NCBI RefSeq assembly: GCF_963921235.1 | Contig: NC_086108.1 | Location: forward strand, 74,650,001 to 74,714,000 | Length of the DNA stretch: 64,000 nucleotides | Source of the DNA: Mobula hypostoma | Taxonomy: Eukaryota | Direction of reading: 5' to 3' | Part shown: positions 1-64,000 of the stretch, piece after piece | Position numbering within the stretch: the first letter of the stretch is position 1 | Layout: each line of letters opens with the position of its first letter | The notes under the pieces: model-generated | The model's database searches: none | Seen by the model: the letters and a program-made list of their open reading frames with translations, nothing else | What the model was told of the DNA's origin: nothing | Position numbers and translations under genes: made by a program

Positions 1-630
1 CGGTTGATTGATTGCTGGTGCAACAATAACCTTGCAATCAACATCAGCAAAACCAAGGAATTGATTGTGGATTTCAGGAAGTGGAAGTTGGGAGAACATA
101 ACAGTCCTCATTAAGGGGTGGAAAGCGTGAGCAACTTCACGTTCCTGAGCAACAACATCGTGAAAGATACATCCTAGGCCCAGCACATTGTTGCAATCAT
201 GAAGAAGGCACACCAACGTCAAGATTTTATACAACCTTTGGAGTGTTAACTATGTTCATCTTGATCTTGTTCCATACATTTTAAATGGGAATCCTTCCTG
301 TGTGGAAGTTGTTGTCTTGGATATGGAATGCATTCTTAGTTTTCAACCCTTTTGATAACCCACAGCTGGGTTTATCTCTGAGTATGTACCAGATCGTGAA
401 GTGAATTTTGAGAGAACAGGCTGTTGAGAGTCAAGTTCACAGTATTATTTTTATTTGCAGAATTGGTTTTCTTTTTCACATTGGTATATGTCTGTCGTTG
501 TCTGTTTATGTATAGCTTTTTAATAAAATTATATCATTTCTTTTTTTCCCCCATTAATGCCTGGAAGAAAATGAATCTCAAGGTAGTATATAGTAGCATT
601 TGCACACATTGATAACTTTACTTTTATACC
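1..630 (+). mobile_element. Rex1/Babar-like LINE fragments (RT C-terminal part and 3' tail)
   Basis: 1-220 encodes DCWCNNNLAINISKTKELIVDFRK-like sequence; 455-630 resembles the family 3' tail (aatgaatctcaaggtagtatat...). Confidence 0.7.
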
Positions 631-1087
631 TTTGTGTAATGTTTTAGCTGACACGAACCCATTCTAGTATTAAAGTCGTGCGTGAAGGAGTTTCCATTGA
701 AGTCACCCCCCCCAAACAAAAGCAAACAGGTTTTATCTTTATTGAATATCATAATTACTTCAAACCCTAAAAGTGAGCTATTTTTCTATTAATTCAGTTT
801 GTCCTACAATGGTTTTAGCCAATACCAGAGGCACCACATTGCCAAGTTATTGCAGGCAATGCTGCTGTCTCAGATCCAGTGATCCAGGTTTGACTTTGAC
901 CCCAGGTGTTGTCTGTGTGTACATTCTTCCTGTGGTCATGTTTATATTGGTTTATTATAACTGTCACAAGTAGTGAAGTGCAGTGAAAAACTTTGTTTTG
1001 CAAGCTATCTATACAGATCACTTCATCATGTCAGTACAAGGGTAATAGAACGCAGAATACAGTTTTACAGTTCCTGAGCAAGCTCGA

Positions 1088-2660
1088 GGTTCAAAAGTTC
1101 AAAGTAAATTTATTATCAAATTACATGTATGTCATCATATATAACCCTGAGATTCCTTTTCTTGCGGGCATATTCAGTATTCCAAGTACCATAATAGAAT
1201 CAGTGAAAGATCGCACCCAATAGGATGGACAAACAAACAATGTGCAAAAGACAAACTGTGCAAAAACAAAAGAAAAAGAAAAGTAATATAAATAAATAGG
1301 CAATAAATATCAAGAACATGAGACAAGAAGTCCTTGAAAGTAAGTCCATTGTTTGTAGGAACATTTCAGTGATGGGGCAAGTGAAGTTAATTCTTGCTGG
1401 TTCAAGAGCTTGATGGTTAAGGGGTAATAACTGTTCCTGAACTTGGTGGTGTGGGTTCTGAGACTCATGTGCCATCTTCCTGATGGCAAGCAGCAGCAAA
1501 AAGAGAGCATGACCTGGATGGTGGGTGACCCTGATGATGGATGCTGCTTTCCTGCGGGGAGATATGCTCAACGGTGGGGAGGGCTTTACCCGTGATGGTC
1601 TAGGCTGTGTTCACTACTTTTTGTAGGATTTTCCACTCAAGAGCATTAGTATTTCCATACCAGGCTGTCATGCAACCTGTCAATATCCTCTACGCCATGT
1701 ATCTATAGAAGTTTGTCAAAGTTTTAGATGTCATGCTGAATCTTTGCAAACTTCTAAGGAAGTAAAGGTACTGCTGTGCTTTCTTCGTAATTGAACTTAT
1801 GTGCTGGGCCTGGGACAGGTCCACTGCAATAATAACACTGAGGAATTTAAAGTCACTGAACCTCTTCACCTCTGATCCCCTGATGGACCTCAATAATTAG
1901 CTCCTTGGTCTTGCTGACATTGAGTGAAAGGTTGTTGTTGATGCACCACTCAGCCAGATTTTGAATCTCCCTCTAATATACCGATTTGTCACCACCTTTG
2001 ATTTGGCCTATGGCAGTGGTGTCATCAGCAAACTTGGATATTGCATTGGAGCTGTGCTTAGCTTCACAGTCATATGTGTAAAGTGAGAAGAGCGCACAAT
2101 CTTGTGGTGCACCTGTATGGATGGAGATTGTGGAGGAGATGTTGTTGCCAATCTGAACTGACTGGGGTCGGCGAGTCAGAAAATTAAGATCCAATCGCAC
2201 AAGGAGATGTTAAGGCCAATATTTTGAATCTTAGTGATTAGTTTTGAGGGGATGATTGTATTGAATGCCAACTCAAAGAGTATCCTGATGTATACACTTT
2301 TGTTGTCAAGATGTTCCAAGGTTGAGTGAGGACGGCATCTGCTACTGACCTGTTGCTCCAGTAGACAAATTAGAGCAGATCCAAGTCACTTCTCAGGCAG
2401 GAATTCACCAACCTCTTAAAACACTTTGTCACAGTGGATGCAAGTGTTACTGGACCATAGTCATTGAGGCAGGTTTCCATGTTCTTCTTAAGCACTGATA
2501 TAACTGAATCCTGCTTGAAGCAGCTGGGTAGCTCAGACCGCTGAAGCGAGAGGTTTAAAGGTATCGGTGAACACTCCAGCCAGTTGATCAGCACAGGTCT
2601 TTAGTACTTGGCCAGGTACCCCATGTGGGTCAGATGCTTTCTATGAGTCTACCTTCCAGA
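1088..2660 (-). mobile_element. Rex1/Babar-like LINE, 5' truncated, decayed
   Basis: Minus ORF pieces GAPQDCALFSLYTYDC...KFADDTT, CLNDYGPVTLASTVTKCFKRLV and KKAQQYLYFLRSL; 3' end aagttcaaagtaaatttattatcaaa recurs at about 14933, 15923 and 19468. Confidence 0.85.
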
Positions 2661-3220
2661 CAATGCATGCAGATAATAACGTGCAAGGCCTTGACAGGGT
2701 AGATTGTGAGGTCAAGAGTCCATTTTTCATACAAGGGGAAGGTTCAATATTCGTATAATAGCAGGATAGAAGCTCTCCTTGTTTCAAGCTTTCACGCTTT
2801 TATATCTGCCTGACAAAAGGGGTTGGGTAGAAGAGAGAACATCTGGAGTAGTGGGGCCCTTGATTATGTTGGCTGCTTTACAGAGGCAGTGGGAAGTGCA
2901 GATGGAGTCCCTGAAGGCTGGTTTCCATCAGGTGCTAAGCTGTGTACACAACTCGGCAGTTTCTTGCGGTCATGGGCAGGGCAGTTGCAATACCAATCCT
3001 TGATGCATTTGCTTTGTATGGTACGTCTGCAAAATTGCTGAGGGTCTTTAGACTTTAGAGGAAGTAGAGGTGTTGGTATGCTTTCTTGACTATTGTGTCC
3101 ACATAGCTGGACCAGGACAGGCACACGTTTAATATAAACAGGAGCATGCGCACTAGCCCCTTCCTAAAATCAATGTCCAGCTCCTTTGCTGACATTGACA
3201 AAAAGATTTGTTATAACACC
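2660..3220 (-). mobile_element. Second Rex1/Babar-like LINE fragment
   Basis: Minus ORF ...CIKDWYCNCPAHDRKKL... resembles the Rex C-terminal CITAWYGNC motif. Confidence 0.6.
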
Positions 3221-5149
3221 ACACCACACCCCCATGCTCCAGTTTCCTGCAATATTCCAAAGACGTGCTGGTTTTTACGTTAATTTATTACTGTGAATTT
3301 CGTCTAATATCGCTTTATGGGAGAAGAATCAGAAAAATTGATAGCCTTACGAAAGAAAATAGATTTTATAGAGAAATACACAAGGGCTGAATCTGATGAG
3401 CATGCACTGAAAATTGGCATACACTTGATGAGCTGAATGGCATCCTGTGTTGTAGGGACGCATGAGCAAACATTATTCATAAAATCTAATTTACTACTTT
3501 ATATCTTAAAAGTGTCTGCTTTGCTTATTGTATCTTTTGCAATAATCATTGCAACAAATACAAAATGTTTGGTTGTTCTTCACAGGATTCCTTAGTTATC
3601 ATAATCCAGACTTGCATTCAAAATTGTTGCATGAAATAATGATCATGACACAATATTGTGAAAAGGGAAGGTGAAAAGGCAACTAAATTAGTTAAATTTA
3701 ATTTAAATAGTGCAGCTTTTAATATGATCAGTGAAGAAAGGGAAGTGTACTATTTTCTATTCCCTTGGATACAAGTGTAAAGTAATTTGATAACTAAATA
3801 ACTATATATGAGATCTCATTGATATGATATGAGCTATTGTCTGAAAATTACATTATTCAAAGGGTAATTTGTTTTGAAGTGTAACAGGCAGTAAGTTTGC
3901 TTCTGAACTTCCTTTTAAAGAAGCAACAAGAGATTTGCTGAAAGCAGTTGCTGATCCTTTTAGTTTTTATTGGGAAACCCAGAAATAATGGAGACCTTGG
4001 AGGCCCTCAGGGTAGCTATGGAGAATATTAATCTTAGACTGAAGTTGAGTCCTCAAAAATTAAGAAATGCTAATGAGGTGGTCAAGTAGAATAAAAAGGA
4101 TTTTAAAAACTACATAACTTGTACAAGATGAATGTTTTGTGAAGGCGAAAAGCATTTGCTCCAATTCTCTAAAACCTATAATATATTTAAGTAGAGTTTA
4201 TTAAAAACATATCACTGCTGTAAATGGGTCCTCTGAGTTCTAAGACTGAAACTGCAGTTTTATGCCAGCTGTGCTGAATTACTGTGTTCCAATTCCTCTG
4301 ACATTTGAGATCTTGCTGTAAATTATTGGCCTTCATTAGGGTCCTGTATGTTCCCAATTAAAACAGGGGTTGACTCTACACACACCTGTGGTCTTTTGGG
4401 CAAACTGCTGCCTGATGATGAGAAATAATTCTCTTAGTGAGATCTCTCTGGTCTTGAAAATTGAAAAGACCATTTGCAGACAATATAACGTGCATCAGTC
4501 CAGGCTTATTATCCATTTAAATGTTATACTGTTGAACTTAACACATCTTTAGGGAATACTACAGGAATTGACATCACTGTACTTGTCCGTGACAGGATAT
4601 TCTGAAGCTTTCCTACTCTTTGGCAAAGCCATCAAATAATTTGCTCCAGCTGTGAATGGAGCCTCTGGATTAGATGCATCTTCCTGTCAACAGCTATCAA
4701 TGTGTTCTCTTTTCATCCAACAAGAGGTGAAATTCAAACTCTAATAGCAGAATCTTTACTGACTCTTTAGCTGAACCATAACTTTTATTACCACAAAGCT
4801 CCATCTTAAAGCATAGTATGAAGCAAGAAATGTTTGGGATAATGAGAAGTCTTTTACATTTTCCATTTTTTTCCTGTTGAAGCCATTGAAATAATCATAA
4901 GAGATATTAGATTGTCTATCAGTTCCTATGGTACAGATGAAAGGGCTAGAGTGGGTTTACAGAAAATTCGATAGGTATGACACTAGACTAGTAGACATGT
5001 GAGGGTATGCTTATCAGGAAAGAATGAACAGATGTAATCTTTTGTTTTGTAAAAGGAAAGCTGAGAGATGACCTAGCAGAGATGGTTAGAATGCAAGTTT
5101 TATGATAGAATGAATTGAGAGAGAGTTTTTCCAATATGAAATTTGTCAA

Positions 5150-6700
5150 ACAAATGGAACAAAGAATAGTACAGCACGGATCAGGCCCTTCAATATGTGG
5201 TGTTGTGCCAAACTAGGTAAATTAGTAATCGAATGCCAAACTAAACTCACCCCCTTTGCCTAGACAATTTTCCATATCCTTCAATTTCCCGTACATTCAT
5301 ATGCCTGTCTGAGATGCTGTTGAACACCTCGATTGTAATTGGCTCTGCCACTACCTCAGGCAATGCATTAAGGCTGATTTATACTTGTGCGTACCAGCTT
5401 ACGCCATAGCCTATGCAAGTGGGCTATGCCGTTGTGAGCATTTATACTTGTACGTTGGTGTGTCTGCATCACTCTGCAATTCGTGCACGTCACGCATGCA
5501 CACACACCTGCCCATTGCAAGGCTTCATGGTCATGGTAGTCTTTCTCGGGGTAAAGAAGTTTAAAGCGAGCATCTTTTTTCGTAAAAGTGAAATGTGTCC
5601 TCCATAATTTCAGAGGTCTGTAAAGCTTTATGGAAAGCATTGCAGCCAGAGTTCCTTCCCTGCCCTTCAGTCGCCCAATGGGAAGCTATTGTAGTGTAGG
5701 AGGAAATGCGATGCTACCAAGCAGACCAATCACAGTTGTTGTGGTCTGCGTTGCAGCGGCGCGTAGTTACATTTTGGGAGAGGTGTGCGTCAGGCTACGG
5801 TGTATGGATCTGTATAGGCACTGCGTAGGGCTCGCGGCTATGCCATACCTATGGCGTTGATTTGACACAGAAGTATAAATCAGCCTTTACAGGCACCTAC
5901 CACTCTTTGTCCATGGATTAAAAACTTGTCACGCGCATCTCCTTTGAACTTGCCTCCTCTCACTTTAAAGGCATGCCCTCTGGTATTAGACATTGCTGTC
6001 CTGTGTAAAAGATACTCACTGTCTACTCCATCTATGCCTCTCAATCTTATAGAACTTTATCAGATCTCCCGTTAGCCTCTGTAGCTCAAGAGAAAACAAC
6101 CCATGTTTGTGCACTATCTCCTCCAACAAACAGCTCTAATGCAGGCAGCATCATAGTAAACCTCTTCTGTGCCCTCCCCAACGCTTTGATATCCTTCCTA
6201 TCATGGGGCAACCAGAAATGAATGCAATACTCCAGAGGCAGCCTACTAGAGATTCTTATGGCTGCAACACAAGTTCCCAACTCTTGAACTCAATTCCTTG
6301 ACTAAAAAAGGCAACCATGCCATCTGCCTTCTTTACCTCTCTGTCAACCTATGCAGCCACTTTAGGGAAGCTTATAGACTTGAACCAACCCAACCCCGTT
6401 TCCCGCTTGCATCAACATTAGTAAGGGTCTTGCCATTAACAGCGTACTGTCCCCTTACATTTAAGCACCCAAAGTGTGTAGCACTTCATATTTGGCCAGG
6501 TTGAGCTCCATCTGCCATTTCTCCATCCATATCTGCAACTAATCTATATCCTGCTGCATCCTTTGGCAGTCTTCTACACACACTACCAAACTTCATATTG
6601 TCTGCAGACTTGCTAACTCACCCATCTATGTTTTCATCCTGGTCATCACAATCATCAGAGGTCCCAGTATGGATCCCCGGGGGACACCACTATTCACAGA
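5150..6700 (-). mobile_element. CR1 LINE 3' fragment, interrupted by a MITE
   Basis: Minus ORF LEYCIHFWLPHDRKDIKALGRAQKRFTMMLP; CR1 tail near 5155-5200; host sequence gcaatgcatta|caggcacc is rejoined across the MITE. Confidence 0.8.
5371..5886. mobile_element. PIF/Harbinger-like MITE (516 bp)
   Basis: Terminal inverted repeats aggctgatttatactt / aagtataaatcagcct; TTA duplication at 5368-5370 and 5887-5889; CpG-rich interior, no coding capacity. Confidence 0.85.
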
Positions 6701-7336
6701 TTGATTTATTCCTCATAATCCATAGACATGCAGTTAAATGTCTTTGCCTAGTCTATCAAGTTTTATATTGATGTTGCATTGTAAGATCAAAGGTGTGTAG
6801 CTTGCCTGACCAAGAATTTATTTAAGAGTTTCTTTCCCCAAAATTTCAGGCAGAGGGAATGAAATCAATTGTCCAGTGATTGGTTCCCTAAAGAGTGCAT
6901 TAAGTATCCTTCACCCTGTTAGACCATTGCAGACTACAACATTGGATTATAGTAGGAGCATACTTTGTCTGATATTATTCGTTGAAAGTATGTTGTATGG
7001 TTCTGTTACTTGCATAACATTCTAAAGTAGTTAGCCCATCATTTTTAAGCAAATGCATTGAATTGTTATAATATGATTTCTGTGAGGGAACAGTGGAAGT
7101 GAATACCCCATTTCAGTTCGTTAGCACTATATCGAAAAGGAGATGAATGTTAGCTGTAATATGTTTAAAGAACTAATATGAATTAACTTAAAAATAAACA
7201 TAAAATAATAATATTCACGAGTTTGAACAGCTGATATTTAAGCAACACAAGCTTTCACTCAGTTGTTCTCAAAAATATTTAATACCATGAAATGAAAAAA
7301 TCCACTTTTAACTGATTTACTGTCTTAATAGATTGT

Positions 7337-8838
7337 ACCATAGAAACTACAGCACAGAAACAGGCCTTTTGGCCCTTCTTGGCTGTGCCGAACCATTTTC
7401 TGCCTAGTTCCACAGGGACCATATCCCTCCATACACCTCCCATCCATGTATCTGTCCAATTTATTCTTAAATGTTAAAAAAGAACCTTCATTTACCAACT
7501 CATTTGGCAGCTCATTCCATACTCCCACCACTCTCTGTGTGAAGAAGCCCCCACTAATGTTCCCTTTAAACTTTTCCCCCCTCACCCCTAACCCATGTCC
7601 TCTGGTTTTTTTCTCCCCTTGCCTCAGTGGAAAAAGCCTGCTTGCATTCACTCTATCTATACCCATCATAATTTTATATACTTCTATCAAATCTCCCCTC
7701 ATTCTTCTACGCTCCAGGGAATAAAGTCCTAACTTATTCAACCTTTCTCTGTAACTGAGTTTCTCAAGTCCTGGCAACATCCTTGTAAACCTTCTCTGCA
7801 CTCTCTCAACCTTATTTATATCCTTCCTGTAATTTGACCAAAACTGAACACAATACTGCAGATTCGGCCTCACCAATGCCTTATACAACCTCATCATAAC
7901 ATTCCAGCTCTTATACTCAATACTTTGATTAATAAAGGCCAATGTACCAAAAGCTCTCTTTACGACCCTATCTACCTGTGACGCCACTTTTAGGGAATTT
8001 TGTATCTGTATTCCCAGATCCTTCTGTTCTACTGCACTCCTCAGTGCCTTACCATTAACCCTGTATGTTCTACCTTGGTTTGTCCTTCCAACGTGCAATA
8101 CCTCACACTTGTCTGTATTAAACTCTATCTGCCATTTTTCAGCCCATTTTTCCAGCTGGTCCAAGTCCCTCTGCAGGCTCTGAAAATCTTCCTCACTGTC
8201 TACTACACCTCCAATCTTTGTATCATCAGCAAATTTGCTGATCCAATTTACCACATTATCATCCAGATCATTGATATAGATGACAAATAACAATGGACCC
8301 AGCACTGATCCCTGTGGCACACCACTAGTCACAGGCCTCCACTCAGAGAAGCAATTCTCTACCACCACTCTTTGGCTTCTACCATTGAGCCAATGTCTAA
8401 TCCAATTTACCACTTCTCCATGTATACCTAGCGACTGAATTTTCCTAACTAACCTCCCATGCGGGACCTTGTCAAAGACCTTACTGAAATCCATGTAGAC
8501 AATATCCACTGCCTTCCCTTCATCCACTTTCCTGGTAACCTCCTCGAAAAACTCCAATAGATTGGTCAAACATGACCTACCACGCACAGAGCCATGTTGA
8601 CTCTCCCTAATAAGCTTGTAGATTCTGTCTCTTAGTACTCCCTCCAATAACTTACCTACTACTGACGTTAAACTCACTGGCCTATAATTTCCCGGATTAC
8701 TTTTCGATCCTTTTTTAAACAACGGAACAACATGAGCCACTCTCCAATCCTCCGGCACCTCATCCGTAGACAGTGACATTTTAAATATTTCTGCCAGGGC
8801 CCCCGCAATTTCAACACTAGTCTCCTTCAAGGTCCGAG
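7337..8838 (-). mobile_element. Young CR1 LINE, 5' truncated, with 501-aa open RT frame (7325-8830)
   Basis: Motifs PGNYRPVSLTS, YMDFSKVFDKVPH, GVPQGSVLGPLLF, KFADDTKIGG and LQYCVQFW; CR1-type 3' tail gggccaaaaggcctgtttctgtgctgtagtttctatgg. Confidence 0.95.
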
Positions 8839-9324
8839 GTCTCTAAATTTCCTGAATATTTTCTGCAAGGAAGGTTGCTGTGGACATAGACAGGCAAAAA
8901 TTGTAGCTTTGTTATTGCCTTGTTGGAAACAGACAGACAATAAGCTTCGTGAGTGGATTATTGCTCATGAATGGGAGAAAGTGATTGTCAGGCAGATAAA
9001 ATAAAAAGAAAAACTATATGATTAGCAATATCACTTTTGACTTGTCAGGATTTGGACTGGAGCAGCTGCAAAATATCCTTTGCTGCTCTGAGCTGCCAAT
9101 GTGGTGATAAGCCAAGTGAGATTTCCTAGCCAATTATGTTGGGAACTGGGTGTGCTCCAAAACTTCGTCTGATGTAATGGCACCATTCATTTTCAGCAGA
9201 AATAAAAATTTTGGATCACTGCGTTTAATCTTTATTTGATCATCCCAAGGGGATGAGAACTGAAAAAAAAGATAATTATTAGTGGTCATTTGAGATGGGA
9301 AATGGCTATTTCCCATCTTAAAGT

Positions 9325-9548
9325 ATGTCAGGATGGGCTCTAGACCTCACAGTCTTTCTTATTATGACCTTGTGTCTTATTGTCTACCAGTACTGCACTC
9401 TCTCTGCAACCTTAACAGTATATTCTGCACTTTCATATTGTTTTATCAGAAAGTACTGTTGTAATGAATTGATCTGTATGAATGGCATGCAAGCCAACCT
9501 CTTCACTGTACCTCAGTACAAGTGATGATAATAAACCAATTTGCCATT
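9325..9548 (+). mobile_element. LINE 3' tail fragment (Rex-like)
   Basis: Ends ...cactgtacctcagtacaagtgatgataataaaccaattt, a typical non-LTR 3' end with AATAAA and a short repeat. Confidence 0.5.
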
Positions 9549-9859
9549 TGTTTCTATGTCACCACAATCGAATTGTCTGGATGGTCACTAAACTCTTTCC
9601 TAATTTGCTGCTCTGAGGGTGTGATTGGTTAATATAACCAGTCCATGCTGTATAAGGTAACTTCAGCTGCTGCAGGAGGGTGGTTACCTGTTCCTTGTCT
9701 GAAGGAAAGGAAAACTACGGCTGCACCTCTCCTGATTATATGTGAACAATTTCGTGAGGTACATGAGGTGCTGTTTAAACTCAGCCTTAGTTATCATGTT
9801 TATTATCACAAAAGCTAAAACTTGTTATGGATACACATGGATAACCACTATATGAATTC

Positions 9860-10155
9860 AATACATTTAAAATCATAAAGGATCAGATAGAGAGAAACCA
9901 TTTCCATTGGCAGAATGATCAAGAACTAGATGTAGATTAGAATGAAGCTAATTGGCAAAAAAACCCAAAACTGATATGAGGAAAGATGATTTTACTTAGT
10001 GAGTGATAAGGTTAAGAAATACGCCGCCAGAGTGAGGCAGATCTAATCATGGCATTCAAAATGAGATGTGGGCCTAGGTATATTTCTCCTGCATGTAGAA
10101 CTTTCCCTCATGGGTCAAATGACTTCCTTCTCTGTTGTAACTTTTCAATGTTTCT
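9860..10155 (+). mobile_element. Old CR1 3' fragment
   Basis: Degenerate CR1 C-terminus and tail (atgggtcaaatgacttccttctctgttgtaac). Confidence 0.55.
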
Positions 10156-10225
10156 GTAATTTGGGTGGTATACCCATGTAGTCCTGATTTCATCTTTCCC
10201 AATGCAATAGCAAAATACATTTGTG

Positions 10226-10326
10226 GTCCTGACGAAGGGTCTCAGCATCTTTCTATAGATGCTGCCTGACTTCCTGAGTTCATCCAGCATTTTGTGTGGA
10301 TTTCCAGCATCTGCAGAATCTCTTGT
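10226..10326 (+). mobile_element. Solo Penelope pLTR remnant with broken hammerhead
   Basis: gtcCTGACGAagggtctc then a deletion removing GAAA, followed by agatgctgcctgac...gatttccagcatctgcagaatc. Confidence 0.75.
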
Positions 10327-11137
10327 ACTTATGCATTTACGTGCAACTTCTAATATAGTTGGACTCCACAAGGTGCTTCTGAAATGTTCAATCAGCTTTG
10401 TGTCAACTTGAATTATTAGGTATGGTGATTAAACATTTGCTTGAAGTGTGGATTTCAGAAGAGTCTTAACGCAGCAGGGGAGAAAGAGGGAGAGAAAGAA
10501 GTGGAGAACAGTGAGGTACAGAGAACATTACTGAGTATGTGGTCTGTGTAGCTGAAGGAAGTTTTTCCAATGGTAAGAAATAGTTTCCAAAACACCTTAC
10601 ATTCTAGATTTGGCAGATGTCTTTATAATTTCAGATATGAGTCATAACCTCATAGTGCAATATTCTTTAAAAACTTTCAATGTCATTTTAATAAAACTAA
10701 GAATATGTATGTATATGCTTTAAATAAATGTTTCTTTGTATTATTTTGGAAACTGGTATATATTTCATAAAATTAGAGGCCAAGGAATAGGACAAAACAA
10801 ATGACGTGGATAGGGTAAGGTTTTAATGCTCTCTGGATTGTGCATTTGGTCACAACAGAGAAAATCTGATTTTCATTAAGTTGACTTTAAAGATTGCCAG
10901 ATAAATGGGCTTCAGCCCAATATGTGACTGGACTAATTATATTAGATGCTGAAGTTTGTCACTGTGAAAGACATGCACAAAGACAAAGTACACAAGTACT
11001 GAGATACTCCAAGATGAAATATGAACTTAAAAATGCTATAGGTAGAATAAATCATGGTCTGGCTGTTATCTAGTTTGTGTTTATTATTTAAGGGATTTAA
11101 ATCCTTCAGGCTAGATCTTTAGAACAGAATTACATAT

Positions 11138-11203
11138 AACAACACACACACAAAATGCTGGAAGATCACAGCAAGTCAAGCAACATCCAAGGAGGGGAAT
11201 AAG
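11138..11203 (-). mobile_element. Penelope pLTR 3' remnant
   Basis: caacacacacacaaaatgctggaagatcacagcaagtcaagcaacatc is the reverse complement of the pLTR 3' part. Confidence 0.6.
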
Positions 11204-11534
11204 TTATTTTTCCCTGGAGTTAATTTCCTTTTCCCTTTTGAAAAAGGGAGTGGAGCCACTATTTTGAAGGACATATATTTTGTTTTTAATGGTATGATAA
11301 TCAATTTAACTGAAATTTTAAGATGCATATTTTTGTATACTAAGTCAAACATACAATTAAAAAGATTGTATGATGTTTGATTTTTGCATAATCTCAAAGC
11401 TCTTGTAAAAATGATGTGTTGGGTTGTCATTATAGACCCTGAAGCAATCTTTGAAAGTAGGTGCCTTATTTATATGTGTATTATCTATGACAGCAGCCTT
11501 GATGTTCTTACTTTTAATCAACATTAAAATTTTA

Positions 11535-13020
11535 GTCATAGGAATACAAGAACAGATGAATGAGAAGGCCATTCAGCCACTTGGTTGCTCTGCTTTTGGA
11601 CATGGTTGATCTGATTATAACCTCAAATCCATATCATATTTATATTTGGTAATCTGCCATCTCCTTCCATCTTCTATCAACAATCTAACTCTGCCTTAAA
11701 ACATTCAAAGGCCCTGTTTCTTCCATTTAGAATCATAAAACTGTACAGCACAGAAAATGGCCCATCTACAGTAATCCCATTAAAATAATTGTGTATAATT
11801 AGTTTTGATTCCACCACCACCTCCTCTGGCAGCATTTCCCAGATATAAACCACTCAGTATGAAAAAATAATGATCTCCCAGATCCCTTTAAAGTTTTCTC
11901 GCTTCACCTTAAAACTAAGCCCTCTAGATTTTGATACCTAGACTATAAGGAAGATAATTGGCTATCTACACCACTTATAAATCTCAGAATTTTATATACT
12001 TCTATCTGTTCATTCCTCATCTTCCTTTGATCCAGGGAAAATAAGCCCATCCTATCCAATCAAAGAAGATTACAAAGATTCGTAACCCAATGAGAGAAGA
12101 ATTTCACCTTATTTCTGTGTTAAGTGCGTAACCTTTTGTTTTTAGGCGGTGGTATCTTGTTCGAGATTCTCACACAAATTGAATTGTTCTCTCCATGTCC
12201 ACTCTTTCAAGATTTTACACTCAGTGACCACTTTATTAGGTACCTCCTATGCTATCCTATGTACTCCACTGTTCTGATGTGTGATTGTTTAAGTTATTGT
12301 TACCTTCTTGTCAATTTGAACCAATCTGGCCATTCTCCTCTGACCACTCTCATTAACAAAGTGTTTTGCCCACAGAACTGCTGCTTACTGGATGATTTTT
12401 GTTTTGTTCATCAATCTCTGTAAACTATAGAAACTGTTGTGTGTGAAAATACTAGGAGATCGGCAGTTTCTGAGATACTCAACCCACCCCATCTGGCACC
12501 AACAATCATTCAACAGTCAAAGTTACTTACATCACATTTACTCCCCCATTCTGATGTTTGGTGTGAACAACAACTGAGCCTCTTGACCATGTTTGCTTGT
12601 TTTTATGCATTGAGTTGCTGCCACGTGATTGGCGATTAGATATTTTCATTAATGAGCAGGTGTTAATATGTATATGCTTCAATCAAGTTACCTTTCAATC
12701 TTTTAAACTCCAGAAGATAAAACACTCTTTCCAATTTTTCCACCTAGGACAAAACATCTATTAGAGATATTGGTTTAGTGGACATTAACTGAGATGCTTC
12801 CAACATAGTATTGGTCTCATCAATGCTCTATGCATTATCCCTTTTTGTATTTCATTCTCCTATCAATAAATGAATACAAACTGTCAGCTTCCCTGAATGC
12901 CTACATACTAGATGTGAACAAATCATGTATTACAGAACTCTGCAATCCCTTATCATTTGGATAATATTTCTTTTATTTTTCCTGTTGAAATGGACTATCT
13001 CATATTTTCCCCACATCATG
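11535..13020 (-). mobile_element. Nested old CR1 3' fragments (second CR1 tail at about 11728-12060)
   Basis: Two CR1-type tails (aagaacag...aggccattcagcc; agaatcataaaactgtacagcacagaaaatggccc) followed by degenerate RT C-terminal sequence. Confidence 0.55.
12218..12663 (-). mobile_element. Tc1-like non-autonomous deletion derivative
   Basis: Starts cactcagtgaccactttattaggtac (TIR-like); interior is homologous to 40702-41197, which encodes a transposase HTH fragment. Confidence 0.75.
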
Positions 13021-13654
13021 CTCAATTTGTTAAATCTTTGATCATTCAATTAACCAATTTATATCCCTTTTTAGCAACCTATGTATTCTTCACTTTCCTA
13101 CTAGACAACAAAGTCTATTTAGGTTCATGTAGTTGGCTGCTGGTATTACCTTGGCTTGTACCCCTAAACTTGAACTTTCAAATCTGTTGGTAGTTTCGTG
13201 AAATCTGTCATGTTTTTGTTTGCTTGTATTCTTCAAAGGTCAGGTTGTATTATGGATTGAGGATCCATAACTTGAGTTTGTAAGACAAGGTTTAAAACTG
13301 CAACATCTATACTTTATACCATATCTGAGACAATTAATTTTTGACAAGTGCTTTTAGACTTGCTGCCAATCTTTAATCCTTTATTTTACTGTTCACATTT
13401 TCACCCTCTGTAGTGTTTTGCTTTTTGACTGCTTGCTAAATTACCAATATTAACTTGAGTGAGACATGTGATTTAAAAAAAGTACAAAATTCTGTATTCA
13501 AATGCATTTTTTGATTTCAATAATTCATGATCAATACACTTGAGAGAAATTGGCAGCAATAGGAGAAAAAACTCTAATTCAGTCCAATAGATTGATAGTG
13601 ATTTCCCTTTTCATTTTATGATTTTTTTTCCATGTGGCTGTCAAATACAATTTG

Positions 13655-13815
13655 CAGATACAATAGGGTATTTTAAGAGACTCATGGATGTGTACATGGA
13701 GCTTAGGAAGATAGAGGGCTATGGATAACCCTAGGTAATTTCTAAAGTAAGTACATGTTTGGCACAGCATTGTGGACCGAAGGGTCTGTATTGTGCTGTA
13801 GGTTTTCTATGTTTC
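13655..13815 (+). mobile_element. CR1 3' tail
   Basis: ttggcacagcattgtggaccgaagggtctgtattgtgctgtaggttttctatgtttct. Confidence 0.7.
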
Positions 13816-14149
13816 TGCTAAATATTTCCTTGGAGATTAACTGGCTTTAAAGTCCAGTGTGATCTTCCTCACCACCTTTTCTGCCACCATCTCATAAGAC
13901 AGTGGATTATGTGAAAATAATGAAAAATAGTTATACTGCCTTTAAATAGTGAGCAGCTATGATGTTGGTGTAAGGTTGGAGTTTTGTTCCTTCATCAATA
14001 TTAATGAAGATACTGAAGTAAGTGGTGATCCCTGGGATAACAATGTGAACATAAATATACTGCTAATCTAGTCTTCGGCAACATTACTGCCTCATGTTAC
14101 TTTTGTGTAGGATCATAGATTAACCATTTGGAAAAGGTTGATTTACTTT

Positions 14150-14775
14150 GACCATAAGATATAGGGGCAGAATTAGGCCATTTGGCTCTTTGAGTCTGCT
14201 CTACCATTTCATCATGGCTGATCCAATCTCTCAGTCCCAATCTCCTACCTTCTCCCCTTCTCACTTTGCCTCCTGCCAATCAGCCTCTGCTTTATCCATG
14301 CTAGAATCTTTCCTGTAATACCATGGGCTTGTACCTTGTTAAGCAGTCTCAAGTGTGGTACCTTGTCAAAGGCCTTCTGAAAATCCAAGTACACAACATC
14401 AACCGATTTTCCTTTGTCTATGCTGCTTGTTACTACTTCAGAGAATTCCAACAGATATGTAATACAAGATTTTCCCTTGAGGAAACCATGCTGACTGTGG
14501 CCTATTTTATCATGTGCCTCCAGGTACACCAAGACCTCAATCTCAATAATACACTCCAACACCTACCCAATCACTGAGGTCAGACTAACTGGTCTATAGT
14601 TTCCTTCTGCCTCTCTCACTTCTTGATGAGTGGAGTGACGTTTGCAATTTTTCATCTATTGATTCTTGGAAGATCATTACTAATGCCTCCACGATTTCTT
14701 TAGCCTCTTCTTTCAGAACTCATGGGTGAACCACCGTCTGGTCAAGGTAACTTGCCTACCTTCAGACCTTGCAAG
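14150..14775 (-). mobile_element. CR1 fragment (tail joined to mid-RT)
   Basis: ORF SQHGFLKGKSCITYLLEF...VYLDFQKAFDKVPHLRLL; tail accataagatataggggcagaattaggcc. Confidence 0.85.
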
Positions 14776-14930
14776 TTCTCTCTAGTTTCTTTGCTGAACC
14801 ACTTAGCTAGATTTTTATTTTTATGTTTATGCTGATTAAGCCCATAAGACCATAAAGCATCAAGGCATGGGAGCAGAAATAGGCGAGTCAGCCTATCCAG
14901 TCTACTCTGCCATTTGATCATAGCTGATTT

Positions 14931-15772
14931 CAAAGTTTAAAGTAAATTTATTATCAAAGATTCATTTTCTTGCAGGAATTTAAAGGAAAAATAAAAATAC
15001 AACAACTTATGAAAAATTACAAAAATTGATAAATATTCAATATGCAAAAGAAGGCAAACTGTGCAAATAAAAAAATAATAGTGAGAACACAAGTTGTAAA
15101 GAGTCTTTTGAAAGTGAGACTGTAGGCCCAAGAATCAGTTCAGAGTTACGGTGTGTGAAGTTATCCACGTTGGTTCAGGAGCGTGATGATTGTACGGTAA
15201 TAAGTGGTACTGAACCTAGTGGTGTAGACCCAAGGCATCTGTATCACCTGCACAATGGTAATAGCAAGAATAGGGTGGGGGGGCCTTGATGATGGCTGCT
15301 GCTTTCTTCTGACAGCGCTCCATGTAAATGGACTCAGTAGTTGGAGCATTCTTTGCCTGTAATGGTCTGGGCTGTATCCACTACTTTCTGTAGTTTTTCC
15401 CATTCTTGGACATTGGCATTTCCATACCAGGCTATGATGCATCCAGGTTGAATGCTTTCCAATATGCATCGACAAAAGTCTGTCAAAGTTTTTGGTAACA
15501 TGCCGAATCCAAACAAACTTCTCAGAAAGTAGAGATCCTGTCATGCCCTTCTTCATGATGACACTAACGGGCTAATCCCAGGACGGATTCTCTGATATAA
15601 CGCTAAGGAATTTAAAGCTACAGACACTCTCCACTGACAATCCCTAATGAGGACTGGTTCATGGACCCCCAGCTTTCCCCCTGCAGTTGATAATCAGCTC
15701 TTTGGTTTTGTTGATGTTGAGTGAAAGGTTGTAGTAGCACTACTCAACCAGATCTTCAGTTTCTCTCCATAT
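14931..15772 (-). mobile_element. Rex1/Babar-like LINE fragment
   Basis: ORF FGMLPKTLTDFCRCILESIQPGCIIAWYGNANVQEWEKLQKVVDTAQ; same 3' end as the 1088 copy. Confidence 0.8.
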
Positions 15773-15777
15773 CCAAA

Positions 15778-16285
15778 TGTGGTGGCACAGTAGTGTAGTG
15801 GTTAGAGTAAAACTATTACAGTGTTAGCTGTAAGATGAGTGTCTGATTCCGACTGTTGTTTGTAAGAAGCTTGTACATTCTCCCCATGACTACAAGGGCT
15901 TTCTCCAGGTGCTTTGCTTTTAAAGTTCAAAGTAAATTTATTATCAAAGTACATATCTGTCACCATATGCAACCCTGAGATTCATTTTCTTGTGGGCATT
16001 TATAGTAAATACAAAGAAACACACAAAAAACAAGCAAAATAATAATAAATATACAAGCAATAAATCATGAGATGAAAAGTTCTTGAGAGTGAGTCCATAG
16101 GTGGTGGGTTCCTCCCACATTCAAAAGATGTATGCTTAGGGTTAGTGAGTTACGGACATGTTATTATTGACGCTGGAAGCTTGGCGACACTTGCGGACTG
16201 GTCAGCACAATCCTTGCTGATTTGATTTGATGCAAAAGACATATTTCTTGATATACATGTGACAAATAAAGCTAATCTAATCTTT
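15778..16285 (+). mobile_element. V-SINE-like tRNA-derived SINE interrupted by a Rex tail (15922-16108)
   Basis: Head ggtggcacagtagtgtagtggttag; V-domain-like ttctccccatgac...ttctccaggtgct|ttcctcccacattcaaaaga; ends gtgacaaataaagctaatctaatc. Confidence 0.7.
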
Positions 16286-17167
16286 TTTTAAATTTCGTTC
16301 AACCCCATTCTCCTGCCTTCTCCCTGTAACCTTTGATGCCTTTACAAATCAAGAACCTATCAACTAGGGATCATTTTCTTAAAGCTCCTCTTGATACTCT
16401 CCAATACCAGTATCTTTTTTTACTTTTGGGGCCTAAAGCTGTTGACAATACTCCACTAATGATCTGGCCAGTATATTTATTAAAGCTTCAGCATTACATC
16501 CTTACTTTTATGTTCTAGTCCTCTGGAAATGAATGTTAAATTGCATTTGCTTCCCCTATTGCTGGCTCAGCCTGCATGTTATCCTTTAGGGAACCTTGCA
16601 CCAGGGCTCCCAAGTCCCTTTGAACCTCTCATTTCTGAATTTGCTTCCCATTTAGAAAATAGTCTATACCGTTATTACTCCTACCAAAGTGCATGACCAT
16701 AAAATTTACTACACTGAATTTTATTTGGTACTTCTTTGCACATTCCCCTAATCTACCCAAGTCATTCTGCAGATTCCTTGCTTCCTCAACACCACCTGCC
16801 CCTTTTCCAATCTTTGTATCATCTACAATCTTGATCAAAAAGCCATCAATTCCGTCATCCAGATCATTAACACATAAAGTGAAAAGTAGTGGACCCAACA
16901 CTTACCCCTGTGGAATGCCACTAGTCACCAGCAGACAACCAGAAGAGATCCTCTTTATTGCCAGTCAGTTATATTCTGATCATGTTTGTATCTTTCTTGT
17001 AATACCATCTAGTTTAGCAGCCTTATGTGTGGCACCTTATCAAAGGCCTACTGAAAATCCAAGAAAAAAACATTCACTGACTCACCTTTGTCTACCCTAC
17101 CTGTTGTGTAACCTATGGTATAACTCACAATTTGGTCATCTATTTTCCACATGTTATTGACTATCTT

Positions 17168-17475
17168 GTGTTGGAGCGTGGCCAAGTGGTTAAGGCGTTC
17201 GGCTAGTGATTTGAAGGTCGCTAGTGCGAGCCTTGGCTGAGGCAGCGTGTTGTGTCCTTGAGCAAGGGACTTAACCACACATTGCTCTGCGACGACACCA
17301 GTGCCAAGCTGTATGGGTCCTAATGCCCTTCCCTTGGACAACATCGGTGGCGTGGAGAGGGGAGACTTGCAGCATGGGCAACTGCCGGTCTTCCATACAG
17401 CCTTGCCCAGGCCTGCGCCCTGGAAATTTTCTAAGGCGCAAATCCATGGTCTCATGAGACTAACGGATGCCTATA
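17168..17475 (+). mobile_element. Young tRNA-derived SINE (CORE-like centre)
   Basis: A-box tggccaagtgg, degenerate B-box, gtgtccttgagcaagggacttaacc centre; perfect 12-bp TSD attgactatctt at 17156-17167 and 17476-17487. Confidence 0.85.
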
Positions 17476-18432
17476 ATTGACTATCTTACACAACTATGGA
17501 CTATGTTTTGTGATATCTTGCATGGATTTAGATATAGTATTTAATTGTAACATTTCCCATCTTGATAAGGTGTTTACTTTTACTCCTGGAAAAGCAGTCT
17601 GCCTTTCTTCACCACCAACATATAAAATGGGTGAGATTGTCGAAATTTTACTAATATTTAAATTCCATTTTGTAGTCCTCTGTTATTTGTTAATCTGGCC
17701 GGGTGCTGGGAATCCCACTGTCTCAGTTATATTAGGCTGTACACCAACAATATCTTCAGATGTATGTTTTCAACTTCACCAAGCTAATTGACAAATTACA
17801 GCAGCATTAATAAGGCTTATAGAATTTAATTGGAAGTCCTCAGGTTTCCTAGGCTTCTTGAATCTTGCCAGTATTTAAAGGGATACTATAAATGGGCAAT
17901 ATTTGGTAAGAAAATGACGGTAATTGATGTTGCTGCTGAAATACCAGTGAAACATTCCAATAAGCACTAGCGTTTCATAGTCACTTTCTAAGTGCTTGTG
18001 TGAAAGGCTTTCTTCACAGCACTTGTACCAAAAGGAAATTTGACAAATTTGGAGATTTGTATACTTGATCATTATCTCGGAACTCTGATGTATCAGATTA
18101 GCACGAGTGCTGTTTAAGCTGTGTTACTTGGAGCCTCGGGTGAAGACTTGGGTGACTGAGAGCAGCAACAGCAGTCGTCACACTGGTGGAAGCATTACCA
18201 GATCCCGGAGAGATAGGAGCCTAATGGCAGCATACGCTGAGCGCTGAGTGCCAGAGGTTTGATCCATACAGCATTGTAGCCTGATAAGATAGAGAGGAAC
18301 AGAAGGAGGCAGTTTTCAGAAGGTTTTACCTGCCATACAAGCTCTACAGGCAGATGTTAAGCTTCCATGACACTTTAGAACAACAGTGCTTCAGGAGAAT
18401 TAGTCTTGTATCAAATGATGTTTGATATAAGA

Positions 18433-18600
18433 CAGAAAATGGTTCGGCACAGCCAAGAAGGGCCAAAAGGCCTGTTTCTATGCTGTAGTTTTTCTATGGT
18501 TTCTATGTGGGACTAGGCAGAAAATGGTTCAGCACAGCCAAGAAGGGCCAAAAGGCCTGTTTCTGTGCTGTAGTTTTTCTATGGTTTCTGTGGTTTTTCT
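18433..18600 (+). repeat. Tandem dimer of the young CR1 3' terminus
   Basis: Two near-identical copies of cagaaaatggttcggcacagccaagaagggccaaaaggcctgtttctgtgctgtagtttttctatggtttct, matching the tail of the 7337-8838 element. Confidence 0.85.
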
Positions 18601-18904
18601 AAATGAAGGTTCAGCCCTTTGAGACAATTCCTGTTGCTGAATTCCCAACTGAAACATGTTGCACTTTGGAGTCTCTATTCAAGTACTGGAATTGAAACAT
18701 AGGAATCAATTGTATGTGGATAGTCACCCTGTTAGTTCAGATAACTGGTCAAGAAACCTGGAAGTGATATGGTAGTCAGCAGCGAGATTTAAAAATGCAA
18801 CGTCATTCGTGTTGTTTACCTCCCAGATTCCAGAGTGCAAGCAACCACCCTCTTAGTGCATATATTAGTTACCAAGTGTAGGGGGAATTATTTGACAATA
18901 AATA

Positions 18905-19060
18905 GCAACACACACGCAATGCTCAGGATGTCCTTATTAAGAGTCTTGGCCCAAAACCTTACCTGTTTATTCCTCTCCATAGATGCTGTTTAATCTGCTG
19001 CGTTCCTCCACCATTGTGTGTGTTGCTCAAGATTTCCAGCATCTGCAGAACCTCTTGTGC
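18905..19060 (+). mobile_element. Older Penelope pLTR insertion with short inverted arm
   Basis: gcaacacacacgcaatg is inverted relative to cattgtgtgtgttgc; degenerate hammerhead; tail gatttccagcatctgcagaacc; aaatagc occurs on both flanks. Confidence 0.7.
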
Positions 19061-19467
19061 TGAAATAGCCACTTTCCATTAGTTGATCTGATTGCCTGCT
19101 TTGCAGGACAATTTCTAAACCCATGTATCTCAAAGTGATGAGTTGGCTTTGATCATAGTTTAATATATCGTCCACTCAATTAGCTGTCATGTCACTGAGT
19201 TATCTAGCTAACAAGCTGATCAAAACCTATTTGCTCACTCTAAGTACTTCACCAGGCAAATTACTGCAGTGAAAATATACCAAATTTAGGAAAAATAAGT
19301 TAATAGCAATTCTTTGGACTATTTGATTTGATTAAAGAATATAATCACTGTTGATATTTTAAAATCTGCATGCTCTTTGTAGACAAACTATTCAACATTA
19401 CCAGCCAGAGTATCTCAACACTCTTTTTCTCTAATCCATTTGATATGTTGAGCCAAACAGGTGGTAA

Positions 19468-19908
19468 AAGTTCAAAGTAAATTTATTATCAAAGTACCTA
19501 TTTGTCACCATATACAACCCTGAGATTCATTTTCTTGCTGGCATACTCAATGAATCCATCACAGAATAATAACCAAAACCAATGAGAGACCACGCCGACT
19601 TGGAGCGCTCAACCAGTGTGCATAAGACAACAAACTGTGCAAATACAAAGCAAAAAAAAAAAAATAAATGAGCAATAAATATCAGGAACATGAGATGAAG
19701 AATCCTTGAAATTGAGGTTATGAGCTGTGGGAACATTTCAGTGATGGGGCAAGTGAAGTTAAGTGAATCTATCCCCTTTGGTTCAAGAGCCTGATGGTTG
19801 AGGGATAATAACTGTTCCTAAACCTGGTGGTGAGAGTCCTGAGGCTCCTGCATCTTTTTTCTGATGGCAGCAGTGAGAATAGAGCATGACCTGTGTGGTG
19901 GAGATCTC
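19468..19908 (-). mobile_element. Rex1/Babar-like LINE 3' fragment
   Basis: High visual similarity to 1094-1530. Confidence 0.8.
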
Positions 19909-21107
19909 TTTTGGCTCCACACATAGGTTACCATTCTGATCTTCCGGAGGACCAGTTTTAGCCCTTGCAATCTTTTAGCTCTTAACATATCTGTAGAATC
20001 CCTTAAGATTTTCCTTCACCTTCTCTGCTAGGGCAACCTCTTGCCTTCTTTTAGGCCTCCTGATTTCTTTCCTAATTGTTCCCTTGATTCTTCTGATGTT
20101 CTAGACAAATATGTCAGCAATCCAATTTCTTTTTTGCTCAGTTACATTATAGCCTCTGCAACTTCGGGTCCATCATTCCTAGTATTCTTTGTTTGTGTTA
20201 CTCTAGCCAGTTCTGCTGTTTGTTGATACATACTGTAACCACACCAGCTAATATTTCTGTTTAAAAGCTCAGGCAGGTAACCTATCCCAGGTACTTGGGA
20301 ATCCTTAGGAAATTTTTCCTATCTTTTGGGTGCTTTAAAATTTTAGGTTGTCAATGCTCCAGTTTTAACTTTTGACCTAATAATCAAGCTAATGGTTATC
20401 CTTGGTGTGTGGACGCCCTTCCTGACATCACTTTTTCAATAGAGATCCATTTATCTGCAAATATTAGGAGGAAGGCTATGTACAACAGTTAGACAATGTT
20501 GCTAGGATGTACAAAGAACAGCTTGACCATGGTTTTTGGCCAAAACCTTGGACTCTTGATATTGCTGACTGTGATCCAAATTGATGATCCTTTAATACCA
20601 ATTCAATGCCAGCATTCAATTTCTAAACAAAAGTGACCCAGTCTTTGGAAATATCTTCCATGCACTGTGTTATCGTTAGTTAATAACAACATACTATATC
20701 ATTTAGCTTTAGGGCAACATATAGTTTAGGTTACAATTCCATTTTCACTTTATTCCCCCTTTGTGCTTTCTTTGTGCTAGTATGCTGTTTATGCTCAAAA
20801 TTACCTTTTAATAAAAGGTCCTCTTCCAATGTCACATTACATGCTTTCCATTGTAATATTTAATGAAAAATCAAGATCTGTATTATCTTTGCTGTACTGT
20901 GAGTACAGCTTTCTTGCTCTTCGAGACAGAATTGAATTTTCAGCAGTTTCAGCACAAAATGGAACAATGCCAAAACGTATCCATTTCTATTGTTGAATTA
21001 AAAAAATGTCCATTTGAAAACCATGTCAGTGAACCCCAAGTTGTATTCTATAATATTAATTAGTAATAAACTGTATCATTTCTATTTTTGTTTCTCTCAC
21101 TTTTCCT

Positions 21108-21190
21108 CTCACACATAAGTGTACATACACTTGTGCATCCACACTCACACTCACACTCACGATCACACACACACTCACTCACTCGCTCAC
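21108..21190. repeat. Degenerate CA/CACT microsatellite
   Basis: acactcacactcacactcacgatcacacacacactcactcactcgctcac. Confidence 0.7.
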
Positions 21191-21527
21191 AGGATAGAAC
21201 CCCTCCCCAGTCCTCTCTTTATTGAGACAACTTGTGTGGACCTATACTGAGAAATTTAAACAACTAAAATATGGAATTATGTAATCATTATAAGCACTTT
21301 AGCTTCTAATTGAGGATTTGACAAGTTCCTCTTGCTTCATATTTTCATCTTTTCAGCTGCTGTGGGAAATATTGTTCTGACAGGCTAGTAAATATGCTTC
21401 TTCTGCCTCAATATACTTAACAAGTTGTCAACCACTAAAAACCCATCCAGTTCCACAAGACATTGTTTATACACTTAAAAAAAACCTAAATGACCTCAGT
21501 AATGATTTTGTGTGTTTTTGTTAACAG

Positions 21528-21808
21528 ATAATATCAGGAGAATGCTACCGGATCCATTACATGAAGGAACATTCCAAGTCCTTTATCCGCAACCCATATG
21601 TAGCTGCTCTGTATAGACAAGTCGGCTGCTTCATCTTTGGCTGTGCTATAAGCCAGTCCTTTACTGACATTGCAAAAGTATCTGTTGGTCGCCTGAGGCC
21701 ACACTTTTTAGATATTTGCAAACCAGATTTTTCAATGATCAACTGTTCCCTGGGTTACATTGAGAACTTCGAATGCAGAGGGAATGAAAGCAAGGTTCAG
21801 GAAGCAAG
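21528..21808 (+). CDS. PLPP3: PLPP3 internal coding exon (equivalent to human exon 3), contains C1 motif KxxxxxxRP
   Basis: Acceptor ttaacag|ATA and donor GCAAG|gtgatt; 281 bp. Translates [94 protein letters not shown], closely matching the recalled LPP3 sequence ([40 protein letters not shown]). Confidence 0.96.
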
Positions 21809-22717
21809 GTGATTTTTTTTTTGCTTAATAATATATGGAATAGAACCATAATTAATATTATCATGATGCTGCCATAAATGTATTTTCCTGTCTCCCCCTC
21901 CCCCACCTAACCCCCACAAAGGGTACAGAGAGTGAAATTGTTCTCTGCTACCAAAGCTAGATCAGCTGATATTGAAATGTCAGTTTTACATCTGTCGGAT
22001 TGTACTGATGAAGTATGGGGGTGTGAGACCAATTGCCAAACATTTCTTAGATGATACGGTTTAAAAAATGTGCTGTAATTTATGTAAACTTATTGGAACA
22101 GTGTTTAAATTTATAATGTAATAAAACTATTGAGTGTATGGAATCTACTGATTATAATTCATGTTCACTGTTACATTGACTAAAATTTGAATTCCTATTA
22201 ATTTTAAATGAAGTTGTGCAGCTTAATTGTTGAGCAGTGTAAAGTTTTGTGATTGTATTATATTTTTCTCCTGATCGACAAAGCTACCCTCCCATTGCAT
22301 TTGATTTCTTCTGCATCCTGCGCCTCCTTTCACCCCAATTTTGGTGGCAGTGCATTCAGCTGCCTAGATATTCAATGCAGGAATTTCTTCCACAATCTTC
22401 TCAGCTTCATGCCCTTTGTGGCCATCACTTCAACTACATTTTGCTTACCCGCTCCCCTTTATTTTGTACAATTGCAATACCTTTTTATTGACATCGTTAC
22501 TGGTGTGAAATATGCTGGGAATTTTTTTTGTATTTAGCATTTCCTACAAATTTGTTATAAATATATGCTCCTGTTTTAATCCCTGATTTAATAACTGAGC
22601 TTGTTCAAAGAGTAGCTAAATCTGGTGTGAGCAGAGCACAGGCATGCTTCCTATAAATTTTTATCTATTATGTGTAAGGATAGAAGATCACAATGCCTGC
22701 AGTGCATATAGGAGAAA

Positions 22718-22826
22718 ATACCATAAGACATAGGAGCAGAATTAGGCCATTTAGCCCATCGAATCTGCTCCGCCATTTCATCGTGGCTGATCCCGGATCT
22801 CATTCAACCCCATACATCTGCCCATG
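22718..22826 (-). mobile_element. CR1 3' tail
   Basis: accataagacataggagcagaattaggccatttagcccatcgaatctgctccgccatt. Confidence 0.75.
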
Positions 22827-22829
22827 TCC

Positions 22830-23580
22830 CGACCAGTCCCATAAAGCGTTGTGCCTCGGCCTAAGTGTTACACCTGCCCATACACCTCCTCCCTCACCTC
22901 CATTCAGGGCCCCAAAAGAGTACTTCCAGATGAGGCAACACGTCACCTGCGAATCTGCCGTCTGTTGTCTGTTGTGTCCGGTGCTCCTGATATGACCTCA
23001 AATACTAGGTGAGATCTATCGTAAATTGGGGGACCCCTTTGTCAAGCACCTCTGTGCCATCTACCACAAGTGGAACTTCCTGGTGTCAAAACATTATTAT
23101 TCTGATTCCCATTCTCGTTTTGACATGTCGGTCCACAGCCTCCTCTTTTGCCACGATGAGGCCACCTTCAGGGTGGAGGAGCAACACCTTGTATTCTGTC
23201 TGGTTCGCCTCCAACTGGATGGAATGAATATTGATTTCTTCTGGTTTAAAAAAAATCCCTCCCCCACCCTTTGACTTTTCACCTCACCTAACTATGACTT
23301 CCTCCTGGGTCCCCTCCTCCTTCCCTTTCTCCTATGGTCCACTCTTCTCTCCTATCAGATTGCTTCTTCTCCAGTTCTTGTCCTTTCTCACCCACCTGGC
23401 TTCACCTTTCACCTTCCAGCTCGCCTCCTTCCCCTCCACCTTTTTATTCTGGCATCTTAACCCTTCCTTCTCAGTCCTGGAAAAAGGTCTTGGCGTGACA
23501 TAGCAGCTGTTTATTCATTTTCATAAATGCTGCCTGACCTGTTGAGTTCCTCTAACATTTTGTGTGTGTGTTGCTTTGAT
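22830..23580 (+). mobile_element. Older Penelope-like element 3' part (GIY-YIG remnant, pyrimidine-rich UTR, degenerate pLTR)
   Basis: ORF pieces HVTCESA and DMSVHSLLFCHDEATFRVEEQHLVFCLVRLQLDGMNIDF are homologous to the 38 kb element. Confidence 0.85.
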
Positions 23581-23619
23581 ATTGGGTGGTTGTTTCTTAT
23601 TGGAGCCACATAAACCTGG

Positions 23620-24905
23620 GATAGAATCACAGAGTTCCAGACAGTCACGGGTTAAAGGAGGCTATTCAGGCAATCAAGTTTAAACTAACTTAATGAATGA
23701 GCAGTTGAGCAGGTCCCAATTCCTCACCCTCCTCCCTTATAACTCACTTTTGTTTCTTTTCTAATATTTATCCAGTTCATTTTTTGAATACTACAGCCAA
23801 ATCTGCTTCAACACTGACAGGTTCTTCCAGATTGTAAATACTCACTGCTTATTGGAAATTTCTTCTCTTGTCACTTTTGGTTTTTGTACAAAAAAATATC
23901 TTATGCCCTCTGGTTGATAAGTCATCTTCCATTGGGAACAATTTCTCTCTTTCTCCTCTGTATAGATACTTAATAATTTTAAATATCACTCTCATATCCC
24001 TTAGTATGTTACAGGAGGAATGCTACCAACTTCTCCAGTCTATCCATACAACAAAAATATCTCCCCCATATTATTCTAATAAGTCTTATCTGCATCTGTT
24101 CTAAGACACTCAAATCTTTTACGGAGTGATGGCCAAGACCAGACACTGTTCTCCAGATGTGTCCAAGCTAATGATTTATAAAGATTCATCACAGTTTCCT
24201 TGCTCTTGTATTCTATGTGGTTGGAAAATAAAGTGGCAAACCTTGTAGGTTTTTTGTAAAGTTGCATTATCAGCCTGCTTGCTACTTCCAATGATTTTCG
24301 CATATTCATTCCTGTTCTTCTTGATGACAAAACAATTTTTTCAATTTGTAGCATTGAATTGTATTTGCTCAGTGTCTGTCCATTCTCTTTATTCTCACTT
24401 GTATAATTATGTTCTTCACAGTTCAATGTACTTTTCATCACAAATTTGAAAATTGTGTCCAAGTCCACAAGGAAGGTTTATTCCCGTGGGTTTCCAGTTG
24501 ATGACAAACCAATTTGGTGTCCCTTTATCAAATGCCTTTTGAAAGTCCATAAATACTACATCAACCATATTTTGCTCATCAACCACCTCTGTCATCTCAT
24601 TAAAAATCTCTATCAGGTCACTCAAGCATATTGTGCCTTTACAAACAATGCTAGTTCTCCTAATCAGTTTACACTTATCTGCACAGTGTTTAATTTTGGT
24701 CCTTGAGTATAATTTCTAGGAGTTTTCCCACTACCTAGCTTAGATTGACTGGTCCGATGTTTCAGTGTTTGTGATTTTACCATTTTTTTATGTTATATTT
24801 ACGAGTTCCAGATGTTGCAACTAAAGACCAATAGCTCCTCAACTTCTATCACTGCTTTCCTCAGCAGCGAAGAATGCTGGAGTCTGGACCAGATAATTTA
24901 TCCAC
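23620..24905 (-). mobile_element. Old CR1 fragment
   Basis: ORFs VDVVFMDFQKAFDK and IEYKSKETVMNLYKSLAWTHLENSVWSW. Confidence 0.75.
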
Positions 24906-25021
24906 TACAAATATTTGTAAATGTCAGAGAGCTACCTACCTACTTACTGTGTGTATTGTGGGTTCATTAGTAAGTATTGCTGTATTATAAAGCCATGTTC
25001 AAATATTCTTCCATCCATCTA

Positions 25022-25550
25022 AACACAAGAACAGAATAGAAGTGGGATTAGGCTGCTAGCCCTACAATGTAGTATGATTGTGACTGACCTATGATGGCTT
25101 CAACTCCTCTTCTGAGCCAATCCTAATCCTGCAATTACAGATTGATTTATCAATATCACTTACCTACCTATTCCAACATGCCAGAGGCTATTCATTGTTT
25201 AAAAAAAAATCTATCTTAATCCTAAGTACTTCTAATTATAAAGCTTCTTCTAGCCTCAGAGGCAGAGACTTCCAGAGATTCAGTACAGGAATTCTCTGCA
25301 CTTCAGCTGTAAATAACCAGTCCTTTATTTTGTATCTATGTCCACTTTTCATAACTCTCCCACTTGTGGAAACATCTCAACATCTATCTTGTAAAACTCC
25401 TTTCAGGTCTTGTATGTTTGAATAAAGTCACACATCATTTTTTTTTTGAACTCCAAACCCAATGTGTCTAACCTCTCTTGTTAGGACAGTCCTCTCACCC
25501 CAAGAATTAGCCTGGTGATTCTCCTTTGGACTGTTTCTAATGACACTATT
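25022..25550 (-). mobile_element. Old CR1 3' fragment
   Basis: aacacaagaacagaatagaagtggga tail and degenerate RT C-terminus. Confidence 0.55.
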
Positions 25551-25749
25551 GAACAATTCTTTACAGAGAAACTGATTTTATGTAGACAACTCCTATGGGA
25601 ATGTGCACTTTTTGCTAACTAACATAAATAGAATGGGATTCTCGCCACATAATTTATACATTGGATAAGTAAAGGTTTTGCTATGTTATTGAGCCCATGT
25701 TGCACAAAAGGGCCTGATAATTAAAGAATTCTTTTGGCTTGTTTTGCAG

Positions 25750-25807
25750 GAAGTCGTTCTTCTCAGGACATGCCTCGTTCTCATTATACACCATGTTATA
25801 TTTGGCA
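25750..25807 (+). CDS. PLPP3: PLPP3 internal coding exon (equivalent to exon 4), C2 motif SGH
   Basis: Acceptor gttttgcag|G and donor GCA|gtaagt; 58 bp. First G completes the AG/G Arg codon from the previous exon, then KSFFSGHASFSLYTMLYLA. Too short for the ORF track. Confidence 0.96.
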
Positions 25808-26109
25808 GTAAGTGACTTAATATTTCATTTGCCATTCTTCAGTCCCTATCAAAGGCTATAAATTTCTTTAAGCATCCATTTTGTTGAGGGTTGAATGTAG
25901 TTCAAATCTAGTTTCTTGTTGGTAGCTTCAAGCTTATTTTGATCACAAGTGAATAGCACTGGATGGCTAGAGGTTGCAAACCATCATTGCCACATACTGT
26001 TGGCATATTGATAGTGATAAGAGTGTCACAAAATATTTACTACAAATAAGTCATTCTCTTCAATATGTTCACTCGTGCTGGCATTTATGCTTTACATGGC
26101 TCTCCTCAC

Positions 26110-26400
26110 AGTTGTTCCAGTGCTTTGCAGTACTGTCAGTAAGATTGGGGTTTGATTCCAGCCCCTGCCTGTAAGGAGTGTGTATTTTCTCACCATGACT
26201 GCATGGGTTATGTCTGGCAGCTCCAGTTTCCTCCCATATTCCACGGACATACAGTAAGATTAATGAGTTATGGGAATGGTTATATTAGTGCCAGAAGCAT
26301 GGTGTCACGTGTGGGCTGCCTAGCACAAACCTTACTGATTTGATTAGATGCAAATGACATGTCTTATTGTATATTTTAATGTACATTTGAAAAAGTAAAG
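26110..26400 (+). mobile_element. V-SINE-like element
   Basis: gtaaggagtgtgtattttctcaccatgactgcatgggtt...ctccagtttcctcccatattcc; similar to the 15778 copy. Confidence 0.65.
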
Positions 26401-27921
26401 AATTTTTTTTCTTCTTATCTCTTTTTATCTCATCAATTTATCCTCAAATTCCTATTTCTTGTGTTTTTCCTAGGTCTTGCTTTTCTCAAAAGCTTCTAAT
26501 GAGTTCTAACCTCTGTGCATAAAGACACTTCTAGTGAATCCCTATGGTCATTGCATAAATGGTCTTTGCTTCTGGTCTCACTTGCGCTGGGTGGGCTATC
26601 TGCGGTTTGACATTTATCCCAGTAGGACGTGTGTGATTTATTTGGTTCTAATCTGTTCTCACTTCCAACTGAGATGGCAGAGGATGACAAACACTCTTCT
26701 GCATCAGTCAGAAAGTAAATGTCAGGCATGACTGGTCCTTCCCATTTCAAGCTCCAGTGTCATATTCTTGCTTTATTTAATTATCTTGTTCCTTGTACGG
26801 ACCTAGTAAAATCCAGCCGTTCAGGAAGAGCACCTTGCTGTGTTTTGTTCCCTGTAGCACAGCTTCGTAATCACAATGAGTTGAGCTCTATTGTGGTAAA
26901 ATTTATGTGTTGTAAGATTGAAGCAATAGGTTGGTATGTGTAGTTCAAGTACTGGGATCCTAGATGTACTATTTTTGTACCTGTCAGTGAACAACATAAT
27001 AACTTTAACAAAACATCCTACAATCTTATTCTCTGGGTTTTAAATGTTATTAGTAACTCGTAAGGGATACAGTAATTTTGAGTATTTAATCATCAGTGAA
27101 CTGCATAATAAACAGATACTATAGAGATGTAAGATAGACTGCACAGGTCGCAGAGGGAGATGTTGGTTGAGTTCCAGGATAAACACTGTATAAGTTACAG
27201 AGGACAAGAATGCATTAGCCACAGAAGGGACTTGTATTGCTGAGGGGAAAGTAAACCAAAAATGAACTTTGAGAAGTTGCTGACAGTTCTGGATTCACAA
27301 TCTCCTCATAGTTCTCAAATGAAAATCTGTCTCTGGAACTGCATGGCTTGCCATATAAAATGGTGGGGGTGGGAGAACACAGTGAAAAAGGTTCAGGTAC
27401 ATTCAAACTTGTACCAAGTGATCAAAATGGAAAACTTCCTTGAGTAATATTGTGTTTCGCCTGTAGGGTAGGATACCTCATCTGTCCTAATTACTTTGTT
27501 TTCCATATCTTTGAGGTTCATTGAGCCTCACTAGGTTTTTACATTCCTCACTGCCTGCGGTGTACATGTTCAGATCTGTCTTTGTATTGCCAGCTCAAAG
27601 AATTTCTTTGAGGAATAGCACTCTTTAAATCATTATTCCATGATTCTATATATGTGAACCAGTATACCTGCTGAAAAAGAACCTTAATCTGTTATATTAC
27701 AACCAGACAAAATTGCCTTGACACTAATTGACCTCAGGAAACATTTCTAACTTTCCTTAGGTCTTCTTGGTTTTTTAAAATTTATTTTGTATTCAACAAA
27801 GAGCATTCAAATCCTTAGTTTCATTTTGTCTTTATCTTTAATAATTGACAAACCCAGCACACAATACCATGAATAACCAATTGAACTTAACTGGTTTCTA
27901 ACTTATCTTTTGTTTGTGGAC

Positions 27922-28605
27922 TCATAAAGCACTACAACACAGAAACAGGTTTCCCGTAAATATTTCTCCTTTCACCTTTAACCTATTTTAGTTATAGCCA
28001 GCCTCAGTGGAAGCTTTCTATATCCCTCAGAATTTTGTATACCTCTGTCAAATTTCCCCTCATTTTCCTATGCTCCAGGGAATAATGTCCTAACCTATTC
28101 AACCTCTCTCTACAACTCTGGTCCTCAAATCCTGGCTATGTATTTGTAAATTCCTGTACTCTTTCAATTTTATTGATATTTTACCTATAAGAAGGTGACT
28201 AAAACTGTATACAGTACCCCAAAATTGGCTTCACCAACATCTCATACAATTTCAACATAACGTTCCAATTCTTATACTCATTGCTATAATTCAAGGCGGC
28301 CAATGTGCCAAAAGCACTCTTTGTATCCCATCTACCTGAGATGTCACCTTCAAGGAATTTTGTGTCTGTATTCCTAGATCCCTTTGTTCTACCACTCTCC
28401 TCAGCGCCCTACCGTTCTCTGTTTAAATTGTTCCCTGGTTTGTCCCCCCAAAATACAACACCTCACACTTGCCTACCATCTTTCGGTGTATTTTTCTAGT
28501 TGGTCCAGATCCTCCTTCAAGCTTTAATAGCATTCCTCACTCTCCACTATGCCCCCAGTTTTGGTGCCATCTGCGAATTAGCTGATCCAGATTGCCACAT
28601 TATTC
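27922..28605 (-). mobile_element. CR1 3' fragment
   Basis: Diverged homologue of 7340-8260. Confidence 0.8.
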
Positions 28606-30142
28606 AAGATAGCTTAGCCTCTTTTACTGTAAAGAGAATGAAATAATTGTTACTCCAGATCCGATGCAACACAAAAAAACAAACCCCACAAAAGATAAAG
28701 AACACAATAGCAGTACTAAAAAAACACACACACATTTTAGCCTTGACTGACAAATAGAACTGCAGGCCACAAATGTACATTATTTATTAGAATGGTATTT
28801 GGACTAAGCTGTATCTATATCACAGTCCTCTGAAATTGTCATACTGAAATAAAGTGTCATTAAAATGATTAAACATTCAGTTTCTTTAAATATGTTACAA
28901 AATTTCTGTGTGGCATTTTTTTTTGTAACTTGAAATTTCTGAATGAATGTTTTTATTCTTTTATTTAAAATAATCCTTACCACATAAAATTCCCTTAAGG
29001 CCAAAAACTGTTAAACAGAATTAGCCATGTACAGTTGTACGCTTAACTGTTTTCCCTTTATGATGTGAGGTTAAAGATTACTGGAATGTTGAAAAAAAGT
29101 GCTTGACCCTACCTCCAGATTCAGTTTACTGATGCTGCCCAGATACTGGGCTTCACATGGCTTGATTTATGATGCTTCTCAAATTGGGGTCAGTCTCTTG
29201 CCAGTTTAAGAGCAATGACATTGCAATAACTCAAATGCCTTTTCTCATTATAATATGTTCTAATGCATAGTAGCTTGGAGATTTTAAGCAATAGAAGCAT
29301 TTTTCCAAGACTGTAGCAATAAAATGGTCAATTGTTCTTGAAAAGTGCTTTTTCAACTAATTCCCAGCACAATGCTCTTTGTCTGTGGATTATGCCCCTA
29401 ATGTTATTAATAACAGAGCAGAGTGAAACTCTGAGTTGTATTGAGAAGCGAATACTGCATGGCATACAGCACTCATCTGACAGGCCTCAAAACAAGAAAA
29501 AGATTCTGGGAATATATACAAAGTGCTACTCATGGAGGGGCACAGACTTCTTGGCTGGGAATTGAATTACTTCCGTTGGGATTTGCTTTGATTTAAAAAG
29601 GGTTAAATATTGAAATTTAAAGGAAGGCTCCTTTCCTTTAATGTCAATAAATTCTTAAGAATCAAAGTAAGATTACAATGTAGAAATTCATATCAGTTGT
29701 ATATGCTTACAGGCAATGCAGGAGCAGCTGCAAGTGGCTTCCACTTTATAAACTTGGGTTCATTGAAGTTAGTCAAACTGAATTTCGGAAGCAGCCGATG
29801 ATATATGATCATTCTGAAATTTTGTAATTTAGCATAATGACCTAGAATGAATTTCAGCTTTACAGTCCCATGGAAATTTTAGTGTACTTATTAGGTAGTG
29901 TTAGAATGATGCAGATACTTTGACACAGTGTATAAACCTTTAGTTGCAACTGAGGCCCAGTGCTTCAGAGACTTGCCTTGGGTTTGTAAGGTGGTTAAGG
30001 GAGAGGCACAACTAGGAGTCAGACACCAGTTGTATCCATGTGATAGGGTCTATTTGGGGCAATAATGGGAGGCAAACAAGGAGAATGGCCTTTGAGTGTC
30101 TGTGGTCGATGGGAATATTTGAAGCTAACAACTGAAGGAGAA

Positions 30143-30332
30143 CAACAGGAATTCTGCAGATGCTGGAAATTCAAGCAACACACATCAAAGTTGCTGGTGA
30201 ACGCAGCAGGCCAGGCAGCATCTGTAGGAAGAGGTGCAGTCGACATTTCAGGCCGAGACCCTTCGTCGACTGCACCTCTTCCTACAGATGCTGCCTGGCC
30301 TGCTGCGTTCACCAGCAACTTTGATGTGTGTT
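30143..30332. mobile_element. 190-bp palindromic Penelope pLTR insertion
   Basis: Perfect 68-bp inverted arms 30177-30244 and 30265-30332 with a 20-nt loop; 13-bp TSD aactgaaggagaa at 30130-30142 and 30333-30345. Confidence 0.92.
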
Positions 30333-31134
30333 AACTGAAGGAGAAGCTGGAATCTAGAAACCGGGAGGGCACGGGAACTGGCCAAGGATTGCAGGGCTGA
30401 GAGTTAGAAAATCAGCAGGATGAGTGGGACAATTTCAAGGTTGTGTGTGGCTACAGATCAAGGAGTTAGCGACAGCCTGGAGATCAGAAGGTTGGCTCAA
30501 AGCAACTGATGGGATGTGGGACAAATAGGCCATTTATCATATTGTTTGGGAAATAAATTGATCTCCAATTGCACAATGCTGAAAAATTAGTGTTATAGAA
30601 TTTAAATTATCGGCATGTTCATTTTAGGCTTTCAAATATTTCACTAAGTTATTGGAAATATGAGCTGTTACAGACTAGTGAGGGCAGCAGGGCCCACTGT
30701 AATCTTGATCTATAACATATCCAGTGGTGTAACTCATTGACCAAAGAAAGTGCTTTAAGAATTGTGAAATAAATAGACCAAGAACTGTCAAGTATAAATT
30801 CAAAGCCAAATAATCAGGAAAGGAAGGGACTTTTAAAATGTTGTCTAATAATGACTTGCAGCCAAAAGGGTAAACATTTATAATTGTTGAAGTTCTTGGC
30901 AAAAAAAAATTGATTGCTTGTCATTATCAATCATCACATAATTTTAGGTGTAATTGGTAGGTCACATCTAATCATTAATATTTAAGGCCATTGAAATGTG
31001 TTTGATTTTTTTTTTCTTTTTAAACTACATTGTGCCTATCAAAGTTCAAAATCTCTGTTGTCAAGTACACTGTCTAGCACTGCTTTGGGTGGAGGTCTAT
31101 CCACAGACCAGTGTAGCTGTAGTTCAAACTACAA

Positions 31135-32785
31135 TATAGATTATAGGAGCAGAGCTATGCCATTTGACCCATCGAGTCTTCTCCGCCATTCAATCATGTC
31201 CGATCCTTTTTTTTCCCCTCTCCCTAGTCTTCACCCTGTAACCTTTGATGCCGTGGCCAATCAAGAATCTATCAATCTCCACCTTAAATACGCCCAAAGA
31301 CCTGCCCTCCATAGCAGCCCGTGGTTACAAATTCACCACCCTCTGGCTAAAGAAATTTTTCCACATCTCTGTTTTAAATAGACGCCCCTCTATCCTGAGG
31401 CCCCGATATTACTTCTCCAGCCTTATTTTCTAATGGTTGTATAACCACTCTCATCTCTTACTTTTTATAGACATGAAAAAGCTTTTTCTATCCACCTTGA
31501 AATTGTTTGCAGCTTGCTTTCATATTTAATCTTTTCTCTCCTAATGATTTTTTTAGTTGCTTTCTGTAGGTTTTTAAAAAGCTTCCCAATTCTCTATCTT
31601 CCTGCTAATTTTTGCTTTGTTGTATGACCTCTCTTTTGCTTTTACATTAGCTTTGATTTTCCATGTCAATCACAGTTGCACTATTTTGCCATTTGAGTAT
31701 TTCTTTGTTTTTGGAATACACATGTCCTACACCACCTTCATTTTTCTCAGAAACTCATGCCATTGCTGCTCTGTTGTCATTCCTGCCAGCAGTTCTTCCA
31801 ATTTACTTTGGCCAACTCCTCTGTAATACCACTGTAATTGACTTTACTCCACTGGAATACTGCTACATCAGACTTTACTTTCTCCCTATAATTTCAAGTT
31901 GAACTCAGTCATATTGGGATCACTGTCTTCTATGGGTTCCTTTACCTTAAGCTCCCTAATTGCCCCCGGTTCATTACGTAACACCCATTCCAGACTCAAT
32001 GACAAACTGCTCTAAAAGCCATCTCGTAGCCATTCAACAAATTCACTGTCTTGAGATCCATTACCAAACTGATTTTTCCCAATCTATCTGCATGTTAAAA
32101 TCTCCCATGACTATCTTAACATTGCCCTTTTGACATCTTTTCTATTTTCCATTGTAATCTGTAGTCCACGTCCCAGATACTGTTTGGAGGCCTGTATATA
32201 ACTGCTATCAGGGTCCTTTTACCCTTGCAGTTTCTTAACCCACAAAGATTCAACATCTTCTGATCCTATGTCACATCTTTCTAATGATTTGATGCCATTC
32301 TTTACCACTACTCTGCCTACCTTCCTATCCCTCCATTACAATGTGAAACCTTGCACGTTCAGCTCCCAACTCCAACCATCCTTCAGCCATGATTCAGTGA
32401 TAACCACAACATCATATCTGACAATCGGTAATAATGCAACAAGATCATCCACTATATCCATTATATTTCGTAAATTGAGATAGAACACTTTGAGTACTGT
32501 ATTTGCTACCCTTTTTGATTCTGCATCAAATGTACTGATACTCACCCTGCTGGCTGCAATTTTGTCCAATCATCTGCCTTCCCTTCCTGACAGTCTGATG
32601 GCATGCTATCTTTGCTTTTTTACCATCCGTCCTATCCTGTGCCCCTTCACACCAGTTCTTATTCCCCTGCCAAATGAGTTTAAACCTTCCCCAACAGCTC
32701 TAACAAACCTGCCTGCAAGAATATTGACCCCCCTCGGATTCGGGTGCAACCCGTCACTTTTGCAGAGGTCATACCTCCCCCAGTG
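31135..32785 (-). mobile_element. Internally deleted CR1 (3' tail fused to AP-endonuclease region and ORF1 end)
   Basis: ORF LKVFYLNLRNI...YDVVVITESWL...LNVQGFTL (APE N-terminus); CR1 tail at 31135-31400; no RT core between them. Confidence 0.75.
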
Positions 32786-34084
32786 AGATCAGACTCAAAT
32801 AATCACTTTATAGTTGACCATGGATTCATTGAGTGGAATAGTACTACTCATAATTTTTAATTCAAACAAAATATTAATCAGTGTAAATATTAAAATAAAT
32901 AATAGTGTTGCAAGCTCTATTTTAACTGAAAGGACCAACGAATACCCTGCCAGCATTGAGGTCTTGTCACTAGAATAGCAACTGTGTGCTGTGCTGTTTT
33001 CTGTTTGCTGTTTATCTTGCTGTGCACTACATGCATTTTGAATTATATCTCATGAACATATTTATGGTAACGTTTTGTTTTATATGCTGTGTGTGATATG
33101 TTGTGGGTACACCGTGCTCTAGAGTAATGCTCTTTTGTTTGTTTATATGTAGTCAGATGACACCTCCCTTAAAGTCTTTGATATTGTTTGCTTCTGAAGA
33201 GTTCCTTGGTAACCTATTCCATCTATCTTAACTCCTGCATAAACAAAATTCTTTCTTTTAACTTGGTAAATTTTAATAAATCTAAAGGTCTGAATTATAA
33301 ACGTCAAAGACTAAAAGCATTAGAACCAGTGTCTGGAATTAATTTATGTGGTGTGACTTCAGGGTGATTCTCTCATACCCACACATTATTAGAATAAGAA
33401 TCATGAAATGTTTTGAAAATAATTTACTGTGTAATTAAAGCCCCAGTGGTTTTGATCCTTTGTATTACACTTAGTGACGCCAAATAGCTCTAGTCTCCAG
33501 TGAATACTTTACATGGTTTGGCACATGTACAACAGTTGCTGTTTATTAGGCCTTGAGCATTTGTTTGAACTTTGCTCTCTATTTACAGGAGATACCATCA
33601 GCTACCACATTTTGTGTACATTGCCCTACATGTGGAAGCATTCTCATATTGGCCAACAGCAAGTCCGCAGTTTTCCTTGATAGCGATGATGAAAAATGAT
33701 CTGTTTCACAGCCCTTAATGTGTTATAAGGTTTCTCACATTATCCTTCAGTGGTGTTTTATATGCAAATGTCTTTTACTCTTGATCTTGGCTCTATACAA
33801 TCATTTTGTTTTAGCACTTGTATTGATCAATTGAATTTATGTTTCCATTATTTTCTATGCGTATCCTATTTGAAAGCACACTACCAATCAGAATAACAAT
33901 GCTCACCATTAGGCAGGACTTACACAAACAAGCATTTTTTGCTGTACCCTGTTTATTACACGTTTTGCAAATTCAAGTCAACTCTGATTCCCTCTGGCCC
34001 CTTGGTATCATGTTCTGCTAAATCTGCACCATGAACTGAAACAGGCCTTGGCCAGCAGTTCCATTTTATGATGATGGATTAACA

Positions 34085-34485
34085 GAAAGAAAGAACTTGC
34101 ACTTAAATAATGCACTTTACAGCCTCAGGATGTCTCAGCTCTTCTCTGTCAAAGGGGTACGTTTTCATTGTGATCACTTTTGTAATATAGGCAAACACAG
34201 AAGTTAATACATAACAGACTTGCACAAATAACGTGAGATAAATTATCCAAAAATTTGTTTTAATGATATGGGATAAGGAATAAATATTGGTTTGCACGCC
34301 TGGAGATATCTCTACTCGTCTTCAAATGGTATCAGGGTACTTCTTCCATCTGCCTACGAGGCAGCCAAATGCTTGAATTAATATCTCATGCAAAATTTTG
34401 GGATATCTAATACTGAAGAATTTTGCCAATACTACAGGGAAGTGTCAGCCGATTTTATGTGATAAATCTCTGGAATTAGATGCAA
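34085..34485 (-). mobile_element. Ancient Deu-SINE-like element (SacSINE1/AmnSINE1-related)
   Basis: Collinear with the recalled reverse complement of the Deu-SINE consensus: aagaacttgcac..., ataaatattgg, ctcgtcttcaaatggt, atctcat, agtgtcagcc. Confidence 0.6.
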
Positions 34486-34889
34486 CAGATCACATAAATA
34501 CAATTTTGAAATAAAAACATACTGATGAAAGATTAACTGAATATAATCATGTTAGCATTAGCTGCTTGCTTCCAATAGTCGGTGCAAAATTTATGGTACA
34601 GGCATAATCACAATTAACTGTTTATTTAATCTCTTCAAGGTAGATAAATTACTGGTCAGAATTATAAACAGATTTTAAAAAAAGCTTTGGAATTTCTTCC
34701 AACAACCAACAACCAACAACCAGAGTGTTAGCTTACAATTGTGTGCCTGTGAATGTTATTTTCAATTCTAGTCACAACTTCTTGCTCAATTAATATTCAA
34801 GTTTAAACCGGTAAATAGCAAGGAACATGTATGCCACAAAAGTGCCAGTCAATAGCTATTTCAACAAGCAAGAATTTAACTACTTCTCT

Positions 34890-35985
34890 ATACATTCAAG
34901 ATTGTTGAATGTAATTTCCAGTGTACAAGTGTAAATGAGAATGAAATAATTGCTACAGCAAATCCAAAGCAGCAATTCAATGCAGGGGTGGGGTGGGGGG
35001 AGGATGTAGTTGGGTGGGTTAGTGGGTGGACGTGTTGATCAGTCTTACTGCTTGGGGTAAGTAACTGTTTTAGAGTCTGGTGGTCCTCGTGTGGATACTA
35101 CATAACTTCCTCCCTAATGGGAGTGTGGCAAACAATCCATGCGCTGGGTGGGTGCGATCCTTCATGATATTGCTGGTCTTTTTAAGGCATCTTTCTGTAT
35201 ATATGTCCTTGGTGGTGGGTAGGCTGGTGCCAGTGATGCGTTGGGCAGTTTTGTCTACCTGTTGTACAGCTTGCCTGTCCACTGCAGTGCGGTTTCTGTT
35301 CCATGCAGTGATGCAGCATGTTAGGATGCTCTTTTCTCTGGAATGTCATGAGTATTGATGTGCATAGTCCAGCTCTTTTTAGCCTCCTTAGAAAGAGGAG
35401 ACTTTTGGTGAACTTTCTGAATTGTGTAGGGTGCATTCTGGGACCATGAAAGATTGTGTGATATGTGCACTCCCAGGAGTTTAAAAATGCTCGCAACTTC
35501 CACTGCTGTGCTGCTGATATAAAGATCATTTGAGTGGTGCAGGTTTTCCTGAAGTCAATAACCTTTGTCTGGTTGACACTGAGGAAGAGAGTGCCTGCCT
35601 GGCATCAGGCTGCGTACTTTTCTACCACCTCTCTGTAGGCTGTCTCATCGCTGTTGGTGATGAACCCCACTACTGTCATGCCATGGGCGTACTTGACGAT
35701 GTGATTACTTTGGTGTTTGGTCAAGTAGGCATGTGTACAGCAGTGGGCTCAGCAGACAGCCCTCAGGGGCACCCATGTTGAGGATGATGGGGAGGGAGGA
35801 GTGGTTGTGTAGCCAGACTATCTGAGGTTCGTTGGTCAGGATGCAGTTGTGTAGGGTGTATTTAAACTGAGGTAGGAGTTTGTTCACCAAGATCTGTGGG
35901 ACAATAGTGTTGAATGCTGAAACAAAATCCTGAAACAACACTTTGACATAAGTGTCTGTTTTTTTCAGGTGTGCATGACAAATGC
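34890..35985 (-). mobile_element. Rex1/Babar-like LINE (second subfamily)
   Basis: ORFs LFQDFVSAFNTIVPQILVNKL...GAPEGCLLSPLLY, FKLLGVHI and TAQRITGTSLP. Confidence 0.85.
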
Positions 35986-37725
35986 TGTGTCATTTGTTGT
36001 AGAGCAGTTCTGTCTGCCATTTATTTTTGTTTGCTTTAACAAACTTTTATGGAAAATATTTCTGTAAAATGTGGAGAAACTTGATTCATTCATGAATGCA
36101 TGATATTAAAGTAATCTCTTGGTGATAAAGAGATGTGTGGTTATTTTTCAACTAAGAACAAGGGACATTTCTATTCTACTGAACTCTTGTGTGCTAATTT
36201 ATTAAACCTCTGTACTTTTTATACCAAATTAAGAAAGTTTATTTAATTTGGGCTTGAGGGAAAGTAGCTGAGTGAGGAGAAGGTGGGAAATGTTTTCCCT
36301 GCCTTAGAGACAAAACATATGAGACTGCAGTAATTCGTTCATGGATACATCACTAGGGATGTTAGAAAACCATGTCTTTATTCTGGTGTGGCTTTTTCAG
36401 AGCTTTAGTCAGTATGTAGGTTTTGGCTGAATCAAATAATGATTGTGAGATATTGGTAGTTTGTTTTCATTTAGTCTCTGTGTGTTCTGTTGCACAGTGT
36501 CACTGTTGATTATAAATTGCTTATTAAAAATAATTCATTAGTTTTGTAGAGCAATATTGAGTCTTGGAGTTGGGAGGATCGTATAAATGTAAACTTAATT
36601 ATTCAGGAGTTAATAATATTGCCGTGACTTTTTTTGTTCACCTCGACATTTTAACGTACAGTGTCTCTTTATCTTGGCTGCTTGGAGTTCGAAAGCGGAT
36701 AAAAACAAATCTTTTCAGTACGCACTTGGAGCAAGCAGTTTAGTGTGGCAGAACACATCCCATTCTCTTGTGCACTTAACCATACTCTGAAAATTCCAGC
36801 CCATTCCTAACATTGATGATGTTACAGACTATCAGCATTATTGTTACTTTATTGAACAAGATAATCTTTCAATGCTGAAAACTTGTCTGAATGAAAGCTG
36901 TTTTAAATTGTGACAAGTGTTCTCCTAAACTATTTTAAATAACTCAGAATTGAATAAACAATTTTCATTATGCATTTTTTTTGCCAAACATAAAGTAGGT
37001 TGGTGAGCTTAGCTTTAGCTTTGTTGCTCAATTGTGCTGGTAAGTAATAAGTTTCACAATGACAATGATTAATTTTCTAAGATGCAAATCTCAATAAATA
37101 ATTTATGGAGATACTTTTATCAGATGTAACCCCCAGTGGCTTATGATTTTAACATATTTCTCATGAATTATATCTACATTTATATTATGAACGTACAAAA
37201 CAAAACCTAAAAGAAAGCTCAGAGTTACATAAAAATGTTTAACGTTTAGAATAATCTTCTCAGAAGTGTTGGAGATTAATTAACATATTAAATAGCATAA
37301 ATATGTGGTTGTAGGTTATTTTGAATTTATTGCTGTTGGTGGTTAGGAATTGAAGAAAAAGTTAATGATTAAATAACATGACCAAAAACAGCTTTCACTA
37401 ATATCATAAGCACAACCTAATTCTGAGTGCTAGTCTGTGACATAAACCTTTCTCCTTGCATTTCCATACAGAGAATTCTTGGATGCAATCCTCCATGAAT
37501 ACCAAGAGGAAATCTGTTTAAAAAGAATTTTACATTAGCTTAAACCAGAGAGAAATTGCTCAATTGATTTAGTTCTGTAAATATATTGATCTCTGTCTTT
37601 GCACTGTACTGCTGTCACAAAACAGCAAATTTCATGTCACGTGTCAGTGATAATAAATCGGAGCAACACACATCAAAGTTGCTGGTGAACGCAGCAGGCC
37701 AGGCAGCATCTATAGGAAGAGGCGC

Positions 37726-37761
37726 AGTCGACGTTTCAGGCCGAGACCCTTCGTCAGGACT
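37726..37761 (-). ncRNA. Minimal type I hammerhead ribozyme in the pLTR
   Basis: Minus strand reads AGTC-CTGACGA-AGGgtctcggCCT-GAAA-C-GTC/GACT: complete core, helix I AGUC:GACU, 3-bp helix II, palindromic ACGU helix III. Confidence 0.85.
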
Positions 37762-38062
37762 AACTGAAGGAAGAGTGAGTAAGGGATTTGAAAGTGGGAG
37801 GGGGAGGGGGAGGGGGAGATGCAAAATGATAGGAGAAGACAGGAGGGGGAGGGATAGAGCCGAGAGCTGGACAGGTGATAGGCAAAAGGGGATACGAGAG
37901 GATCATGGGACAGGAGGTCCGGGAAGAAAGACGGGGGAGGGGGGTGACCCAGAGGATGGGCAAGAGGTATATTCAGAGGGACAGAGGGAGAAAAAGGAGA
38001 GTGAGAGAAAGAATGTGTGCATAAAAATGAGTAACAGCTGGGGTACAAGGGGGAGGTGGGGC

Positions 38063-38990
38063 CTAGCGGAAGTTAGAGAAGTCAATGTTCATGCCATCAG
38101 GTTGGATGCTACCCAGACGGAATATAAGGTGTTGTTCCTCCAGATGTGGAATTAAAATGTGTGGCCACTGGGAGATCCTGCTTTCTCTGGCGGACAGAGC
38201 GTAGATGTTCAGCAAAGCGGTCTCCCAGTCTGCGTCGGGTCTCACCAATATATAAAAGGCCACATCGGGAGCACCGGACGCAGTATATCACCCCAGTCGA
38301 CTCACAGGTGGAGTGATGCCTCACCTGGAAGGACTGTTTGGGGCCCTGAATGGTGGTAAGGGAGGAAGTGTAAGGGCATGTGTAGCACTTGTTCCGCTTA
38401 CACGGATAAGTGCCAGGAGGGAGATCAGTGGGGAGGGATGGGGGGGACGAATGGACAAGGGAGTTGTGTAGGGAGCGATCCCTGCGGAATGCAGAGAGAG
38501 GGGGGGAGGGAAAGATGTGCTTAGTGGTGGGATCCTGTTGGAGGTGGCGGAAGTTACGGAGAATAATATGTTGGACCCGGAGGCTGGTGGGGTGGTAGGT
38601 GAGGACCAGGGGAACCCTATTCCTAGTGGGGTGGTGGGAGGATGGAGTGAGAGCAGATGTAGGTGAAATGGGGGAGATGTGTTTAAGAGCAGAGTTGATA
38701 GTGGAGGAAGGGAAGCCCCTTTCTTTAAAAAATGAAGACATCTCCCTCGTCCTAGAATGAAAAGCCTCATCCTGAGAGCAGATGCGGTGGAGACGGAGGA
38801 ATTGCGAGAAGGGGATGGCATTTTTGCAAGAGACAGGGTGAGAAGAGGAATAGTCCAGATAGCTGTGAGAGTCAGTAGGCTTATAGTAGACATCAGTGGA
38901 TAAGCTGTCTCCAGAGACAGAGACAGAAAGATCTAGAAAGGGGAGGGAGGTGTCGGAAATGGACCAGGTAAACTTGAGGGCAGGGTGAAA
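38063..38990 (-). pseudogene. PLE RT C-terminus/thumb, Cys-rich linker and GIY-YIG endonuclease (truncated, frameshifted)
   Basis: LKFTWS...LPFLDL...YYKPTDSHSYLDYSSSHP; CKRNKCYTC; VIYCVRCSRCGLLYIGET..RFAEH. A deletion near 38143 (relative to the 23 kb copy) shifts frame before EEQHLIFRLGSIQPDGMNIDF. Confidence 0.92.
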
Positions 38991-39849
38991 GTCTCGGCCT
39001 GAAACGTCGACTGCGCCTCTTCCTATAGATGCTGCCTGGCCTGCTGCGTTCACCAGCAACTTTGATGTGTGTTGCTTGAATTTCCAGCATCTGCAGAATT
39101 CCTGTTGTTTGATAATAAATCGGATTCTGGTTCAAAAGGTGGACAGTTTCCATTATATGTAGCTGGTGATGAGAGAGACCAAAGGATCAAGGCACTACAG
39201 CCAATCGCCAGTAACAGCATGTATCCCCCATGCCACCCACGAAGCACCCTGAATCCCACATCTGAGTGCTGAGTGGCTAAGCTGCTCATCCTGGTTTGCT
39301 TAACTCCAGATCTCATTATCAACCTCTCCACACCATATCTCATTGTCAACCTTTCCACACCAAGCTGTTGGTAATTCATGGCTACAAAAGTGCAGTGGAG
39401 GACATAAATGTGGGCCAGGGTTCCTGGACCTAGGTTCCCTTCTCAGCAGTTGGAACAGGAAGCAGGACGAGGGACTTGTATCAGTTCATGGCATTGTACT
39501 GGCCACAGCAGGGGCTTGTGCCATGTTTTAGCACACTATATCCCAAAACAAAATTCTGTTTTGGCCCCTTTTGGCGTGTATTCCATTAATGATCTTAATC
39601 CTGTGAGTGTATTATTTGTCCTGTACAAAGTGTCAGTTCAAGTCACCAGGCCTTGGATGAAGTCTTTCCCAGCTACAAAGAGAGAAAGTGGCAGAGACTC
39701 TGACATCTGTGGCTATAAGGCCTCTGCTAAGGGATTGGAACACTGCTGCTGATCATCATTGTCTAAAAAGAGAGGCAAGAATAAACTGAACTATTACAGA
39801 TGGTTAATTAAACTTCTGTGGTGGGCAGAATAAACACTCCTGTAAGGAG

Positions 39850-40010
39850 GACACAGATAAATCCCAGTCAGTTGGCATGTATTTCTTAAGGAAAGATTAT
39901 TTCTAGCTAACTTGATTGAAATAACAAGGAGGATTAATGAAGGCAGTGCATTTAATGTGTATGTAGACTTTGGCGAGGCTTTTTGGCAAAATTCCACTAG
40001 GCAAACTGAT
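39850..40010 (+). mobile_element. Old CR1 RT fragment
   Basis: Degenerate SQHGF..G.SCL.NLIE...VYVDF..AF.K motifs. Confidence 0.55.
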
Positions 40011-40521
40011 TAGAATTGCACTAATTCAGGTAAATACATTTCTTTCAGAGCTTAAAGGCAGTGTGAGTGAGCAATTCTGCTGAATAATTCAATTTTCTGT
40101 TGTTTTCAGATCTCCAGCACTTTCAGTTTATCGGTTTTAATTTTGAATAATTAGAATACCTTGATCTGGCAATTCCACAAAGCACAGATTTTATGCCTAC
40201 ACAGTAATGTTCATAGATTTACTGTAGTTGTGAAATAGTTATTACAGGTAATTAACAGCTACAGTGGAGCTGATCCAAACTCCTGGATGCCGATCAAAAA
40301 TAGATTATTTCTTTTTCCTGCCATTTGAATGATATGTTGGCACTTTTACTTAAAAGTGAAAGAGCAAGGGATTTTATCAGGAGACTTAATATGTAAAAGA
40401 TATTTAGACCATTTAGCTATCACCATGATGCCTTTATGGGAGATTTTTAACTTGATGGTTTCGGTTCAGGAAGCACCTGTGGAGGGAGAAGGTTAATTGA
40501 TCAGATTGATAAGTTATTATT

Positions 40522-40630
40522 AGTTGCCTGATGAAAGATCATCAACCTGAAATGTTAACATTTCCACACGTGCAGCTTGACTGGCTGAGTATTTTGTATT
40601 TTTATTTCCTACTTTCAGTACTTGGATTTT
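40522..40630 (+). mobile_element. Old Penelope pLTR remnant retaining hammerhead core letters
   Basis: agttgcCTGATGAaagatcatcaacctGAAAtGTTaac followed by a degenerate 3' domain; the helices are disrupted. Confidence 0.55.
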
Positions 40631-40701
40631 TTTTTTACTTTGTTTCCATGTGTCTATCTTTTGTTGGACAATTGTGTCCAGCTCACTTGGTTACTGAATT
40701 T

Positions 40702-41197
40702 ATATTCAGTGGCCAGTTTATTAGGTACAGGAGTGGAACCCAGTGTGGTCTTCTGCTGCTGTTTCCCATCCACTTCAAATCTTGATACGTCTTGCATTTA
40801 GAGATTCTCTTCTGCACATCATGGTTGTAATATACGGTCATTTGCCTTCCTATCAGCTTGAACCAGTTTGGCCATTCTCCTCTGACCCCTCTCATTAATG
40901 AGGCCTTTTCTCCCACCAAACAGCTGCTCACTGGATGTTTTTTTGTACCATTCTCTGTAAACTCTAGAGGCTGCTATATGTGAAAATCCCAGGAGATCAG
41001 CAGTTTTTGAGATGCTCAAACCACCCTGTCTGGCATTCCAAGGTCAAAGTCACTTGAATCACAGTTCTTCCCCATTCTGATGTTTGGTCTGAAGAACAAC
41101 TGAACCTCTTGACCATGTCTGCATATTTTTAGGCATTGAGTTGCTGCCACATGATTTGCTGATTAGATATTTGCATAAACAAGGTGTACAAGTGGCT
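40702..41197 (-). mobile_element. Tc1-like non-autonomous element with transposase N-terminal remnant
   Basis: Left end attcagtggccagtttattaggtac, right end aagtggctgctgggtgta; minus ORFs SISKTADLLGFSHIAASRVYREW...RGQRRMAKLVQADRKA and MGNSSRRPHWVPLL. Confidence 0.8.
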
Positions 41198-41710
41198 GCT
41201 GGGTGTATGTTGGTCTTAAACAGCAGTACAAAGTTAGTGATATAAGCTAGTGGGTGGCTTATCAATCTGCCATAGTTTCTATTTCTATTGAAGTTATTGG
41301 ATGAGATTATAAGTAACCAGCTGATTCATTCTGTCTGTTTTGTGTTGCTGTCCAAGGTTAATTTCATTTCTATTGTATCTTTAGTTGATATTTTAACATG
41401 CAAGAAAGTAAGTAATATTCAAACAATTACACCAATTAGATCTAGTTTCAGGGTAATAGCTGAATGAGACCTGCTTTAGAGCAGCCTGAATAACTTTCCG
41501 CAGTGGCTTCGTACTTAGACTTTTTATTTAATAAACTTTTCTCCCCAACTTAGCCATCCTTATGAATTATCTGGACATGAAAGTTATTTTTTTTAGTCAT
41601 TTTAATACCAAAACGTGTTTTAAATCATAATTAGATCATTAATGGCCAATGGTATATGTAATGTATGGATATATTTCTTTTAAATAGACCTATTTAACCA
41701 ATAGACCAAA

Positions 41711-41785
41711 TTTAACCAATTTCCCCCAGGATCAATAAAGTATGACTATGACCATGGCTCTGACTCTGACTATGACTATGACTAA
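41711..41785 (+). mobile_element. Extremely truncated non-LTR 3' end with (TATGAC)n tail
   Basis: aatttcccccaggatcaataaagtatgactatgaccatggctctgactctgactatgactatgact. Confidence 0.6.
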
Positions 41786-42539
41786 AGCAATTGATCCTCC
41801 CCTTAGCACTGTTGTCTGCACATGTGCTGTTGTCTACGCATGCACATTGCTTCTCTGTCTCTGTGTGTCTCTCTGTCTCGTGAATTCACCAGTTAAAGCC
41901 GTCAACTGCGTGGGTGCTTTTATTTAATTGATATGAACTTGCGTACAGACACAATACTGTTCTTGGAATTCGTTCTTAATTTTTGGGGATATTACCCAAT
42001 TTGAAATAATTAATGGGTCCAAATGATTGATTTAAAAGCAAAAAAGCAATTAAATTACTCTTTTAAGATAGTAGCTGTTGAATTTCTGTGACTCTCTGTA
42101 GCTTGTCCATTGAAACTTGAATGAAGGAACCTACAAGGTACTGTAATGGTGCCCATAATTGCATGCAGTTTCATAAATTTAGCCTTTAAACCACTGAAGT
42201 ATAAAAGAAACAAGCTACAGCACAGCAATATTCCTGTCAAGAACAAAAGCTGTCTGGCATTCTGAAAAGCATAGATTTGGCTAATTCTGTGGTTTATGTT
42301 CTGCTTAAACGGCTGATGACAGCCGTAGTTCTATGTAACAAGGGTCCTTAGGGGAAACATTTACTTTGGTGGCACAGATGTTAGATTGTATTTTCTAAAA
42401 ATAAGACTACCATAATGTAGTATGATCTTCAGTTATTTTGCCATCAATAATCTCACATACTTAATCCACTTCCAATCTCTTCCACCTACAGTCTGCTTCC
42501 AAGATATTTCACCATCCTGATTCTACTGCTGATGCAGGT

Positions 42540-43665
42540 TTCAAGATCATTTAATGTCATTTCCTGTACACAAGTGTAAAAGAGAACAAAATCATTGTTA
42601 CTCCAGCTCTAATGCAGCACAAAAAAACCCCACAAAAGATTAAAAAAACACAATAACTATAAATACATAAGATAGCTTATATACATAGACTGATTGTATA
42701 CAGGAGTGCCTGTACATCAGGTGACTGACAGGAAAGTAGTGGTTGCTGGGGATGTGGAAGGGTGTGTTAGTGGATGGAGATGTTGATCAGCCTTACTGCT
42801 TGAGGAAGTAACTGTCTTTGAGTCTTGTGGTTCTGTTGTGGATGCTACACAGCCTCTTTCCTGATGGGAGTGGGAGAAACAGTCCATGAGCTGGGTGGGT
42901 GGGATCCTAGATGATGTTAGCCACCCTTTTCCAGCACCTTTCTGTATCCTTGATGCCAGGTAGGCTGCTGTTGGAGATTCATTCCGTAGTTTTGGCTACC
43001 CGTTGTAGACCTTTCCTGGTTGCTGCAGTGCAGTTTCCGTACTGTGCAGTGATGCAGCTTGTGGGGATGCTCTCTACTGCACATCTGTAGAGTGACATGA
43101 ATATGGATGTGTAAAGTCCGGCTCTCTTCAGCCTCCTCAGAAAGCAGAGGCATTGGTGAGCTTTCCTGACTGTGGCTGATATCTTCCCGAGTCATGAGAG
43201 GTTGTGTGACACAAGAGGTACTGCAGATGTTGGAAAACTATAGTAATACACACGATGTGCTGGAGGAGCTCAGCAGGTCAGGCAGCATCTAGGGATGGGA
43301 AGAAACAGTTGACATTCCAGGCCAAGACCCTTCATCAGGACTCTGTGAGAAATGTGCACTCCCAGGAGTTTGAAACTGCTGTGCTGCTGATGTTAAGGGC
43401 TGTGTGAGTGTTACAAGTTCTCCTGAAGTCTATAACCATCTCCTTTGTCTTGCCAACATTGAGAAAGAGATTATTTGCTTGTTACCAGGCCTTGAGCTCT
43501 CCACATCTTCTCTGTAGGCTGTGGATTGTTGCTGGTGATGAGACCCATCACTGTCGTGTCATTAGACAATGTTATTAGCTGTGCAGTCATGTGTGAGCAA
43601 AGTGTACTGAAATGGGCTCAGCACACAGCCTTGGGGGTGGGGGGCATCTGTGTTGAGGATGAAGG
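42540..43665 (-). mobile_element. Rex1/Babar-like LINE (same subfamily as the 34890 copy), interrupted by a pLTR
   Basis: Collinear with 34890-35790. Confidence 0.8.
43210..43343 (-). mobile_element. Solo Penelope pLTR inserted in the Rex LINE
   Basis: Minus strand gagtcCTGATGAagggtcttggcctgGAAtGTCaactg...catctgcagtacctcttgtg; tgtga occurs on both flanks. Confidence 0.8.
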
Positions 43666-43964
43666 GGAGGGGAGAACAGTTGAGCAACCTGATTTCATTC
43701 TTTCAAATGGTTTTGTTTTCCTGTGGATTTATAATTACTGCTAGTTTACTTCAAAGCTCGAGTCATGGACTTGCAATTGTTTATGTTAGTTGTGTTGGAG
43801 ATGGCAAAGATTGCGGAGGAGATGTTGTTGCCAATCTGAGCTGACTCCGAAACGGTAGGGCACTAAGGAATGTTGGTGAACAGAAAGGCCCAAGTTCATT
43901 GTTAACTGAAAGAGGAAACACAGGTGGTGAAATAAGAATAAGACTGCACTGCACATGCCTTCAT

Positions 43965-44525
43965 ACATTGGGTCATAGAATTTATAAGAGTTATACTGCA
44001 ACTTTACAAAACCCTGGTCAGGCCACCCTAGGTGTTGTGGTTACTGCAATATAACAAGGATGTGATTGCTCTGGAGATAGTGCAGAATGTTGGCTGAACT
44101 GGAGGACTTTAGTTATAGGGAGAGAATAAGTAGAGCTTGTTTTTCCATGGATGCAAGGAGACTGAGGAGTGGCCTGATAGAAGTATATAAGATTTTGAGA
44201 GGCATAGATGGGATAGATATCAAAATCTTTTTCCCTTGGTAGGGGGTATCAAAAACAAGAGGACATAGATTAAAGTGAGAATAAGGAGTTTTGAAGAGGA
44301 TATGAAGGGTAAGTTTTTTTTTAAAAAGGGGATAATTGCTACCTAGAACCCCCTGCTAGAGGAGTTGCAGGAATCGGATACAATTACAGTGTTTCAGAGG
44401 CATTTAAATAGGCAAGGCATATTTGCCCACGTTAAGTACACATTTCTATTATGGACAAATGGGTTTCATAGAGATGACTGGCATGGTTCTAGTGGGCCAA
44501 AGGGCCTGTTTCAGTTTGTATGACC
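43965..44525 (+). mobile_element. CR1 3' fragment
   Basis: Degenerate IEFISR.VILQLYKTLVRP region and tail gtgggccaaagggcctgtttc. Confidence 0.75.
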
Positions 44526-46000
44526 ATGATATTATTTTGGCCATTCAAAGTTTATGAATAGATTTCCTCAAATAGTTACAAATTGTTGGTATACTTGATA
44601 TTTACTTTTTCCCAATGCGAATAAGGTAAATCCTCCATGGTCAAAAAATGCAAGTAATTTGAAGGCTGAAATCAAAATAAAAAATGCTGAAGGTAGGTGG
44701 CTGATCAATTTACACCTGTGAAGATACCAGCCCATCAAACTTTCAGTACAAAACTCTCTTCCTGCTCTGTGGAAGAACCTGATAATTGGATAAAAAGTCA
44801 ACAGTAGTCTTGTCTTCTTCATTCACATATTATCCTCTAGTGATGATGTGCAGAAGCCCAAGGTTAGCTTTCTCATGTATAATCTGAAAACAGTTTACTG
44901 AGTAGCCAGTTAGTAGTTTTTCTGTCATCACTAGTATTATAATAGGTTTGAGTGGTCTAATAATGAGAAAATTACTAGGTTCTTTTCCAGCATACTGAGA
45001 AATTCTGCTCTACTCAACATTAATATTTGAAATAAAATCACAGTAGACTCATTTAAACTTTAACAAATAAACAAATAAAAATGAATATAATCTGATATTT
45101 AAAAAAACTTGCATATACAGTATTTGAAAATTGAAATAACAGCTGTTCTATCCATAAGTGTAAAGAATAAGGGTGGATTCATGTATCAGGGAGAACACCT
45201 TTCTTTAGAGTTGTACTAAATCTAGATGATTAGGTGAAAATACATTAGTGGTACAATCCCATAAATGGAAAGAATATATCAAGCTGTGAGTTTAATGTAA
45301 ACAATTTTCTCTGCTAACACAATTGACCTAAAATAACAGAGCCACGTGTACATAGTATATTAAATACAACTCACAAATAGAATTCTTTCAATTCTTCTAC
45401 TTAATGTATGATAATAACTGTGGGTTTGTCATTTGTGTTGGAGTTTTACCTCCACAGCTCTATGGTTTAACAGCTGTTGAATGTAAACAGCCAAAGATGG
45501 CACAATTAAGTCAGATTGAGCCAGGGGCATAAATTTTGATTAAGCTCTTGCTTGCTCTTTAACCATGTGAATGCTGAACTACTTTTGTTAAACTTTGTGG
45601 AAAATTTATTGAATCATTTGTACCAAAAGGAGAGTTTTATGTTAAAAATATTTATGGAAAGACATTTCATCTTTTACTACGATAAATTTTCTTACTGTAA
45701 GTTACACCAAAGATTTTCTTAATTCTTTATCTCATATGTTGCAACCATCTTCACCAGGTCTGCAGGTGGCCCAATCAATTAAATGTTGCTCCCCGGGTAA
45801 GCCATTGAAAAAAATGTACTGATATTTAAGTTTTTGTTCGGCTTTAAGTGCAATCCTTAAAACGAGGAGCTGAAGTGAGCTGTAAGAGGTAGTGGTACAG
45901 GCAGATATAATTACAACTTCCACATTTGCACAGATATTTGAAGAGTAGAGTGATTATGGGCCTAACGTGTGCAAGTGGGAGTAGTGTAGATGAGCTTTGT

Positions 46001-46782
46001 CAGCAGTCCCCAACCACCTGGCCGCGGACCGGTACCAAGCCGCAAAGCATGTGCTACCGGGCCGTGAGGAAACGATATGAGTCAGCTGCACCTTTCCTCA
46101 TTCCCTGTCACGCACTGTTGAACTTGAACATAGGGTTGCCAACTGTCCCGTATTTGCCAGGACATCCCGTATATTGGGCTAAATTGGTTTGTCCCGTATT
46201 TCCCCCTCTAAGGTAGAATGTTCCTATGAAGCCTTTCGTGCCGAATTGGCGTAAAGCGAAGAAGCAATTACCGTTAATTTATATGGGAAAAATTTTTGAG
46301 CGTTCTCAGAACCAAAAAATAACCTAACAAATCATACCAAATAACACATAAAACTGAAAATAAATAACACTAACATATAGTAAAAGCAGGAATGATATGA
46401 TAACTACACAGCCTATATAAAGTAGAAATAATGTATGTACAGTATAGTCAGGAAGATGAAGGCAAAACCAATTTGCAGGGAAAAAAAATCGGCACGTACG
46501 CGCATCACGTCACGCATGTGCACATCACATGTGCACACAGGTGACTGCACAAGGCTTCATGGTCATGGTAGTCTTTCCTGGGGTAAAGTGTCCCGGGATT
46601 TGACTGCTACTTTTGTCCCTTATTTGGGAGTGAGAAAGTTGGCAGCACTAACTGTAAAAGACATGTTGAGATGAGTTTAATCCTACTTGAGCACCCCCCC
46701 CCCCACCCCCAGTCGGCCGGTCTGCAAGAATATTGTCATTATTAAACGGGTCCGTAGTGCAAAAAAAGGTTGGGGACCCCTG
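46001..46782. mobile_element. hAT-like composite non-autonomous element inserted in a CR1 tail
   Basis: TIRs cagcagtccccaacc / ggttggggacccctg; imperfect 8-bp TSD agctttgt / ggctatgt; the CR1 tail resumes across it. Confidence 0.8.
46131..46650. mobile_element. Internal TIR element nested in the hAT element
   Basis: tagggttgccaact ... agttggcagcacta inverted ends with repeated gtccc/gtcccg subterminal motifs. Confidence 0.6.
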
Positions 46783-49700
46783 GGCTATGTGGTTGACATG
46801 GACACTGTGGGCTGATGGGCCTTTCTGTACCATTCCATGGCACTATGATTACAAATTATAAGAACATAAATTTCAGATTGTGGCAAATGTATTTATTGTG
46901 GCAATGGATGGTAATATAGTTAGATCTCATAGCTCTACCTTTGGTGTAAGCTGTTTACAGACTGATCTGACTGTGAACACAGATTGATATTTACCTGGGT
47001 TGATAGGCCCCTCATATAATTACTGATAATCTAATCATGCTTTCCAGGTGTGTATTTTATTTGTTGAAAATACATAGTATTAAAAAATCCTTCAGTGAAG
47101 TCTTCATTTGAACTTCATACATTCATCTCTGTAGACATAAATTGAATTTAATATGATTCAAGCTCCTTTAACGTTCCAGAACAGGTCTAGACAGATTTGT
47201 GACCGTTTTGCCAGAGCCCACACCTACACAAACAACTTATGAAAGTGATGGTTTTCCCAAAATCAATTGTCTTAAAGAAATCCATTCAATGTTGCTGTAA
47301 GACTTACATTCTGGAAATAGGGAGTATTATAAAAATTAACCTTATCGCGAGCATTCTAGTGCTGGCAGTTTTTATATTGTTACTGTTTAATTTGGAGTTT
47401 TGCTCTGAATTGTTCACTGGAGTTTAGCAGTTCCTTTGTACCTATGACAGAATATGAACAATATTGTCCATTAATTTATCCACAGGATACAAAAACTTGA
47501 TTGAAAAATGTAAATTCTGGGAGCTGGTTTATTGCATTGCTGATTGCTTGCAATCTGATTGGCATTAATATCAAAACAGCTTGAGGCAATGGATTTGTAT
47601 TCTGAATCTAATTAGGCTTTCTCTTCTAATCTCTAAGAGTCTAGGATTAAATTCAGTGATCTGGAATATATATGAACCTTTTCTTTTGTCACTTTAATCT
47701 AGTGGTTATTTGAGCGTACAGCTCTCAAATTACAGTTGGTAGTTTGAATGCCCTTTGAACTTTCCTATCACATCTGATTGGAGGGTTTCAATTTATCTGA
47801 CAAAGTGTAAGCAACTAGGGAGTAATTTTTGCTCTTAAATCTGAATCCCTTCAAGTTTGTATGTCATTTCGCAAGAGGTTCTAGAGTGATAGAGTAAGAA
47901 AGCAGTGAAATGGGCCCTTTGGCCCACCATGTCTGCACTGACCGCTTGCACTTTACAATTGTCAGCTGACGTACCACTCAGCATACCTCTGGCATATGGG
48001 AGGAAATGAGTGACCTTTACATAATTCCACCTGGGCAGCTGCCTAGCTCAAGTTCTGAGGGTCCTGTGTATTTATGACTAAAATTTTCGGACAAAAATAT
48101 TCAAGTCAAGTGCCTGATATTTTATGATGGTTTAGTTCAAATAATTCATTTCCTTCCTCTTTACTGGAATCTATAATTTTTTTTTAGCATATTTGAGTTT
48201 ATCTTTAAGGCCTTGAAATGAACGGCAGTAATAGTTGCAAAACTCCTGCGGTTACATTTTCTAAGACTTGCACTGCCTCTCCAGCGTTAATGATGGCTTT
48301 GTGAGTTAAACTTTCAATTTCATGCATAATGAAACCTAAAGAACAAATATGGCATGACTGTTATGTTTCAATCAGGTTCCAGCAGGAGGTATTGAGATTT
48401 TCAGGAACTTACAGCACAACTTGCCAGCAGTAATGTGCAGGGCATAGAGTTTAACAAAATTTCAGGTCAATATTTTCAATCAATTCCAGAATTTTATTAC
48501 TCACTAAATACTTACTTTTGTATACTTTTTTATGGAGCAAAGTATTGCTGTGGTTTGAAAGTTATGAGGGAGAGTTGTACGAAAAATATTAGTTGCACTC
48601 GGGTTTTATTGAAGTTAAAATACGTTAGTGAGTTACATTTAACTTTGATCGAAACCTCCTGGCTTGCAGCCCAGGACCAGTTCTAAATCATGTGGTGAAA
48701 GTTTTCATAATGGAATAGGATGGGACTGAATAACTCAGCATTGTTCTTAGTAAACCAGCTGTTTCAAGTTCAATGGGTGCAAACCAACCTGGGTTGCTGT
48801 GGATTATGTATACTGAGCAGTAGTATTCAATTTACGTTCTATTCATTTATCCCCTGTGGTGTTGCACTCAGGAAGCCAAAACCAAATGTTGTCTTCAGGT
48901 GAATCAGAAGGAGGGAATAGAGTATAAATTGAACAGGGTATACAGATGCAATTTAGTGTTGATTGAAGTGTAGGTGGTTCTCTCTGGTGCAGAGTGAGGA
49001 ATGAGCAGACAAGGATGGTACAGTGTCACACTTGGCAGCAGAGTGTAATTAATGCCTGAATAGTTTATGTAGGCAGTGTCCATTATAAATGCAGGCTCAG
49101 GAAATTATAAGTGAAAACTTGATGGGAAATGCTTTCAGATGGATTTTTGTTTGGTTTGATATTTTAAACTGACCTTGGAATTTATTGCTACCCAGAGAGG
49201 CTCCATTAATGTCTTACCACTGAATATTTTGGACAGGGTCCCACCACTTGAAAATTTAGTATCATCCAAGCAAGGGCTTTGCTTGCTGTGTCAGTGCAGG
49301 TTACATGGAGAAAAAAACAGGTCAGCTGGCTTGAGTTGGAGCTCGTGGGAGAGACAGGTTGGAGTTAAGTGGATTTGGGGTAGTATGGAATGGTAATGGA
49401 TTCAGATGAGAGTCATTTTGATAGGTGATGCTGGAGCCCGTTGTCACTAGTGAAGAGTATTGGATGGGTTGCTGAGCTGCATGTCTCTAACAGAGTCAGT
49501 AAGGGTGTGATATCACAAGTGGTTGGTACACATTGTTGGGCAAAGGGTGGGGGTAATTAGGGTTGTCGATTAGATTGGAGAGGGGAAGCTAAAGGTGAAT
49601 AAGTAAGTTAAAAGTTAAAGGGAACCTGGAAAACTTAGAAGACCTTCTTTAAGTCTTGCTGCTGCTGACTAAGCAGGGTTATTTAAACCTGATTGGGTTG

Positions 49701-51479
49701 AGTGCCCACGGGCAGGAAAGTTTCTGAAAAACTAACTTTTCTCAGTATCACCCTAAATCAGCATTGTATGGGAAATGGCATCATTGCTTGCAAACAGAAC
49801 ATGAAAACACATGATGGTAAGTGCCCATAAGAATTTTTGGAATGGCAGAATTTGACCAAAAACTATCATAACTATGTTCTACTCTGGAAGGAAGTGATTT
49901 CTGCACATGCAGTGCGATGAACACCACGCTACAAAACTGAGTTTTAGGCTATTCAGGATTAATCCTTGCTCTTTTTGGGAGAGGAAATTGTTTTAGTAGG
50001 TGCTATCAGAGTAAGATGGATGTGTAATTGCAGTGTATTTGTAAGTGGTCACACACAGCTACTGTTTATTGGTGATGGTGGGAAAGAATGTTTAGTGTGC
50101 ATCAATCAAGTGGGCTGCTTAGTCCTAGATGCAGTCAGTGTTGGCGCTACTGCCTTCCAAGCAAGTCAAAAAAGAATCTGTCGCACCCTGACTTGTGCCA
50201 TTCTAGGTGAATGGAGAGAGTTTGGATATCACATTTTTATGTGGTTGCTCCATTTGGATTTCTGGACAGTGATGACCCCCGCCCCCAACACCACCAGACC
50301 TGCTTCTCAGAACTTTTCTGTTTTCATCAAACTATTCCTCATTACCTTCATGCTTTCTGAAATACTTAATTCGTATGATGTGGTTGTATGGAATGTCTAA
50401 AACGGGAATAAGGCCATGGGAACTCTCAAGAGCACTGCTAGGGATAGTGGGCACTGATACTCAGCTGCAGATGTACTAGAACAGCTATATGGTTCTGGGT
50501 TATTTGACCACAGATAGTCAAATGAGTTCTGCAAACTCATTGGCACAAAGGACCATGGTTTCACTAAATGGGAATGCAACACAAAGTTTCTATTCCCAAG
50601 CCTTGGTGCCACCTGTTTTTAAAGTATAACACATGCGAATAAAAGATGCCTAATACTTTAACAAGTGTATAAGCACTCTCATAACATTAAGCTAATGTGA
50701 CAATTACGGTAAATGTTAGTTAAGCTCCACTGAATTATATTACTGCAGCTGCCACTGTCAATATTTTTGGCTACAATTGCAATCATTATATTTCCTCTAA
50801 TCAATGTTTACATTTTTCATGATATAGTTTACAAATTAAAATGCATTCATGATTATATTGTAGATGTGATTAAATTATAATTAATTACATTTGTTTTTCC
50901 CTTTAACCGTTTGCATGCTTCATTTTCTTTGTTGATGGCGATGTTGAGAAAACTCCTATTAGAGAAAAAAAACCCATTTGTCTATGAAGACATGATATTA
51001 TTATTATTATTATTACAGAAAACCTGCAGAAATATTTGCATATTTTAAAATATGCAAATATGAACGATATGATTTTATTTCACCATTGGATCCTATATTT
51101 CCAACTCACAATGATGGGCTGAATTATGTGTTTGAGCTACAAGGGTTAACTATAGAATCAATTTCAAAACAGTAATCTGGTTTTTAGAGCCCATAAAGAT
51201 ACAAAGAAATACTATATTTGTCCAAATTCAGTCCTATTTGACAGTGCTATTCAGAGCAGGAATGGTAGGTATTGGATGTTGCACAAATGTGTTTGAGTTA
51301 CGGTTATCACTGAAGGAAATGCATATTGCATTAATCTTGCACCTTACCTGGTTTGTGTGGTCATTGAGACAGACACTGAGTGTAGTGAAACATATCATCC
51401 CAACTTTGATATATTTTACAATTGTGTATATACCTTAGCACCTGTTGAATTTAATTGAAGAACTGTGAATGGTGAATGT

Positions 51480-52180
51480 CCACTCATATTAATTCCTCTT
51501 CCTATTCCCATCCAGACATGTCAGTCTGTGCCCCCCCGCCCCCACTGCTGTGATGAAGCCACACTCAGGTTGGAGGAGCAACACCTTGTATTCCGTCTGG
51601 GTAGCCTCCAACCTGATGGCATGTACATCGATTTCTTGAACCTCCGGTAATGCCCTCCACTTCACCATTCCCCATTCCCATCTCCCTCTATCACGTTGTC
51701 TCCTTATCTACCCATCATCTTCCTCTGGTAACACACATCAAAGTTGCTGGTGAACGCAGCAGGCCAGACAGCATCTGCAGAATTCCTGTTGTTTGCGTTT
51801 TTAAAAATCTTCCTCTGGTGTTCCTCCCCCTTCCCTTTCTTTCATGGTCTTCTACCCTCTCCTATCAGATTCCTCCTTCTCCAGCCCTTTCTCTCTTTCA
51901 CCAGTTGACTTCCCAGCTCTTTACTTCACCTCTCCCTCTTCACCTCTTCACCTCTCCTGGTTTCACCAATCACCTACTACCTTGTATTTCTTCATTCTCC
52001 CCCACCCCCACCTTCGTACTCTGACTTCCCATCTTTTTCCCTCCAGGACTGATGAAGGTTCCTGGCCCAAAACAGCAAGCGTTTACTCTTTTCCATAGAT
52101 GCTACCTGACCTGCTGAGTTCCTCTGACAATTTTTGTGTGTTGCTGTGATTTCCAGCATCAGCAGATTTTCTCTTGTTTT
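51480..52180 (+). mobile_element. Older Penelope-like element 3' part
   Basis: ORF CDEATLRLEEQHLVFRLGSLQPDGMYIDFLNLR; pyrimidine-rich UTR; pLTR with CTGATGA at about 52049 but caaaa in place of GAAA. Confidence 0.85.
51730..51806. mobile_element. 77-bp minimal insertion of the young Penelope family
   Basis: 13-bp TSD atcttcctctggt at 51717-51729 and 51807-51819; inverted pLTR arm joined to the forward tail through cagcatct. Confidence 0.88.
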
Positions 52181-55100
52181 TTTTAATCTTTGAGTGGTGT
52201 TGGCCATTTTGCAAATTGTTAACAACTAAATGACTGATCAGATGTGCTCCTCAGTTGAGCACCTACAACTCAGAGATTTTCTTCTCATTAACTTCCTACC
52301 CCTTTCATTAAAGTGTTCTCTTTCTCAACTACTTAGGATAGCAAAAGCAATCTTTATTCTTTCAGTTGTCTGGTTCATCATTCTTATGTCACAAAAGCAC
52401 CTCTAGACCCAGCAGCGTTTGGATCTCCATAAACCTCCTGAAACTGTTTAACATTGTTAATGGGGAGAGAATTGTTCCTATTGCCTCTGTGGTTCTACTG
52501 ACATGGACCTGCTGGCAAAGGTCACCCTACTTCTTAATGCCAAGGCCGGGCACTGTCTATTGTGGCATATGGCTAGGCAAGGACAACCTCAACACTTGAA
52601 GCAATTGAAAAGGTATCCTCTAACAAAACTGTTTGTAAAACCCATGAAGGGACATGTATTTGAATGTCCCTGATGCGTAGAAGCATTGGAAAAAGATTTG
52701 GAATGATTAATTGTCAATGAAACAATTATACAAGTTAAAAATATTTAATAGAAAAAAATTGAAACACTCTCAAATAATTAAACACTTTCTTAAAGTGGTA
52801 GTGAATGTGAACTCATCAAAGTAGAAGTGGTAGAGGTATTGGGGGGGGGGGGGTCATGGAGTGGAGGTTAAGCAATAAGGACGGAAGGCCCAGTGCATAT
52901 CCTGGGCCCTTGTCTCTGTTGCATTTATTATACCAGCAACTGAATTTTAATAAAGAGTTTGATGTGAAAACCTACTGATGAAGATCATAGAAAGAAATTT
53001 TCTCACACTCCTTTGACTCATAGTGAGCAGAACCATGTAAGATTCTCAAGAAATGTAGATACAAAATAATCATAAATGTTATCGATCAACAAAGGACATA
53101 AAATGGTTTCCATAAAGAGACATTGTATCGGCTCTCTCATTTAAAAATATGGCAAATGATGCACTGTTCTGTTTTTGTTAAAAGATCTCTATGTCAGAAA
53201 ATATTAACTTTCTGCACAGCTGTTTGCATTTCTTACAATCTGCTAGAGGTTAGTCAAAGCATTGAGAATTGTTGATTGTTCATGGACCAAATGTGAATCA
53301 TTAACCATAATTTTTTAAACATGCATAGTGCTTTAACAGGATATACCGGCAGAAATCTCTCAAATTTTCAGGGGAGTTTTCTTAACCTGCATTATTGACA
53401 TAAGCAATAATCTTTTCTGTTGTACACAAGGACATCTGAAATATGAGTTTAGCTGTACGCCTGCCTCTTCCTCCTGCTAGTACAGAAAGCCAGCAATTTG
53501 CTGAAGTACATTCCTCTGGTCTCTCCTCCCAGTCTCTCAGCTAACTTACCTTTGCTTCCTTGTCTTGTCAGAAGACGGCTATGCTTCCTGTTGCCTCTTT
53601 GCATTGTGTCACCACATTTCCACAGGAATTGGTGGGAAACCCAGCCCTTAAATAGCTGAGAAAACGGCCATGGGATAAATTCTGTTGAGGCAAAACTCCC
53701 TTCCCCCACCTTTGGAAGTGTGCAGCCATCTGCATCTTAGTAGTGGGATCATTGCTCATTGTTTTCTTTATTTGTTGCACTTAAAATATCAGACTATTGC
53801 CGAGCACTTTCAATGAGCTAACCATAGGCTGCTGCTGCACTATGCCTTGTTTACTTCTGGCTGATGTCATACACTGACAACATAAAATGCTAACCATTTG
53901 TGGTTTACAGCAGGAATAGTTATCAGCGTTGTGGGAACGTTTGAAGTCTGCCCACACTAAGATTTTCTCATGAATCTTCCTGAAGCAGAAAGCTTTTCCA
54001 ATTTCAATCCAATTTCCAATTTTTAATGTGTCCTAAAACTGACACTGGGCTGCTATTTTAGAATGTGCAAAGGGGCTATCATACAAGGAGATACTGGACC
54101 TGTTTAAGGCTTCTTTTGGTCGGATGTAAGCTATTTCTTCTGTCACGTTTCAATAAATGTGATAATAAATGCACTTAATGCTGATGATTCTCATATTACT
54201 GATATTTTCTTCCAACATAAAGGAAGACACAGTCTATCTATTCTATGCTGGCTCTCAGAGTAGTTCCACCAGGTCCACTCTCCCATTAATTTTTCTGTAA
54301 ACTGTTTTACCCTACATGGCCTATGAAACCTATCTTGATTCTCCTGCCATCCCTGACAGTGGAGGCAATTGACCGGTGGCAATGAACCTGCCAATGTATT
54401 GTATCGTTGAGATGCTGGAGATGATTGGAATATTCAGGGAAAACCTACATGGCTACAAAGAGAGCATGCAAACTTCACCTGGACTGCACCAAAGTTTCTT
54501 TGCTACTTCACCAACTGCTGTCTCATTCTCTGCCCTATTTTAGGTGGGTTTTACTGTGAAAGTTCAAATTGTTCTGACATAATACCCCTACATAACTCAA
54601 GTGTGCCAAAAAAATGTAGGCTGAAATTTGAAATGATTCAAGTACAAGATATTGGTGAAACTGTCCCAGTACCAAGCTTGGTAAGATGTATTTAAACTTC
54701 CAGATTTAATCAAAAATCAATGCTAAAACTGAAGCAGCCCAGTTTTAACTTTTTGCTTCAGCTTGACTGTTGGAGCATACTATGTGTTCCTTTCTCTTCT
54801 CCCTGTTATGATCTGGAATTACAATCATGAACATTACTAATGTTGAATGACATGTATTCTATTGCAAATTGGCAGCATTAAGACAGAAATGGCCTTGTAT
54901 TAAATAACAGTATCACTCTAAGGGAATTCTCCAAAATAATGCTTTACAAATGATCCTTTCATCAATATTTATGTGCAGAAATATGCTATGGGACCAATAA
55001 GAAAATGCTGTACAAGGCTGCTTTCTTTACTGATGTCATTAATATTACATTCATTAATTTATGGAAACTTGTTGTTTAAAAATGCAAACACGCAAACTTG

Positions 55101-57004
55101 TTGTTTCCTTGTTTAACCTGGGCTTCCAGGATGACTCTCAATATTTCCTCTCTGGTTTCTCTAAACCATGTGTTGACATAAAGTTATGCAGATTAGTTCC
55201 AGGCTTCAAGATTGCTCTGTGCTACTGTGTCATCTAGGAGCTTTATGATATGTATTTGGAGCAATAGCCCAACTGTCTTACTGAGTTGTTTGATTTCCAT
55301 CTGTTAGCATTCACATCCTAATGGTTCAGATTTGGAGTTTGGACTATGGGAAATTAACCAATCTAATGTCTTTGTTGCCCTTTTCACTGTTCCATCAAAT
55401 TAACTATCCAACTTTGCCATCATTACAGATAAAAATTGTAGCAAGGTTTTTACTCAAGCATCAACTCAGGTTAGGTGCAAATTCTACTTTGATTAAGTAA
55501 TTATCTTTCTTACAGGGTTTCAAATTTAATTTTCATTCAACTATTAAAAAATAGACATTTCTTAATACTGATCTTCCTATTCTTCACAAATTCTTTGCAC
55601 CATTCATGTGTTTCAAGAGTAATTGTTACCGAATACAATTTTTGAGGAATAAACTTAATGAGCCCAGGAAACAAGCAGATCCGAAGTGGATATTTCTGTT
55701 ATGTGTACAACGGATAGTAAGAAAACAGAAGTTTTGCACTTAAAGGACATGCACTTGAGAAACCAGGAGGACATTTGACTATTGTTATGGTGTGATAAAT
55801 TTTGTGTGGTCTAAGCTATTTTCTTTCAAATTAGATCTTATTTATTTTATATAAACTTGAAACATTTCAATGTAAACAGGACTTGACTGTAAAACCATAT
55901 TGTAGCAAGATGACTGAAATATTTGTTGCAGTTTGTGCAAATGTTTTTTGTTAACCGTAATTACAGCTCATTGCTACAGTCACTTATCGGGGTACACCCA
56001 GTAACATTAAAACTCTTCATAGGTTTGGATTTCCAGTTTGGAACAATGGTAAATAGTAGCCTTAGTGTTTATGGAGTTAAAGTTGAACATCTGTTTCTGA
56101 ACATGTTTGTCCCATTAACTATGAGTACTTCAAAGTGTGATTACAATGATTACATTTTCCTTTGGAATTGATGATTCATTTATGGATGCTAAAGCTTGCC
56201 ACTTTTAACTTTGCTTAGATTTAACTATTGTACTGTTAACAATAAATTATTGTACCAACATGCCATAATAGGTCAATTCCTGGATTCTAATTCTAGCATC
56301 ACCAACATCTGAAGTGTATCTGAATATAATTTTGGAGAGGCCTTTGGTATGCATAGGAATGGAACAATCTGTCTCCAGGGTGAAACATTTTTGGAACCAG
56401 AAGAACTAGCCATACAGTGTATAAGTGCATCTTGGAACTGATTAGTGGAGCAGAGATGTTAGCCAAAAATATGAAAAATGTTAGGAGTGGTGATGAGGAG
56501 AAATTAAAATATATAATCAAATGACCTGTGATGTGGATTACTTTCATACAAGCAAAGATTATCATAAAAACTCTACTCTAAATTAAAACATGGTATATAT
56601 TGAACCATGAAGTGTACCAACAAGACTTACTGTTGGAGCTACTCCAAAATTGGCATGAACATAATGGAGCTGTGTATGGTATATGGCAAATACAACCTGG
56701 GTGACTGGGTGACAATAGGAGATTTTGAACTAACCTTGTGCCACTCTCTATTAAAAAGAAAGCAAATTAATAAAATATGATGTAAACTACTGAAGTTAAA
56801 TAAAAATAAAATTAAACCTAGTTAAGGTTTTGAACTTTATTTAACTTGAGTAATATATTGATTTTTTATCCCATTACATTTCCTGTAAGTTATTTTAAAT
56901 CTTACACGATCTAGTATATTAAAGAAAGACATCAGCAACTGCACATGCTGCTCTCTGGAACAAAAAAAATACAAACTGTTGGAGGAACTCAAGTAGATCA
57001 AGTA

Positions 57005-58593
57005 CAGTGCCTTGAAAAAGTATTCAGCCCCCACAACTATTTTCACGTTTTGCTGATTTGTTTTCTAAATTTGACAATTGAGGAAGGATTTTTTGAGCTA
57101 ATTCACAAAACATTGTGCATCGTGTCACATCAAAAGAAAAATTCCAAAACCTGTCAACAATTTACCAAATTTGTGAGGCTGAAAAAGTATTCATCCCCTT
57201 TGTAATTGCTACGCTAACTTTCCTCAGTACCAATATATTACCTTACCAACTCACCCAATTTGTTGATGTAGAAAATTGGAGGATCGCCTGTTTTCAATGA
57301 ATTCATAAGAATACTGTAAATGCCTCCTCTCTCTCTGTAAGGTCCAATGGTATGGTAGACTTTCAACAGGCCAAAGCAAAATGAAGACAAAAGAACATTC
57401 AAGACAAGTCAGGGAAATGATAATAGAGAAGCACAAAGCTGGGGAAGGGTACAAGACCATCTCAAAGGCGTTGAACATACCTCAGAGCTCAGTGAATTCC
57501 ATCATGAAAAGGTGGAAAAAATATGAAATGACAGCCACACTGCTTAGTTCAGGCCATCCCTTTAAACTTAATTGCCAGAGAAGTCTGGCACTTATAAGGG
57601 AGGCCACTGTGTTGGTAATAATCACTCTCGAGTGAGCAGCAGAGGTCAGTGGCTGCAACTGGAGATGAAATCTATGGCCCCACAATCTCTAAGTTCTTGT
57701 ACAAAAAGGTTACTTATGGCAGAGTGGCAAGGAAGAAGCCCTGGCTGAAAAAAAAGTGTATCCTTGCCCGCAAAGCGTACTTAGAAGATACTGTAAAGAA
57801 CTAAAAGAAGGTCTTCTGGTCAGATGAGGCTAAAGTGGAACTTTTTGACGTCAATACTAAGTGGTACTTGTGGCATAAATGTAATACTGCACATATGCCA
57901 GGTTATACAATCCTTGCTGTAAAGTATGGTGGAGGTAGCGTCATGCTATGGGGATGATTTTCAAGCAGCAGTGACAGGAAATCTGGACAAGATTGATGGA
58001 AGGATGAATGCTTCTAAATAAAGAGAGATCCTGGATAAAAACCTGCCAGCCTTTGCCAAAAAGCTTAAACTGGGGAGGGAATTCATCTTTCAGAAGGATA
58101 ATAACCCAAAGCACACTGCCAGAGCAACCGTGGAGTGGCTTCAGTTGAAGAAAATTGATGTCCTTGAGTGGCCCAGTCAGAGTCCTGACCTTAACCTGAT
58201 CCAACATCTCTGGCAAGACTTTAAGATTGCTGTCCCTCATCACTCACCAACTAACCTGGCACAGCTTGAGCAATTTTGAAAGGAGGAATTGGCAAATCTT
58301 GCTCCATTATGTTGTGCGAAGCTAATAGAGACTTGTAATAGATGTGAGAGGTGGTTCAACTAAGTACTGAACAAAGGGGGGGGATGAGTACTTCTGAACT
58401 GCTGACATTTCAGGTTTTGAGTTTTTACTTTTTCATGCTTTACCGTTTTCCCAGTTTTTTTTTACCCTGCTGTGAAAAAAGGAGTATGTAATTCACAAAT
58501 AAAAATTCTCAGTTAAATTGTTCAACATCCCTGGTTATAATACTCATTGATGCGAACAAAGGGTTGGGGGATGAAAACTTTTTCAAGGCAGTG
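57005..58593 (+). mobile_element. Full-length Tc1-family DNA transposon with IR/DR ends (1589 bp)
   Basis: TA at 57003-57004 and 58594-58595; ends cagtgccttgaaaaagtattcagccccc / gggggatgaaaactttttcaaggcagtg (3 mismatches in 28); inner repeats at about 57181 and 58376-58394. Confidence 0.93.
57381..58370 (+). pseudogene. Tc1 transposase, inactivated
   Basis: MKTKEHS...GEGYKTISKALNIP (HTH); [24 protein letters not shown] and EWPSQSPDLNLIQHLW (catalytic E appears as Q); stops and frameshifts. Confidence 0.9.
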
Positions 58594-58791
58594 TAGCATC
58601 TATGAAAATGAACAAACAGTCAACATTCTGTGTCGAGACCCTTCATCAGAACAGATCAGGTAGCATCTTTGGATACAGGGTGAAGGCCTTTTGAATTGAG
58701 ACCCTTCATCAGCTTTATTTGTTCAATGGCAAGTGAAAGAAAAAACAACACTAAATTCAGAAACTAAATGTTCCTTTCTTTATCTCTTCAG

Positions 58792-58968
58792 TTTTATCTA
58801 CAGGCCCGCTTCACGTGGAGAGGAGGCAGACTCCTTCGACCCTTGCTCCAGTTCACACTGGTGATGATGGCTTTCTACACTGGGCTGTCTCGTGTATCAG
58901 ACCATAAGCATCATCCCACAGACGTTCTGGCTGGCTTTGCGCAGGGAGCCCTGGTGGCTTATTTCATT
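58792..58968 (+). CDS. PLPP3: PLPP3 internal coding exon (equivalent to exon 5), C3 motif SRxxxxxHxxxD
   Basis: Polypyrimidine tract plus ctcttcag|TTT and donor ATT|gtaagt; 177 bp, phase 0. [59 protein letters not shown]. Confidence 0.96.
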
Positions 58969-59097
58969 GTAAGTATTATGTCATTGTATTTTACAGTCTT
59001 TCTGAGAAATATCCGTGCTTGAGAGCCTAAGGCAGCTCTTAAATGGCTATGATTCAACAATTCAAAAGAGACTCTCAACAATTGCAGCTCCCTGGGA

Positions 59098-59141
59098 ACT
59101 GAGAACAGACGAAGTATAGACTGAGAACAGACGAAGTATAG
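59098..59141. repeat. Perfect 22-bp tandem duplication
   Basis: actgagaacagacgaagtatag x2. Confidence 0.9.
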
Positions 59142-61939
59142 AGTGTGGAAATTATTACCTGTGCTGGTTAAACTGCCAACTTTTTTTCTCTATGACAAAC
59201 TATTCATAATTTAAGATGTGTGCTCATCATTCTTGGGGTAAGTTGGACAGAGTTTCCCTTAGTTGACATCTGAATTATATGGGAGTGTATATCTGCATTC
59301 AGTCAGTTCAAGCACTTTAACTTGTACCGAAGAAAGGAGAAAAACAGTTCAAAGAAGACAAGTAGAGATTAGAACTTCAGCTTCTGCCTTTAACTTTGAA
59401 TCATTTGTCAATATCAAGACAGCAGTCCTCTGCTTTTATCAGAATCTTTCACTGTTTATGTGTGAAGTTGAAAATAAAGAGCCAGATTTTACCAAAAAAG
59501 TACAGCAGCCATCAAACATCTTAACATGGTTTAAATTGAGTCTACATATCTCTACGAACTAATAATATTTACTTAGAAACCACTAAGCTGTTCCATCACA
59601 GTAAAGAGGTGTATGGGCCTTTAGGTATATACAGTAAGTTACTGACAGCTGTTTGAACTTATCCACTTGAACAGTTAGAATTTGAGTTTGAATTGTTTGG
59701 ATAAACATGTTTCAAGCATCCATGTAATTGAAGGCACATTCAAACACTTGCAGTTTACAAATGATATAATGATGCATTTACTGATGTAACTAGGCATTAA
59801 ATACCTACTTTCATGAACGCTCTAATACAGGGGAGATTGTACTTCACTGATCTCCTGGAGGTGCCCAGGAAATGGCAGTAGATCAATGCAAAGGCAAGAC
59901 CATGGAAGAAAGATTAGGACCATGGAATTGGCATTTACATCAGTCATGTACACTTCACAGCTACACTTTATATCCATTTCCTGCACACACCCTGTGAATA
60001 GAGTAGCTGAGTTTCAGCTTGAAGCTTTTGCACAAATGCTATTATTTGGTGCATTGTAGAAGTTAGTCATTGCACGCATACATGTGTCTTCAAAAGGGAT
60101 ATTTGGAATGAGTTTGAGTCCAGATTTTGTTGGCTGCTATTGGTTCCAATAAGCTGTTAAAGTCCTGAGTCCAATAAGATGTCTTTTTAATGCTGATTCC
60201 CCAAAGGCAGTTAATGTACTTAACTGGTAAAAAAAAAAGAATGCCAGGATTATGCATTGCTTGATTATATTCATGTGATGGACCAGTTGGAGAATAAGTA
60301 GGTCACTGTTGAGAACTACACACTGTTATTTTTACAATATTTTATACTTTGTGCAGACCTCTTTTATATAAACAGAGCCCATAATCATAAAATTGTTTGA
60401 GCACTAAATGAGACCACTAGGCCCATTGATTCCTCTTCTGGTCTTTCCCTGTAGCTCTGCTAGCTTTTTTTCCTTCAGTATTTACTAAATCTGTTTACGA
60501 AAGTCAGAGTTGAATCTACTTTCTCCATCATCTCCCAGCAAGAATTCCAGATCATTAGTGCAATTAGGATGAGGCATGGGAAGAGAAGAGATGACGTAGG
60601 AAGCTCCCTTCTGGTTAGACAGTCAGAGAACAATTGCTCAGACTGCTCTTTCAACGAATATGACCCCTATTTCCCTTTCCCATAGCAGTTTTCTTCGTAT
60701 CCTCTTTCCATTACAGTACTAAACAACACAATACCTTCATGACCACAATGTAACAATAAGAGTCCAATAAATCACCATTCCAAATAAACAGTTTTGTAAC
60801 CATGACCAAAGCAATGCAGGCATCAATTAGTCATCTTTCTCCATTCTCTTAGTACGTTTCGAATATCCTAGTATCCAGGCTGTGCTACATCAATGTGGAA
60901 GGCTACTGATTTTCAGCTGAGGAGGTTGTCAATGGCCTGGTTTGGACAGTTTTGACCTCTAAGCCTTGGAGTGCCTGAGTTGAATGGAACCCCTTCTTTT
61001 TGCTCATTTACAGCCTGGTCTGACTACTAGTGGTACTGGTGATTAGATCATGCAACTTTAAGTGAGCACAATGGATTTGTGTTCTATAGAGTCACAGCCA
61101 TCACCATTGGGTGGCACTTCAGAAATCCTCGTAACGTGTTGGGAGGACAGGTGGTAGAAGAGTAGCGATGTCCTCAATCCCTCCCTTGAATTCAGGGATC
61201 CAGTGCTATGAAGGCATTGTGTGAGCATCTATTGTCAGGCACTGAGGGTTTGTGTGGTTCTGCATTGGATGCTGAGGCACTGACAGTCAGATCACACTCT
61301 GGCACTAAATCCACAGGCACCGAAATGCAGCTGGCTACTACATCCATGCTGGAATAATGAGTTACAGGCTCCTTCTGCTAGTCTGCAGTTAGATTTCTCC
61401 ATATACTTGACACTGCACCAAGCTTTTTGATAGACTTAGCAACACAGCAAGCATTCTGGTGCGTATACTCATTTGCTTTCTCTTGTACACTGTCCCATTG
61501 AAATCCTCATCTGAGTTCAAACTGTAGGGCAATCCTTCTCCCTTCCCCTGTCTGAAGGCCATGTATGTGTCTGTTGACATACCACATTCCGATCACATCT
61601 CTAACAGGCACAGTATGTGGAGTGCAATACATGAGCTTGTACCTGTGAATTTTGGACAGAGTGACAGTATTTTTTTCATCTTTTGTTGCTCCTCTAGCTG
61701 GGTTGAATTTCTTGGCAACGGGGTATAGTTACTGAATAAGGCAGTAGGAATGTGGGTTAATGAATAGTCTGCTTGAAAATTCTGCAGGTGATTCAAACAA
61801 GCTTGTGAGGTAATGAGCATTTGGACTGTGATGAAGATTAGTTGAAGCATACTTTCATCATAAATTGTCTCAGTAGCCACGGACTCTGTCATGGTCCGTT
61901 CATTGGTGCACGAGTGTAGGTAGAGGAAGTCAGGCTTCA

Positions 61940-62525
61940 GGTTTTGGAATAAGGATTACATTCTCAGAATGTAAGATATATCATTTAGGAGTGAGATTGG
62001 GTGAACTTTCTTCACTCATACGATGGTAAGCATGCAGAATACTAGGAGCTCAAATTGCTAACTGTGGATAGATTTCTAGACAGTTGAGGTAGAGATTGAG
62101 CCATGATTGTATTGCATAGTGGAGAAGGCTTGAAGGCTAAGTGGTCTATGCCTCTTATTTTCCCATGTGTCTTTGTATGACTAATAGTTCGTTGCTCCTG
62201 ACATCGGTCCAGTGTTTCCTTATCCTTCAGAGTATATGTCAGTTATCACACAGAGCATGGTGGATATCTGAAACTCAAATTCAGAGAATTTATTGAGAGT
62301 AAAAGAAGTTTGAATTCTGGTTAACTGTTGGTCACAAAGATATTGCACATAGACGTGACAATCTTCAGATGAGGAAGTGTTGAAGTCACAAACAATCACA
62401 ATGTTTAACAGACATGTAGATAGGCGCTTAAATAGGTAAGGCATTGAAGGATCTAATGTGGGCAAATGGGATCAGTATAAATGGGTAAAATGGACAAAGG
62501 GCCATTTTTATGCTGTACAATTATG
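61940..62525 (+). mobile_element. Two old CR1 3' fragments
   Basis: Tails gcttgaaggctaagtggtctatgcctc and ggcaaatgggatcag...gggccatttttatgctgtac. Confidence 0.5.
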
Positions 62526-63099
62526 TCCATGACATTATGACGTTAATTCATAAATGAAGAAACCAGTGTTATCAACAGAATTTTGGAATAGCTATCAACA
62601 ACCAGTTTTATCAGAGATTTGTGTTCGCCCACCCATATTTTCCATTGTGGCATCTTGTATTCCCTCAGTTTATGGTTCTGGCTCCTAGGAATGGGTCCAA
62701 AAGATTTTTGGGAACCACAAAGATTATTCTTGCAATATTATTATAGGGTTTACAGACTGAAGAATGTTGCAGCATTTTGAGGAGGGGGTAATTTGAAGAT
62801 CTATAAATATATGTATTACAACATGATATAATTTTATACTACATTAGTTTACTTTGATTAGGGATTTTTAACTGGGATTATCCATTTGGTCAAACTGAGC
62901 GAAGTTAAATATTAAGTTGTACATATTTCTACTGTATGTCATTCATTAATATTGGTCCCTTTGTTTTGATATTTGTAATTATCAGTCTCTGCCTTTCAAG
63001 CCACATATTTTTATTGAAATGTGGATTTCTGAACATAATTTACTGCCCAATTAATTGAAAAGAAGAAAATAATTGCAGTTGATTGATTTCAGAAGTAAA

Positions 63100-63315
63100 A
63101 AACGACTCTGTATGGAGTTTGTGTGTTCTCCCAGTGACTGTGTGGGTTTCCTCCAGGTGCTCTGTTTCCTCTCACAGTCCAAAGGTGTATTGGTTGGTAG
63201 GTTAAGTGGTCATTGTAAATTGTACCATGATTAGGCTATGGTTAAATCGGGGTTGCTGGGTGGTGCGGTTTGAAGGGCCAAAAGGCCTGTTGCCGGCATT
63301 GTATCTCAATAAATT
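63100..63315 (+). mobile_element. V-SINE-like element with CR1-like tail
   Basis: tggagtttgtgtgttctcccagtgactgtgtgggtttcctccaggtgctctgtttcctctcacagtccaaag; tail gaagggccaaaaggcctgtt...gtatctcaataaa. Confidence 0.75.
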
Positions 63316-64000
63316 AAAAGAAAAATAACTTTTAAAACTTTGGTCATGGTAAGGAGAAGGAAATAGCTTCAGTGATGATCAGAGTCAGGGTTGTCTGCCC
63401 CCCACTTTCACCGGCAGCCTAGGCGATCACCCATGACTGAGATGACAGTGGGTTTAGGGCAGCCAGACAAGCAAAGCAGCATGTGCAACTTCGTATGGTT
63501 AGAGAGCTCTTTTGCTTCATCTGAATCCTTTGGTTTCTTGAAACCTGAAATCTGAGTCCTTATTTATATTTCAGGAGTGGCTCAGGAGTGGCTCAGAAGC
63601 GGTCTTATCATAATCTCTTATCCTCTCTTGTTCCTTTATGAGACATGAATAATATAGTAATCATTTCTTGTAGTTGAGTTTGTTTGGAAAATTGTGAGCT
63701 TGTTGTTTTAAAGATGGTCATTTCTGAGCATAATATCCTTGCGACTTGCTTTTAACTAGAATTCATGTTTTCTTTCAAATAAAATCTCTGATTACTAACA
63801 GAGGCTTAATGGATTCAGAATATTTTCACTCCTAGCTCATCAGATCCTGACTAAATGGTGCATTTTTCCTGAACACATTGTGGCTGCTTAATAATGCAGT
63901 AGTAAGCTGTGACCTTTATCCTCATGTCTATATCTGTTACATGACGTAGCATTGTTCTGTTGGAGCTGGGGTTGTAAAGGCTGACTCACGCATTTCTACC

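Follow-up and report, generated by a model that had tools for sequence, protein, structure and literature searches.

Three young two-armed Penelope-like insertions with one tailed and one tail-less end, probably formed by asymmetric two-ended priming

The window (the whole 64,000-nucleotide stretch of DNA that was analysed) contains three young two-armed insertions of a Penelope-like element (PLE), located at 37663-39109 (1447 bp), 30143-30332 (190 bp) and 51730-51806 (77 bp). Each consists of two opposed pieces with their 3' ends facing outward, one arm carrying a tail and the other being tail-less. The shared sequence is 97-100% identical among the three copies, which are enclosed by exact target site duplications (TSDs) of 15, 13 and 13 bp, respectively; matches of at least 13 bp occurred in 5 of 3000 random position pairs. 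The coordinates, lengths and TSDs given in a first-pass annotation were all confirmed by direct recheck, and the near-identity of the copies and the opposed orientation of their pieces (three of three) likewise held. The insertions probably arose by asymmetric two-ended target-primed reverse transcription, akin to the twin or dual priming of L1.

In the 1447-bp copy, which lies between TSD copies at 37648-37662 and 39110-39124 (all TSD copies are given on the plus strand), the tail-less arm (37663-38992, minus strand) contains a 5'-truncated reverse transcriptase (RT) thumb, a Cx4CxxC linker, a GIY-YIG endonuclease (EN), the 3' UTR and the pLTR and stops at the short site, and the tailed arm (38991-39109, plus strand) comprises 85-86 bp of the pLTR and a 34-nt tail. 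Loose ends of contigs indicate a private internal deletion near 38143-38146, within the endonuclease of this copy. The 190-bp copy (TSD copies at 30130-30142 and 30333-30345) has a tailed arm of 125 nt (30143-30267, minus strand) and a tail-less arm of 69 nt (30264-30332, plus strand), the unambiguous part of which starts at the predicted hammerhead cut. The 77-bp copy (TSD copies at 51717-51729 and 51807-51819) is inserted within the 3' UTR of an older PLE; its tail-less arm (51730-51776, minus strand) is 47 nt long, and its tail-only arm (51769-51806, plus strand) is made up of 8 nt of microhomology, the tail and 13 extra bases, which are absent from the rest of the window and may be either element sequence or filler.

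When placed on the right arm of the 1447-bp copy, the tail-less ends of the young copies fall at 39073-39076 and the tailed ends of two copies at 39107-39109, the 77-bp copy continuing 13 nt further. Within the window, the ends are narrow intervals of 3-4 nt, not fixed points. The first-pass annotation had described two fixed ends and the internal junction as the only difference among copies; both end types and the different junctions are present, but the ends are not fixed, and the tailed end of the 77-bp copy, 13 nt beyond the long end, is a further difference. Junction microhomology amounts to 2 nt in the 1447-bp copy (38991-38992, with loose contig ends at 38992 indicating the continuation of the left arm), 3-4 nt in the 190-bp copy and 8 nt in the 77-bp copy. 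The arms overlap by 86 and 69 bp in the 1447- and 190-bp copies, respectively, where the inverted repeat ends ~31-34 nt before one terminus. The 77-bp copy does not form a palindrome: only the 8-nt junction is common to its two arms, and the inverted-repeat listing contained no entry at this copy. Because each arm has sequence that is absent from the other, the 1447- and 77-bp copies are not simple self-copies.

Further junctions were seen as joints in contigs, of which 15 of 2085 were listed, with joint sides of only 18-27 letters that were flagged as unreliable by the tool. Among these 15, eight connect the left to the right arm with an overlap of 0-3 nt, and for four of the eight the point of entry into the right arm is at or past position 39075, in the tail only, as in the 77-bp copy. 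The commonest listed joint (37713 to 39025; 10 contigs from three organisms) generates a near-perfect palindrome, and another (37761 to 30163) hints at tandems elsewhere; the window holds no full-length copy. A hairpin of the pLTR plus tail was no more stable than shuffled sequences (z=-1.24, 23 of 200), and thus no structural claim is based on it.

In contigs of the related organisms B and C, the alignment begins precisely at 39110 and the 20 preceding letters are unlike the window; both organisms would thus carry an empty site at the 1447-bp insertion. Contigs of organism G covered none of the insertion sites and carry no weight either way. A related organism with flanks that differ by ~1-2% also has the 190-bp copy, which is therefore older than the 1447-bp copy. 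Of the proposed empty-site check, then, the 1447-bp site fits in organisms B and C, but the 190-bp copy is present in one of them. An older copy, ~72-79% identical to the young ones, is two-armed as annotated, but its bounds are better placed at 18907-19062 than at 18905-19060; it consists of a tailed sense arm and a degenerate tail-less arm of ~20 nt within an exact TSD of just 7 bp, and because of this short TSD and degenerate arm it carries little weight here. The window holds five more pLTR copies of older age (near 10226, 11136, 22800-23580, 43211 and 51470-52180), none of which shows an inverted arm or an above-chance TSD, so the two-armed layout is not universal. The last of these (51470-52180, plus strand) is a one-armed 3' fragment comprising the endonuclease end, UTR, pLTR and tail, and hosts the 77-bp copy.

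The insertions are dead, 5'-truncated copies of a high-copy Neptune-type PLE. As in EN+ PLEs, a single ORF encodes RT with a GIY-YIG endonuclease at its C-terminal side. Only the part of the ORF from the thumb onward is retained in the 1447-bp copy, the RT core being absent, and its match to GIY-YIG (PF01541) has an E-value of 0.001, below Pfam's cut-off. Fifty-three longer relatives were found, many with an RT domain (PF00078), the best of which is 64% identical and comes from a shark. The Neptune clade is defined by a CX2-5CxxC linker between RT and EN and a CCHH motif in the EN (sections consulted of PMC8557442), and the 1447-bp copy contains the linker (Cx4CxxC, query positions 198-206) and C241, C244 and H263 in the endonuclease; Nematis, which also has a linker, is a further candidate. 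The Penelope/Poseidon clade, which requires absence of the linker zinc finger, was rejected on the presence of this linker. The pLTR carries a putative minimal hammerhead (37726-37761, minus strand; motif match at 37757, minus strand), with the core motif CUGANGA ... GAAA, a GUC site and a short pairing stem I, which resembles the min-HHR described in part of PMC4209133; an Rfam search at the gathering score gave 0 matches, hammerhead included. The pLTR patterns had no match in the viral, metagenome and prokaryote collections searched.

A second, unrelated PLE family was examined in 80 metagenome loci, which were chosen for RT/EN sequence and are ~8-15% diverged. After subtraction of four of the 46 profile hits (two contig edges, one split-arm piece and one internal junction), 42 arm ends were scored, namely 18 short, 18 long and 6 other; the profile overshoots both ends of locus L080, and by the TSD of that locus the tally is 19 short, 17 long and 6 other. 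The tail of this family is ~55-65 nt long (31 nt in L080), and its tail-less end interval is ~20 nt wide. Of 11 candidate two-armed copies, L014, both arms of which lie at contig edges, and L029, in which the inverted repeat is not pLTR, were removed. Among the nine left, eight have a tailed end opposite a tail-less one (binomial p=0.02); L050, which lacks a tail at either end and has ~25 nt of filler, and the short tail of L080 count against two-ended priming. A TSD score of at least 9 was obtained for 8 of 9 copies with two arms but for just one of 13 with a single arm (Fisher p=2e-4), that one being 9 bp; L016, with its 3' end cut short, was left out of the one-armed set. Copies with a single arm are no rarer than those with two (13 loci, and five copies in the window), which also counts against two-ended priming; they may represent another outcome or have been partly deleted afterwards. 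When the two arms were compared in 15 loci, the partner arm ranked between 1st and 6th in identity against 22-43 other copies (1st in four of the 15); the arms of one copy belong to the same subfamily, which does not discriminate one RNA from two.

The target at the tail-less end, the only end scored, matches the continuation of the element in 43 of 64 bases in the second family, against 19.2 expected under a bias-corrected null (43/64 was reached in 0 of 200000 draws), and in 12 of 24 bases in the three young copies of the window, against 6.8 expected (p=0.026). The match is imperfect, at ~5 of 8 bases. Homology of the target overhang to the RNA at the internal priming site, as in L1-type twin priming, is thus found; alternatively, the similarity could reflect an endonuclease preference for pLTR-like targets instead of pairing.

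From the observed structure, TSDs, end intervals, junction microhomology and family, we infer an order of nicks, a priming scheme and a joining step. The endonuclease would cut both target strands, with 13-16 bp between the nicks. Synthesis from one nick would start where the tail ends and from the other ~35 nt upstream, the latter probably assisted by the target end annealing loosely to the RNA; microhomology or short filler would then connect the two cDNAs internally. The outer ends of all three young copies stop at intervals resembling RT start sites within one long TSD. With a single RNA as template, the asymmetry and the arms made only of tail would be accounted for, but strand displacement or a tandem transcript would be required for overlapping arms. 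As first proposed, priming at two ends followed by internal joining is the best explanation and is independently supported by the second family, the contig joints and the target similarity, with the amendment that the defined positions are intervals. This mechanism is read from end products.

Self-priming, in which a single cDNA or antisense template folds back and copies itself and endonuclease resolution yields the tail asymmetry, was suggested by Arkhipova 2013 and Craig 2021 and is the rival that we regard as unlikely yet worth weighing. In the 190-bp copy, two private changes are common to both arms, and the short arm falls entirely inside the long one, 20 nt from the turn; the recurring palindromic joint 37713 to 39025 is also predicted by self-priming, a point against two-ended priming, and rotifer PLEs show palindromes at inverted junctions, with wording on 'EN-mediated resolution' in the sections consulted of PMC3846280 and PMC8557442. 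Self-priming, however, does not yield the 77-bp copy or the tail-only joints, whose arms do not overlap, nor the 1447-bp copy unless there is a second template for the unique sequence in each arm, and it makes no prediction of target-RNA similarity at the tail-less end. Transcription of an inverted master locus appears improbable. RT would start once and jump across the RNA hairpin, making the junction an internal deletion and the far end the transcript end; this accords with the identity of arms within a copy and with partial tandems flanked by inverted repeats being the commonest active form in D. virilis (the part consulted of PMC2377424). The transcript end would have to be fixed at the antisense tail or pLTR end, however, and the ORF-bearing forward arm of the second family is tail-less in six of eight loci and tailed in two, which would call for masters of two kinds, both with precise ends.

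Two further alternatives are each very improbable. If the short palindromes were themselves mobile, as MITE-like or non-autonomous units copied whole, the few joints that recur or reach several-fold depth in contigs would be accounted for, but the three young copies differ in junction and length, their termini are not mutual inverted repeats, the TSDs are 13-15 bp long and the 77-bp copy has no inverted repeat. Two successive insertions at one site, a later deletion or mis-assembly of a high-copy repeat would be favoured by the extreme abundance of the family (summed contig depth of ~10^6 versus 15-30 in the flanks) and by internal junctions that are not directly spanned in the contigs listed. 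Against this, a single perfect TSD encloses each pair of arms, organism A contigs cross three outer junctions, an organism B contig crosses the right junction of the 190-bp copy, and the same layout is found in unrelated metagenome contigs.

Asymmetric two-ended priming could, as a tentative generalization that we put at somewhat below even chances, underlie PLE integration across animals, with a protein-defined start at the tail end, a second nick 13-16 bp off that pairs imperfectly upstream, and a long TSD solely via the two-ended route. If so, the tail would be an imprint left on the template by two primers, and the absence of primer homology found in vitro would be limited to one end.

Both the architecture (inverted arm, one-sided tail and TSD) and the pair of RT start sites on either side of the tail are already published (Arkhipova 2013, Craig 2021, Frangieh 2024), and the window itself contributes just three further examples. 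The analysis as a whole adds a modest mechanistic lead. How inverted one-tailed insertions are made is termed undefined in the relevant section of Craig 2021 (PMC8557442) and left open in Frangieh 2024 (PMC11167929). The statistics added here (mixed end pairing, the tie of long TSDs to two arms and target-RNA similarity at the tail-less end) lead to specific, testable predictions; in the sections consulted of PMC3846280 and PMC8557442, neither end pairing nor TSD association nor target-RNA similarity is counted. Judging from titles and abstract starts, a literature search for Penelope with twin priming returned just telomerase RNA, human TE and L1 topics, and nothing specific on misclassification of PLEs as MITEs was among the matches listed; searches for Penelope-like with microhomology, target-primed, priming or tail found nothing, and Frangieh 2024 was the sole relevant work from 2023 on among the matches listed.

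The closest known system is the EN+ PLE unit of Pen2a_Av/Pen2_Av in Adineta vaga, which, in the sections consulted, has an inverted 5'-truncated copy at the 5' end (PMC3846280; Fig. 2 scheme in PMC8557442) and inverted pLTRs within one 8-10 bp TSD, with a 30-40-bp tail that is often one-ended (PMC3846280, PMC8557442). The young copies share this layout, including an inverted 5'-truncated copy and a one-ended 30-40-bp tail inside the TSD, but TSDs here are 13-16 bp, the tail of the second family is ~55-65 nt, and two-ended priming is preferred here whereas those sections of Arkhipova 2013 and Craig 2021 prefer self-priming on an antisense template or endonuclease resolution. For PAc, a Poseidon element of Anolis carolinensis (the window element is of Neptune type), both target strands are nicked and extended in vitro, two RT start sites delimit the tail, a dimer is predicted and a hammerhead lies upstream; start-site choice is the same on both strands, and the priming site is non-homologous to the cut DNA of a defined target (Frangieh 2024, PMC11167929). 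The nicking and extension of both strands, the two start sites and the predicted dimer favour two-ended priming, whereas the lack of a strand difference and of homology at the priming site count against it. The parts of that study consulted do not deal with inverted products or the junction within them. In L1 twin priming, two inverted fragments lie in one TSD and the second nick anneals to the RNA, dual priming involving two RNAs (Meyer 2010, PMC2837659, in part); the PLE copies likewise have inverted fragments, one TSD and a junction formed via microhomology or end-joining. They differ from L1 in lacking a poly(A) start, in a second site that is restricted to an interval immediately upstream of the first, and in arms that mostly overlap; the L1-type configuration of non-overlapping fragments with an internal deletion was found solely in the 77-bp copy and in four of the eight left-to-right joints (15 of 2085 listed). 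MITEs resemble the 190-bp copy in being short, TSD-bounded and self-complementary in a dot-plot. The PLE stumps differ by a tail outside the inverted repeat, variable lengths and junctions, long TSDs and a retroelement 3' end, and MITE identity was rejected because the inverted repeat does not reach one end, stopping ~31-34 nt before it, because the three copies differ in their junctions and because the 77-bp copy has no inverted repeat. The suggested misannotation as MITEs applies only to copies with overlapping arms, and because the tail lies outside the inverted repeat, such copies do not end in true TIRs; in annotation, short two-armed stumps belong with PLEs, not with DNA transposons.

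Three young Penelope-like element (PLE) insertions lie at 37663-39109 (1447 bp), 30143-30332 (190 bp), and 51730-51806 (77 bp), as reported in the first-pass annotation, and are flanked by exact target site duplications (TSDs) of 15, 13, and 13 bp, respectively, whereas only 5 of 3000 random position pairs reach 13 bp or more. Their common parts share 97-100% identity, and each copy consists of two oppositely oriented pieces (arms) with 3' ends pointing outward, one of which carries a tail (on the right, left, and right side, respectively). In the 1447-bp copy, the tail-less left arm occupies 37663-38992 (minus strand) and the tailed right arm 38991-39109 (tail, 34 nt); in the 77-bp copy, which is nested within an older PLE fragment, the right arm consists of the tail alone. 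The internal junctions vary, as had also been claimed, with overlaps of 2 nt (set in two runs by contig loose ends at 38992), 3-4 nt, and 8 nt, respectively. The terms 'fixed ends' and 'palindrome' were too strong, however: the tail-less ends are scattered within 4 nt, the 77-bp copy extends 13 bases further at its tailed end (bases absent from the rest of the window), and an inverted repeat was looked for in this copy and none was found. In the 190-bp copy, the start of the unambiguous portion of the short arm (30264-30268) coincides with the predicted hammerhead cut site, a single case in which 3-4 nt of microhomology leaves the position ambiguous.

The long arm of the 1447-bp copy codes for a reverse transcriptase thumb, a Cx4CxxC linker, and a GIY-YIG domain bearing the CCHH residues. 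The closest named relatives are shark proteins (64-65%), which makes a cartilaginous fish the probable host. Because the linker is present, which according to the accessible text of Craig 2021 (PMC8557442) fits Neptune and rules out Penelope/Poseidon, the predicted protein fits a Neptune-type PLE. The 1447-bp copy itself is dead, being 5'-truncated and carrying a private deletion near 38143-38146. The pseudo-LTR (pLTR) contains a minimal hammerhead motif (by motif match; type as in the available part of PMC4209133), for which an Rfam search gave no scoring match. The older copy at 18907-19062, previously described as having the same layout, does possess a short arm, but this arm is degenerate and the TSD is only 7 bp. 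Another five old pLTR copies in the window have only one arm, and a search for TSDs above chance found none around them. At 58584-58712 (minus strand), two degenerate pLTR/hammerhead pieces lie head to tail, ~65 nt apart, as an old mini-tandem; in an old one-armed pLTR-plus-tail copy at 10226-10329, the 3' half of the hammerhead has given way to 8 nt of downstream sequence in inverted orientation, which generates a small palindrome. The stretch 18430-18592 holds a young, near-identical 78-bp tandem repeat, which recurs in inverted orientation (95% identity) at 7337-7414.

Contigs of four runs from related organisms were aligned to 29700-40200, a stretch that includes the 1447-bp and 190-bp copies. 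The summed contig depth is ~10^6 over the element vs 15-30 in the flanks in organism A; the family is thus very abundant, although this depth does not equal copy number. By the same measure, 31104-32858 and 34895-35796 are further high-copy repeats, common to all four organisms. In organisms B and C, the flank contig alignment begins exactly at 39110, where the right TSD starts, and the 20 contig letters ahead of it do not match, as an empty site for the 1447-bp copy would predict. A contig of organism B begins 22 nt within the 190-bp copy, which is therefore present there. Contigs of organism G span none of the insertion sites. Among 15 listed of 2085 joints (contig-borne junctions of two distant window positions), eight connect left and right arms head to head, with overlaps of 0-3 nt and eight distinct position pairs, and four of these enter the right arm in the tail only; because their short sides measure 18-27 letters, they are leads, not proof.

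A protein-alignment search uncovered a second, independent PLE family among metagenome contigs that represent animal host DNA. Its 80 best-ranking loci, out of 487, show 33-55% protein identity, and the layout recurs in them. Of 46 profile hits, 4 were dropped, and the remaining 42 arm ends comprise 18 short, 18 long, and 6 other ends; the profile, built on long-ended copies, is blind to ends still longer, yet the bases past the long end vary among copies. Both outer ends are available in nine two-armed loci: in seven of them a fully tailed end faces a tail-less one, an eighth has a partial tail of 31 nt opposite a tail-less end, and the ninth (L050) lacks both tails and contains filler. Mixed ends in 8/9 loci give p=0.02 under independent end choice (p=0.125 for the 3/3 in the window alone). 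TSDs of 13-16 bp (0-2 mismatches) flank 8/9 two-armed copies, in contrast to a TSD of equal score (9 bp) in only 1/13 one-armed copies (Fisher p=2e-4), whose boundaries are less sure and which may be secondary deletions; one-armed PLE copies bearing TSDs are described for D. virilis in the accessible part of PMC2377424. Junctions, read by eye, show few-base microhomology, blunt joins, or 1-22 nt of filler, and tail-less ends spread over ~20 nt. Inner arm ends in both families gather just 5' of the hammerhead core (4/8 arm-to-arm joints, at 37758-37760; 3/9 two-armed loci, at L050:1670, L080:637, and L078:944), as if cDNA synthesis stalled at the ribozyme fold. A later 460-bp insertion (L033:2611-3072) divides an inverted arm nearly exactly at the tail-less end site, and a shared inverted junction with filler on two contigs (L014:420 and L028:480; 92% identity) is probably one old insertion seen twice. 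More complex inverted arms include upstream ORF segments (L067:415-1415, three joined pieces; L019:191-627; L022:215-524).

The far TSD copy was compared with the element's continuation beyond each tail-less end, using a null model that includes inward TSD extension (200000 draws). Matches amount to 43/64 bases in eight second-family loci vs 19.2 under the null (0/200000 draws); for the window's three young copies the figure is 12/24, with 6.8 expected (p=0.026). Because the match tracks each copy's individual end position, these alignments favour pairing over a fixed target preference, eight old copies being a small sample. The target would be nicked at positions staggered by 13-16 bp; one nick would prime at the tail end and the other, aided by loose pairing, ~35 nt upstream (55-75 nt in the second family), and both cDNAs would halt early and be joined via microhomology or end-joining. 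The RNA has a built-in inverted repeat that the 77-bp copy uses at its 8-nt junction, where the two cDNA ends are therefore complementary. A single RNA template could account for the differing ends and for tailed arms that stop within the tail, and would require displacement or a tandem transcript where arms overlap; the arm-to-arm identity comparison does not tell one template from two. Self-priming, suggested on an antisense template in the accessible text of Arkhipova 2013 (PMC3846280), has been proposed as the source of inverted copies, and it accounts for the 190-bp copy and for the palindromic joint but not for the 77-bp and 1447-bp copies. Priming from both target strands, as put forward in the first-pass annotation, is probably right in outline, with ends that are not fixed.

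Much of this structure is familiar. Inverted pLTRs inside a TSD, with a tail on one pLTR, appear in the part of Arkhipova 2013 (PMC3846280) available to us, and Craig 2021 (PMC8557442, in part) depicts the tail as frequently confined to one end; a curation guide restates the known PLE structure. Twin priming and dual priming were defined for L1 (Meyer 2010, PMC2837659, accessible text). Our search of openly accessible literature, mostly at the level of listings, found no paper on twin priming in PLEs or on one-ended target homology. In Frangieh 2024 (PMC11167929), two start sites flank the tail and both strands are extended, without a difference between strands or homology to the primer. The statistics on end asymmetry, TSDs, and homology represent a modest, testable lead. 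The insertion structure is real and ordinary, that of a new Neptune-type member with an already described insertion pattern, and the in vitro experiments of 2024 had largely foreshadowed the proposed mechanism.

Follow-up and report, generated by a model that had tools for sequence, protein, structure and literature searches.

The 190-bp insert at positions 30143-30332 of the window (the whole stretch of 64,000 nucleotides that was analyzed) is a head-to-head pair of Penelope-like element (PLE) terminal-repeat fragments flanked by a TSD, the shortest form of a layout already published for these elements. Its two arms fold back on each other as a long hairpin and meet beside the predicted cut of a hammerhead ribozyme. 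We think it reasonably probable that the insert arose from two target-primed cDNAs, both made from uncut element RNA and joined via a 3- to 4-nt match that abuts the predicted cut.

Anatomy of the hairpin insert

Over 68 bp, positions 30177-30244 match the reverse complement of 30265-30332 exactly, with a 20-nt loop (30245-30264) between them. This confirms the perfect 68-bp hairpin described in the earlier note and places it far beyond shuffled sequence in both length and fold. When 28000-33000 was shuffled 200 times by mononucleotide, the longest exact inverted repeat reached at most 20 (mean, 13.3), and none of 200 shuffles was as stable as the predicted RNA fold of the hairpin (-151.5 kcal/mol; z = -22). 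A 13-bp TSD lies on both sides of the insert; a 13-mer common to both flanks was found in only 21 of 100,000 flank shuffles. With element positions numbered so that 0 is the last base before the predicted cut, the arms are identical at 65/65 positions from +1 to +65, and 34 nt on the left arm only, the tail, are left unpaired. The parts of the insert, listed with coordinates and strand, are as follows.

30130-30142, plus strand: left TSD copy, 13 bp
30143-30176, minus strand: PLE tail, 34 nt, on the long arm only; 119 nt that include the tail match the inverted, tail-bearing piece of copy 2 (described below) at 97%
30177-30244, minus strand: paired part of the long arm, the pLTR end from -2 to +65 of the predicted cut
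30245-30264, minus strand: hairpin loop, a hammerhead remnant (end of the CUGANGA box, stem II, and GAAA) by side-by-side comparison with copy 2
30264-30267, unstranded: junction microhomology, GTC (own arm) or CGTC (intact copy), wholly 5' of the predicted cut at 30267/30268
30268-30332, plus strand: short arm, pLTR +1 to +65, without a tail
30333-30345, plus strand: right TSD copy, 13 bp

The canonical hammerhead core runs in the order CUGANGA...GAAA...UH, and the cut falls between GTC and GAC. By this order, the junction lies where the earlier note had placed it: the ambiguity window ends on its right at GTC/GAC, the letters read CCCTTC-GTC-GACTGCACC with GTC (30265-30267) assignable to either arm, and the left arm does end inside the CTGACGA box, after the C3-U4 letters. 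C3-U4 are missing from the minus strand of the hairpin copy and the plus strand has no core; with its core incomplete, we reject an active ribozyme at the hairpin locus. Apart from these two core letters, the minus strand of 30232-30278 corresponds to an intact ribozyme whose stem I continues as a long perfect duplex. Compared with copy 2, the loop shows one C-to-T change at a CpG.

Artifacts are known to include perfect palindromes, and an assembly error or a library fold-back could in principle have made this one. Such an artifact would not, however, yield a 13-bp TSD, a 20-nt non-palindromic loop, or a short arm that ends at the family-wide position +65, and the same layout recurs in two sister copies. 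We therefore regard an artifactual origin as hardly credible.

Sister copies and the element family

Two further young copies are present in the window, each described here with its coordinates, strand, and parts.

37663-39110, minus strand: copy 2, an inverted tail-bearing pLTR piece plus a 1.3-kb 5'-truncated PLE body, with a 15-bp TSD
38991-39110, minus strand: inverted pLTR piece of copy 2
38109-39008, minus strand: thumb/GIY-YIG frame of copy 2
37733-37757, minus strand: intact hammerhead core of copy 2
51730-51797, minus strand: copy 3, a tail-only inverted arm plus a short arm, with a 13-bp TSD

Copy 2 is 97% identical to the hairpin insert over their shared ends. Two variants separate the two copies, and both are present in both arms of the hairpin. 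The minus strand of copy 2 holds a 299-aa open frame with GIY-YIG at its end, followed by a hammerhead core that is predicted to be a complete minimal type I core (CUGANGA, stem II, GAAA, minimal helix III, and UH, with stem I closing). The insert does derive from a hammerhead-bearing repeat, as the earlier note had assumed. The frame matched GIY-YIG (PF01541) with an E value of 0.001 and 19.7 bits, below the cut-off of 22.6, and its neighbors in the Atlas, at scores of 0.93 to 0.96, carry PF26215 together with GIY-YIG. Copy 2 ends before the RT core, and the window has no full-length copy. Rfam returned no match at the gathering score in the 64 kb and no hammerhead model on copy 2 at E values up to 10. 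In the predicted monomer fold, the hammerhead core pairs with the cut-site strand, giving a rod-like, non-catalytic structure.

One plan is common to all three young copies: a TSD, an inverted arm beginning from the tail, the junction, a direct arm, and the second TSD. Counted from the predicted cut, the direct (short) arms reach +65, +65, and about +67, the TSDs are 13, 15, and 13 bp long, and the tail is found on one end only in every case. It is the tail and the +65 ends that the TSDs adjoin, not the predicted cut site. Judged by these sequence features (a GIY-YIG source, an inverted pLTR partner, a 34-nt tail, and a TSD), the insert is best classed as an EN+ Penelope-like element insertion.

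The standard anatomy of such insertions includes an inverted 5'-truncated partner and a 30- to 40-bp tail (PMC8557442, PMC3846280), the latter also described in PMC11167929. The copies analyzed here and the published EN+ insertions (PMC8557442, PMC3846280) are alike in their head-to-head inverted terminal repeats, 30- to 40-bp tail on one end, TSD, junction overlap, pLTR hammerhead motif, and, in the sister copy, C-terminal GIY-YIG frame. The hairpin differs from them in that its arms are shorter than 130 nt, are without coding sequence, and form a perfect hairpin around 20 nt. In Poseidon of Anolis carolinensis (PMC11167929), likewise, two copy ends about 34 nt apart bound the tail, a hammerhead lies upstream, and the short arm ends in an AC-rich TGTGTGTT stretch; the mechanism of Poseidon was measured, whereas we only infer that of the hairpin insert. 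Copy 2 also resembles the metazoan PLE minimal hammerheads (PMC4209133) in its type I core with a palindromic minimal helix III, unlike the hairpin copy, which lacks C3-U4 and has its cut site buried in the 68-bp stem.

Two other classes of element were considered. A DNA-transposon MITE is excluded by the unequal arms, the retroelement tail, and the sister copy with a GIY-YIG frame. A non-LTR retrozyme, a class defined by tandem repeats that each carry a type I hammerhead (bioRxiv 10.64898/2026.07.22.740005), is excluded by the inverted arrangement and the lack of a tandem array at the site.

The family to which the insert belongs is very large. Contigs of four sequencing runs (two from one sample of organism A, one from organism B, and one possible RNA run of organism A) were piled up on copy 2 (37500-38990), where 240,801 contigs aligned from the first run. 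In one run, summed depth was about 6 x 10^5-fold higher over the terminal repeat than over the unique flank, a ratio that is not a copy number. Pattern scans for more copies found none in viral contigs and none in genome contigs, and all 11 metagenome loci were chance 19- to 22-nt matches in DNA of 58 to 75% GC.

Several features of individual copies were also observed. In copy 3, about 9 to 12 extra A/T-rich letters that are absent from copies 1 and 2 lie between the tail and the TSD (51798-51806), possibly as an untemplated addition or a longer tail. An older, decayed PLE copy on the plus strand at 22863-23574 retains GIY-YIG remnants and a degenerate hammerhead. Older diverged terminal-repeat copies at 10226, about 18930, about 43342, and 58712 begin around -27 to -37, where hammerhead stem I has its outer edge, and the 18.9-kb copy seems to carry a short inverted arm. 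A contig joint in run X1 (depth, 181) leads from 37772 back to 37733 with 5 intervening letters, and may represent a variant in which the hammerhead core region forms a short tandem repeat.

Origin of the junction at the predicted cut

The long arm of the hairpin extends from the tail down to -25 and crosses the cut site (30241/30242) uncut; thus, uncut RNA was a template in the event. The short arm starts within -2 to +1, or within -3 to +1 if its source had GAAAC as in copy 2. The resulting overlap is 3 nt (GTC) when measured against the insert's own arm and 4 nt (CGTC) against the intact copy 2. The microhomology switch mentioned in the earlier note is the proper alternative to cleavage. 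In element coordinates, the overlap pairs -25 to -22 with -3 to 0 (GACG with CGUC), at a pair probability of 0.98 to 1.0 in the predicted monomer fold. Since it lies 5' of the cut, the overlap would be absent from the run-off of a cleaved end, and its use would imply an uncut template. An overlap that played no part in the join would be there by coincidence.

Taking as given the observed arms, one-sided tail, TSD, identity to the GIY-YIG-bearing copy 2, read-through of the cut, and overlap 5' of it, we infer the start sites, stops, and annealing of two cDNAs. Two target nicks would each prime one cDNA on uncut RNA. The top-strand cDNA would start at the distal site (the tail end) and stop at -25, and the bottom-strand cDNA would start at the proximal site (+65) and run at least 3 nt past the cut. 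The 3' ends of both cDNAs would then anneal via the overlap and be filled in. A similar scheme underlies the 5' inversions produced by L1 twin priming, in which two opposite target-primed cDNAs are joined at a microhomology within one TSD. In L1, the two pieces are copied from separate parts of a single RNA, whereas the hairpin arms copy the same 65 to 68 nt.

Consistent with the two-cDNA reading are the TSD, the tail on one arm, the same layout in three of three copies, and the joining of copy 3 at an 8-nt match. Work on the anole PLE provides a biochemical precedent, in that two RT start sites bound the tail in vitro and both strands are extended (PMC11167929). Furthermore, ribozyme-dead mutants of that element insert normally in vitro, and in the available portion of the same paper no RNA-seq reads begin or end at the cut. 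Against this reading, a blunt join or a template jump from cleaved RNA would give identical letters. Titles and abstract openings in the literature search included none on twin priming in Penelope, and a two-primer join was not reported in the available portions of the PLE papers examined.

Alternatively, a single cDNA started at the tail could have stopped at -25, folded back via the 3- to 4-nt match, and copied itself, with the endonuclease resolving the product at +65 and no cleavage involved. Self-priming has been proposed for palindromic inverted PLE junctions (PMC3846280) and endonuclease resolution for the tail (PMC8557442), and a snap-back of this type accounts for both the 65/65 identity of the arms, including their shared variants, and the need for an overlap. 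The shared variants fit arm-to-arm copying as well as they fit two cDNAs from one source. However, as DNA the fold-back has little stability (+1.5 kcal/mol in the hairpin copy at the observed register, and -0.2 to -1.0 kcal/mol for the intact sequence). The short arm of copy 2 (1.3 kb) has sequence absent from its 120-nt inverted arm and cannot be its copy, and the +65 end is explained directly by the second RT start site (PMC11167929). We consider snap-back synthesis unlikely, if worth keeping in mind.

The earlier note had proposed instead that the junction is a footprint of ribozyme cleavage. In this case, the short arm would be the run-off of a hammerhead-cleaved RNA, joined bluntly or by a template jump to a long arm made from uncut RNA. 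The ambiguity window does end exactly at the predicted cut. The notion that an insertion boundary records ribozyme cleavage has also been put forward for R2 ribozymes. The same principle has been published for the twister T-variant ribozymes at the 5' end of Perere-3 (PMC8501958), and the anole PLE ribozyme, for its part, cleaves once the element protein is added (PMC11167929). A single minimal hammerhead, on the other hand, showed no detectable cleavage in vitro in the available portion of PMC4209133. The parallel with Perere-3 stops at the common idea, since there the TSD abuts the cut family-wide, whereas in the hairpin family the TSD adjoins the tail and +65 and the cut is internal in one of three copies.

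Other junctions were compared with that of the hairpin. Among the young copies (n = 3 junctions; 13 arms of all ages in the window), one junction in three, and one arm end in six, is at the predicted cut. In copy 2, -17 is joined to about -1260. The junction of copy 3 falls in the region +19 to +27, at an 8-nt match of +19 to +26 with +77 to +84 that is the longest internal inverted match of the element. None of seven older diverged arms is at the cut; four start near -27 to -37, one at about +13, and two further upstream, although these boundaries are approximate. In the contig pile-up on copy 2, the joints listed (15 of 636) and the loose-end rows listed (24 of 4,363) included none at the cut (37729/37730), and the listing of common ends was empty.

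The cleavage footprint is not favored, given that the cut was copied uncut, the overlap lies in the 5' product, two of three young junctions are elsewhere, and none of the seven older arms starts at the cut. If the short arm were a run-off, the 3- to 4-nt overlap would be a coincidence, as only one usable upstream GAC exists among 128 positions, and the normal insertion of the ribozyme-dead anole mutants also speaks against a need for cutting. We consider the footprint reading rather doubtful.

The position of the junction can also be viewed in terms of the matches on offer. Among possible overlaps, counted for short-arm starts from -40 to +55, those that touch the cut number 2 of 44 at a length of at least 4 nt and 7 of 181 at a length of at least 3 nt. 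The ribozyme's own complementarity supplies these inverted matches, so that 4 to 5% of microhomology junctions would look like that of the hairpin, and in a large family many such junctions are expected without any cleavage. On this model, it would be the sequence of the ribozyme, and not its chemistry, that attracts junctions to the cut site. By a rough estimate, the hairpin junction is about equally likely under cleavage (a long-arm stop at 1 of about 128 positions) and under microhomology (1 of 44 overlaps, multiplied by the share of such joins), and the preference between them rests on priors. Overall, a short sequence match, rather than ribozyme cutting, is the likely determinant of the junction. 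Titles and abstract openings, mostly from outside subscription papers, included no report of PLE junctions at a hammerhead cut site.

The insert might also once have been a longer palindrome, formed for example by a join within stem I (-31 to -28 with +1 to +4), from which 2 nt at the center were later lost. Indeed, apart from the missing C3-U4 and a long, perfect stem I, the insert reads on its minus strand as an intact ribozyme. The second 4-nt match that touches the cut is that of stem I, older arms often start near -30, and microhomology deletions have been reported in PLE copies (PMC3846280). Nevertheless, a second event would be required in a copy whose identical arms and perfect TSD mark it as young, and no intermediate was seen. 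Such a central loss appears very unlikely.

Ribozyme function and the host intron

As a single insertion the hairpin carries little weight, being an ordinary member of a known PLE kind. The available portion of PMC4209133 gives no in vivo evidence of cleavage by PLE minimal hammerheads, and they were dispensable in vitro (PMC11167929). A broader claim would be that the minimal hammerhead of Penelope cuts in the germ line when bound to the element protein, the cut RNA being the run-off template for one of the two cDNAs. We hold this to be improbable; if it were true, hairpin junctions of this type would preserve, across some hundred thousand copies, a fossil trace of ribozyme activity in vivo. 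The size of the family would allow a well-powered junction test of in vivo cutting by a PLE hammerhead. A peak at GTC/GACT in a raw histogram of junctions would be confounded and would prove nothing, because 3- to 4-nt inverted matches are piled at the cut by the complementarity of the ribozyme. Only a comparison of core-intact with core-dead subfamilies, restricted to starts at +1 that have no overlap, would be informative.

All three young copies lie within one intron of the host gene.

25808-58791, plus strand: intron of a PLPP3-like gene

Plus-strand exons of this gene were placed at about 21525-21809 (reading-frame bounds), 25751-25807, and 58792-58970. The last of these gave a PAP2 match and was closest among solved structures to PLPP3 (E value, 7e-32, versus 6e-17 or weaker for PLPP1/2); Pfam gave no family for the exon piece at 21525-21809. 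The location in a PLPP3 intron given in the earlier note thus holds, in the form of a PLPP3-like gene with exons on both sides.

The host pre-mRNA, for which the insert is on the sense strand, would be expected to fold a 68-bp perfect duplex at this site, a length that ADAR enzymes edit; its two arms contain 21 and 10 adenosines. At the DNA level, the 20-nt loop is expected to hinder cruciform extrusion. If many inserts form perfect intronic duplexes, they could be the main source of long double-stranded RNA in the genome. The insert itself is probably neutral intronic DNA. A word search of sequencing runs with 29000-31500 returned eight rows with at least half of the words, and no RNA run was among these.

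Other repeats in the window were recorded as well. The 86-bp identical inverted arms of copy 2 (37662-37747 and 38991-39076) lie 1.2 kb apart in the same intron, and a second long RNA duplex is possible there. A perfect 30-bp AT-rich palindrome without a loop is found at 51032-51061, and an imperfect 34-bp palindrome at 9289-9322. On the minus strand, 7325-8842 holds an uninterrupted 505-aa reverse-transcriptase-like frame resembling a CR1-type LINE, and an 85-bp tandem repeat at 18433-18589 resembles the 3' end of this element.

Follow-up and report, generated by a model that had tools for sequence, protein, structure and literature searches.

The window, by which we mean the whole 64-kb stretch of ray (Mobula hypostoma) DNA analysed here, carries PLPP3 on its forward strand, and one intron of this gene holds a copy of a Penelope-like element (PLE) with a minimal type I hammerhead ribozyme motif (Table 1). 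The PLPP3 exon at 21528–21808 is 98% identical to that of a stingray and 88–95% identical to those of other cartilaginous fishes. Because the gene lies on the plus strand and the motif on the minus strand, the hammerhead is antisense to PLPP3, as an initial annotation of this DNA had claimed.

Table 1. Features of the PLPP3 locus, its PLE copy and two further young insertions (positions in the window)
Feature	Position	Strand	Basis or remarks
PLPP3 exons	21528–21808, 25750–25807, 58792–58968	+	AG/GT boundaries; the last two flank the intron
PLPP3 intron with the insertion, 33 kb	25808–58791	+	
PLE insertion, 1.45 kb, 5′-truncated and 5′-inverted	37663–39109	−	Target duplications, inverted arms
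3′ UTR and 3′ pseudo-LTR (pLTR) end	37663–38062	−	Ends 67 nt 3′ of the cut; no tail
Minimal type I hammerhead motif	37725–37762	−	Descriptor, covariance model, register comparison
Predicted competing hairpin, upstream 3′ UTR with core and helix II 5′ strand	37746–37776	−	−9.9 kcal/mol, post hoc
5′-truncated ORF: RT C-terminus/thumb, CX4CXXC linker, GIY-YIG endonuclease	38063–38990	−	
CX2-5CxxC zinc-finger-like linker	38376–38402	−	Three Cys
Inverted 5′ piece: hammerhead 3′ half, pLTR end, 33-nt tail	38991–39109	+	Without CUGANGA
Left target-site duplication, 15 bp	37648–37662		AT-rich
Right target-site duplication	39110–39124		15/15 identical
Second young insertion, ~190-bp near-perfect palindrome of two inverted pLTR ends	30141–30332		Perfect 13-bp duplication
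Third young insertion, inverted pLTR end and tail joined at a short repeat	51730–51806		Perfect 13-bp duplication

The copy has the anatomy of an EN+ PLE: 5′ truncation, an inverted 5′ piece, a tail at one end only and a variable target duplication have all been described for these elements (PMC8557442, available text). The inverted piece is identical to the main arm over 86 of 86 nucleotides (38991–39076 against 37662–37747), and its tail is absent from that arm; in run X1, 539 contigs continue beyond 37662, and their consensus ends in the tail sequence. The GIY-YIG match of the ORF fragment (E = 0.001) falls under the Pfam cut-off, and full-length homologues combine RVT_1 with GIY-YIG. In the protein homologue set, which is the best 120 of 143 matches, the linker cysteines (CX4CXXC) are kept in 112–113 proteins, and C240 and C243 in 110 and 108. 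Among the matches listed, the best named homologues are shark proteins (64–65% identity), followed by coral, urchin and snail proteins (42–50%). The family DNA pattern had no match in viral contigs and none in metagenome contigs.

The Cys-rich linker pointed out in the initial annotation was found at 38402–38376 of the minus strand, between the reverse transcriptase and the endonuclease. Its CX2-5CxxC form marks the Neptune and Nematis groups, is missing in Penelope and Poseidon and is altered in Hydra (PMC8557442, available text), and the accessible part of a 2026 preprint reports the Neptune and Poseidon groups alone from vertebrates (10.64898/2026.07.22.740005). With this linker, and with relatives that share the hammerhead of a published Acropora Neptune element, the ray element is likely a Neptune, in line with the original assignment. 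The copy differs from an autonomous active PLE in its length of 1.45 kb, its missing RT core and its frameshifted endonuclease; the responsible gap lies near 38142 (about 65 nt relative to P0002), where hundreds of contigs from other copies hold added sequence. Judged by its reading frame, the copy at PLPP3 is defective and dead on arrival, since this deletion shifts the frame.

A recent insertion, in evolutionary terms, is supported by the perfect target duplication, the identical arms and a low divergence from the family: in run X1, the copy disagrees with 75% or more of the family depth at 6 of 1,328 nt (0.45%), and with half or more of it at 15 (1.1%). The recency claimed in the initial description holds; the copy itself is dead. 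The element has an observed-to-expected CpG ratio of 0.45, compared with 0.23 for the remainder of the window. The flank differs from a related species at 8 of 442 nt, and flank contigs halt or diverge at 37623, 37636 and 37639, short of the insertion junction; summed depth, which is not a copy number, is 18.7 in the flank and 1e6–1e7 in the element.

Within 64 kb there are three young insertions with perfect duplications (Table 1). The one at 51730–51806 is nested in an older PLE 3′ fragment (about 51500–51900), and the target site of the main copy seems to lie inside an older repeat (37587–37660), at which flank contigs end or branch and over which other contigs align. An older PLE fragment from endonuclease to pLTR, 75–83% identical to the young copy, occupies 22863–23240 on the plus strand. 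Seven older, decayed hammerhead or pLTR-end pieces are scattered over both strands (10226, 18933, 23473, 43342, 52049, 58649 and 58712); young and old pieces together amount to about one per 5–6 kb, and several begin near the 5′ edge of the hammerhead. Of 12 pLTR-end pieces that were aligned in the window, 1 retains the full motif.

In the standard numbering of hammerhead positions, the motif on the minus strand has a complete core, with C3–A9 at 37757–37751 and G12–A15.1 at 37737–37734; C3–A9, G12–A14, A15.1–U16.1 and H17 are all present, and N7 is C. Helix I pairs 37761–37758 (5′ strand) with 37729–37726 (3′ strand) over 4 bp, lengthened to 5 bp by a U·G wobble, whereas helix III is represented by the palindrome ACGU at 37734–37731, which includes the palindromic 15.2–16.2 of PLE minimal hammerheads. 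C17 is 37730, and the predicted cut falls between 37730 and 37729. The sequence, strand, coordinates, core, palindrome and cut position given in the initial annotation could all be read again unchanged.

A descriptor of minimal type I hammerheads matched once in the window, both strands included, whereas among 300 dinucleotide shuffles of the window 2 gave any match and none a palindromic one. Searches with hammerhead models, suggested in the initial annotation, were divided. Rfam returned no match, hammerhead included, in the window at gathering threshold, and no hammerhead between 37500 and 39300 in E-value mode, where just three unrelated chance matches appeared. A covariance model of 23 related motifs, from which the ray motif was left out, scored the latter at 30.7 bits (E = 2.3e-6 under a rough calibration); of its 14 matches in the window this was the sole strong one, the runner-up reaching 15.6 bits. 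Descriptor, relatives-only model and location in the pLTR agree on a PLE-type minimal hammerhead of type I, as originally proposed.

The relatives behind this model come from 80 related loci, in 58 of which the ORF end could be placed, with at least 150 nt beyond it in 52. A loose core pattern occurred on the sense strand of 28 of these 52 loci and on the antisense strand of 6; once two sense matches that are no hammerheads (L012 and L013) had been set aside, 26 loci remained with a hammerhead on the sense strand, 79–151 nt past the ORF end, compared with about 300 nt past the stop codon of the ORF fragment in the ray copy. We aligned the ray motif with 22 of the 26 (4 near-duplicates left out) and with L043, giving 24 rows, of which 23 were chosen by core sequence and 1 by descriptor. 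The alignment is 90.4% paired and contains 44 double-changed cells, against 15.8 in shuffled and 2–9 in slid controls, although these cells are not independent events, as many rows come from one family. Two-sided changes affect 4 of the 4 pairs of helix I and 3 of the 4 pairs of helix II across the 24 motifs.

Within the ray family, loose contig ends gather at 37761 (267 in run X1 and 211 in run X5) and at 37725 (233 in run X16), among the 24 of 4,874 ends listed, 6 per run. Subfamily similarity thus breaks at both ends of helix I, so that other family members are alike over just the hammerhead. None of 35 high-share variants falls in the 36-nt motif (0.95 expected, P = 0.39, among 40 of 218 variant rows listed).

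Some of the related loci have features of their own. In nine marine-invertebrate-type PLE loci (L010, L015, L020, L025, L040, L054, L068, L073 and L079), a pLTR piece lies upstream in inverted orientation, on the opposite strand, and in L010 and L020 this piece holds a complete second hammerhead. The hammerhead at L043:338 precedes the matched ORF region by about 2.4 kb, a position that fits the 5′ pLTR of an element of nearly full length, and its helix I resembles that of the ray motif.

Helix II has a different register from the one first drawn. The A–U closing pair of the initial annotation forms in 1 of the 24 aligned motifs and is energetically weaker in the ray copy (−1.1 against −2.3 kcal/mol), and we rejected it. 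The register that places an extra A at 37750 leaves a helix of 4 bp closed by G37749·U37738, is 95.8% paired across the aligned motifs and is more stable by 1.2 kcal/mol in the ray copy; with this register preferred, the closing pair 10.1–11.1 is therefore G·U. The word intact, applied to the motif at the outset, accordingly suits the core and not this pair, which is G–C in its clade. Among the related motifs the extra A follows A9 in 26 of 26, C11.1 is found in 26 of 26 and G10.1 in 25 of 26, and the published minimal hammerhead consensus likewise has an extra nucleotide at 9/10.1 and G10.1–C11.1 in more than 80% of cases, though not absolutely (PMC4209133, available text). By our own count, 8 of the 56 motifs shown in Fig. 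S3 of that paper have G10.1·U11.1, and the published motifs with G·U include a Schistosoma family tested as a dimer. As a known natural variant, the pair departs from the consensus but falls within the range of the published members. A literature search for a measured effect of G10.1·U11.1 gave nothing usable. U11.1 is present in 3 of 3 young pieces that cover the site (two independent insertions), which suggests a trait of the ray subfamily that may have arisen at a CpG.

Both insertion arms cross the cut site, ending 67 and 100 nt 3′ of it; among 37 pLTR pieces from a related family, 30 extend over it and none starts or stops there. At the hammerhead, the template was consequently either intact or re-ligated; since a cut and re-ligated RNA would leave the same DNA, the insertion cannot tell the two apart. 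As the inserted DNA continues for 67–100 nt beyond the cut site, it does not show the element to be ribozyme-processed, as the initial annotation had described it. With a single complete hammerhead at the locus and no core in the inverted plus-strand piece, a dimer partner in cis is missing; minimal hammerheads of this kind show no activity as monomers and weak activity as dimers (PMC4209133, available text). In the anole PLE, cleavage is protein-assisted, the hammerhead is dispensable for insertion in vitro and unprocessed RNA was used (PMC11167929, available text).

We regard it as very probable that the motif is a standard minimal PLE hammerhead carried as a passive passenger in a young, dead-on-arrival, Neptune-type copy. 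The sequence itself shows the anatomy of the insertion, an AT-rich target duplicated over 15 bp, an inverted 5′ piece and two ends that lie at the short site and at the tail end, and it shows that the inserted DNA spans the cut site. Such a copy would have been reverse-transcribed from an RNA unbroken at the hammerhead, with synthesis beginning 67–100 nt downstream of it. In master elements, whether full-length or tandem, the motif would probably be a weak cutter, acting only as a strand-swapped ACGU dimer, with protein help, or both; there, at the upstream pLTR, cleavage would most plausibly trim the transcript's upstream end or set it free.

A doubtful but possible alternative is that the ribozyme of the ray subfamily is attenuated or vestigial, a CpG-type change from C11.1 to U and an anti-core hairpin having become fixed in a master copy that would amplify without cleavage. 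U11.1 in every young piece against C in every relative is consistent with this, and Naiad PLEs have spread without canonical hammerheads (PMC8557442, available text), but the G·U pair of the 8 published motifs, the dimer-tested one included, argues the other way. The hairpin is similarly two-sided. In the native upstream context, the predicted fold pairs 37776–37764 with the hammerhead core, and core pairing to upstream RNA reaches 0.88 against a shuffle mean of 0.34, a level attained in none of 60 upstream shuffles and absent in the relatives; yet the hairpin was picked post hoc and is weak (z = −2.05, with 7 of 200 shuffles equally good), and the whole region around it folds unremarkably when compared with shuffles. 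As a clade-wide switch it was rejected, no relative standing clearly above its own shuffles. The dimer-minus-monomer energy gap of 10.5 kcal/mol also lies inside the range of the relatives (1.5–16). Nearest-neighbour energies prefer non-catalytic folds over the double hammerhead in the ray copy and in all relatives scored, a preference that carries no weight on activity because the energy model omits core interactions.

Processing of the family's transcripts by the ribozyme in vivo, the reading of the initial annotation, is unlikely in our assessment. Here, tandem RNA would be cut at both pLTRs, the unit length circularised and the cDNA extended across the re-ligated junction, following a cut-and-circularise model proposed in 2014 (PMC4209133, available text). 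Conservation across the clade, together with covariation, implies long-term selection on the fold, and the second arm of the insertion at 30141–30332 could begin exactly at G1.1, within a 4-nt ambiguity. Against these stand the lack of a pile-up at the cut site among the 24 of 4,874 loose ends listed, the position of the inversion breakpoints, none of 13 of which lies at +24 to +30 (the ambiguous arm left out), and the anole PLE, for which the available text reports no reads ending at the cut site (PMC11167929).

The same inversions raise the further possibility that the self-complementarity of the hammerhead serves as a site of cDNA fold-back or template switching that makes inverted 5′ ends, the subfamily having spread with a ribozyme muted by U11.1 and the hairpin; we give this little credence. 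The palindrome at 30141–30332 turns in the hammerhead, with one arm stopping within the core and the other starting at most 4 nt from the cut, and the turn coincides with the pairing of core and cleavage site in the predicted inactive monomer hairpin. It can be read as cDNA fold-back on the ribozyme complement or as an arm from a cleaved end. The inversion at 37663–39109 breaks in helix II, and of the 13 inversions 5 break between −10 and +28 of C3, a weak excess whose P ranges from 0.015 to 0.28 with the null used. If the fold-back reading were true, the motif would be kept partly for a role other than cleavage.

An action of the motif on PLPP3, whether through cleavage of the pre-mRNA or of an antisense transcript, is highly improbable. 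The motif does sit within the 33-kb intron, but on the wrong strand: the plus strand has neither a descriptor match nor a strong model match, and the PLPP3 pre-mRNA strand carries just the coreless hammerhead half of the inverted piece. The insertion is, moreover, young, and truncation has left the copy without a 5′ end of its own. Most likely, the hammerhead at this locus does nothing. Three other features of the locus are recorded in passing. The perfect 86-nt inverted repeat formed by the two arms, 1.2 kb apart, is a possible dsRNA or A-to-I editing substrate; the palindrome at 30141–30332 would make a hairpin of about 70 bp in PLPP3 pre-mRNA; and a weak hammerhead-like remnant with broken helices (E = 0.11), unrelated in sequence to the PLE family of the ray insertion, lies at 40518–40564 on the PLPP3 sense strand. 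As for chance resemblance to a hammerhead, to which the lack of a fitting Rfam model might point, descriptor matches and a relatives-only score far above chance, with positional conservation and covariation in the relatives, reduce it to virtually nothing.

The passenger hammerhead, which we prefer, has close counterparts among known systems. With the minimal hammerheads of metazoan PLE pLTRs it shares the type I arrangement without a helix III stem, the palindromic 15.1–16.1, the extra nucleotide at 9/10.1, the position in the 3′ pLTR, the 5′-truncated host copy and, at its 5′ end, an incomplete second copy in opposite orientation (PMC4209133, available text). It differs in its short helix II of 4 bp, in having the minority G10.1·U11.1 where G–C is usual, and in its host, there being no cartilaginous fish among the 40 species of Fig. 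S3 of that paper. Compared by eye, the hammerhead of the Acropora digitifera Neptune element in the same source is the same motif, helix I to helix I, as those of L020, L045, L052 and L075, whose ORFs are 45–49% identical to that of the ray; it shares with the ray motif the core, N7 = C, the extra A and the ACGU palindrome, but has other helix I and II sequences and C11.1 instead of U11.1. Poseidon_Ac of Anolis likewise combines a pLTR hammerhead with an AT-rich target, insertions that span the cut site and two 3′ end positions bracketing a tail of 30–40 nt, although it belongs to the Poseidon clade, without the CX2-5CxxC linker, and its protein-assisted cleavage was assayed (PMC11167929, available text).

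Non-LTR retrozymes also have type I hammerheads related to those of PLE pLTRs, as in the ray, but are tandem non-coding units with at least two hammerheads, whereas the ray insertion has a single motif and an attached ORF fragment; the accessible part of the same preprint reports type I hammerhead retrozymes from one chondrichthyan genome (10.64898/2026.07.22.740005). Our literature search, which lay outside most subscription papers and bioRxiv supplements, turned up no study dedicated to the PLE hammerheads of rays or to fold-back at such motifs, and the repeat section of 10.64898/2026.10.27.761883 does not mention Penelope.

Minimal PLE hammerheads have been known since 2014, Neptune elements of fishes included, and PLE hammerheads number thousands in fish and amphibian genomes (PMC4209133, available text). 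With so many already known, the ray motif by itself matters little. The family to which it belongs, young and very abundant, with perfect duplications and two kinds of 3′ end, is nonetheless good material on the role of the PLE hammerhead, and it lends itself to a computational look at whether copies start at the point of cleavage, whether selection acts on the core among master elements and whether the ribozyme is where inversions turn.
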